DNA of 41,159 nt, taken from IMG/VR virus record IMGVR_UViG_3300030333_004009, positions 1-41,159 of that record, one strand, 5' to 3'. Positions 1 to 41,159 of the stretch are shown piece by piece; within the stretch, counting starts at the first letter, position 1, and every line of letters begins with the position of its first letter. A model generated the notes under the pieces. It worked only from the letters and a program-made list of their open reading frames with translations, searched no databases and was not told where the DNA came from. Both the position numbers and the translations under genes were made by a program. The DNA is from a virus. Lineage: Duplodnaviria > Caudoviricetes.

Positions 1-249
1 TGGGGTAGCAACACAGATACCGGAAATGGAACAATTAGAAGTGCAGCTAATGGAACTGTCTTAAGCTCTCCCGATATCAAAACTGCAATTCAGGAGGTTG
101 TAGATAGGTCGGGATGGTCTTCTGGTAATAGTATAGTTATCGCATTCTACTCAAAAACTGAACAGTCCGGAGGCAACAATCAAATGATATACGTTGAAAT
201 GTACGAGGACTCAGGAGATTCCCCTGCTCAACTAGAAATAACAACATAA
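1..249 (+). CDS. 3' end of a probable virion/structural protein (partial, not in ORF track)
   Basis: Frame 1 is open from base 1 to TAA at 247-249: WGSNTDTGNG...SPDIKTAIQEVVDRSGWSSGNSIVIAFY...PAQLEITT*. The 'PD-x4-QEVVDRxGWxSGN' segment resembles beta-rich extracellular/adhesin-type domains. Confidence 0.65.
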   Translation, partial: WGSNTDTGNGTIRSAANGTVLSSPDIKTAIQEVVDRSGWSSGNSIVIAFYSKTEQSGGNNQMIYVEMYEDSGDSPAQLEITT

Positions 250-259
250 GGATAAAATT

Positions 260-1474
260 ATGAAAAGGCGTACATTTTTAACATCTGTAATGAGTGCTTT
301 GTCTCTAGCGGAGACAGTTAAGGCAAATGAAGACCAGTTAAAAAAGAATGGTAAATCAGCTATCTTATTATGGATGGGGGGTGGGCCTTCCACGATGGAC
401 ATCTGGGACTTAAAATCCGGCGCTCCAACCGGAGGTCCTTTTCGTCCTATTGCCACCAGTGGCGAAGTTCAGATTAGTGAGCATATGCCTTTAATGGCCA
501 AGCAAATGCATAACGCTGCAATCATTCGTAGTATGAGCACTCGTGAAGCCGATCACATGCGAGGACGATATTATATGCATACTGGCTATGTGCCTAATCC
601 ATCTATTGACCATCCAAGCTATGGATCTGTAATATCTCATCAGTTAAAAAGAGAAGACATCGCAATTCCTCAGTTTATCTCCGTAGGAGGAGGTAGTATG
701 GGAGCCGGTTTTCTTGGGGCCAAATACAACCCTTTCGTTGTAAATAGCGATGGCAGAATTAGAAATCTAGACATGAAAGTAGACCAGAGATTCTACCAAA
801 GAGCTTACGCTTTAGACGCTATTGAAAATAACTTCATAAACCAGAGAAGGGGTTCTTTAGCAAAAGAACATCAGGCAATCCTTAAAGAGACGTTCAGCGT
901 TCTAACAAGCGCACAAATGGACGCACTTAAGGTTGCTGGTGAGCCTGAGAACATAAAAGAAAGATATGGAGACAATAATTTTGGTAAGGGCTGCTTGATG
1001 GCAAGACGCTTGGTGGAAGCCGGAGTTCCTTTTATTGAAGTTAATCTAGGCGGATGGGATAATCATCAAAACATTTTCCCTACTTTAAGAGACACGAAAT
1101 TGCCCATGTTAGATCAAGGCATGAGCGCGCTGTATGAAGACTTAGAACAGCGTGGGTTACTACAAGACACAGCGATTATTTGGATGGGTGAGTTCAGTCG
1201 AACTCCTCGAATTAACGGTAATGCTGGTCGTGACCACTGGGCACGAAGCTGGAGTGTTGTCGTTGGTGGAGCCGGAATGAATGGCGGCATCGCTATTGGC
1301 GAAACAAACTCGGATGGTACTCGTGTCGAAACCGAACCCTATACATCTCAGGATGTCATGGCTTCTGTATGTAAGGCGCTAGGTATTTCTTTGGGTACTA
1401 CGTTTACTAGTAACAGTGGTAGACCTATGAAAATCGCCAACTCTGGTAAGGTTATAACCGAACTGTTTGGTTAA
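260..1474 (+). CDS. DUF1501 family protein with twin-arginine (Tat) signal
   Basis: N-terminal MKRRTFL; motifs ILLWMGGGPSTMDIWDLK, GCLMARRLVEAGVPFIEV, GGWDNH, GEFSRTPRINGNAGRDHW are typical of planctomycete DUF1501 proteins. Confidence 0.92.
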   Translation: MKRRTFLTSVMSALSLAETVKANEDQLKKNGKSAILLWMGGGPSTMDIWDLKSGAPTGGPFRPIATSGEVQISEHMPLMAKQMHNAAIIRSMSTREADHMRGRYYMHTGYVPNPSIDHPSYGSVISHQLKREDIAIPQFISVGGGSMGAGFLGAKYNPFVVNSDGRIRNLDMKVDQRFYQRAYALDAIENNFINQRRGSLAKEHQAILKETFSVLTSAQMDALKVAGEPENIKERYGDNNFGKGCLMARRLVEAGVPFIEVNLGGWDNHQNIFPTLRDTKLPMLDQGMSALYEDLEQRGLLQDTAIIWMGEFSRTPRINGNAGRDHWARSWSVVVGGAGMNGGIAIGETNSDGTRVETEPYTSQDVMASVCKALGISLGTTFTSNSGRPMKIANSGKVITELFG

Positions 1475-1478
1475 TATA

Positions 1479-1775
1479 ATGAAATTCTATAAGAACGCAG
1501 TTTACGTGCTTTTTTCACTATCTTTGCTGAATTTAGCGGGCTCTTTCTATATGTTCAAACATATAATGAATAAGGACCCAGCAATACAAGTTGAAATCCC
1601 TATAGGGAAAGACCTCATGGAGTTACCCTTGCATGCGAGACTTAGGGATTCACAGATGATGCAAGCAATCCTCATGATCCATCACCAGCTCGGGATACAC
1701 AAACCCGGCTCTCAGCCGATGTGTCCAATGTGTCAAGATTCAGAAATTAAAACTATAGCAGTAGAGAACAATTAA
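1479..1775 (+). CDS. Hypothetical membrane-anchored protein with C-terminal CxxC
   Basis: ORF 1467..1775, ATG at 1479 preferred; N-terminal hydrophobic helix (AVYVLFSLSLLNLAGSFYMF); HHxxxxH...CPMC; stop overlaps phoH start (TAATG). Confidence 0.7.
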   Translation: MKFYKNAVYVLFSLSLLNLAGSFYMFKHIMNKDPAIQVEIPIGKDLMELPLHARLRDSQMMQAILMIHHQLGIHKPGSQPMCPMCQDSEIKTIAVENN

Positions 1776-2473
1776 TGGCAAGACAATCAAAGAAGAAGCC
1801 CGCAACTAGACAGCGCCGAAAAATACTACGACCAAAGACTAGAAATCAAGAAGACTATATGAGTCATATCCACAAGTCTGATGTGACATTCTGTTCAGGG
1901 CCAGCAGGCTCAGGAAAAACTAGTGTATCTGTGGGAATGGCATGTGAATATTTGATCGAAAAGAAGGTAGATAAAATCATTATCACTAGACCTGTCGTAG
2001 AATCGGGTAGAGGTCTAGGACATCTTCCGGGAACTTTAGTCGAAAAGATTAACCCGTACTTAATACCCATACTAGAAGAGATGAACCAGTATCTTACAAA
2101 GAATACTGTTGAAGCGTATAGAAATAAAAACATTATTGAACTTTGCCCCTTGGAATATATGAGAGGGCGGAACTTTCATAATTGTTTCATGATCCTTGAT
2201 GAAGCACAGAACGCTACGTTCGAGCAGATTAAAATGTTTATCACAAGAATTGGCAAAGACTCAAAGGCGGTGATAAATGGAGACTTAAGACAGTCCGACT
2301 TAGGCAAGCAACAAGGAGGTTTGCACACCTGTATGGAAAAATTAGTTGATGTCTCCGGTGTAGGAGTTTGCGAGCTTGACTATAGCGATATTGTGAGAAG
2401 CGATATTGTGTCCAAAATTCTCATAAGATTAAACAAGAAAGAAGATGACGATGAACCAGTCAAATATTTTTAG
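1775..2473 (+). CDS. phoH: PhoH-like ATPase
   Basis: Walker A GPAGSGKT, IIITRPVVE, LGHLPG, YMRGRNF, ILDEAQN, GDLRQSDL. Confidence 0.96.
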   Translation: MARQSKKKPATRQRRKILRPKTRNQEDYMSHIHKSDVTFCSGPAGSGKTSVSVGMACEYLIEKKVDKIIITRPVVESGRGLGHLPGTLVEKINPYLIPILEEMNQYLTKNTVEAYRNKNIIELCPLEYMRGRNFHNCFMILDEAQNATFEQIKMFITRIGKDSKAVINGDLRQSDLGKQQGGLHTCMEKLVDVSGVGVCELDYSDIVRSDIVSKILIRLNKKEDDDEPVKYF

Positions 2474-2768
2474 AGGGATCTTTTTAGCTGTTATTTTAGT
2501 TATAGGAGTTAGAGCTGAATATAATAGCTATCAAGCAGAGAAGAGGCTTAGATCTGTGGAAGATGCAGTTTATTATGGCCACACGATTCAGACTGATACA
2601 GCCATGAAGTTTGAGACATTCCTTCAAGCGCTTTCTGACGAACTCCCAATAGAAGTCGAAGCTTATGCTACTGAGGCCGCAGAGAGAGTGGCTAAAGAAA
2701 CAACAATAAGCACGCTCCAACAATTCTCAGAAAATTTAAAGAAAATAGATGTCAAACTCAATAAGTAA
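2451..2768 (+). CDS. Hypothetical protein with N-terminal membrane helix and helical/coiled-coil body
   Basis: ORF 2445..2768; IFRGIFLAVILVIGV hydrophobic stretch; fits operon packing. Confidence 0.7.
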   Translation: MNQSNIFRGIFLAVILVIGVRAEYNSYQAEKRLRSVEDAVYYGHTIQTDTAMKFETFLQALSDELPIEVEAYATEAAERVAKETTISTLQQFSENLKKIDVKLNK

Positions 2769-2800
2769 TTCTATAATATCATAGACTTATTTACAGGAGT
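2750..2800 (+). promoter_or_regulatory. Putative promoter (TGTC-N18-TATAATAT) plus ACAGGAG ribosome-binding site
   Basis: TATAAT at 2772-2777 in one of the few intergenic gaps; TGTC at 2750-2753; same geometry recurs at 17099-17128. Confidence 0.55.
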
Positions 2801-2805
2801 TTTAC

Positions 2806-3153
2806 ATGCCAACTTATGATTACGAATGTCGTAGCTGCGGCTTTTCCGAAGAAACATTCCAAAAATTTTCCGATAAACCCCTGACAAAATGCCCTGAATG
2901 TGGGCTAGAGGAATACAGGCGGGTCATTCTACAAGCGCCTAACGCTTTCGTAAAAGGCGATCCTACAACTGTGCAGCATCTTGCAGATAGAAATACTCAA
3001 AAAATGGGAAAATATGAGCTTCAAGACAAGATGAAAGCTGATAATATGGACAAGCACATTAAAGATAAAGAAGTGAACAGGTTCAGAAATAAAATTAACA
3101 AGATGACAGCGCAAGAAAAGAAGAGATACATAGAGAAGGGTGATAATGTCTAG
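2806..3153 (+). CDS. FmdB-family zinc-ribbon protein
   Basis: MPTYDYECRSCG...CPECG signature; good RBS (CAGGAG). Confidence 0.88.
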   Translation: MPTYDYECRSCGFSEETFQKFSDKPLTKCPECGLEEYRRVILQAPNAFVKGDPTTVQHLADRNTQKMGKYELQDKMKADNMDKHIKDKEVNRFRNKINKMTAQEKKRYIEKGDNV

Positions 3154-3373
3154 CAAAAATAATAGAGCTGAGAGCCCTCATAAGGCAATAGTCACATTTG
3201 ACATAAGAATACATGAAGTGATGTCTGATGGAACATTATATCCGATGCCTGTTTCTAAAGATGTGATTCAAAAACATGGAATAAACAATAAGGCGGTCAT
3301 TGCAGTTGAAGGCCTTAACAGAGCTGACTGCATACGCAAGATCAAAGATAAGTTGGAGAGAGTTAATGGCTAG
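3146..3373 (+). CDS. Hypothetical protein
   Basis: ORF 3140..3373, ATG at 3146; overlaps neighbours in coupled fashion. Confidence 0.65.
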   Translation: MSSKNNRAESPHKAIVTFDIRIHEVMSDGTLYPMPVSKDVIQKHGINNKAVIAVEGLNRADCIRKIKDKLERVNG

Positions 3374-3701
3374 ATGGGAAAATGAAAACTTAGATGGCTT
3401 AGACATACCGCAGCCACCTAAAATGCATATACAACTTTTTGGAGCTTTAGGTGCAACCCCTAACAGTGAAGCAAACGCTTTCGCTAAAAAAGTGAGCATG
3501 GGAAATAGCAATACATATTATGTGTTATATGGGAGAGGAGATTTGTTTGATCCATTTGGAGCAGACAAAGGCAAACACGGCAGGCCATACTTTTCTCTAA
3601 AGAAGGTTAAAGAAAGTGTATTTAACCATTATATTGATTATATATCTAGTGAAGACAGGATTTTCTTTACTAGAGCAAGACGTTTAATGATGGAGGTTTA
3701 A
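3366..3701 (+). CDS. Hypothetical protein
   Basis: ORF 3300..3701; ATG at 3366 after GGAG preferred. Confidence 0.7.
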   Translation: MARWENENLDGLDIPQPPKMHIQLFGALGATPNSEANAFAKKVSMGNSNTYYVLYGRGDLFDPFGADKGKHGRPYFSLKKVKESVFNHYIDYISSEDRIFFTRARRLMMEV

Positions 3702-3702
3702 C

Positions 3703-4026
3703 ATGGCTAAAAAAGGCCCACTATCTAAAGATGAAAAAAAGTATATTACAGACAATCAAGATTTGTCTACACAGGAGTTGGCAGAAAAGCTTGATAGATC
3801 GGAAGCTTCGATTAAGAAGTTTTCTGATTCACTCGAAAAGCAGGAGGAGGACATTCCTCAGCCGCCTAAGTCTGGTGAATTAATGGCGAGAAACAAAAAA
3901 TACGGAGTCGTCACTATGACGGAAAGCGCCTCCATGAGAGCTGATGAATACAAGAAAGAGGCGCCAAAGGAAGATCCTACCCCCGCAAGATACAGGGGTG
4001 TTATACACAAAATCAAAGGAGACTAA
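3703..4026 (+). CDS. Hypothetical protein with N-terminal helix-turn-helix
   Basis: LSKDEKKYI...LSTQELAEKLDRSEASIKK resembles an HTH; GGAGG RBS upstream. Confidence 0.7.
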   Translation: MAKKGPLSKDEKKYITDNQDLSTQELAEKLDRSEASIKKFSDSLEKQEEDIPQPPKSGELMARNKKYGVVTMTESASMRADEYKKEAPKEDPTPARYRGVIHKIKGD

Positions 4027-4027
4027 G

Positions 4028-4537
4028 ATGATATGCACCCAAAGAGATAATCACATTAGAAAGCTTATCATGGAAGATATATCCATGACTTGGAAGTGCA
4101 CCTTAGATGACGGCACTATTGTCTGGGGTGACTATGAGCGTCCCGGAGTAGAGGAGAGCCCTTGGTCTAGACTTCAGGAGTACTGCGAAGAAAATGGCAG
4201 ATGTGTTTCTAAGGCTCAGGTTATAGTCATGGGAGCTCCTGAAGAAATTGTGTTTGAAGATGAGAATGGTTTAGACGGTTTTTTTATTCTTAGAGGATTC
4301 TCAAAGGATATTGACATGAATACCGGCGACGGCCCTTCGTATCAACACATGACATTTGGCCTAATCAAAGACGACCTACAGCATGTAGAGGTCAAAAAGT
4401 ATAGCTGGCCCGAATGCTCATTTGTAGACTTTGCTCAAGTCAGAAAAACTACCAAAGAAAATTTGTCTTATATGATCTGGAAAAATGGCTCAGAAAAGAA
4501 GCAAAGCGAGCAGGTTCAAATCACCCTCAACGGGTGA
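4028..4537 (+). CDS. Hypothetical protein
   Basis: ORF 3944..4537; ATG at 4028 directly after previous stop, AAGGAG upstream. Confidence 0.72.
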   Translation: MICTQRDNHIRKLIMEDISMTWKCTLDDGTIVWGDYERPGVEESPWSRLQEYCEENGRCVSKAQVIVMGAPEEIVFEDENGLDGFFILRGFSKDIDMNTGDGPSYQHMTFGLIKDDLQHVEVKKYSWPECSFVDFAQVRKTTKENLSYMIWKNGSEKKQSEQVQITLNG

Positions 4538-4928
4538 GTATTGCACCACCGCTCAATATATAGCCGAAATACTCGTCCAAAGGAAGGCAGAGAAAGACAA
4601 CAAAGGATCTCTGGCTTACAAATTCTGGTCGAAGACTCAGAAAGCTCAATATACTCGGCAGGTGCAAAGATGCAACAAGCTTATAGCTGAGTTTGGAGAG
4701 AAGAGAGTTTATGACTATGTAATAAATAAGAACAAAAGAGTATATTCTGTGCTCCCAAATTGGGTCAAAGAAGAAATTTCTAACCATAATGTTAAAGAGC
4801 AATCCGTTGTAAAAACAAAGTTAAATATTAAGAAATCAGATCCTAACGCAAAGCCTAGAAAGCCGTTCGGATCTAAAACACTTTTTTCAAAGTTAAGGAA
4901 TGAAGATGCCAAGAGTCAAGAAAGATGA
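4485..4928 (+). CDS. Hypothetical basic protein
   Basis: 147-aa Lys-rich ORF directly upstream of the recombinase. Confidence 0.7.
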   Translation: MAQKRSKASRFKSPSTGEYCTTAQYIAEILVQRKAEKDNKGSLAYKFWSKTQKAQYTRQVQRCNKLIAEFGEKRVYDYVINKNKRVYSVLPNWVKEEISNHNVKEQSVVKTKLNIKKSDPNAKPRKPFGSKTLFSKLRNEDAKSQER

Positions 4929-5970
4929 TCCATCATTTGTAAAAGAAATTGTAAAAAAATATGGCAACGTAATCTCTACTGGGAACCAAGTTCTAGAAAG
5001 ACGTAAAGACTATAAGGTTATTAGCGTTAGCCCCTCCATTGATTTAGCTTTGAATGGAGGCATTAAAGAAGGCTCTTGGGTTATTCTAACCGGAGACCCT
5101 AAGTGTGGGAAAACCACTACAGCGCTTCAGATCGCAGCCAACTGTCAAAAGGATGGCAGACCAATTATATACCTAGATGCAGAAGGTAGGCTAAAAGAGA
5201 TGAATCTGCTTGGTGTGGATGGTCTTGACAAAGAGAAGATGCAGATTATTCATTCTGAAGATGAGCCATTAAGCGCTGAAGCATTTTTAGACATTGCAGT
5301 AAAGTTAGTAAGTGCAAAAGAAAACGAAGGCTGTGTCTGTATCATTGACTCTACTTCCTCTCTAATGCCCGAAAAAGAGCTAGATGGAGATATGACTCCC
5401 GGACGCGCAGGACTACCAAAAATTCTATCAGTATTCTGTAAGAAGATGGGCCAGATAGTACCAAACCAAAGAGCAACATTAATTATTATTACTCACTTTA
5501 TTGCCAACACTTCTGGATATGGAGCTTCGAGAATGCCGGATTGTGGCAGAAAAATTCAGTACCAAGCTGACACCAGAATGGAGGTAAAATCAATAACCCC
5601 TTGGGTTCAGTCTGATGCTCAGGTTGGCCAAGCTGTAAACTGGAAGGTTGTTTGTTCTTCTATGGGTTCTCCCGGAACTGAGTGCCAAAGTTGGATTAAG
5701 TATGGACATGGTATTGACAAGATACAAGAGCTCGTAATGTTGGCACTAGATATCGGACTCATCGCTAAAGCTGGAGCTTGGCTAACTTGTGAATTTATGT
5801 TGTCCCACAAGGAGGTGGTCAAAAAAATCAAGCCTGAAGTTGACACAGAAAATGTAGACGCTGTTCTTAAAGCAGTAAAATTTCAAGGTCAAGAAAAGCT
5901 TTATAACTTTCTGCTAGGTAATGATGAGGTGGTTTCTATCCTAGAGCATGAAATAAAGGGTATGCTTTAA
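4906..5970 (+). CDS. recA: RecA/UvsX-like recombinase
   Basis: SPSIDLALNGGIKEG, Walker A GDPKCGKTT, YLDAEGR, Walker B CIIDS, GIDKIQELVMLALDIGLIAKAGAW (RecA C-terminal motif). Divergent phage type. Confidence 0.9.
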   Translation: MPRVKKDDPSFVKEIVKKYGNVISTGNQVLERRKDYKVISVSPSIDLALNGGIKEGSWVILTGDPKCGKTTTALQIAANCQKDGRPIIYLDAEGRLKEMNLLGVDGLDKEKMQIIHSEDEPLSAEAFLDIAVKLVSAKENEGCVCIIDSTSSLMPEKELDGDMTPGRAGLPKILSVFCKKMGQIVPNQRATLIIITHFIANTSGYGASRMPDCGRKIQYQADTRMEVKSITPWVQSDAQVGQAVNWKVVCSSMGSPGTECQSWIKYGHGIDKIQELVMLALDIGLIAKAGAWLTCEFMLSHKEVVKKIKPEVDTENVDAVLKAVKFQGQEKLYNFLLGNDEVVSILEHEIKGML

Positions 5971-6383
5971 TGTATGTAGTAGGTCTCGATGGTAAGACTT
6001 GGAAGTGGAATCCTTCCAGAAGCCAAGCTTCAGTAAACGAAAAAAACAGATCTTCTTTGCATAAAAAAGCAAGATCTATCTTGAAAGAAGTTTATCCCTA
6101 TGATAGAATACTAGAGGAAGTGACACTGCCGGGAACCAAGACGGGTTCTAGGAGAACGCTTTTATACGCCGATTTATATGTACCCAACAGAGACTTAGTT
6201 GTAGAAGTACATGGAGAACAGCACTTTAAATTTAATTCTTTTTTTCATAAAGACAAGATGGCATTTTTCAAAGCTCAGGCTAGAGACAAAGACAAAAGAG
6301 CTTGGTGTGAATTGAACCACATGACTTTAATCGAATTAAATTACGATGAATCTGAAGAACAGTGGAGGGCAAAGTTTGACTAA
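5970..6383 (+). CDS. PD-(D/E)xK / Vsr-like (DUF559-like) endonuclease
   Basis: ADLYVPNRDLVVEVHGEQH ... RDKDKRAWCELNHMTLIELNY pattern. Confidence 0.8.
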   Translation: MYVVGLDGKTWKWNPSRSQASVNEKNRSSLHKKARSILKEVYPYDRILEEVTLPGTKTGSRRTLLYADLYVPNRDLVVEVHGEQHFKFNSFFHKDKMAFFKAQARDKDKRAWCELNHMTLIELNYDESEEQWRAKFD

Positions 6384-6843
6384 CGAACAGAAAGTGAATG
6401 AATTTCTACAAAAGGTCGATGACTGGATAGAAGATAGAAACATAGATCTAGCCGACAAGAATGAAGAGGTCGCTGAAGTTATGTCAATGAAGTCTGACGA
6501 GATCAGATCGTTGAATCAAGAAAAAGCACTTTCTTTCAGCTTTGTTTTATTTTCACATGCCGAATATCTACAAACATTACATAATAAGGAAAAGACAGTT
6601 GTAGAATTTTGTAGCGATAGTATATGGTTTATCGTTGCAGACAAGATGGATAACTACGGAGGTCAGTACGCAAAATGGGAGATGCGTTACTACTCCGCTA
6701 TAAAAGAAAACCCTTTGGCCGCTGAGTTGAATAGACTAAAACTAACGGCAGAAGCTAGAATAAATAGACTATCAGGCAAGATAGATGCCGCAAAGAGGAT
6801 GGCGTCCGTGTTGCATGACATAGGTAAGAAAAGAGGATACTAA
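6376..6843 (+). CDS. Helical protein, possible UvsY-like recombination mediator
   Basis: ORF 6346..6843, TTG at 6376 after GGAGG; all-helical/coiled-coil character, size and position after the recombinase. Function is inference. Confidence 0.5.
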   Translation: MTNEQKVNEFLQKVDDWIEDRNIDLADKNEEVAEVMSMKSDEIRSLNQEKALSFSFVLFSHAEYLQTLHNKEKTVVEFCSDSIWFIVADKMDNYGGQYAKWEMRYYSAIKENPLAAELNRLKLTAEARINRLSGKIDAAKRMASVLHDIGKKRGY

Positions 6844-7277
6844 TGAGCGTATTGGAAACAGCTAAAGACCTTCTAAGGAAGGGGATAGCTTTAAACGATG
6901 CTGAATTAATAGCTATGGCTAACCAGCTTATAGCCGATAATTCTCCAGCGCAGGAACCTGAAGTTGCAGAGCGGCCCAAGGAAACACCCACGAGGAAGGT
7001 TTCTGTCGATGACTTCTCTATGCCTGAAAGATCAGAGGCTAAGGGAGAACGTCACGTACCAGTGAACTCCATTAAGGACAGAGTAAACCAGTTCATAGAT
7101 GATAAGTCAGAACACACAGATATTACTACGCCAGAAATTACTCTAACAGAGAGAAGAAATCCAACCAAAATGATCTCTCAAAAATGTCAGGAGTGTGGTC
7201 GGGATTTTGAAGTCCATGAATCACATAGAAGAGAATGGTTTGTTTGCGATTCCTGCCTATCTGGGAGAAGAAGATAA
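6843..7277 (+). CDS. Hypothetical protein with C-terminal zinc finger
   Basis: CQECGRDF...CDSC at the C-terminus; TAATG coupling at both ends. Confidence 0.75.
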   Translation: MSVLETAKDLLRKGIALNDAELIAMANQLIADNSPAQEPEVAERPKETPTRKVSVDDFSMPERSEAKGERHVPVNSIKDRVNQFIDDKSEHTDITTPEITLTERRNPTKMISQKCQECGRDFEVHESHRREWFVCDSCLSGRRR

Positions 7278-7696
7278 TGGTAAAAGTAAAGTTGTTATCG
7301 CAATCCGCAAAGGTTCCAACACGGTCAAACACCACAGACGCGGGCTGGGATCTATATGCCTCCAAGACAGACGCTATTATGCGGAGCTGCAGAAAACTCG
7401 TATCAACAGATATCGCTATAGAAATACCAGAAGGATGTGTTGGACTTATTTGGCCAAGATCAGGTCTTTCTGTAAAAAACGGCATTGCTGTTTTAGCTGG
7501 AGTGATTGATTCAGGCTACAGGGGAGAAATTAAAGTTTGTTTACTTAATACTTCAGAGTCTACTTTTATGATAGAGCCGGGTGATAGGATTGCTCAAATA
7601 CTTATACAAAAGGTAGAGGATGTAGATTTTATAGAAGTTGAAAATTTAGATGAGGCTGACCGAGGCGATAGTGGTTTTGGCAGCACTGGGAGATAA
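7277..7696 (+). CDS. dut: Trimeric dUTPase
   Basis: AGWDL, PRSGLS, GVIDSGYRGEI, GDRIAQ, RGDSGFGSTG (motifs 1-5). Confidence 0.97.
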   Translation: MVKVKLLSQSAKVPTRSNTTDAGWDLYASKTDAIMRSCRKLVSTDIAIEIPEGCVGLIWPRSGLSVKNGIAVLAGVIDSGYRGEIKVCLLNTSESTFMIEPGDRIAQILIQKVEDVDFIEVENLDEADRGDSGFGSTGR

Positions 7697-7698
7697 AA

Positions 7699-8046
7699 AT
7701 GCCTTTTAATAGACTACAAGAAATACTAGCCGAAAGAAAAGCGGCTAGAAATCAAGAAGATGAAACCAAAGAAGCTGTGGTGGAGGAAACCACCAGAACA
7801 AGAGGAGAGGTTCGCAAAGAAGCTAAAGAAGAAAGAAAAGAAGAGCGTAAAGAAAAAGTAAAGGAAAGACGGGAATACCGATTAGAGAAACTAAATGCGC
7901 TAAAAGAAAAGATTTATGCGGTCGCAGCCAAAAGAAAATGGTTGTTTTTTATCATCGCAGGTGCTATAGTAGCATACCTAGTTATCTTCAAAGGTGGTTT
8001 TGGAGGCGGTGATATTTTAACTAAGATTAAAGGATTTTTTGGATAA
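7699..8046 (+). CDS. Hypothetical protein: E/K/R-rich helix plus C-terminal transmembrane segment
   Basis: RKEAKEERKEERKEKVKERR followed by WLFFIIAGAIVAYLVIF. Confidence 0.75.
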   Translation: MPFNRLQEILAERKAARNQEDETKEAVVEETTRTRGEVRKEAKEERKEERKEKVKERREYRLEKLNALKEKIYAVAAKRKWLFFIIAGAIVAYLVIFKGGFGGGDILTKIKGFFG

Positions 8047-8144
8047 TGAAAAAAGCACTTACTTTAGAATGGAAAGACTTTCTACTCGGCGTATTTTTAA
8101 GCGCTACAATTTGTATGGGATTCTATATTTTTAGAGGAATGTAA
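8046..8144 (+). CDS. 32-aa membrane microprotein (not in ORF track)
   Basis: MKKALTLEWKDFLLGVFLSATICMGFYIFRGM*; TAATG overlap with upstream stop; fills the gap exactly. Confidence 0.6.
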   Translation: MKKALTLEWKDFLLGVFLSATICMGFYIFRGM

Positions 8145-8312
8145 ATGACCCTTGGTATGACAGCAATAGCTGTTTCCGCATTGATGTATATTATTGTATG
8201 CGGCTCGTGTATTAAACAAAAAGATTATCCACACGCATTGATGTGGATTTCTTATGCTATGGCCAATATTGGATTATTATGGTACGAAATAAAGAAAATA
8301 AACGGAAGCTAG
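8145..8312 (+). CDS. 55-aa two-helix membrane microprotein (not in ORF track)
   Basis: MTLGMTAIAVSALMYIIVCGSCIKQKDYPHALMWISYAMANIGLLWYEIKKINGS*; starts right after previous TAA, with GAGG upstream. Confidence 0.65.
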   Translation: MTLGMTAIAVSALMYIIVCGSCIKQKDYPHALMWISYAMANIGLLWYEIKKINGS

Positions 8313-9763
8313 AAGACTTAGCGGCTGAAAGAGCTGTACTAGCTGGGATATGTCAGTACGGGTTAGACTGCTATCTTGATATTGATTTTGTTGATCCTAG
8401 CTACTTCACTAACGAGATGAACCAAATCATCTTCAAGTGCATTGAAAAGTCCATGAAAGACTCTCAAAGCGTGGAACTTTCATCTCTGCTATCTTCAGCT
8501 AACCAGCTTGGCTTCTATGAGAACATTAGCAGTCAGGAAGAAATAGGCTTTATAAGGTCTTTATTCAACTTTCCTATAAATAAAGAAAATGTACAAATAC
8601 ATGCAGCCAAAATCTCGAAACTAAAAGTCGCTCGTGATGTTAAAAAGACTTTGAAGGTTTGTTCTTCTGAAATAGACAAAGTTACTGGAGACGAAGATAT
8701 AAATGACATCATATCCCTGATTGAGTCGCCCGTCTTAGAAGTCACTTCCAAAATATACCAGAGAGCAAGTAATAAGCCGGAAATAATTGGCGATGAGGTC
8801 GATGATTATATCCAGTATCTTAAGGATAATAAGGATATGTCAATCGGTATAAGCACAGGCTTCCCAATATATGATGAGGCTATAGGCGGAGGCTTAAGAA
8901 GAAAATGTGTTGACTTGATCGCTGCCAGACCCAAAGTGGGTAAGTCTATGTTTGGAGATGCTGTAGCCTTACATGTGGCAAAAAACTTAGATATCCCAGT
9001 GCTAATGCTAGACACCGAGATGTCCAAAGAAGATCACTTAAATAGAATGCTGGCGAACTTAAGTAATGTCGAGATAAATAGGCTCGCCGCTGGTAAGTTT
9101 GCAAATAACGAGCTGGATGTGGAGAAGGTAGAAAAGGGAGCCGAGCATCTAAAGGATATTCCGTATCACTATGTCAGTATTGCCGGACAGCCCTTTGAAA
9201 ACATACTAAGCATTATGCGCAAATGGATATATCAAGAGGTGGGTTTTGATGAAAATGGTAGGACTAAAGACTGCCTTATAATCTATGACTATCTCAAGCT
9301 TATGAACTCAGATAGCATATCTAATTCTATGCAGGAGTTCCAAGTATTAGGTTTTCAAATAACACAACTACATAACTTCACTGTCAAGTATGATGTACCA
9401 TGCCTGAGTTTTGTGCAGCTTAATCGTGACGGAATAACAAAAGAATCAACAGATGTTGTTTCTGGATCTGATAGGCTTATATGGCTATGTACTAGCTTCA
9501 GTATTTTCAAAATGAAGTCAGACGAAGAAATGGCAGATGATCTTGAAGAAAATGGTAATAGAAAATTGGTGCCGATTGTAGCTAGACATGGATCTGGTCT
9601 TGATGATGGAGACTACATCAACATGGATATGATCGGCAAATTTGGAAAGATTTCGGAGGGCAAAACGAGAAACGAACTCCGCAAATCAACGGACACTAAG
9701 AATAAAGGTTTTGACACTGAAAATGGCGTTGAGCAATACACAGATATTTCAGATATCGAATAA
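8279..9763 (+). CDS. dnaB: Replicative DNA helicase (DnaB family)
   Basis: AERAVLAG N-terminus, GISTGFPIYD, IAARPKVGKS, DTEMS, YDYLKLM, QLNRDG, ARHG. ORF 8243..9763, ATG 8279 preferred. Confidence 0.95.
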   Translation: MVRNKENKRKLEDLAAERAVLAGICQYGLDCYLDIDFVDPSYFTNEMNQIIFKCIEKSMKDSQSVELSSLLSSANQLGFYENISSQEEIGFIRSLFNFPINKENVQIHAAKISKLKVARDVKKTLKVCSSEIDKVTGDEDINDIISLIESPVLEVTSKIYQRASNKPEIIGDEVDDYIQYLKDNKDMSIGISTGFPIYDEAIGGGLRRKCVDLIAARPKVGKSMFGDAVALHVAKNLDIPVLMLDTEMSKEDHLNRMLANLSNVEINRLAAGKFANNELDVEKVEKGAEHLKDIPYHYVSIAGQPFENILSIMRKWIYQEVGFDENGRTKDCLIIYDYLKLMNSDSISNSMQEFQVLGFQITQLHNFTVKYDVPCLSFVQLNRDGITKESTDVVSGSDRLIWLCTSFSIFKMKSDEEMADDLEENGNRKLVPIVARHGSGLDDGDYINMDMIGKFGKISEGKTRNELRKSTDTKNKGFDTENGVEQYTDISDIE

Positions 9764-10760
9764 ATTATTTCCCAGATTGCACGACATAATGTCGTATTTT
9801 GAGATAGAGTACGAAGAGCATCCTAACAGACTGTCCTTCGCCTGCCCTATTCATGGTGGTGATAATCCGATGGGATGTAGTATCTTTACTGATGGTAATA
9901 CCTCTAAAGGTAATTGGGCGTGCTGGACACAGCACTGTGAAGAAGATTACTCTAAGAGTCTATTTGGCTTCGTTAGAGGAGCTTTGGCAAACAAGCTCAG
10001 CAAAGAGGTAGATATCTATACAGCCTACGCTTTCTGCTTAAAATTTCTTAACCTCAAGGCAGAAGATATACCAAACACTGCCGTTGAAACTAATAATGAG
10101 ATTAAGATACTTGAAACTTTTGAACGAAGTCCTCTTAGGGAGACTCCTAAAATCTCTAGAGATGAAATAGTGCAGAGCATCGCTATCCCATCTACTTATT
10201 ATATTAACAGGGGCTATCAGAAAGAAACACTAGTAAACTTCGATATTGGTATGTGCAATAATAAAAATAAGCCAATGTCGGGAAGAATTGTTGTTCCAAT
10301 CTACGATGAAGACTATAATTATGTTGGATGCATTGGCCGCGCTTCCACAGACTGGATGAAACCAAAGTGGCTGCACAGCAAAGGCTTCCGAAAAAGTGCC
10401 TACCTTTATGGTATGAACATTGCAAAGGAAGAGATCTTGAAGACGGGAACTGCCGTGCTAGTTGAAGGTCAGGGAGATGTTTGGAGGATGCACGAAGCGG
10501 GCATAAAAAACTGTGTAGGAATATTTGGAGCAAGTCTGAGCGATGAGCAATTAGTGCTGCTTGAACAAAGTGGCGCGCTAAACCTAGTAATCCTAACGGA
10601 CACTGATGAGGCTGGCGAAAGAGCCGCTGAACAAATTGTTAAAAAGGGAGGTAGGAGATTTAACTACTATCGCCCAGACATAACAGAAAAAGACATTGGT
10701 GAAATGACTATAGAACAAATTAAAGAACAAATTATAAATGAACTTGAAGGGGTACTTTGA
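9723..10760 (+). CDS. dnaG: DNA primase (zinc-binding + TOPRIM)
   Basis: CPIHGGDN...CWTQHC zinc domain, GRIVVPI, LVEGQGDV, DTDEAG TOPRIM motif. Confidence 0.92.
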   Translation: MALSNTQIFQISNKLFPRLHDIMSYFEIEYEEHPNRLSFACPIHGGDNPMGCSIFTDGNTSKGNWACWTQHCEEDYSKSLFGFVRGALANKLSKEVDIYTAYAFCLKFLNLKAEDIPNTAVETNNEIKILETFERSPLRETPKISRDEIVQSIAIPSTYYINRGYQKETLVNFDIGMCNNKNKPMSGRIVVPIYDEDYNYVGCIGRASTDWMKPKWLHSKGFRKSAYLYGMNIAKEEILKTGTAVLVEGQGDVWRMHEAGIKNCVGIFGASLSDEQLVLLEQSGALNLVILTDTDEAGERAAEQIVKKGGRRFNYYRPDITEKDIGEMTIEQIKEQIINELEGVL

Positions 10761-11590
10761 TGACCAGAATTTTAGCATTTGCCGGAAAGAAACAGTCAGG
10801 CAAAAATACATGTTGTAACTTTCTACATGGATACCAAATGAAGTCTCATGGACTGTTAGATGATTTTGCTATATCGGAAAAGGGGCAGCTCATAGTGTCT
10901 ACTGACGGTTCAAATCAAGGGGTTCTTGATGTTACCAGAGAAGACCTTGAGTTTGCAATGTGGGCTGTTGATAACATGTGGCCTTTTATCAAGCATTACG
11001 CCTTTGCATCAGCGCTCAAAGAAATAGCGACAGGCTTATTTAGTCTAGATAAGTCTCAGTGCTATGGAAGCGATGTAGAAAAAAACACACTGACTTGGTT
11101 TCGGTGGGAAGATATGCCGGGATATGAGGGTGAGAATGAAGGTAGGATGACAGCGAGGGAGTTTCTTCAGCACTTTGGCACTGACATTTGCCGAAAAATT
11201 CATCCTAACATTTGGACAGATAGAACTATTAAGAACATTAGCTCAGAAGAACCTCTTATTGCAGTTATTTCAGACTGCCGGTTCCCGAATGAGATTGAAG
11301 CCGTGAAGCGAGCAGGAGGTAAAGTAATCCATTTGACTAGATCAACATCTACAGACTCTCATAATAGTGAAACCGCGCTAGATAGTTATGATGATTATGA
11401 TGCAGTAATAGACAATACTAACATGTCTATTCTCGAAACAAATAAAGAAGTTATTAGACTTATTGACGAATGGGGCTGGCTTGGAGAAGCAGTACAAGAA
11501 GAAGCACCAGTAGAACCTATTGAACCTGAAGAGTCGTCCTTTGAAGGTTTAGTGGGAGGTATCACTGCTATCAAACAAGAAGGCGAATAA
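10760..11590 (+). CDS. Deoxynucleoside monophosphate kinase (T4 gp1-like)
   Basis: FAGKKQSGKNT, FASALKE, REFLQHFGTD, ISDCRFPNE, HNSE. Confidence 0.88.
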   Translation: MTRILAFAGKKQSGKNTCCNFLHGYQMKSHGLLDDFAISEKGQLIVSTDGSNQGVLDVTREDLEFAMWAVDNMWPFIKHYAFASALKEIATGLFSLDKSQCYGSDVEKNTLTWFRWEDMPGYEGENEGRMTAREFLQHFGTDICRKIHPNIWTDRTIKNISSEEPLIAVISDCRFPNEIEAVKRAGGKVIHLTRSTSTDSHNSETALDSYDDYDAVIDNTNMSILETNKEVIRLIDEWGWLGEAVQEEAPVEPIEPEESSFEGLVGGITAIKQEGE

Positions 11591-12604
11591 ATGCTAGTAA
11601 CATACATACGTAGCTCTAGCTACAACAATTTCGAGTATTGTCAGATGCAATATTTTATGACTTATGTTTTGGGTCATCAAAGTGTATCTGGGAAAAAGGC
11701 ACAACTAGGAACAGTTGTCCATAAGGTAATGGAGGTCTTAGCGGGCTGCAAAAAAATATTACAAGATGGTGACGAGCTACTGCTTGAGGATGACGCTATC
11801 GGAGAGGTCGAGTTTACTAAGCGTAGACTCGGAACGAAGAAATTTGTAAACGAAATCCTTAAGCGTAGCTACGATCACTACACTGGAAGTTGTATCCATC
11901 ACTACACAAACGCAGATTATAAATTTTGCGACAAGCTGACTTGGGATGCACTAACATATGATGACGGAAACTTTGATCCTCGTAAGAGAAATATTGTCGC
12001 CGCTGAACCCCAGTTTGATATACCAATAGAGGAAGATTGGGCAAAGTATGAGTACGATATGCCAGACGGCACCACGGTAGAGGGCAGGCTTGCCATCAAA
12101 GGTACAATCGACTTAGTGACAGAGATTGATGATGGGGTTATTGAAGTCATTGACTGGAAAACTGGACGTAGACTTAATTGGGCTACTGGAGAAGAAAAAA
12201 CCTACGAGAAGCTCTGCAAAGACCCGCAATTAATGCTGTATCATTATGCAATTTCTCACCTTTTTCCTGAATACAAAGACGCAATTATGTCGATATACTT
12301 CATTAGGGACGGTGGTCCTTTTAGTATTTGTTTTGAAGAGAGCGACAGGCGTAAATTTCTAGGGATGCTCAAGGATAGGTTTGAAGAGATAAAGAAAACA
12401 ACTAGGCCAAGAATGCTGTCTAAGAATCAGTCTCATTGGAAGTGCCAAAAGCTTTGTGACTTTTGTAAGAAAGATTGGCCCGGAACCAATGAAAGCATGT
12501 GTCGCCACGTTAGCAATCATCTAGACCAGTTTGGCATGTTAGATACGATACAGAATTGTACAAGAGAAGGTTTCGATGTTGGATATTATGAGGCTCCCGG
12601 ATAA
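11591..12604 (+). CDS. Cas4/RecB-like PD-(D/E)xK exonuclease
   Basis: SSYNNFEYC, GTVVHKVME, GTIDLV, IDWKTG, QLMLY, C-terminal CQKLCDFC...C (possible Fe-S staple). Confidence 0.87.
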   Translation: MLVTYIRSSSYNNFEYCQMQYFMTYVLGHQSVSGKKAQLGTVVHKVMEVLAGCKKILQDGDELLLEDDAIGEVEFTKRRLGTKKFVNEILKRSYDHYTGSCIHHYTNADYKFCDKLTWDALTYDDGNFDPRKRNIVAAEPQFDIPIEEDWAKYEYDMPDGTTVEGRLAIKGTIDLVTEIDDGVIEVIDWKTGRRLNWATGEEKTYEKLCKDPQLMLYHYAISHLFPEYKDAIMSIYFIRDGGPFSICFEESDRRKFLGMLKDRFEEIKKTTRPRMLSKNQSHWKCQKLCDFCKKDWPGTNESMCRHVSNHLDQFGMLDTIQNCTREGFDVGYYEAPG

Positions 12605-13119
12605 TGATTGAAGTAGAAATTACAGAAGAAATGAAGAAGCGAGCATGGGCTAAGTCTAGAGAGATGGGAGTTATCAAAAACTCTATCATGAAGGGCGATG
12701 GAAATATTGCTGGTTTTTTGGGTGAAGAGATTGCAAATGTTGTTATTGATGGTACAATTAATAACACATATGATTATGACTTAGTTTCCCAAGAAGGGAT
12801 TAAATATGATGTTAAAACTAAAAGATGTACATCACCACCTAAACCCTACTATGATTGCTCAGTCGCAAACTTTAACACTAAACAAAAGTGCGATAGATAT
12901 GTTTTTGTTAGAATTGAAAATAAAAATAGGCGATGGGGAAGAGCGTGGGTTCTAGGCTGGCTCACTCATGATGACTATTTTAAGAAGGCTAGAAAGCTCA
13001 CTAAGGGACAAATAGATCCTTCAAATGGATTTGTTGTTAGAGCTGACTGCCACAATGTTGCTATTTCAGAGTTGAATAAATTTGAGGTAAATAATGAATT
13101 GGATTCCACTAAACAATAA
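12604..13119 (+). CDS. Hypothetical PD-(D/E)xK-fold nuclease
   Basis: GFLGEE...YDYDL...YDVKTK matches the E...D...(D/E)xK arrangement. Confidence 0.6.
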   Translation: MIEVEITEEMKKRAWAKSREMGVIKNSIMKGDGNIAGFLGEEIANVVIDGTINNTYDYDLVSQEGIKYDVKTKRCTSPPKPYYDCSVANFNTKQKCDRYVFVRIENKNRRWGRAWVLGWLTHDDYFKKARKLTKGQIDPSNGFVVRADCHNVAISELNKFEVNNELDSTKQ

Positions 13120-14665
13120 AACTCACTTCAGCCTGCAAAGAGGCTTTTCTAAGCCTGACAAGCTTATTTCCAAATGCAAAGAGTTTGGATACAACTCTTG
13201 TGCAATTACCGATATCAATACAATATCTGGTGCTGTCGCGTTTTTTAAGGAGTGCAAGAAGCAGGGAGTGAAGCCCATAATTGGCTGTACCTTTGAGTTT
13301 GAAAATGGAAAGAGCAAAACCTTATTAGCAAAAAACAAAGATGGCTGGTACTCTTTAATAGACTTGGTGTCCAAGAAGAATAGCTACTCAGATGATGTTG
13401 TTTATAAACTTATTGATTCCATCTCAGATGAAAATCTTATATCTACGGATAGCATTAAACAAAAGCCCGTGTATTATGTTGAGCCATGTGAGGCAGAACT
13501 CCATCGCATACTTCTTTGCTCAGGCTTAAAGACCAACATGTCTAAAGTTGCCAACAAGCTAGACGACAATAAAAAGCTAAAGGAATTTTTCAATTCAGAC
13601 AACTTTTATCTTCCATCGCCAGAGCGAGTGAGAGAGTTATATACCGCAGAGGAAATTAGCTGGTCTGCAGACATAGCTGCCGAATGCGACGAATATGAAA
13701 TACTAGGACAGCCCATGCTACCCGAGTTTGATTGCCCAGACGACTATACTGAAGATGACTATCTTAAACAGTTATGTAGAGATGGTTGGAGGACACTACT
13801 CGCTGATACAGGCAAGGTTGACGACGAGAACAAAAAGCAAGAATACTTGGACAGAATTAAAAATGAGATGGACGTAATATTTGAGGCAAATCTGTCTGGA
13901 TACTTTCTAATTGTTCAAGATATTGTGAACTATGTTAGGTCTAAAGGTTGGCTTCCGGGGCCCGGAAGAGGTTCTGCCGCTGGCTGCCTCATCTCTTATC
14001 TAATTGGCATAACAGAGATTGACCCAATACAATATGACCTTATTTTTGAACGATTCTACAATGCGGGCAGAAACACTGATGGACATGTTTCGCTTCCTGA
14101 TATTGACTTAGATGTTCCGGCAGAAAAAAGAGATGAAGTTATAGCATACATTAAAGAGAAATACGGCGAAGACAACGTGTCTCAAATGTTGACCTTCAAC
14201 AAGTTGCAAGGCAAGGCGGCGTTAAAGGAAATTATGCGCATTAACAGCAATGTTTCTTTTGGTGAGATGAATGACATAACTAAAAATATACCCAACGAGG
14301 CAGACGTTTCCGACCTTATGGAACAAAGCGGGGAGAAGTCTTTAATTAAGTGGACTCTTCTTTACCAGCCAGAGATATTAGATAGGTGGTGCAAAGTTAA
14401 TAGTGAGGACGACCTAGTGGGTCCTCTAGCATCGGTTTTTCAACAGGCTATCGACATAGAGGGTACAATAAAATCACAAGGCAAACACGCTGCTGGAGTA
14501 ATCATATCGTCCAAAAAACTAAGAGAGGTTTGTCCTATGGTTCAAGATAGGAGCAAAAATCTAGTAGCTGGGTTTGAGATGGGAGATCTTGAAGATCAGG
14601 GTCATGTAAAGTTTGATATACTCGGCATTGACCTACTAAGTAAAATCATGGAGATTAAGGAGTAA
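13094..14665 (+). CDS. dnaE: DNA polymerase III alpha, N-terminal half (degenerate PHP + palm/thumb)
   Basis: AITD...GVKPIIG (PHP), YFLIVQD, GPGRGSAAG, FERFYN, PDIDLD, GKHAAGVII, VKFDILG; stops 12 codons after KFDILG. Confidence 0.93.
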   Translation: MNWIPLNNKTHFSLQRGFSKPDKLISKCKEFGYNSCAITDINTISGAVAFFKECKKQGVKPIIGCTFEFENGKSKTLLAKNKDGWYSLIDLVSKKNSYSDDVVYKLIDSISDENLISTDSIKQKPVYYVEPCEAELHRILLCSGLKTNMSKVANKLDDNKKLKEFFNSDNFYLPSPERVRELYTAEEISWSADIAAECDEYEILGQPMLPEFDCPDDYTEDDYLKQLCRDGWRTLLADTGKVDDENKKQEYLDRIKNEMDVIFEANLSGYFLIVQDIVNYVRSKGWLPGPGRGSAAGCLISYLIGITEIDPIQYDLIFERFYNAGRNTDGHVSLPDIDLDVPAEKRDEVIAYIKEKYGEDNVSQMLTFNKLQGKAALKEIMRINSNVSFGEMNDITKNIPNEADVSDLMEQSGEKSLIKWTLLYQPEILDRWCKVNSEDDLVGPLASVFQQAIDIEGTIKSQGKHAAGVIISSKKLREVCPMVQDRSKNLVAGFEMGDLEDQGHVKFDILGIDLLSKIMEIKE

Positions 14666-14667
14666 TA

Positions 14668-14886
14668 ATGGATATTAAATCAGACTACAAATCAGTTTTA
14701 TTTTCGGGATGTTCTATTGACTATAGAGACATCACGCTATGTAACTTAGCTAACTTTATACCTATTAGAGCGAAGATGGCTGGCATCTACCAAGTACATT
14801 CTCGCAAGATGAAGTTTAGCAAAATCTACAAAAATATTGACGACGCTGTTGATATGTTCATCCAATTAAAAAGGCAGGCAAAATGA
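14668..14886 (+). CDS. 72-aa hypothetical protein between the dnaE halves
   Basis: AAGGAG RBS; ATGA overlap with the exonuclease gene. Confidence 0.7.
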   Translation: MDIKSDYKSVLFSGCSIDYRDITLCNLANFIPIRAKMAGIYQVHSRKMKFSKIYKNIDDAVDMFIQLKRQAK

Positions 14887-15572
14887 ATTACAGAGATATA
14901 ATTGTTTTTGACTTTGAAACAGGATCTAGAAATCCGTATAAGACACAGCCTACTCAAATCGCAGCTATAGCTCTCCACGGGCGCAAATTAACTCTGCAGC
15001 CGGGAGGTGTATTTAACAGTGAAATTAGGCCTATTCTAGACGACAAAAAGGCAATCGAAGCAGGCTTTGATCCGATTGAAGATGAAGCGTTACAAATCAC
15101 AGGAAAGAATAGGAAAGATTTAGCGAAAGCTCCTTTACCTAAGACTGTTTGGAAAAAGTTTGAGGACTTCTGCAATAAATTTAATTTCAGGGGAACATCC
15201 TATACAGCTCCTATTGCAGCAGGATATAACATAATCGGATTCGACTTGCCAATCGTACAGCGAATGTGTGATATGTATGGCACAACGGACTCTAGGGGTC
15301 GCCAGACTGTATTCAATCCCATCTTCAAGCTAGACCTGATGGATATGGTATTCTCTTGGACTGAGAACAATAAGGATTTCAAGAGCCTCAGTATGGATTT
15401 CCTAAGAGACTACATGGGCTTCCCTGAAGAAAGCAAGGAGAATGCTCACGACGCGCTGCAGGATGTTAAGGATACAGCTAATATACTTATTAAGTTTCTA
15501 AAGTTTCAGCGAAACATTTCGGAAAAAACCAAATTTGAGAAAGCATTTGCAAATGGCGAATTCTACGTTTAA
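14883..15572 (+). CDS. DEDDh 3'-5' exonuclease (DnaQ/epsilon-like)
   Basis: ExoI VFDFETG, ExoII GYNIIGFDL, ExoIII AHDALQDV. Confidence 0.9.
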   Translation: MNYRDIIVFDFETGSRNPYKTQPTQIAAIALHGRKLTLQPGGVFNSEIRPILDDKKAIEAGFDPIEDEALQITGKNRKDLAKAPLPKTVWKKFEDFCNKFNFRGTSYTAPIAAGYNIIGFDLPIVQRMCDMYGTTDSRGRQTVFNPIFKLDLMDMVFSWTENNKDFKSLSMDFLRDYMGFPEESKENAHDALQDVKDTANILIKFLKFQRNISEKTKFEKAFANGEFYV

Positions 15573-17112
15573 TATTGATGACTATAGTGACTCTGATGTT
15601 TGGGACTTAATTTGTGAGGGACAAACAAAAGGTGTCTTTCAGTTAGAGTCACAACTTGGCAGATCGTGGGCTAAAAGAGTGCGCCCTCGTAACATTGAAG
15701 AATTAGCGGCGTTAATATCCTTGATTAGGCCCGGATGTCTGAAGGCTTTTACCGAAGGCAAGTCAATGACACAGCATTACGTTGATCGCAAAGCTGGCAT
15801 TGATGAAGTTAAGTACTTACATCCAAGTCTTGAGCCAATCCTTAAAGAGACTTTTGGTGTTCTCGTTTATCAAGAGCAGTCTATGAAAATTGCCCAGCAG
15901 CTCGCAGGATTTGACCTGAAGGAGGCAGATGATTTACGTAAGGCGATTGGCAAGAAGAAGGCAGACCTAATGAATAAACTAAAAGGGTCTTTTATTACAG
16001 GCGCGACAGCGAATAATATTGATGAGGAAACCTCAGAAGAAATATTTGGGTGGATCGAAAAGTCAAATCGCTATGCGTTCAACAAATCGCATGCAGTCTC
16101 ATATGCCGTAAACGCATACAGGAGCGCCTACTGTAAGGTGCACAGGAAACTGAAGTTTTTTGAATCCTATCTCAATCATTCAGAAAGAAAGCCAGATGCC
16201 CATACTGAGATCAAACAGCTAGTATCTGATGCTAAGCTTTACGATATAGAGACGTTGCCTCCTCGCTTAGGACATTTCTATTCTTCATTTACAGCTAAGA
16301 ATAACAAGGTTTACTTCGGTGTGACAAATGTCAAAGGCGTAGGAAACGCAGAGACCAAAAAACTATTAGACCTCATACCGGAAATTGAAGAGAAGCTAGG
16401 CAAGAACTTTCAAGAATTTACTTGGATGGATATACTACTTAACTTTGGCCTAAAGATAAATAAGACCTGCATGGAGTCATTAATAAAAGTAGGAGCGTTC
16501 AATGGCTCTAACAATCGCAAGCATCGTAACGAGCTTATCTATGAGTATAAAAGTTATAAAGATTTATCCGCCAGAGAACGACAATGGCTTTGTGAAAACT
16601 ATATTAGCGAAGACAGTCTTATCGGCTCAATAGATAATATGATAAATAATCTTAAGATAAATTCCAATAGGCTTATGAAGGTTTTTGATATTAGAAATGT
16701 CATTGAATCTCCTCCCTTTGATCTCACGGACTACCCAGAATGGATAGCGGATACTGAGAAAAAGTACATGGGTACATCTCTAACCTTCTGCAAAACAGAT
16801 GCCGTTCAAAGTACAATAGTAAATTCTACATGTAAAGAAATATTGAACGGTAAAACCGGATCAGTTAATCTAGTTGTACATATAAACTCATTGCGCGAGT
16901 ATGTTACTAAAAACGGAAAAAATCCCGGTCAGACTATGGCATTTATGTCAGTTGAGGACTCGTCGGCAATGCTCGACTCTGCTATAATGTTTCCTGATGC
17001 CTATGATGAATTTAAGAATATATTGTATGAAGGCAACACAGTTATTGTTTTTGCTCAAGTATCTAAGAAAAAAGATACCAGTTTAATAATTAATAAAGTG
17101 TCCCAAGTCTAG
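15553..17112 (+). CDS. dnaE: DNA polymerase III alpha, C-terminal half (fingers, HhH, OB fold)
   Basis: GVFQLES, LIRPG, ETFGVLVYQEQ, ADDLRKAIGKK, YAFNKSHAVSY, VKGVG, TKNGKNPGQTMAFMSVED. Confidence 0.93.
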   Translation: MANSTFNIDDYSDSDVWDLICEGQTKGVFQLESQLGRSWAKRVRPRNIEELAALISLIRPGCLKAFTEGKSMTQHYVDRKAGIDEVKYLHPSLEPILKETFGVLVYQEQSMKIAQQLAGFDLKEADDLRKAIGKKKADLMNKLKGSFITGATANNIDEETSEEIFGWIEKSNRYAFNKSHAVSYAVNAYRSAYCKVHRKLKFFESYLNHSERKPDAHTEIKQLVSDAKLYDIETLPPRLGHFYSSFTAKNNKVYFGVTNVKGVGNAETKKLLDLIPEIEEKLGKNFQEFTWMDILLNFGLKINKTCMESLIKVGAFNGSNNRKHRNELIYEYKSYKDLSARERQWLCENYISEDSLIGSIDNMINNLKINSNRLMKVFDIRNVIESPPFDLTDYPEWIADTEKKYMGTSLTFCKTDAVQSTIVNSTCKEILNGKTGSVNLVVHINSLREYVTKNGKNPGQTMAFMSVEDSSAMLDSAIMFPDAYDEFKNILYEGNTVIVFAQVSKKKDTSLIINKVSQV

Positions 17113-17146
17113 TATATGCATATAATATATTTGTAAAGACAGGAGG
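17099..17146 (+). promoter_or_regulatory. Putative promoter (TGTC-N18-TATAATAT) plus ACAGGAGG RBS
   Basis: TATAAT at 17121-17126 in an intergenic gap; TGTC at 17099-17102; same spacing as 2750-2779. Confidence 0.55.
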
Positions 17147-17150
17147 TATT

Positions 17151-17474
17151 ATGAACATATGCACATTTATAGGTAGACTTGTCAACGATCCAGTTATTAA
17201 AGACGTTGGTTCTACTCATTTGGTCACATTTTCTCTGGCCATAGAAGAATATAGAAAAGACAAAGACGGAGTGAAGAAAAAGCGTGTTGACTTTTTAGAC
17301 TTTGAAGCTTGGGATAGCGGCGCTACCGCATTTAAAAAAGTTTGCAAAAAAGGTGATTTAGTAGCGATTGAATCTTGTGCTAGGCAGCAAAAGTGGACAA
17401 CTCCGGAAGAGCAGCAAAAAGAAAGAATTAATTTTAGAGTTAAGAGTTTTAAGATTTGTAATGGTAAAGACTGA
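17151..17474 (+). CDS. ssb: Single-stranded DNA-binding protein (no acidic tail)
   Basis: MNICTFIGRLVNDP, FSLAI, DFLDFEAW, KKGDLVAIE match the bacterial SSB OB fold. Confidence 0.9.
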   Translation: MNICTFIGRLVNDPVIKDVGSTHLVTFSLAIEEYRKDKDGVKKKRVDFLDFEAWDSGATAFKKVCKKGDLVAIESCARQQKWTTPEEQQKERINFRVKSFKICNGKD

Positions 17475-17946
17475 AAAAGAACTACTAGACGACTACTATG
17501 ATATTATTCTTTATCTGTCGGCTAAGTTTAATAATTTAGTACCCACAATCCCTCTAGAGGATTTAATGCAGGTTTCATTTCTTGGTGCAATAAACGCCAT
17601 CAGAAACTATAACCCTGAAATCGGGCCACTTAGGAACTATGTGTTTTCAAGCTCCAAGAACTACATCTTAAGGTTTTTGTCTAAAGAAAAGTTCTGGGCA
17701 GAAAAGGTAAAGCTTGGGCTAGCTGACTTTGCGGAAGTTCAAGAGGACAAAGAATATGCCTTGATGGTAAGAGATATTATAGATAAAGCATCAAACAAAC
17801 TTTTACCTATTGAACATAAGCTACTTCTTTATAAATCTCTAGGCTCTACACGAAAAGACATATGCGACTCTCTGCATCTTACAAAGAGAGAGTACTACGA
17901 CTTATTTTATTCTGCGATAGGAAAAGTTCAACTCAATGAGACGTAA
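17461..17946 (+). CDS. Sigma-70-like factor (regions 2 and 4 only)
   Basis: EDLMQVSFLGAINAIRNYNPEIG (region 2) and LLPIEHKLL...GSTRKDICDSLHLT (region 4 HTH); about 161 aa. Confidence 0.75.
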   Translation: MVKTEKELLDDYYDIILYLSAKFNNLVPTIPLEDLMQVSFLGAINAIRNYNPEIGPLRNYVFSSSKNYILRFLSKEKFWAEKVKLGLADFAEVQEDKEYALMVRDIIDKASNKLLPIEHKLLLYKSLGSTRKDICDSLHLTKREYYDLFYSAIGKVQLNET

Positions 17947-19576
17947 AAAAATACTATTTTGCACTGAAGCATCACACCTACCTACAGGATATTCAGTTTA
18001 CACAAAAGAGGTACTTTCTAGATTGCATCAAGATCCAGCATTTGAAGTTGCGGAGCTTGCGTGTTACTGCGATCAGGCATCAATAGACCCAAATACTCCT
18101 TGGAAAATATATGCAAATCAGCCAGTCAAGGGATCTGCAGAGTGGGATGACTATAAGTCATATCCCAGCTATCAGTTTGGAGAATATACATTTAATCAAG
18201 TACTACTAGATTTCCTGCCAGACTTTGTTATGGATATCAGAGATTGGTGGATGGTAGAATTCCAGCAGAGGTCTACCTTTAGAAACCATTTTCATTGGGC
18301 TCTGATGCCTACGGTGGATGCCTATCCTCAAAACAAGCAGTGGATAGAAACCTTCTCTACTGCGGATTCCGTATTCGCATACTCCGAGTTTGGAAAAAGG
18401 ACACTAACTAACCAGTGTGATTCTCTAAACTTTATCGACATAGCCTCTCCTTGTGCAAGTGGCAGCTTTTCCCCAGTAGCTAACAAGAAGGCGCACAGGG
18501 AAAGTATGGGTATTGGCGGGGAGCCGTTCATTATAGGAACCGTGATGCGCAACCAAAGGAGAAAACTTTACCCAGATCTATTTAAAGTCTTCAGGGAGTT
18601 TTTGGACGCCACCAAAGATCCGCAATGTTTTTTATATTGTCATACATATTATCCAGATGTTGGATGGGAGATACCAGACCTACTACAGGAATACGGACTA
18701 ACCAACAGGGTTCTTTTTACTTACAGATGTAAAAAATGTGGAGACGTATCACCAACGTTTTTCAGCGACTCTATACAGGCATGTAAGGCCTGCAATAACT
18801 TCTCCAAAGAGCTAGTAGGTGTAAATAACAAAATAGAAGAAAAAGATTTGGCGAGAGTTTATAATCTGTTCGATGTCTACATTCAGTATGCAAATAGTGA
18901 AGGCTTCGGTATGCCTCAATTAGAGGCCGTCCAGTCTGGACTTCCTCTCTTAGCGATAGATTATTCTGCTATGGAATCCGTAGTAAAAAATGTAGGGGCT
19001 ATCCCGCTAAAACCATTAGCTTTAACTAGAGAATGTGAGACTGGTTGCCATAGAGCTATCCCCAACAATGATGCCACCTTGGTCAAGCTTATTGAGCTTT
19101 ACAGTAAAGATAGAGAGAGTCTAAGAAAGATGGGGACGCAGATGCGAGAGAACTGTCTCAATCACTACAGCTGGGATAAAACTGCAAAAATATGGTCTGA
19201 TTTCTTTCATAGTACTCCAGTCAGAGACATATCTGAAACTTGGTTGTCACCACCAAAAATTGTAGAACCTGCAGCCAGTGTCCCTGAAGGACTAACTCCA
19301 AATGACCAAGCCAACTTCTTATTTGAACACGTTCTACACACGCCTGAAGCGATAGGCAACTACCAGTGGAAGAGGCTTGTCAAAGACTTGACTTACAAGT
19401 GCTCGGCTAGTAGTACTATTCCGGGATACTATTTTAATGAATCTCATATTGATAACAATGTCCAGACATGGGCTAGATTCACTGTAAAAGAAGCGTATGA
19501 ATCGCTTGTCCAAATGAGAAATCTACATAATAGATGGGAAACCATAAGGGCGCAACAATTAAACTTGAGGTCTTAA
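17936..19576 (+). CDS. GT-B glycosyltransferase (GT4-like) with zinc-ribbon insertion
   Basis: PTGYS N-terminal loop, RNQRRK, EGFGMPQLEA; internal CKKC...CKAC. Confidence 0.88.
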   Translation: MRRKKILFCTEASHLPTGYSVYTKEVLSRLHQDPAFEVAELACYCDQASIDPNTPWKIYANQPVKGSAEWDDYKSYPSYQFGEYTFNQVLLDFLPDFVMDIRDWWMVEFQQRSTFRNHFHWALMPTVDAYPQNKQWIETFSTADSVFAYSEFGKRTLTNQCDSLNFIDIASPCASGSFSPVANKKAHRESMGIGGEPFIIGTVMRNQRRKLYPDLFKVFREFLDATKDPQCFLYCHTYYPDVGWEIPDLLQEYGLTNRVLFTYRCKKCGDVSPTFFSDSIQACKACNNFSKELVGVNNKIEEKDLARVYNLFDVYIQYANSEGFGMPQLEAVQSGLPLLAIDYSAMESVVKNVGAIPLKPLALTRECETGCHRAIPNNDATLVKLIELYSKDRESLRKMGTQMRENCLNHYSWDKTAKIWSDFFHSTPVRDISETWLSPPKIVEPAASVPEGLTPNDQANFLFEHVLHTPEAIGNYQWKRLVKDLTYKCSASSTIPGYYFNESHIDNNVQTWARFTVKEAYESLVQMRNLHNRWETIRAQQLNLRS

Positions 19577-19580
19577 TAAA

Positions 19581-20687
19581 ATGAAAGTTGTATATATAGG
19601 AAACTACAAAGACGGAACCGGATGGGCTAATGCTTGTATAAACAATATATTAGCGCTAGACTCTGCCGGAGTAGATGTTGTCCCGAGAGCTATCAATTTT
19701 AATGGAGCCAATGCAGAAGTTCCGGAGAGGATATTAGAACTTGAGTCTAATACATCTTTAGGATCAGATATCTGCATTCAGCATACTCTTCCGCATCTAT
19801 ATGTTTACGACAGAAGATTCAAGAATATAGGGTTCTATGTCACCGAGACACATTCCTTCTCCGATTCGATGTGGCAGAAAAGCATAAACCTTATGGATGA
19901 GGCTTGGGTTCCTAACAAACAAATGGTAAAAGCATCTCAAAGAAGCGGCGTCAAAGTTCCCATCAGGATTGCTCCTCATTCTTTAGATATGTCTAAATAT
20001 GACAATGTTGAGTCCACAGCTAGCGCCCCAGAATTAGAGGGCACCTTCAATTTCTGTTTTGTCGGAGAAATGAGCAAGAGAAAGAACATAGAAGCCTTAC
20101 TAAGAGCTTTTCATACTGAATTTCATCCCTCTGAACCTGTGAATATATTATTTAAAGTTCACAAATCAGGCTACGACAGTGACCAAAGCCTATCTTTATT
20201 TAGAGAACTCTCCAGCCATGTAAAGAGATCTTTGAAGACAGGAAAGAAATATAAAGAGGAAGTTGTGATAGCCGGTTATTTGGAGCACCAACATCTACAC
20301 TCCTTAATGAAACAGGCCCACTGCTTTGTAATGCCCAGCTTTGGGGAAGCGTGGTGCATACCGGCTATGGAAGCTATGGCTTTGGGTATGCCGGTTATTT
20401 ACACTCAAGGAACAGGAATGGATGACTTTTGCGTAGGTTTTCCCGTCGAATCTACACTACAGCCTTGCTATGAAGCAACGGACACCCTAGATAGTTTGTA
20501 TACGGCAGATTCAAAATGGATGGAACCGGACGTGTCTGACCTCGCAGCTAAGATGAGGATTGCGTATCAGCAGTATAGCACAGACAAAAAAGCTTACGAT
20601 AACTTATGTCAAAACGCTAAACATGGCGCATCGTCGTATGATACAGCTACTATTGGGCGTCAATTAAAGGAGCTATTAGATGGTTAG
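19581..20687 (+). CDS. GT-B glycosyltransferase (GT4-like)
   Basis: GTGWA, RKNIEALLRAF, PSFGEAWCIPAMEAMALGMPVI. Confidence 0.9.
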   Translation: MKVVYIGNYKDGTGWANACINNILALDSAGVDVVPRAINFNGANAEVPERILELESNTSLGSDICIQHTLPHLYVYDRRFKNIGFYVTETHSFSDSMWQKSINLMDEAWVPNKQMVKASQRSGVKVPIRIAPHSLDMSKYDNVESTASAPELEGTFNFCFVGEMSKRKNIEALLRAFHTEFHPSEPVNILFKVHKSGYDSDQSLSLFRELSSHVKRSLKTGKKYKEEVVIAGYLEHQHLHSLMKQAHCFVMPSFGEAWCIPAMEAMALGMPVIYTQGTGMDDFCVGFPVESTLQPCYEATDTLDSLYTADSKWMEPDVSDLAAKMRIAYQQYSTDKKAYDNLCQNAKHGASSYDTATIGRQLKELLDG

Positions 20688-21693
20688 TAATGCAACACAA
20701 GAGTCAGTCAGATCAATATTGAGAAGATGTTTTGCCCCAGAAAGTAAGCTTAACATCCTGACATTTTGCACTCATGAAAGGTACGAACAGAACTTATGCA
20801 TGACAGGACATGAGTTCTATTCTATTAAGCATGGAAAAACTTGGAATAGAGATTACGGAATAGTCCCAAAGAATTATCACGAGATAGTAGAAGTTCCTAC
20901 CCATATCAACTTTGATCTGATACTGTCACATACGAGCTGTGAAAGAATAGCCATAGCGAAGGAACTACAATCAATCTATAATATACCAATTATACGGCAC
21001 ACCCATGTACTTCCTGATATCAGGTTTGATGTTTCCAATCAGGTTCAAAGTTTTAACGCTATACCAGTGGATCATGATAGTTTTATATCTAGATACAATA
21101 TGGGAGCTTGGGGCAAACACGAATCTGCAAACTGCACATTCGTTGAACATGGTATAGACACGGAATTTTGGGATAAAGGCATTGAGAAAGATAGAGATAA
21201 TGTTTGCCTTTCCGTAGTCAATGATTGGCCTAACAGAGACTGGTGTTGCGGTTGGAATCTGTGGAATGAGATAGTGAGTGGGGGAGATTCTCAACTTCCT
21301 GTTAAAGTTCTTGGAGACAGTCCCGGCTTTTCAAAACCTGCCGAGACGACGGAAGCGCTTCGTGATGCTTACAAAAGTTCTTCCATATTTCTGAACACTT
21401 CTATACATTCTCCAGTTCCTACAGTCCTCATGGAAGCTATGGCTTGTGGATGTGCTATAGTTAGCACTAACAACTGCATGATACCAGAAATCATAACGCA
21501 TGGAGAAAATGGTCTTCTAGCTAATTCAGCCGACGAACTGAGGGAACATTGTTTGTATCTCCTTCATAATCCCGACGAAGCTAGAAAACTTGGCGAAAAT
21601 GCAAAAGCCACAATACAAGATACCTTCAGCTTAAAAAGATTCACTAATAGTTGGAATGAATTATTCACAACAGTAATACAAAATTATAGGTAG
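20680..21693 (+). CDS. GT-B glycosyltransferase (GT4-like)
   Basis: HGIDTEFW, SPVPTVLMEAMACGCAIVST, ITHGENGLL. Confidence 0.9.
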   Translation: MVSNATQESVRSILRRCFAPESKLNILTFCTHERYEQNLCMTGHEFYSIKHGKTWNRDYGIVPKNYHEIVEVPTHINFDLILSHTSCERIAIAKELQSIYNIPIIRHTHVLPDIRFDVSNQVQSFNAIPVDHDSFISRYNMGAWGKHESANCTFVEHGIDTEFWDKGIEKDRDNVCLSVVNDWPNRDWCCGWNLWNEIVSGGDSQLPVKVLGDSPGFSKPAETTEALRDAYKSSSIFLNTSIHSPVPTVLMEAMACGCAIVSTNNCMIPEIITHGENGLLANSADELREHCLYLLHNPDEARKLGENAKATIQDTFSLKRFTNSWNELFTTVIQNYR

Positions 21694-21697
21694 AAAA

Positions 21698-22132
21698 ATG
21701 AAAATATTATTATCACATATAAAACCAGAAGATTCCGGGGCTCATACTTGGATACAAGACATAAATAATATAGACATGTTTGTTGAAAATTCTGAGGCTA
21801 CGGAAATTATAGTTGACAATTTTTTAACTGCCTACAACTATAGTAGTATAGGTTCTTTAGTAGCTAAGATAGCGTCAAAACTCAGGCTGAATGGCAAGAT
21901 CATTGTATATCAACAGGATATTGACTTTGTTTGCCACCAATACAATAAGACTGGTATTGACATACAAGACCTGAACGACTTATTATTTAATGGGGGTATA
22001 CCAATGTATTCCGCTTTGAACGCAGAAGTAGTGTCAGATCTCCTGAAGTCAACAGGTCTAACAGTAGAGCAGAAGCAAATTAACACCCAGAACATGCAAA
22101 GCATTATAGTAGCGAGGAGAGATCATGTATAA
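21698..22132 (+). CDS. Hypothetical protein, degenerate SAM-methyltransferase-like
   Basis: EATEIIV...KLRLNGKIIVY...LLKSTGL resembles class I MTase motifs, but no Gly-rich motif I is visible. Confidence 0.5.
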   Translation: MKILLSHIKPEDSGAHTWIQDINNIDMFVENSEATEIIVDNFLTAYNYSSIGSLVAKIASKLRLNGKIIVYQQDIDFVCHQYNKTGIDIQDLNDLLFNGGIPMYSALNAEVVSDLLKSTGLTVEQKQINTQNMQSIIVARRDHV

Positions 22133-22946
22133 AGTCAAAACAAACTGTGAGGGATGCCTCTTTGCCGAGTACGATAAAAAAGGCAAGGAGCAGGTAGCCT
22201 GCAAGCTGGGTAGAATTCCCACCTTTAATCCCACTTTTACAAAAGAAAAGAAAGACAAAGATTCTAAAAAATGTTTTGTTTTTGATAGATTTTGTAACAC
22301 TTACAGACCGGATGAATGGCTCAACCATTTAACAGAAGAAGAGAAAAAAGATCTAAAGGCAACCGCTATGAACGAAGTTTGCCCACGAATGGGGTTCTTC
22401 ATCTTTCTTAGAGATTCTAGCGAGAATGCAATCTCAGATATGAAAAAACGTTTAGGTGAGCTAAAGACACAAACTATGGGCTCTCCGAGATACATATGTA
22501 TTATTAATCCTAAAGTAGAATACAATGAAGAGCTTCAAGAGTTATTAGCCTCTAACTTTGATTTTGAGGAGACTGAGTATCATATTGTGCTAAGCTTAGT
22601 AGAGTCTGGAGACCTCTCTTTGATTGATGAAGCGTTCAAGCATGGCAAGAATGGCTGGGTTTATGTCGGCTCATCCAATGAAGAAATAAGAACAGACATT
22701 ATCGAGAAGGTCCATAATCGCATCAATATTGAGCTGCGTAGACTTGTAGTTATTGAACCGTATGACAAAAACAATAATGGCTTTATATTCCAAACTGCCA
22801 TATATAAACTTTTAGGAGGAAACAGTGTATTCACTGTAGAGGGAGAAGACCAAGAAGTAACCTTCAGGGAAAAGTTGAGCGAGATGGAGATTGTAGATCC
22901 AGACCTCGTTTCGTCTTGGGAGGACTTCATAAATGGAACTCCCTAA
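22125..22946 (+). CDS. Hypothetical protein with Cys-rich N-terminus
   Basis: CEGC...C...C...C in the first ~60 aa; remainder alpha/beta, possibly degenerate GT-A (weak). Confidence 0.7.
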   Translation: MYKVKTNCEGCLFAEYDKKGKEQVACKLGRIPTFNPTFTKEKKDKDSKKCFVFDRFCNTYRPDEWLNHLTEEEKKDLKATAMNEVCPRMGFFIFLRDSSENAISDMKKRLGELKTQTMGSPRYICIINPKVEYNEELQELLASNFDFEETEYHIVLSLVESGDLSLIDEAFKHGKNGWVYVGSSNEEIRTDIIEKVHNRINIELRRLVVIEPYDKNNNGFIFQTAIYKLLGGNSVFTVEGEDQEVTFREKLSEMEIVDPDLVSSWEDFINGTP

Positions 22947-23757
22947 AGTAGCAATAATAATCAGCAACTACAACTATGGAAAATATGTAGTAGAAGCGAT
23001 AAAAAGCGCTTTAAATCAGGACTATGAGGGTGACATCCGTGTTGTGGTTGTAGATGATGGATCTTCAGACGGGTCTTGGGAGATGCTTAATGAGCACTTT
23101 GAAGACGACTGGACTTCTGGTACAGATGAACATCAGGTATCTACTCCATACTATAGTGGGCCGATGAAATTTTTTGTATGTGACGATCTTGACCTCTGGG
23201 TATTTAACATTAGGAACTCTGGAGCTAGCACTGCTAGGAATGTCGCCATTTGGGAAGCGTGGCAATGGGCAGACTACTTTGCTATTTTAGATGCCGACGA
23301 CATGTACGATCCGTCAAAAGTAAAAAAACATGTAGACAAGATGATGGAGCACGACGAATTAGGGGTGACTTATTCCGACTACGTAATTCATAGAACTGTC
23401 AACGGCTCGAATTATAACAAGTATGAGTATAAGTATCCCTACTCAAGGGATGAGCTACGCAGGCAATGTATAGTGCATAGCGCTGGAGTTATAAAGAAAG
23501 GCTTTCTAGAATCAGTAGTCAACCTAGAAAATAAAGAATTTTATAATAGCGCTCTACATGGACCCGGAAGTCAAGAATTTATAGGATGTACTGAGGACTA
23601 TGATTTATGGTTGAGGCTATCCGACGTATGCATGATGTCTCACATCCCTGAACCCTTATCAATAGTTAGAGAAACAGGGCAAAACCAGTCAATGAAGATG
23701 ACTCCGGAAATATTCCAGAATAATGCTGCAATAATTTCTGGAGGACAAAATGCCTAG
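22933..23757 (+). CDS. GT2 family glycosyltransferase
   Basis: IIISNYNYGKYV, VVVDDGSSDGS, ARN, LDADD, EDYDLWLRL. Confidence 0.93.
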   Translation: MELPKVAIIISNYNYGKYVVEAIKSALNQDYEGDIRVVVVDDGSSDGSWEMLNEHFEDDWTSGTDEHQVSTPYYSGPMKFFVCDDLDLWVFNIRNSGASTARNVAIWEAWQWADYFAILDADDMYDPSKVKKHVDKMMEHDELGVTYSDYVIHRTVNGSNYNKYEYKYPYSRDELRRQCIVHSAGVIKKGFLESVVNLENKEFYNSALHGPGSQEFIGCTEDYDLWLRLSDVCMMSHIPEPLSIVRETGQNQSMKMTPEIFQNNAAIISGGQNA

Positions 23758-24466
23758 ATATACTAGAGTAATCAAAAAAGAGGCTCATTCTACAACTGTT
23801 GGAATACTCTCTGCTGGTATAGGAAATAAAATTAAATCCTATGAGCCCAGAAGTCTAATAAAGGTTGGTTCCGACAGTCTACTATCTTATCAGGTTAACC
23901 TCATTAACAATCTATTCACCGCTCCGGAAATAATTGTAGGCGTAGGTGTAGGCGCTAATAAAATCATGAAAAAAGGATACCCCAAAGATAGCGTTAGATT
24001 GGTAGAAAACCAAAACTATTCTAGCACGGGATCATTTGAAACACTCAGACTAGTCGTTAATAATTGCACAACTGATACACTACTAATAATGCATGGAGAT
24101 TTATATTTCAATGCAGCGACTTTGGATAGTTTGGACTACTCCAAATCATTTGTCATAGTTGACAGTAGTGGAATGCTGAGCAAGAAAGAAGTAGGTGTAA
24201 CATCCGTGAGAGACAAAGCCACTATATTATCTCATGGACTGCCGATGAAATGGGGACAAATAGCATATTTCTGCGGAAAAGAATTTCAGCTACTAAAAAA
24301 CGTATGCAACAAGGCTTCTGAAGATACGAAGAAATTTTTGAGTTTTGAAGCTCTCAATATGGTGATAAATAAAGGGGGCAATCTTTACACTGTAGAGCCC
24401 AAAGGTATGTCAATATTAGAAATAGATTGTATGAAGGATTTAAAGAATGAAGATTTTAATATCTAG
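23750..24466 (+). CDS. Nucleotidyltransferase (NTP_transferase, LicC-like)
   Basis: ILSAGIGNKIKSYEPRSLIKV, VENQNY, MHGDLYF, EIDCMKDL. Confidence 0.8.
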   Translation: MPRYTRVIKKEAHSTTVGILSAGIGNKIKSYEPRSLIKVGSDSLLSYQVNLINNLFTAPEIIVGVGVGANKIMKKGYPKDSVRLVENQNYSSTGSFETLRLVVNNCTTDTLLIMHGDLYFNAATLDSLDYSKSFVIVDSSGMLSKKEVGVTSVRDKATILSHGLPMKWGQIAYFCGKEFQLLKNVCNKASEDTKKFLSFEALNMVINKGGNLYTVEPKGMSILEIDCMKDLKNEDFNI

Positions 24467-25499
24467 CGACGGTCGCCACGCTCATTACTACCAAAGGACG
24501 GCATTAGCTAGAGCGTTTAGAGCTGCGGGGCATGAGGCATCCTTATGGGATTGTCATACTATGAGTGCCTTTGATGCTTTTGATACATTTGAACCTGATA
24601 TTTTTTTGGGACAAGCGTATAATCTAACTAACTCGCTTATGAAGTGTATATACGAAAGACCTCACCTGAAGATCGGATTAAGGTCAGGAGACTGGGGAGA
24701 TATTACTCCAGACCCAAGACTTAATGTGTTATACGCTACCGAGGAGCAGATTAGACTGCTAGAAAAGCTGAAGAATGAAACTGGCCAGCCAGACTTTGTT
24801 CACATACATTACGATCAAGCGGCTATGGATATAACTCACTCCAAGTACAAAGACATTGGTGTAGATGCTAAGTCTTTGATTATGTGTGCTGATGTCGAAG
24901 AGTATATAGACTCAGAACATAAGGACAACCTTGCCTGTGATATTGGTTTTGTGGGAGGGTATTGGCCATATAAAGGTCTAATTATAGATGCCTATTTAAC
25001 GCCACTCTGTGACCCAGTGGGTAACTACAATATTAAAATATTCGGTAATCAGCCTTGGACTAATGTGAATCAGTACTGCGGCGTGATAGGAGACTCCGAT
25101 GTTAAAAACCTCTTCGCCTCTGCTAAAATATGTCCAAATCTAAGCGAGCCGCATGCCCATGAATACGGCTTTGATATCAATGAAAGATGTTTTAAAATAT
25201 TGTGTGCGGGAGGCTTCTGCATATCCGATAATATAACATCTATAAGAAATATATTTCATGGCAACGGTGTAGTTTTTGCAGACTCTCCGTCTGACTTCAA
25301 AGATAAGGTCAACCATTACTTAGAAAATAAGGAAGAAAGAGATGAGATTAGCAGGACGGGAAAACAGTTTGTTCTTAATAACCACACTAACTTCCATAGA
25401 GCCGCCGAAGTATTTAGATACTTTGGGTTTAAACAAGAGGCAGACAAAATGATAACCGGATGGGGTCATGCTAAGGAGCAATTCAATGTACAAAGATAA
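24447..25499 (+). CDS. CgeB-like GT-B glycosyltransferase
   Basis: CDIGFVGG, SAKICPN, NERCFKILCAGGFCISD, VLNNHTNFHRA. Confidence 0.82.
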   Translation: MKILISSDGRHAHYYQRTALARAFRAAGHEASLWDCHTMSAFDAFDTFEPDIFLGQAYNLTNSLMKCIYERPHLKIGLRSGDWGDITPDPRLNVLYATEEQIRLLEKLKNETGQPDFVHIHYDQAAMDITHSKYKDIGVDAKSLIMCADVEEYIDSEHKDNLACDIGFVGGYWPYKGLIIDAYLTPLCDPVGNYNIKIFGNQPWTNVNQYCGVIGDSDVKNLFASAKICPNLSEPHAHEYGFDINERCFKILCAGGFCISDNITSIRNIFHGNGVVFADSPSDFKDKVNHYLENKEERDEISRTGKQFVLNNHTNFHRAAEVFRYFGFKQEADKMITGWGHAKEQFNVQR

Positions 25500-26442
25500 A
25501 AAAATTCTAATAACAGGCGGAACAGGGTTCTTAGGAAAGGCTGTTGTAGATACACTGCGATCACAAGGCTATACTAACTTGTTGCCAATAGGTAGCTCTG
25601 TTGATCTCACATGTTCGCAAGAAACTTTTGATTTCTTCAAACACAAGAAGCCTGATGCGGTCATCCATCTAGCCGCCACTGTTGGAGGGATTGGAGCGAA
25701 CAAAGACAATCCCGGATTATTTATATATAATAACTTAGTCATGGGCACCAACACCATCGAAGCATCTAGAATCAATAAGATTGAGAAATTCGTAATGGTC
25801 GGTACTGTTTGCGCGTATCCTAAGTTTACGCCTGTCCCGTTTAAAGAGGAGGATATGTGGAATGGATATCCAGAAGAAACAAATGCACCATACGGAATTG
25901 CGAAGAAGGCACTTATGCAGCTTGTGCAATCATATCATGAGCAGTACGACTTTAACGGTGTTAATCTCATTCCTGTTAATATGTACGGGTCTCATGACAA
26001 CTTTGATCCTGCCATAAGTCATGTAATTCCAGCACTGATACTAAGATTTCACAAAGCTATGAAGTTTGATTTAGAGTCAGTAGAAGTTTGGGGGACTGGC
26101 AATGCTAGTAGAGAATTCTTACATGTTAACGATTGTGCTAATGCTATAGCACTTTCTCTCGAAAAAGATGTTTCTCCAGAGCCAATAAATATAGGCACTG
26201 GCGGTGAGATACAAATAAAATATCTTGCCCATACTATCGCAGAAATAATGGGCTATAAAGGAGCTATATACTTTAACTCTGATTATCCAGATGGTCAGCC
26301 TAGAAGACAGCTAGATATCACCAGAGCCAAAGAACGACTGGGTTATGAGCCAAAAATTGACTTGCTAGAAGGACTGGAAAGCACTATAGATTGGTTTAAT
26401 GACAACACAGAGGAGTTCGATGTTTACCTCAATCGTATTTAG
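25486..26442 (+). CDS. fcl: GDP-L-fucose synthase family epimerase/reductase (Fcl/ColC-like)
   Basis: TGGTGFLG, HLAATVGGIGAN, CAYPK, YGIAKK, NMYGSHDNFD, SHVIPALI, WGTGNASREFLHV, PDGQPRR. Confidence 0.93.
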   Translation: MYKDKKILITGGTGFLGKAVVDTLRSQGYTNLLPIGSSVDLTCSQETFDFFKHKKPDAVIHLAATVGGIGANKDNPGLFIYNNLVMGTNTIEASRINKIEKFVMVGTVCAYPKFTPVPFKEEDMWNGYPEETNAPYGIAKKALMQLVQSYHEQYDFNGVNLIPVNMYGSHDNFDPAISHVIPALILRFHKAMKFDLESVEVWGTGNASREFLHVNDCANAIALSLEKDVSPEPINIGTGGEIQIKYLAHTIAEIMGYKGAIYFNSDYPDGQPRRQLDITRAKERLGYEPKIDLLEGLESTIDWFNDNTEEFDVYLNRI

Positions 26443-27343
26443 TAAAGACAGACCTCTGCAACTTGATCTATGTTTACAAAGTATAAAAAAGAACTTTTTT
26501 GCTGACAGTCGGATTTTAGTTTTATATACTACATCTAAGGGTTACGATAAAAGTTATGAGCAATTAATCACTGAACATCCTTCGGTTATGTTTCTTAAAC
26601 AGAGCCATAATATATTTGATGACATACAGAGCATCGTAAGTTCCAAATATTTTGATGGCATGTCTGAAACCTATCGTGCGGTATACTCTGATCCATTTAA
26701 ATATGTGACTTTTTTCACAGACGATGATATTATCTACAAAGATCTTGGGATCACAGAGGAAGATGTAAGCTTGGCATTTGAAAACGACGCATGCTGTATT
26801 TCCCTAAGACTTGGCGCGAACACGACAATGAGGGATTATGGCGACGGCGTCCTCAGAAGAGATGCCGTTCCGTCGGAGGTGATGAGATTGGGTAATCTAC
26901 TTGCTTGGAATAGAACTTCAATCCCTATTGGCGGATATTGGGCTTACCCACTCTCTGTAGATGGCCACATATTTAAGGTTAGTCATATTAAAAAATTCCT
27001 CGATGAGCTATGCGTGCTTAATACCCATTACTCTAACTTGGGAATGCCTAGAGCAAAGCATGCTTGGAGTCAAACCCCGAATGAATTTGAATCAAAACTT
27101 CAGAGGTTTTTCTTCGACCTGCCGCCACTGATGACCTGTACTGAGTATAGTGCTGTAGTTAATTCGCCAAACAACAGAGTGCAAAACACTGCAGCGAATA
27201 GAAGTGGAGATGTATATAATTATACAGCTCTAGATCTGAAGGACGAATTTGACGAAGGACGAAGAATCAAACTAGATGATGTCACTATAGAAAATATAGT
27301 ATGTCCCCACCAAGAAATAAATATATTAGAGGGTTTATCATGA
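26420..27343 (+). CDS. GT-A (GT2-like) glycosyltransferase
   Basis: IVFSKDRPLQLDLCLQS, FFTDDD DxD motif, YPLSVDGHIF. Confidence 0.65.
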   Translation: MFTSIVFSKDRPLQLDLCLQSIKKNFFADSRILVLYTTSKGYDKSYEQLITEHPSVMFLKQSHNIFDDIQSIVSSKYFDGMSETYRAVYSDPFKYVTFFTDDDIIYKDLGITEEDVSLAFENDACCISLRLGANTTMRDYGDGVLRRDAVPSEVMRLGNLLAWNRTSIPIGGYWAYPLSVDGHIFKVSHIKKFLDELCVLNTHYSNLGMPRAKHAWSQTPNEFESKLQRFFFDLPPLMTCTEYSAVVNSPNNRVQNTAANRSGDVYNYTALDLKDEFDEGRRIKLDDVTIENIVCPHQEINILEGLS

Positions 27344-27981
27344 TATTCAACTTACAGCAAATAACAGAACACTTAAAAATCCAGATAGGCGGAGCCCTTC
27401 ATGTCGGGGCTTTTGTGGGCGAGGAGCTAGAAGCCTATAGATCCATGGGCCTAACAAACACAATAATGTTTGAACCTCAAAAAGATCTATACGAAATAGT
27501 GAAGGCTAAGTGTATAGGAGATGAAAGAGTTTTCAATGTTGCGCTAGGAAGCTATCAGCACACAGCGGAAATGTTCATCTCTCATACAGAGGGCGGGATT
27601 GCTAACGGCTCCGGTGCTTCCAGCTCTCTCTACAAACCCAAAAAGCATTTGACAGAACATCCACATGTGAAATTTAATTCTAAGCAGGAGGTAAAAGTTG
27701 AGTGTTTAGACAGCTTTTTAGAAGATAATAGTATTGACACTTCTGGTTACAACTTTTTGAACATTGATGTTCAAGGTTACGAACTAGAGGTTCTTACTGG
27801 AGGATTAAAATTCCTGTCTCAAGTTGATCTAGCTGTTATCGAGGTTAACAGAGATGAAGTCTATGAGCACTGCCCAATGGTAGGAGATATAGATGAGGTT
27901 ATGAACAAGTTTGGGCTTGGTAGAGCTCACACATTTTGGCAATCAGAAAGCTGGGGCGATGCCCTGTATGTGAGGTTATAA
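27340..27981 (+). CDS. FkbM-family SAM methyltransferase
   Basis: LHVGAFVGEE, FEPQ, NVALG, NFLNIDVQGYELEVL, WGDALY. Confidence 0.9.
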   Translation: MIFNLQQITEHLKIQIGGALHVGAFVGEELEAYRSMGLTNTIMFEPQKDLYEIVKAKCIGDERVFNVALGSYQHTAEMFISHTEGGIANGSGASSSLYKPKKHLTEHPHVKFNSKQEVKVECLDSFLEDNSIDTSGYNFLNIDVQGYELEVLTGGLKFLSQVDLAVIEVNRDEVYEHCPMVGDIDEVMNKFGLGRAHTFWQSESWGDALYVRL

Positions 27982-27982
27982 T

Positions 27983-28789
27983 ATGAGTTTCTTTGAAATG
28001 TGTCAGATAGAAACATCTTTATTTGACATTGAATTTGCTAGACAAGATCCGCATTGGGATATGGTCAAGAATGCTTATGAAAACAATTTGGCTAGAAATG
28101 ACGAGGATTGCGCCATACCTAAAATAATCCATTTCATATGGCTTGGGTGCAAGCTCCCCGAGAAATATGAAAGTATCCTTCAGGGCTGGAAAGACAATAA
28201 TCCTGAGTTTGAAATTTGGCTCTGGGATGACGAGAAGGTTGAGACCTTCCTTCCTCAAATGATAAACAAAGAGCTTTACGGGAAGACTGATAGCTTTGGA
28301 CATAAGTCTGACATGCTGCGCTACGAAATACTTAAGAGGTATGGAGGTCTTTATGTAGATGTGGACTTCTTATGTAATGGCAACTTTTCCCATGCTCATG
28401 ACAAGTATTGTTTCTATGCTGGCATATGCCTAGAAAGACCCGTGCAGCTTAATAACGGAATTATGGCATCAATGCCTAACCACCCTATATTAGATATATG
28501 TATAGACCAAATGCGTCTAGATAACCCTTGGAATATAGCATGTCCACACACGTTAGTATTATTTCAAACAGGGCCTTGGGCTTTGACTAGAAGTGTGCTT
28601 CATTACTTGGAAACCGTTGGTGATGAAGGAGTCATGATATATCCATCTACGACATTCCATCCTTTCCCAGCAGCTCTAAGGCATGATCCTACCGATGAGC
28701 TAATTAAATCTTTCTATAAGCCTTGGACAATGGCCTGCCACTTATGGCATTCAAGTTGGTCAGAGAAATCGGAGCACTACAATGGATGA
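27983..28789 (+). CDS. GT32 (OCH1-like, DxD) glycosyltransferase
   Basis: IPKIIHFIWLG, SDMLRYEILKRYGGLYVDVD, TGP, HLWHSSW. Confidence 0.9.
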   Translation: MSFFEMCQIETSLFDIEFARQDPHWDMVKNAYENNLARNDEDCAIPKIIHFIWLGCKLPEKYESILQGWKDNNPEFEIWLWDDEKVETFLPQMINKELYGKTDSFGHKSDMLRYEILKRYGGLYVDVDFLCNGNFSHAHDKYCFYAGICLERPVQLNNGIMASMPNHPILDICIDQMRLDNPWNIACPHTLVLFQTGPWALTRSVLHYLETVGDEGVMIYPSTTFHPFPAALRHDPTDELIKSFYKPWTMACHLWHSSWSEKSEHYNG

Positions 28790-29615
28790 TTTTGCGATCA
28801 AAACTAACCATGAAAACCCTCCTCATAACTATGAAATTTTTGAAGAGTACTTCTACAAAAGGTTTCGTAGGGAGTCTCCATCGACTCAGAGAGAGTATTT
28901 GCCAGTATGCTGGACGAATTATTACGTGTCGAAAAATTACTGCAATGATGACATGTCTGACCTGCAGCAGTATCTTGACTCTCTGGATAGAGGTAAGGAT
29001 TACTTTACTATATGTCAATGGGATGATGGTATAGTCAGCAATATTGAAGGTTTAAATTTGGAGGTGTACTCATCTGGCGGTGTCGGAGACTATGCCTATC
29101 CGCTTAACTGCATGCCTCATAATACGCAAGACTCAAAAGATCGAACTATATTAGCAAGCTTTGTTGGGGCTATATATGGAAGACATAGCGTTAGAGAAGC
29201 AATGGCTTCTGAACTAGGAGATAAACAGGATATATTTATTAGCGAGAGTATCACCTTTGAAAGGTTTCAAGAGGTGCTAGTCAATTCTATCTTTGCGTTG
29301 TGTCCTAGAGGTTATGGGAAAACCTCCTTCAGAATATGCGAAGCCTTAGAAGCAAGAGTGATACCTGTTTATATTTATGATGAACCTTGGATTCCATTTG
29401 AAGATAAATTGAGCTTTGAGGAATATGGCGTTCTTTGCCATGTAAACGAATTGCCCCTCCTACATAAAAGGCTTATCAAAATGACCGAAGATATAAACAC
29501 TATACAAGACTTAATAACTAGAGGTGGCGAAGTATACAAAAGCTACTATTCATTTGATGGATGTTACAGTAACATCATTGCCAGAGAGATGGGGAAGCCC
29601 AATGAAAACAACTAA
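28782..29615 (+). CDS. Exostosin-like (GT47) glycosyltransferase
   Basis: LASFVG, SIFALCPRGYGKTSFRICEALEARVIPVYIYDEPWIPF. Confidence 0.85.
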   Translation: MDDFAIKTNHENPPHNYEIFEEYFYKRFRRESPSTQREYLPVCWTNYYVSKNYCNDDMSDLQQYLDSLDRGKDYFTICQWDDGIVSNIEGLNLEVYSSGGVGDYAYPLNCMPHNTQDSKDRTILASFVGAIYGRHSVREAMASELGDKQDIFISESITFERFQEVLVNSIFALCPRGYGKTSFRICEALEARVIPVYIYDEPWIPFEDKLSFEEYGVLCHVNELPLLHKRLIKMTEDINTIQDLITRGGEVYKSYYSFDGCYSNIIAREMGKPNENN

Positions 29616-30528
29616 AATTAACTTTGAAAAGATGTATGGCGGTTTCTTAAAAGAAGACAACCTGATTACAAACACGCTGAGATTAAGATATAACGTAGTT
29701 ATCGACGAAAGCAACCCAGATGTAATATTCTGTCAGGACTTTCCCGGAGATCCCGCTGCGCCTGTAACAGCTAGTAGGCTTGGGCGAAGTAAAATCGTAC
29801 ATTGGTTTATAGAATCTTTAGATAAAACCGGGATGCCAAACTATGACCAGTGCAACTTTTCTATAAGCTCGTGTAAATTTGATCATCCGCAAAACATAAG
29901 GATACCACTTTGGGCACTTTACATTGACTGGTTTGGTAGACCGTATAACCCAAACAGAAACCAAGCTTTCTTGGTGTGTCCTGAAAAACTACTACAACCA
30001 AAGACATATCAACCTAAAGATAAGTTCTGTTCGATTTTGACAAACAACGGGCAAGGGTTAAGAGGAAGTGTATACCCATACTTTATACAGTACTTCATAG
30101 ACAGAGGGCTTCTAGTTGAGAGCAGAGGCAACTACCTAAGAAACATGGAGTCGATACAAGAGGGTCCGGGCGGAGACGAGAAGGTAAAGTTAGAATACAT
30201 TAAAAACTTCAAGTTTCACCTATGCTTTGACAATAGTGAATTTGATGGATGGATTACAGAAAAACTTATTCATCCTCTCTATGAAGGTGTCATCCCTATA
30301 TATTGGGGATGTCCAGATGTTATAGAAGAATTTAACAAGGACGCTTTTATTCATGTAAGAGATTTTGAAAATTCTGAGGAGGTGTGCGATAAGGTGCTGG
30401 AGATATATCACAACCCAGACATGTTTAAGGATATACAGGCTCAGCCTACTTTCCCCGGCAATAAAATTCCAGAACACGCTAAACCGGAAGCCATACTAGA
30501 AGATTTAACAAGGATTATTGAATCGTAA
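29602..30528 (+). CDS. GT10 alpha-1,3/4-fucosyltransferase-like protein
   Basis: FKFHLCFDNSEFDGWITEKLIHPLYEGVIPIYWG matches the alpha-1,3-FucT motif; RIPLW; FIHVRDF. Confidence 0.88.
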   Translation: MKTTKINFEKMYGGFLKEDNLITNTLRLRYNVVIDESNPDVIFCQDFPGDPAAPVTASRLGRSKIVHWFIESLDKTGMPNYDQCNFSISSCKFDHPQNIRIPLWALYIDWFGRPYNPNRNQAFLVCPEKLLQPKTYQPKDKFCSILTNNGQGLRGSVYPYFIQYFIDRGLLVESRGNYLRNMESIQEGPGGDEKVKLEYIKNFKFHLCFDNSEFDGWITEKLIHPLYEGVIPIYWGCPDVIEEFNKDAFIHVRDFENSEEVCDKVLEIYHNPDMFKDIQAQPTFPGNKIPEHAKPEAILEDLTRIIES

Positions 30529-31691
30529 TGACAGCACCAATTAAGTTATGCTCCGATATCATTGGAAAGCAAGATATAGACCTGCTGATCGAATGGCTCA
30601 AAGATGTACCTAGACTCACCAAAGGGGAGAAGACACTTGAGTTTGAAGATGGGTTCTCTAAGAAAGTTGGCTCCAAGCACTCTATATACTGTAACTCTGG
30701 CTCTTCGGCTAATCTCTTGATTGTCTCGGCTCTACAACAAATGGGACTTTTGCATAATAACAAAGTCGTAGTGCCGCAGGTATCTTGGTCTACGACAGTT
30801 TTCCCAGTGATCCAGTTTGGTTTAACACCAGTTCTATGTGATTGTAATTTAGATAACTTAGGTATTGATATCACGCATCTAGAACAAATAATATGTGACG
30901 AAAAACCGGCAGCCATTATCTTAGTTCATGTACTCGGCTTTGACTCACACATAGAAAAGATTATTGAACTGTGTGAAGCAAATAACGTAATTGTCATTGA
31001 AGACACTTGTGAGAGTTTAGGATCAAAGACATCTGAAAAGATGCTTGGCACATTCGGGCTCGCCAGCTCGTTCTCTTTTTACTTTGGTCATCACATCTCC
31101 ACAATAGAAGGAGGGATGGTCTGCACAGATAATGACGACTTTGCGGACATGGTGCGAATGATTAGAAGTCATGGATGGGATAGAGATCTAAGCGACGAGA
31201 AGAAACAGGAGTATAGAAGCGCGTGTAAAGCTACAGACTTTGACTCTCTTTACAAGTTTTATTATGCTGGATTTAACTTAAGATCCACTGACTTACAGGC
31301 TTTTCTTGGTATCAATCAACTAGATAAGATAGAATTTATAACAGAACAGCGACAAAGAAATTACTTTACGTATAGAAACAATTTAAGAGACGACCTATGG
31401 AAGCCTATGCTGGAAAAAAATCAGGACACCGTATCGAATATGGGTTATCCGATTATCGTTGAAAACAAAAATGAAATATACAATGCTCTCTCGAAAGAAG
31501 AAATAGAATGTAGACCGCTTGTTGCCGGAAGCATGGGAATGCAACCAGCTTGGGTTAACTTGTATGGAGAGAGCGCTATGACAAATGCTACCGTAATTGA
31601 CAAAAAAGGAATGTATCTTCCTAATCATCAAGATCTCACCGAACAGAATATTATTGATATATGTTCTATTATTAATAAGGAGGCCCAGTAA
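30528..31691 (+). CDS. DegT/DnrJ-fold PLP enzyme, ColD-like GDP-4-keto-6-deoxymannose 3-dehydratase
   Basis: NSGSSANLL, EDTCESLG, SFYFGHHISTIEGGM (His where aminotransferases have the Schiff-base Lys), RSHGWDRDL, GFNLR; 387 aa. Confidence 0.85.
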   Translation: MTAPIKLCSDIIGKQDIDLLIEWLKDVPRLTKGEKTLEFEDGFSKKVGSKHSIYCNSGSSANLLIVSALQQMGLLHNNKVVVPQVSWSTTVFPVIQFGLTPVLCDCNLDNLGIDITHLEQIICDEKPAAIILVHVLGFDSHIEKIIELCEANNVIVIEDTCESLGSKTSEKMLGTFGLASSFSFYFGHHISTIEGGMVCTDNDDFADMVRMIRSHGWDRDLSDEKKQEYRSACKATDFDSLYKFYYAGFNLRSTDLQAFLGINQLDKIEFITEQRQRNYFTYRNNLRDDLWKPMLEKNQDTVSNMGYPIIVENKNEIYNALSKEEIECRPLVAGSMGMQPAWVNLYGESAMTNATVIDKKGMYLPNHQDLTEQNIIDICSIINKEAQ

Positions 31692-32554
31692 TGTCGGAGA
31701 TAATCAACTTAGCAAAAGGCAATGGCGATGACCATGTGTATGAAGAGGCAATCAAAATAGCCTCCAAAAAGCTCAAGAATGACTATAGTTTTATTATACA
31801 AGTATGGGATCATGAGCTGCCGAAAGAAACCAAGTACCCAAAGGTTTTTATCTCAACTTCAGATGAGTCACATAAAGTCCCTAAGCAAATCCACGATGAG
31901 GATTTTGTGCATATATTTAAACAATATATACCGCTTTCAAGATGGAGTCAGGGAGATCAAGATGCCACATCTGTAGAATTCTCACTTTTGGGTGATGTAA
32001 TACGAAAGAAGGTCACAGCGCTACCTTTATGCCACCTTAAGGGCGTAGAAGATCAAGGCCTATCTATAAAAGAAAGAAAGTACGATTGGTCTTGGATGGG
32101 CCAGTTTAATCCATATACTAGACTATATTTTAGAGGTCAAATTGAGAAGTTACTTAGCGAACGCCCCGACTGTGAGAGCAAAGTGTTGTGGTACGACGGA
32201 TGGAACAATGGAGAGGATGCAGAATCATATTCAGATGTTATAAATAATACTAAGATAGTTCCAGTGCCTATTGGCTCTGGGAGTTATGAAAGCTTTAGGT
32301 TTTTTGAAGCTATGATGTGTGGGTGCGTAGTGTTAAACACAGCGTTGCCAACCACGGACTTCTATAACAACGCGCGACATGTAAGACTTAAGAATTGGGA
32401 TCAGCTTATTCGTGCAGTTGACATACTGATGGAAGATCCTGACCGCATGCAGGTATTATCGGATAGGGCTCGAAAGTGGTATAAGGATTTCTGTTCGCCA
32501 GAAGCAATATCAAATCTGATCATTTCCAAACTGGAGGGTGTCATTGAAAACTAA
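31691..32554 (+). CDS. GT-B glycosyltransferase, exostosin/GT47-like C-terminal domain
   Basis: ERKYDWSWMGQ, TKIVPVPIGSGSYESFRFFEAMMCGCVV. Confidence 0.72.
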   Translation: MSEIINLAKGNGDDHVYEEAIKIASKKLKNDYSFIIQVWDHELPKETKYPKVFISTSDESHKVPKQIHDEDFVHIFKQYIPLSRWSQGDQDATSVEFSLLGDVIRKKVTALPLCHLKGVEDQGLSIKERKYDWSWMGQFNPYTRLYFRGQIEKLLSERPDCESKVLWYDGWNNGEDAESYSDVINNTKIVPVPIGSGSYESFRFFEAMMCGCVVLNTALPTTDFYNNARHVRLKNWDQLIRAVDILMEDPDRMQVLSDRARKWYKDFCSPEAISNLIISKLEGVIEN

Positions 32555-33260
32555 ATTCTATGTCATGCATTACAAGCAGGCGCCAGAGAGAAGAAATATA
32601 CTGCAGCCCAAGCTAGAAGAGCTAGGAATAGACGCAGAGTGGTATACGGACTACGACCAAGAAGACCTTACCGAAGAGTTGATAGACGAACTATATTCTG
32701 AAGATTTGGAGTTATTCAAACACAGAATGGACGGATGGAAAACTGATGAAGATTATAGGAACTACAAAGGGATAACAAGATCTCATTTGTCTTTGGTGAT
32801 AAAGTTTATTAAATGTATTGAGACTATAGCAGAATCTGACTATGATAACGTGGTCTTTTTTGAAGACGACGTTGTATTTGATGACGGTAGGTATGGTTTC
32901 ATACAAGGAAACAAGGACTTAATATTTGAATATATCAATATGGCGGAAGAAATCGGTTGGGATGTTTTGTTTTTTGGTGGAGCTTTTGATCACGGACTTA
33001 TAAATAATAAAATAAAAGGGCAGTATAAAAACTTGTTAGAGGTAGATCACCCGTCAACTAACACAACCTCCTCATTCGCCATGACTAAAGAGGCGTGTGT
33101 AAAAATACTAGACACACTATACCCGGTATGCAACTCGGTTGACTGGGAGTTCAACTATCATTTTGCCGCCAATAATTTCAGAGTGTTTCATACCTTCCCT
33201 TATATCTGCGGGCAGGCATCTACTTCTGGCAGATGTGAAAGCACACTGACTCTAAAATAA
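32538..33260 (+). CDS. GT25-like glycosyltransferase
   Basis: YVMHYKQAPERR, LSL, VVFFEDDV, WDVLFFG, VDW; GTG start with GGAG upstream. Confidence 0.8.
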   Translation: MSLKTKFYVMHYKQAPERRNILQPKLEELGIDAEWYTDYDQEDLTEELIDELYSEDLELFKHRMDGWKTDEDYRNYKGITRSHLSLVIKFIKCIETIAESDYDNVVFFEDDVVFDDGRYGFIQGNKDLIFEYINMAEEIGWDVLFFGGAFDHGLINNKIKGQYKNLLEVDHPSTNTTSSFAMTKEACVKILDTLYPVCNSVDWEFNYHFAANNFRVFHTFPYICGQASTSGRCESTLTLK

Positions 33261-33279
33261 TAATCTAAGGAATTTGAAC

Positions 33280-34041
33280 ATGAAGAAAGTACTTTTTACA
33301 ATAGCTAGATACGAGGATGAACGACAGGCATTCTTTGAAAAATATACTAGACCTAAGAATAAACGATACTGTCAAAAGAACGGCTTTGAATATATAGAAT
33401 ATAATGATGATGGGCATAAGCATAGAGATTCCCTCACCAGATCTTGGGATAAGTTTGGCAAAGTGCGAGAGCTAATGGAAGATGGACATCTAAAGCCCGG
33501 TGACATAGTGACAAATGTAGACGCAGATATGTGTTTGGTGGATGAAAACTGCCCACTAATCACAAACAAGACTTTTTCCTACGCAATAGATTCCTGTAAC
33601 ACTCACTGCATGGGGGCATATTCTTTGAAAATTAATGAGTGGGGAATGAATTTAGTTAGGCTTATTTTAGACGAAGATAGATATAATAAATATAAAGACC
33701 ATAAAACTATTGGTTCTATGGGGGAGATGAGTTCCTTTTGGGAGATCTTTGGTGAACAAGCTTCTTGGTACAGTCTAGCTGGAATTAAACGTCATAGCTG
33801 GACACCGTTTCTCTTGATGCCCCACTATGGGTGGCACTCGGAAACCAATGAAGATACAGCTTATTCCCTAGAAGAGCTATACGCCAATGTTGAAGTCTTA
33901 GACCCGAATTGGAATGTCACTCACATACCCGAAGAAGACGGCAATGACCAATTCTATATGCTTCCCACTCGCAGAGAAGATGTTATCATCAGGCATTTTG
34001 CGGGAGGAAGAAAGTGGAGAAGAGAGTATTTCGAGGAGTAA
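33280..34041 (+). CDS. GT34-like (galactosyl/xylosyltransferase-type) GT-A protein
   Basis: NKRYCQKNGFEY, WDK, VDADM DxD, EQASW, WN, RHFAG. Confidence 0.65.
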   Translation: MKKVLFTIARYEDERQAFFEKYTRPKNKRYCQKNGFEYIEYNDDGHKHRDSLTRSWDKFGKVRELMEDGHLKPGDIVTNVDADMCLVDENCPLITNKTFSYAIDSCNTHCMGAYSLKINEWGMNLVRLILDEDRYNKYKDHKTIGSMGEMSSFWEIFGEQASWYSLAGIKRHSWTPFLLMPHYGWHSETNEDTAYSLEELYANVEVLDPNWNVTHIPEEDGNDQFYMLPTRREDVIIRHFAGGRKWRREYFEE

Positions 34042-34044
34042 ACA

Positions 34045-34512
34045 ATGAAGAATATAGCAGCTTTAGTCGATAGCTTATCACCAACACAAATGTCCTTTTA
34101 TTTGATAAAAGAATTCAATAATTTTGTAAAAAATGTTGATTATTCCCCGTGTTGTTTCTATAATAATTTAATGGCAACCGTTTTACCGCCATTTTTTAGC
34201 TGTATGAACATATCTTTTTTTTCAAACTTTAAGGGTGACGCTATAGCTACTAGCATAGAAACAGCCAACCTTCTGTTGAAAACAAACAATTCATGCAATA
34301 GATATCTTTACTTGTGGGACATGGAGTGGTTAAGAAACCCTCTAGCGTTTGAAACCATGAGTGAGATAATGAATGATGAAAGGATAAAGCTCATAGCTAG
34401 AAGCGACTCGCATAAGGATTTAATCGAAAACTTCTGCAATAGAGAGGTCATCGGAATTGTGGATGACTGGAATGTAGACCAACTTCAGGAGCTTCTATAT
34501 GGACACGAATAA
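34045..34512 (+). CDS. Hypothetical protein (possibly an isolated GT-B-like Rossmann domain)
   Basis: 155-aa alpha/beta ORF, IATS...YLYLWDMEW...LIARS; ends the glycan locus. Confidence 0.65.
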   Translation: MKNIAALVDSLSPTQMSFYLIKEFNNFVKNVDYSPCCFYNNLMATVLPPFFSCMNISFFSNFKGDAIATSIETANLLLKTNNSCNRYLYLWDMEWLRNPLAFETMSEIMNDERIKLIARSDSHKDLIENFCNREVIGIVDDWNVDQLQELLYGHE

Positions 34513-35266
34513 AATAATACAACACTATGTAGAAGATGGCATGAGCACGCAAGCCATCGCAAAAAAGTTTGATACCTATCCAAACAAAATTAGGCGACTT
34601 CTTCTGAGTAATGGCGTAGAACTTAGAGGTAAAAGCGCTGCTCAAAAGATGGCATTAGAATCAGGAAGGGCTAAACACCCCTCTAAAGGCAAGAGACGGA
34701 GCGAGGAAGACAGGTTAAAGATCAGTAAGTCAATGGAGTCGCATTGGAAAAACATGTCGGAAGTAGAGAGGAAAAGACGTTCAGACCTTTCTAAGAAGCA
34801 ATGGGCTGAGATGTCGGAGGTAGAAAAAACATCTCTACGAAAAAAGGCGCATCAGGCATTGCTAAAAGCTTCGAGAGAAGGATCAAAAGCGGAAAAGTAT
34901 TTATCAAAGAATCTTAGAGAGATTGGCCATGAGGTCATAATGCATAAGAAGGATTTGATTGAAGGAAACTTTGAAATAGATCTGTTTCTTCCTGAGTTAA
35001 AAACTATAATAGAGATAGATGGCCCGCAACACTTTATGCCATTATTTGGAGAAAAGAATTTGCGTAATTATGTTAAAGGTGACTCAAAAAAGAGTGGAGC
35101 CTTACTAGCTAAAGGGTACTGTGTTATAAGAATTAAATATTTGTGCAAGCATATGTCTGCAGCAATCGCTAGAAGGTTGTGGGATTTAGTGCTGCCAGAG
35201 ATTAATAGAATTGAAAAGAAGTTTCCCGCCAAAGGGAAAAGGTTAATTGAATTGGAGATTTCATAA
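34499..35266 (+). CDS. Endonuclease with HTH, NUMOD3-like and Vsr/DUF559-like domains (homing-endonuclease-like)
   Basis: GMSTQAIAKKFDTYPNKIRRLL (HTH), KGKRRSEEDRLKISKS (NUMOD3-like), EIDLFLPELKTIIEIDGPQH...KGYCVIRI. Confidence 0.78.
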   Translation: MDTNKIIQHYVEDGMSTQAIAKKFDTYPNKIRRLLLSNGVELRGKSAAQKMALESGRAKHPSKGKRRSEEDRLKISKSMESHWKNMSEVERKRRSDLSKKQWAEMSEVEKTSLRKKAHQALLKASREGSKAEKYLSKNLREIGHEVIMHKKDLIEGNFEIDLFLPELKTIIEIDGPQHFMPLFGEKNLRNYVKGDSKKSGALLAKGYCVIRIKYLCKHMSAAIARRLWDLVLPEINRIEKKFPAKGKRLIELEIS

Positions 35267-36033
35267 TGAATCAAGAACTTGAAACAGAATTGTTTGACTT
35301 TGAAGAAGTTACAGACAGCGATGTAATCGCTACACCAAAAGATCCAGATGTGCCTGAGTACGGCACGAAGGAGTGGAATGACTATGTTATGAGCCATTTC
35401 CGAAAAGACGAACTGATTGACGGTAATCCAATTTGCGCAGGACTAAGAAGGGTAGCTGCGATTCTTTTGGGTGACGTTGTAGAGTCTGGCCCAGATCAAA
35501 TTTTCCCAGCGACTGACCCCAATGGTCCCGGCAGAGCTACCGTTGTATATGCGGTAGCAATTAACTGGATGAACAGCGGTCAGGTTCGTGTATTTAAGGA
35601 GGTTGCGGATGTGTGGCATGGTAATACTGATGATCTGTTCTGCGCTCATCCTGTCGCTACTGCTAGCACGAGGGCTGAAGGGAGAGCTTTAAGAAAGGCT
35701 TTGGGTGTTCGATGTCTAGCTGCTGAAGAGTTAGCAAGAAAAGATATTGTGTCCATTGTGAAACAGAGTGTGCAGAAAGATAATCCTACTGATGGTGAAT
35801 GGGATGAGGATGCTTTAATTAGTAGTTCCCAGATTAACTTTATAGACAACAAATGTAGACAGCTCGATGTCAATGTCATGGCTTTTGTAAACATGGGCGA
35901 GTTGGACTATGAAAAAATTGACGACGTAGAGAAGAAGAAGGCTTCGGCTATGCTTGGTGTGTTAAATAAATATCAGACTAAACAGACACCGATTCCTGAA
36001 GAAGTTTTAGGGTATAACAAGAATTGGAGGTAA
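35266..36033 (+). CDS. Hypothetical protein, possible Rad52/Sak-like ssDNA-annealing protein
   Basis: ATASTRAEGRALRKALGV...AEE helix, and C-terminal SSSQINFI...KKKASAML domain, resemble phage annealing proteins. Function is inference. Confidence 0.5.
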   Translation: MNQELETELFDFEEVTDSDVIATPKDPDVPEYGTKEWNDYVMSHFRKDELIDGNPICAGLRRVAAILLGDVVESGPDQIFPATDPNGPGRATVVYAVAINWMNSGQVRVFKEVADVWHGNTDDLFCAHPVATASTRAEGRALRKALGVRCLAAEELARKDIVSIVKQSVQKDNPTDGEWDEDALISSSQINFIDNKCRQLDVNVMAFVNMGELDYEKIDDVEKKKASAMLGVLNKYQTKQTPIPEEVLGYNKNWR

Positions 36034-36035
36034 CA

Positions 36036-36365
36036 ATGAAAGTAGTATACACGACAAACACTCTTAAAGTGGAATTTGATGGGGAAAGCGTAAAGGATAT
36101 CTGGAATCAGCTTGCTGTATTTCAGGAGGTATTTGGCGAAGACACTTGTGGTAAGTGCGGCTCATCAAATCTTAGGTTTGTGGTAAGGGAAAATGACGGC
36201 AATCAGTATTACGAATTACGGTGTAATGATTGCGGCGCAAAACTTTCTTTTGGTGTCAATAGATCAGGAGGAGGATTATTCCCAAGACGCAAGAGTGCTG
36301 ATGGAGAGTGGCTACCAGATAGAGGGTGGCAGAAGTGGAACCCAAAAACGAAGTCCCTTGAATAA
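36036..36365 (+). CDS. Zinc-ribbon protein
   Basis: CGKCGS...CNDCGA; GGAGG RBS before ATG 36036. Confidence 0.78.
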   Translation: MKVVYTTNTLKVEFDGESVKDIWNQLAVFQEVFGEDTCGKCGSSNLRFVVRENDGNQYYELRCNDCGAKLSFGVNRSGGGLFPRRKSADGEWLPDRGWQKWNPKTKSLE

Positions 36366-36386
36366 GGGAATGTTCCGGTTAAGGCA

Positions 36387-36421
36387 GCCTCGCTCAGGGA
36401 AACTTGAGCGGGGTTTCTTTA
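36387..36421 (+). terminator. Rho-independent terminator of the + strand block
   Basis: GCCTCGCTCAGG-GAAA-CTTGAGCGGGGT 12-bp stem (3 G:U) followed by TTCTTT. Confidence 0.85.
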
Positions 36422-36425
36422 TGCC

Positions 36426-36457
36426 CAAAAACAAAGCCCCGCGATTAAGCAGGGCTT
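36426..36457 (-). terminator. Rho-independent terminator of the - strand block
   Basis: On the - strand: AAGCCCTGC-TTAATC-GCGGGGCTT then TGTTTTT; the G:U pair only works on the - strand. Confidence 0.8.
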
Positions 36458-36483
36458 CGTGATGGACCAACGGCGTAATTCTA

Positions 36484-37416
36484 TTACAGATACTCTAGAG
36501 ATACATACAGTCCATATGAAGTTTTTGAACCAATGCTAAGTGGTGACGCTGAGATACCAACGTACCAAGTGTGTCGTAGAGCGACACCAGTACCACCAAA
36601 CGTATTAGTTGTAGCCTTAGTACCCATATCTGGGCAGTCATCAGGTCTGTTACTATTGTCGTAGTATTGCATCCATTTAGGAAGCACGTTGGCTACGTCA
36701 GTATTAACAACATTTAAGAAGTGACCACCACTTCCGGGCGAGTTAAACAGCGGTACAACAACACCAGTACCGCCAACAGTTTCGGTATCACCAGTGACTG
36801 TACCAAGTCTTGAGTCTCCATTGCCATTGCCAGCAGTAGCTTCAGTTTGGGTAAAGTTCATGAATTTAACTCCGGAAGAGTTTTCATAGAAGTCTTGACC
36901 CGCTCTAACTGGACCCGAATCTGGCCAAGGGGCTCCCCACCAGAACATGTCGCCAGAACCATAGAAGTTACTATTGTAGGCAGTGTTATCCTGACCGTTA
37001 GAAGATACCCAAGCAGAGGTTGTTTTACCGTCAAAGTTTACGAGTTCGCAAACCTTAGTAACAACTCCAGAAGCTGGGTAATCTGTATTTTCTCGGTCGT
37101 AGATTCTTAGCTGACAATTCTGTACGTTAACATGTGATGTGTGGTCAAAGTTGATATGAAAAGTTCTCTGACCTGAGTTCAGCTTTGTAATAGGAATACC
37201 AGATCCGCCGCCTTCGTAGACGCCAGTAGCTGGTGTTCCAGCGTATTTTAAGTTTCTAGCTGCTGGGCCTTGAGCGGTTCCAGCTGCGTTGGTAACAAAC
37301 GTCTTGTCTTGAAAAGACCCGATTTGTACCGAAGAACCAAAAGAAGCACCGTAAAAGCCCAACCCTGAGCCTACAATGTTTTCTTGGTTATATGTTCCAA
37401 AAGTAATTTCTGCCAT
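36484..37416 (-). CDS. Hypothetical Gly/Ser/Thr/Asn-rich protein, probably virion structural
   Basis: 310-aa ORF, AAAGGAG RBS, beta-rich composition, own terminator. Confidence 0.75.
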   Translation of the reverse strand: MAEITFGTYNQENIVGSGLGFYGASFGSSVQIGSFQDKTFVTNAAGTAQGPAARNLKYAGTPATGVYEGGGSGIPITKLNSGQRTFHINFDHTSHVNVQNCQLRIYDRENTDYPASGVVTKVCELVNFDGKTTSAWVSSNGQDNTAYNSNFYGSGDMFWWGAPWPDSGPVRAGQDFYENSSGVKFMNFTQTEATAGNGNGDSRLGTVTGDTETVGGTGVVVPLFNSPGSGGHFLNVVNTDVANVLPKWMQYYDNSNRPDDCPDMGTKATTNTFGGTGVALRHTWYVGISASPLSIGSKTSYGLYVSLEYL

Positions 37417-37492
37417 TTTATGATCTCCTTTATGTATCTAGGCACCTGCATAATAACATACACAAAACGGAGCGTAATGTGTTCTTTTTTAT

Positions 37493-37885
37493 CTATTTTC
37501 TACCACATCCACCGCATTTTCCGGGAGTATCCTTATATTCTAACCAATGTCCCAAAGGACAGGCTTCAGAAGCCCATGAAGTCTTTATATCTACAAAACA
37601 TCCACACTCTGAACACCTTCCATCATTATTTTTGTCGCAATTATTACAGATCTCTAATCTGCTTTTCATTACCATATCTGGAGTATTTCTACCCATATTA
37701 GCGACATGTTTTACTGTAGCTTTCGCAAAGTTGGCTGCCTGCTTAATTAACGGAGGCATCTTTGGTTCGTTTTGAATGCCAGAAGCACTCTCGTCTTCTT
37801 GTGTCTTAGAATGGTTATACCCACAAGTAATACATACATCATCAAAAACTTGAGGATCTAAACAACAGTCATATCGTTTTTGCAT
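37493..37885 (-). CDS. Cys-rich protein with DUF6171-like domain
   Basis: RLEICNNC...CSECGCFVDIK...CPLGHW, plus N-terminal CC...CITC and C-terminal CGGC; GAGGT RBS. Confidence 0.78.
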   Translation of the reverse strand: MQKRYDCCLDPQVFDDVCITCGYNHSKTQEDESASGIQNEPKMPPLIKQAANFAKATVKHVANMGRNTPDMVMKSRLEICNNCDKNNDGRCSECGCFVDIKTSWASEACPLGHWLEYKDTPGKCGGCGRK

Positions 37886-37894
37886 ACTTCACCT

Positions 37895-40669
37895 CTATCT
37901 CAATTCTATTCCTATTGAACTAGTATAGTTAGTGCTGATTTGTTCTGGAGCAGCAGTGAACCTAATTAGCTCACAATCGAATCTTTTTGGTCGGGGAACC
38001 GCCTCGTATTGGCAGGAGCTGGTTCTATTTCTTGCAAAGAAAAACCTACTGGATTCCAAGGGCGAACTGTATGAACTATCAAACCATAGATAACCGTCAC
38101 CATTTGGAAGATTGTCAGGATAGCCTGAAGCTCTCCATGTTGTTGTCGGATCTCCTAACATATCAGTCTGCTGGTACATCGCCACTTCCCAACTCGCATC
38201 AGAGGTTTTTAGGTCAGCCGAGGGCCATCCAGACCCTCCTTCTGCTCGATAGTTCCCAGTATAAAGACTTGTGTAAGTACCCACTTGATTTGTGCCGTCG
38301 CAAAAGATATTGTTGTCCTCGGCATATTGTGATCGGCCCCACCGATCCATATATGGATATTTTTCAATAGATGGTGGCACCAGAATATGCTTCACCTCAG
38401 TGCTACAAACAGCCCAATCTGATACCGCTAAATCTATGTCTATACTTGGATCTTGGGCCAGATGACCGGAATCCACACGGCTAAAATGACCACTTCGTCC
38501 TATTGGATATAATCCTCCAAACAAATAAGCGTCATTGTAAGATGGAAGCAGCCCCAAAGCCTGTTCCCACATAAAGGTCGCAGGATCTGAACTCGTTGCT
38601 GAACTCTTTATCGAATTTATACTGCCAAACAGTACACCGGGACGACGCATAGTGTAGTTTCCAAGATGATGCATCGAGCTAAAAGTAACGGGTGTGGGAA
38701 CATGTGCTCCGTTATCGGCAAAATAATCTGGGCCATACTGTAATATTGATGGTCCGTTTACTAGCTTTGTATGTCCGCGCTCTGTCGCCATCCACGTAAA
38801 TCCGGGGTTGCCATAAAGACCGCCATCAAAATTGTACCCGCGACTGAAGTTCGTCTCGAAGTAGGCAAATCTGTGACTAGCATCTTTCGCCGTTTGCGGT
38901 ATGGCTCCTCCAGAAGACGCTCCATTTGTTGGTGTATGATAAATATACGCATGCTTATTGTTCACAGAAGTAATCTCCCTGAGCGAGAGAGGAAATTCCA
39001 AAGATGTAGCGGCCTCGTCAGTATTCTCTACTTCGTATACAGTAATATTAACCCAATTTAACCAGCCATCAACTGTTTCATTATGTATTGTTTTAGGCTG
39101 ACCAAAGGCAACTTCTTGGGCGGCACCTGTCATTGGGTCATATATCTCAATAAAAAACCAATTCAAGAACTTATTGTATGAAGATGGCATCCAGACTCTG
39201 GGCAGCCAATCCTGTGTCGATGGGTCCCATATTGTGAATGCCTCCTCTATAGGCCTTGCTTTAGTAGCACTTGGATCTTTAGTTAGTCGGTCATTTCTCC
39301 TAATGGTACATCTGTCTGCAAAGCTTGGCAATCCTGTTGGGCTATATGTCATACCTGAAAAACACTCAGGGCGCAAATAATCTGAAAAGTTCAAATTCGC
39401 TAGGAGATTACCTTCGTCAGGAGTCGCAAATGAAGCTGCGTGCTGATCTCGGCCACTCCTCCAGTTTTCATTGTAGAGAGTAAAATCATCACCTTCTGGA
39501 TGATAGATAGGAGACATAATTTTATCCAAATACCCTCTTTTTATTTGATCATCTATAACACCTTGAACAGCATCCGTGAAACTACTATAAGTTAGATGTT
39601 CAATATTACTATACATTTTTACTTGCATTTCGAGAATCTGAGTATTCAGACCTGCTGAGGAATGAGCCACCCAGTCCACGCCTTCTATAGAGAAATGGGA
39701 ATTGTCCCCGGTTTTTGCTAAGCAACGCGCCCTCGCTTGCATCTCATTGGGGCCCGGCACATTACTATTTGGGTTTTGTTCTAGTCTTCGCTGTCTTAAT
39801 ATGTCTTCCTCTCGACACCAATCGACGGCTCCGAATCTCGTTTCTTCTTCCGATAAATATGCACGCGGACAAGTGTTCTCATGAAACTTCCACCGAATTT
39901 GTTTATGGACGACCCCAAGAGAAACCGGCACGACTTTCTTTATCATGACAACCTTATGGCCTGTGTTCTTGTTAGTAAATATTTTAGATTGGGGATAGCT
40001 CCAATTCGGTGATTGCGCTTGGTTTTGCGGGTGCAAACTTCTCCTCGCTGCGTCGTGATCAGGGCTAAAATTAACATACTCTCCAGTCTTAACAAACTCT
40101 TCAGGTACATTTTGAGGTGTAGCATCAACACCCTTAATAATTATCTGAGTCATATTTGGATGTAGCGCAAACCTACTCTCTTGAGGCTGGTTGTCGAGGC
40201 CCTCGATTGCATCTGGAAGTACTATATGTACATCTTTTAAATCATAAGGACTAGTTGCATCAGGGAGAGTTTCGACTACTTCAACTTCTATATCGTCTCC
40301 ACAAAATATTTTGAAAGAGTATTCTTCCCTAAAGCCCCATATCGTATAGTATGGAACGCTAATGATATCCCCACCTTCTCGCGGCGCGTTAAAAACATTG
40401 GGACATTGACCACGGGGAGGTCCGGATATATCTTTGAAATGAGTTTGGCTTGTTAGCACAACTTTCGTATTATTTGAAGCTATAAAATTGAATGAGTTAA
40501 GCGCTGGTATATTTTCAGTTTGATTATTGATATTGACAGTCATCATATCAAACTTATCTCTAAGCAACCCAAAAGCCTCGTTGCAGCATGATGTAGTGCA
40601 GGTATCGCAAACGCCTTTTATGTCTGATATATTTACACCAGTGCTGATACTTATTTTTTCTTCTGGCAT
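37895..40669 (-). CDS. Large hypothetical protein (924 aa), probably virion-associated
   Basis: Long uninterrupted ORF; N-terminal CDTCTTSCC; aromatic/Ser/Thr/Gly-rich; no motif I recognise. Confidence 0.75.
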   Translation of the reverse strand: MPEEKISISTGVNISDIKGVCDTCTTSCCNEAFGLLRDKFDMMTVNINNQTENIPALNSFNFIASNNTKVVLTSQTHFKDISGPPRGQCPNVFNAPREGGDIISVPYYTIWGFREEYSFKIFCGDDIEVEVVETLPDATSPYDLKDVHIVLPDAIEGLDNQPQESRFALHPNMTQIIIKGVDATPQNVPEEFVKTGEYVNFSPDHDAARRSLHPQNQAQSPNWSYPQSKIFTNKNTGHKVVMIKKVVPVSLGVVHKQIRWKFHENTCPRAYLSEEETRFGAVDWCREEDILRQRRLEQNPNSNVPGPNEMQARARCLAKTGDNSHFSIEGVDWVAHSSAGLNTQILEMQVKMYSNIEHLTYSSFTDAVQGVIDDQIKRGYLDKIMSPIYHPEGDDFTLYNENWRSGRDQHAASFATPDEGNLLANLNFSDYLRPECFSGMTYSPTGLPSFADRCTIRRNDRLTKDPSATKARPIEEAFTIWDPSTQDWLPRVWMPSSYNKFLNWFFIEIYDPMTGAAQEVAFGQPKTIHNETVDGWLNWVNITVYEVENTDEAATSLEFPLSLREITSVNNKHAYIYHTPTNGASSGGAIPQTAKDASHRFAYFETNFSRGYNFDGGLYGNPGFTWMATERGHTKLVNGPSILQYGPDYFADNGAHVPTPVTFSSMHHLGNYTMRRPGVLFGSINSIKSSATSSDPATFMWEQALGLLPSYNDAYLFGGLYPIGRSGHFSRVDSGHLAQDPSIDIDLAVSDWAVCSTEVKHILVPPSIEKYPYMDRWGRSQYAEDNNIFCDGTNQVGTYTSLYTGNYRAEGGSGWPSADLKTSDASWEVAMYQQTDMLGDPTTTWRASGYPDNLPNGDGYLWFDSSYSSPLESSRFFFARNRTSSCQYEAVPRPKRFDCELIRFTAAPEQISTNYTSSIGIELR

Positions 40670-41159
40670 TATACGTTATCCTTTGGGTTTAAAATTTCAC
40701 ACTTATCTACTGGGAAAAGCTGTGCCCATGCAGACCCCCCTGCGGGAACATGGAAGAACCCAGCTTGTGGCATCTCTTTGTAAAAATTAATGTAAGATTT
40801 TCTTTCTCCTTCGTAAGATTCTGGAAGCAGGTTTTGTGTTCCAGTCCATAAGTCTTCAACCTTAGTACCCCATCCATAGTCTTCAGACCTAGAAAATTCT
40901 AATATATGCTTAGCTCCATTAGTCAAAGAAATTCTATCCAAAACTTGGTCTTGATTAGCATTAGAATCAATCTCCTCTTCAGTAGAAATACTTGCTACCT
41001 TAAGTATTATACCCTTTAACACTGGATAAAGCTTACCTTCATATTCAGCATAGGCAAAATATCTGTAATCTAAAACATCTGGTAATTTACTATAGGGAGA
41101 TCTTACTCCATATAATCCTTCTGGATAAGGGTTTTGAGCCTGAGCAGTAATTGACCACA
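40669..41159 (-). CDS. 3' end of a hypothetical protein (partial; extends beyond the window)
   Basis: The frame of ORF 40669..41022 stays open to the window edge (...WSITAQAQNPYPEGLYGVRSPYSKLPDVLDYRYFAYAEYEGKLYPVLKG...); TAATG coupling to the 924-aa gene. Confidence 0.75.
   Translation of the reverse strand, partial: WSITAQAQNPYPEGLYGVRSPYSKLPDVLDYRYFAYAEYEGKLYPVLKGIILKVASISTEEEIDSNANQDQVLDRISLTNGAKHILEFSRSEDYGWGTKVEDLWTGTQNLLPESYEGERKSYINFYKEMPQAGFFHVPAGGSAWAQLFPVDKCEILNPKDNV

Follow-up and report, generated by a model that had tools for sequence, protein, structure and literature searches.

A glycosyltransferase island with a fixed kernel and variable cassettes in large tailed phages: a candidate system for virion glycosylation

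The contig considered here, analysed over its whole length of 41,159 nucleotides (hereafter the window), comes from an uncultured marine tailed phage and belongs to a clade of 145-155-kb tailed phages characterized by a DnaE polymerase and a long tape-measure gene. Its viral origin was supported by a collinear relative (G001) that carries terminase, portal, major head, and tape-measure genes. A cellular chromosome is at odds with these structural genes and with a search, positive control included, of 301 genomes from the presumed host family, in which the first gene of the island (G1) was not found. The hosts are probably planctomycetes of the family Pirellulaceae, and genes of host-envelope type (DUF1501, DUF1559, and Planc_extracel) occur in the clade. 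No isolate of the clade was found among 50,697 phage records, where the best DnaB match reached ca. 26-29%. Our searches found no paper on glycosyltransferases (GT) of Planctomycetes phages, but the clade may be described in subscription literature outside their range; the Moraphages are a different lineage (PMC12619734).

Positions 17936 to 34512 are occupied by 19 tightly packed ORFs, all on the + strand, with gaps of at most 13 nt between neighbours and overlaps at 13 of the 18 junctions. This contiguous arrangement agrees with the preliminary description, as does the sigma-70-like gene on the left (17368..17946, + strand; PF04542, 5.5e-8), the real start of which is probably downstream of the TTG. 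The fixed right flank (34499..35266, + strand) had been labelled a NUMOD3 endonuclease; this label was not recovered, and family searches and relatives indicate an HNH/DUF559-type nuclease-like gene. No tRNA genes were found in the window. The GC content of the island (0.396) is close to that of the replication genes (0.395), and its position is fixed right after the polymerase and SSB genes. Estimates of dN/dS, available for 16 island genes and saturated for G1, G16, and G19, ranged from 0.02 to 0.08 and indicate purifying selection. With all 30 bins covered by contigs from four runs in four studies, and a single 14.3-kb contig covering positions 21337-35665, an assembly chimera was ruled out.

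The left part of the island is widely conserved among the 36 loci that span it. G1 (17936..19576; 36/36 loci) is a GT4 protein of GT-B fold (PF00534; model pLDDT 91) with a Cys-rich insertion and a C-terminal extension, and is followed by two further GT4 genes, G2 (19581..20687; PF00534, 7.5e-16; 33/36) and G3 (20680..21693; PF00534, 4.5e-19; 31/36). G4 (21698..22132; 33/36) encodes a 144-aa protein without family match in searches that included Pfam and NCBIfam, and G5 (22125..22946; 36/36) is likewise devoid of any family match. Next come a GT2 gene, G6 (22933..23757; PF00535, 3e-21; 30/36), a sugar-nucleotidyltransferase-like gene, G7 (23750..24466; 36/36), whose GlmU-like NCBIfam match (5e-8) is far under cut-off, and a PF13524 GT-B gene, G8 (24447..25499; 8e-24; 36/36). 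G9 (25468..26442) is assigned to GDP-fucose synthases of the Fcl/ColC-like type (NF047922, 7e-92), an SDR match occurring in 30 of the 36 loci. G10 (26399..27343; 30/36), the start of which is likely 21 nt further downstream, is a probable GT-A enzyme with invariant D108 and D109; its atlas match (0.94), with PF00535 on 35% of the cluster members, is a lead only.

The variable part comprises an FkbM methyltransferase, G11 (27301..27981; PF05050, TIGR01444; 13/36), a GT32 gene with a DxD motif, G12 (27983..28789; PF04488, 4e-12; 9/36), a GT47 gene, G13 (28782..29615; PF03016, 5e-17), a GT10 gene, G14 (29524..30528; PF00852, 8e-15; FucT, 2e-18), a probable ColD-type PLP-dependent 3-dehydratase, G15 (30528..31691), a GT-B gene, G16 (31691..32554; PF13524), a GT25 gene, G17 (32538..33260; PF01755, 1.6e-5, above cut-off), and G18 (33274..34041), a DxD protein with D83 and D85 conserved in four sequences. 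G19 (34045..34512) closes the locus in 15 of 15 loci with a right flank and in 6 of 6 short loci. About 12 GTs had initially been counted: 10 of the 19 proteins have a Pfam GT match above cut-off, including the three GT4 (G1-G3), GT32, GT10, and GT25 members named at the outset. Of the two GT2-like proteins, G6 held and G10 is a lead; of the two GT47-like proteins, G13 held and G16 matches GT47 weakly (E 1.3e-3, below cut-off). The GT34-like assignment of G18 was not confirmed: Pfam, PHROGs, NCBIfam, and the sequences of the PDB gave no match, and the protein shows a DxD motif alone. The 19-gene locus is present as described in the window but is no fixed unit, relatives ranging from 7 to more than 20 genes.

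Comparison of these loci revealed a kernel (G1, G5, G7, G8, and G19) around a swapped middle. G1, G5, G7, and G8 were found in 36 of 36 spanning loci, many of which are near-duplicates, so that these counts overstate independence. Variable cassettes, which include sulfotransferases in relatives, mostly lie in the kernel brackets, between G8/G10 and G19, where no intergenic space is left for a promoter of their own. The top PDB fold match of G1 is B736L of chlorovirus NY-2A (E 1.9e-20, TMt 0.83; runner-up 6e-15), at 16% identity. Its best homolog in a cultured phage is S-CBS4 gp14 (22%), whose gene shares the interval from portal to head protease with genes for a galactosyltransferase and a methyltransferase; the other cultured homolog, in S-EIVl, adjoins primase. 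No sequence match linked G1, G2, G6, or G18, the four genes tested, to the GTs of mycobacteriophages. G5 has invariant N-terminal cysteines (C8, C11, C26, and C57) and 79 homologs, none of them informatively named; it is possibly a degenerate GT-A. G19 is possibly a stand-alone N-terminal GT-B half: its 30 atlas matches share no family, the top three are viral, and the nearest named one, Gtf3_N (0.87), is a lead only. The top atlas clusters of G10 and G19 are viral or mostly viral. Profile comparisons disclosed no relation between G5 and G10 (probability 2.9) or between G19 and G1 (0.07), and no PDB match for the G19 profile.

The deoxysugar cap proposed earlier can be named more precisely, as predicted from G9, G14, and G15: it is probably fucose or colitose. 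A PDB search with G15 favoured ColD (2gms, 1.4e-60) over E1 (4e-39) and perosamine synthase (3e-35). G15 has a His, aligned to His188 of 2gms, at the Lys position of DegT aminotransferases, and this replacement of the catalytic Lys ruled out an aminotransferase; the HH motif is kept in 80 of 80 loci. The best NCBIfam model was RfbH, below cut-off, and the sequence has no Cys cluster. As a probable ColD-type 3-dehydratase, G15 leads us to predict colitose, and its putative activity on GDP-4-keto-6-deoxymannose is supported by the genomic context with Gmd and Fcl. G9 aligns with PDB 1bsv (2e-69), the Cys, Tyr-Lys, and His positions being kept. G14 and G15 move as a pair between relatives, and G14 is a predicted colitosyl or fucosyl transferase. 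Many large phage contigs were also found to carry ColD-like genes.

The remaining donor gene, gmd, is placed, like terminase, from relatives, the window itself having neither. All 40 relative loci that extend 2.6 kb or more upstream have it immediately 5' of terminase; of the 80 loci retrieved, the 40 shorter ones were set aside, 14 of which still have gmd. Gmd is the best NCBIfam family for this product, at 380-409 bits, just below the 415 cut-off. A putative virion-gene promoter motif, trained on regions upstream of portal, was recovered ahead of portal in 38 of 39 held-out loci and ahead of the last structural gene in 12 of 12 relatives; the best match in the window (37452..37468, - strand; 15.5 bits) is placed before this 310-aa gene, the final one in the structural block. 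From these positions we infer a late promoter. Ahead of the sigma-y289-gmd-terL block, 18 of 29 distinct loci have matches of at least 10 bits (background 0/79), and in 26 of the 29 the best match is located 686-830 nt upstream of the sigma stop. The motif was absent ahead of G1 (0/50) and ahead of each of G2-G10, ssb, and dnaB, and late transcription of the island was rejected on this ground. Linkage to virion genes is seen for Gmd in relatives and absent for the island, which lies in the replication operon.

The absence of multi-pass membrane proteins from the island, already remarked upon in the preliminary description, was confirmed by a simple hydropathy scan rather than a dedicated predictor: the highest 19-residue mean over the 19 proteins was 1.39, and no helix was predicted. 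The reported lack of a priming transferase, flippase, or polymerase extends to three relatives that are 94-100% complete. PF02397, the Bac_transf priming transferase, was found in none of five records and none of three near-complete relatives (controls 9/14), WecA-type polytopic enzymes being assessed by the hydropathy scan alone. ORFs of at least 90 aa with two or more helices were absent from relatives G006 and G007, and the maximum in G001 was three helices, in a 157-aa ORF. A Wzx/Wzy or ABC O-antigen or capsule locus is thus not what was found, neither its priming transferase nor its multi-pass exporter being detected, and Gtr-type seroconversion fares no better, with no multi-pass GtrA/Gtr proteins and no tyrosine integrase in three near-complete relatives.

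What the phages do encode is a set of soluble GTs and nucleotide-sugar enzymes, and we lean, with modest confidence, towards a glycan made in the cytoplasm and attached to phage structural proteins. Transcription of the island would continue from the replication operon, its enzymes thereby being available before assembly, and Gmd, switched on with terminase and virion genes, would provide GDP-4-keto-6-deoxymannose, which G9 would convert to GDP-fucose, and G15 with G9 to GDP-colitose. The kernel would recognise the acceptor and add the first sugars, G2, G3, G6, and G10 would extend the chain, and the cassette (GT32, GT47, GT10, GT25, and FkbM, with sulfotransferases in relatives) would cap it, resulting in strain-specific coats of a methylated glycan ending in fucose or colitose. 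At a guess, such a coat may alter adsorption or how well the particle withstands proteases and grazers. Attachment to virions is favoured by the tie of gmd to the packaging block behind the virion-gene motif, by the fold of G1, nearest a chlorovirus GT, by the setting of its S-CBS4 homolog among structural genes, by the failure to find G1 in the host-family genomes or a tyrosine integrase in the relatives, and by the mycobacteriophage precedent; the location of the island in the replication operon, without this motif, weakens it, as do the S-EIVl homolog beside primase, the missing sequence matches to mycobacteriophage GTs, and the envelope-type genes of the clade.

This same location suits a second explanation, rather unlikely in our view, in which the enzymes act during a long infection at the inner membrane face, on lipid-linked glycans or surface proteins, and remodel the host envelope with the help of the host's own flippase, ligase, or secretion; superinfection exclusion or shelter from grazers would result. 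Most O-antigen and LPS-core GTs are soluble, without a membrane helix. Missing carrier and export genes are therefore compatible with use of a host carrier, the independence from a lipid carrier first proposed is no more than a possibility, and the island enzymes could work on undecaprenyl-linked or periplasm-bound host glycans via host export. GT10, GT25, GT32, and ColD are families characteristic of O-antigen and LOS loci, the planctomycete envelope-type genes mentioned above occur in the clade, and O-chain modification was proposed for the GT islands of pelagimyophages (PMC7029224). Envelope remodelling is, however, harder to reconcile with a Gmd bound to the packaging block, with the viral affinities of G1, G10, and G19, and with the lack of Gtr-type membrane parts; stable seroconversion is unlikely, since no tyrosine integrase was found and G1 is absent from the 301 host-family genomes.

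A division of labour, with the kernel glycosylating phage proteins and the cassette serving the host surface, a free oligosaccharide, or a small molecule, appears improbable. Six loci do have the GT10 and ColD pair also at a second site, downstream of phoH, and relatives carry further sugar clusters apart from the island, but the enclosure of the cassette within the kernel brackets, without room for its own promoter, speaks against it here and in most relatives.

Hypermodification of phage DNA by the island, the other acceptor first suggested, is very improbable, given strong palindrome avoidance and no known DNA-hydroxylating enzymes in three near-complete relatives, even though the locus directly follows the polymerase and SSB genes and phage DNA GTs can attach di- or trisaccharides and resemble LPS enzymes (bioRxiv 10.1101/2023.12.21.572611). 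In known systems, the hydroxyl handle, on hmC, hmU, or hoC, is made by enzymes of the thymidylate-synthase, C5 methyltransferase, or TET/JBP type (PMC13326640; bioRxiv 10.1101/2023.12.21.572611). Homologs of the first two were found in none of three near-complete relatives, with positive controls; the TET/JBP search was blank in the clade and in its controls. Six-base palindromes had a mean O/E of 0.52-0.61 in four clade sequences, compared with 0.85 in 50 kb of T4, the one modified-DNA control, and six were wholly missing from the window while T4 lacked none. Such avoidance speaks against global protection of the DNA.

Among known systems, chloroviruses (PBCV-1, NY-2A) and Megavirinae have their own GTs and nucleotide-sugar enzymes, with methyl and sulfate decoration, in clade-specific clusters of 6-33 genes, and the acceptor of B736L may be other than the capsid protein (PMC9614988). 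The likeness extends to virus-encoded GTs and nucleotide-sugar enzymes, to the decoration and clustering, and to the fold of G1; those are eukaryotic giant viruses with measured glycans, whereas the present phages are bacterial tailed phages. Colitose is not mentioned in that review (PMC9614988). Mycobacteriophages, including Che8, Corndog, and Myrna, add glycans to the capsid and the tail tube (Freeman 2023, as cited in PMC12363180, PMC12619734, and, for the phages, also PMC11256854), and the corresponding GT genes of Maravista are located close to the genome's 3' end (PMC11256854). They too are tailed phages using their own GTs, but have few of them, compared with 7 to more than 20 genes and a GDP-deoxysugar supply in this clade. 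The cyanomyophage P-SSM2 carries an LPS-like island. Hypervariable islands of GT and sugar-nucleotide genes are shared with lytic aquatic pelagimyophages and cyanomyophages, which are T4-like myoviruses with islands next to the tail fibres and, as far as described, without an invariant kernel (PMC7029224); the present clade is set apart by its DnaE, long tape-measure gene, and fixed kernel, and by the placement of Gmd within the packaging block. As in the GDP-colitose pathway of E. coli O55 (ColD/WbdK and ColC; PDB 2gms, 3b8x), a His-type PLP dehydratase is combined with an Fcl-like reductase and Gmd, but the partner transferase is here a GT10 and the genes are divided between island and packaging block. 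The known colitosyltransferase is a GT11.

Tentatively, and with more doubt than conviction, this widespread clade of planctomycete phages might have evolved a giant-virus-like machine independently of mycobacteriophages, in which a five-protein kernel, two subunits of which are not enzyme-like, primes virion proteins in the cytoplasm, and a late-wired donor and swappable cassettes, with the first GT10 colitosyltransferase, generate 'serotypes' selected in seawater without antibodies. The seven-gene minimal loci are compact enough to be cloned as a test system, and the kernel and the GT10 would be new soluble enzymes for glyco-engineering. Should the enzymes act on the host surface, this would be the most elaborate envelope remodelling by a lytic phage known to us. 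If virions are the target, complex glycan coats, no longer confined to mycobacteriophages and giant viruses, would be a clade-wide core feature of tailed phages from the sea and from freshwater, raising the question of what selects variable coats where there is no immune system.

The 19-gene island (17936..34512, plus strand) is real and conserved. As the preliminary description held, its ORFs (G1-G19) abut or overlap. No gap between neighbours exceeds 13 nt, and none of the 19 products carries a predicted membrane helix. The proposed abundance of glycosyltransferases (GTs) stood in part: 10 of the 19 products have a Pfam GT match over the cut-off, and G18, taken for a GT34, had no match in the family libraries searched, as was also the case for G4, G5 and G19. 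G9 and G11 are annotated as Fcl-like and FkbM, respectively, G10 is a GT2-like lead, and G7 weakly matches GlmU. G15 is a predicted 3-dehydratase, since its best match is ColD and a His occupies the position of the Lys of DegT aminotransferases. The GC content of the island matches that of the replication genes in the window, dN/dS is 0.02-0.08 in the 16 of 19 genes for which it was estimable (against the homologous loci L005 or L288), and the region is covered by four runs from four studies, one run supplying a 14.3-kb contig. The contig of run X7 carries, at the G13/G14 junction (29398-29601), a diverged 202-nt segment of the same length, possibly a recombination patch. The database protein P0069, in which a bacterial-looking N-terminus of a membrane nucleotide-sugar dehydratase is joined to the C-terminal 63% of G5 (99% identity), is probably an assembly chimera.

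A search with G1 revealed 76 viral loci, where G1 lies 3' of dnaE/ssb wherever that flank is present. Gene counts refer to the 36 loci, several of them near-duplicates, that extend to the nuclease on the right flank or for 9.9 kb downstream, the 40 shorter ones being set aside. G1, G5, G7 and G8 occur in all 36 and form a kernel with G19, the closing gene in all 15 loci that include the right flank and in all 6 short ones. G2 and G4 were found in 33 of the 36, G3 in 31, and G6, G9 and G10 in 30; within the 10-kb flank, G11, G12 and G13 were present in at least 13, 9 and 5, respectively. The minimum locus has seven genes (L071, L072, L074), and those of two near-complete relatives have eight (G007) and about 21 (G001), the latter including a sulfotransferase, methyltransferases and a second Gmd-like gene. 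Compared with L288, G14, G15, G17 and G18 are 90-94% identical and G6-G8 and G10 53-71%; judging from these sequences, the strain-variable middle of the island, or cassette, is swapped between relatives. A G14-type GT10 (53-93%) lies directly 5' in 16 of the best 18 ColD loci, the remaining two comprising one cut by a contig end and one without GT10. Six of those 16 have the GT10-ColD pair at a second site, 3' of phoH, and no ColD adjoins the GT10 in four loci where that gene is distantly related (34-35%). The known colitosyltransferase belongs to family GT11. ColD-type genes are also frequent elsewhere among large phages, with 586 stretches found, in many cases together with gmd and a gene resembling Fcl; in many contigs of unrelated large phages, as long as 321 kb (L306-L367), they adjoin gmd, Fcl-like and often phoH genes.

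Gmd, which is needed for both fucose and colitose synthesis, is absent from the window. In relatives, gmd (its product scoring just under the curated cut-off) lies within a sigma-y289-gmd-HNH-like-ERCC4-(Clp)-terL block in all 40 loci with at least 2.6 kb upstream of the terminase, a position that holds even in G007, whose island is without Fcl. A putative virion-gene promoter motif (consensus TTTTGTGTATAAT) was found 5' of the portal gene and the head gene after it, 5' of the final structural gene, and again at a fixed distance 5' of the gmd block, with none ahead of G1-G10. From this distribution we infer both timings, with the transferases apparently produced alongside the replisome and the donor alongside the virion. 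Second sugar clusters occur in G001 (118.6-126.7 kb), G007 (72-80 and 98-102 kb) and G006 (37-41 kb), with GT4, radical SAM, sulfotransferase, PAP2, GT7 and C-methyltransferase genes; the motif precedes that of G001 at 13.7 bits and scores below 10 for the others. Genes for earlier steps of GDP-mannose supply are present in G001 too (L099, 10299-11687): a phosphomannomutase of eukaryote type and a cupin resembling mannose-6-phosphate isomerase.

The window is a virus record encoding RecA, DnaB, DnaG, SSB, PhoH and a split DnaE (13094-17112), whose two genes have a DEDDh exonuclease and a 72-aa ORF in between, an arrangement kept in most loci. It is collinear with G001 (145 kb, 94% complete), which encodes terminase, portal, cement, major head and tape-measure proteins; completeness is 99-100% for G006 and G007, which span 154-155 kb. 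No close isolated phage was found among the phage records searched, nor any paper on this clade's locus in the literature searched. Based on borrowed genes rather than spacers, the host is probably a planctomycete. The best 80 genome matches of the window DUF1501 protein (260-1474; also L097, 10049-19551), which has a twin-arginine-like N-terminus, mostly carry the label Planctomycetota, chiefly Pirellulaceae, at 64-77% identity. Its closest cellular relatives are in Pirellulaceae; G001 has four DUF1501 paralogs, and DUF1559 and Planc_extracel occur in G007 and G006, respectively. The best DUF1501 match, L191 (95% identity, 2.7-kb contig), is probably also phage, and the second-best, L192, has phage genes as neighbours. 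L192 is a 152,655-bp contig inside a SAR202-labelled MAG (G010), apparently a whole clade phage binned into a bacterial genome; G010 has two G1 genes, on two contigs.

Export genes elsewhere on a contig proving cellular, the first refuting finding named in the preliminary description, were found in none of the three near-complete relatives. PF02397 was absent from all three, with positive controls matched, and flippase, polymerase, ligase and integrase families were absent from a Pfam scan of 85 G001 and 109 unassigned G006/G007 proteins, which took in part of the small ORFs of these genomes. ORFs with two or more predicted helices were found in neither G006 nor G007, and the maximum in G001 was three, in a short ORF. 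Because soluble GTs can use host carriers, the pathway may still depend on a lipid carrier despite the missing export genes. By the features examined, the island falls outside bacterial O-antigen loci, Gtr cassettes and DNA-modifying clusters.

We lean towards virion proteins as the target. The good structure model of G1 has as its best PDB fold match chlorovirus B736L, a GDP-mannose-binding GT-B whose acceptor may or may not be the capsid protein (PMC9614988). G1 had no match in 301 host-family genomes, and its homolog lies in the head module of S-CBS4 and outside that of S-EIVl; cultured homologs of G2 are from Streptomyces phages, in one record 5' of ribonucleotide reductase, endolysin and portal genes. 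A 310-aa Gly/Ser/Thr-rich protein with no family match (36484-37416, minus strand), whose gene ends the structural block and in 12 of 12 loci follows a separate copy of the motif, may be an abundant component of the virion and an acceptor of the glycan. The window also encodes a conserved protein (35266-36033; 57-84% in 15 loci), Rad52-like by eye and without library match. In G007 (L286 8761-18999, L287, L279), collagen-repeat and laminin-G proteins are inserted 3' of the capsid gene; collagen fibres are possible acceptors. Counting against a virion target are the position of the island, its O-antigen-like enzyme families and the envelope-type host genes. The host envelope is a tentative second candidate; split roles seem doubtful. 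Known DNA glyco-modification depends on a pyrimidine that carries a hydroxyl group, introduced either by a homolog of thymidylate synthase or by a methyltransferase together with a dioxygenase (PMC13326640; 10.1101/2023.12.21.572611). Neither the homolog nor the methyltransferase was found in the three near-complete relatives, and a dioxygenase search gave no match, as did its positive controls. Six-base palindromes are avoided in the clade (mean O/E 0.52-0.61, versus 0.85 in T4 and 0.96 in the host pool); six of them do not occur in the window, and G006 lacks GCGC and CGCG, as expected for DNA exposed to restriction. Action of the island enzymes on phage DNA is very improbable. Should virion proteins be the target, the island would be akin to the virion glycosylation of giant viruses and mycobacteriophages.
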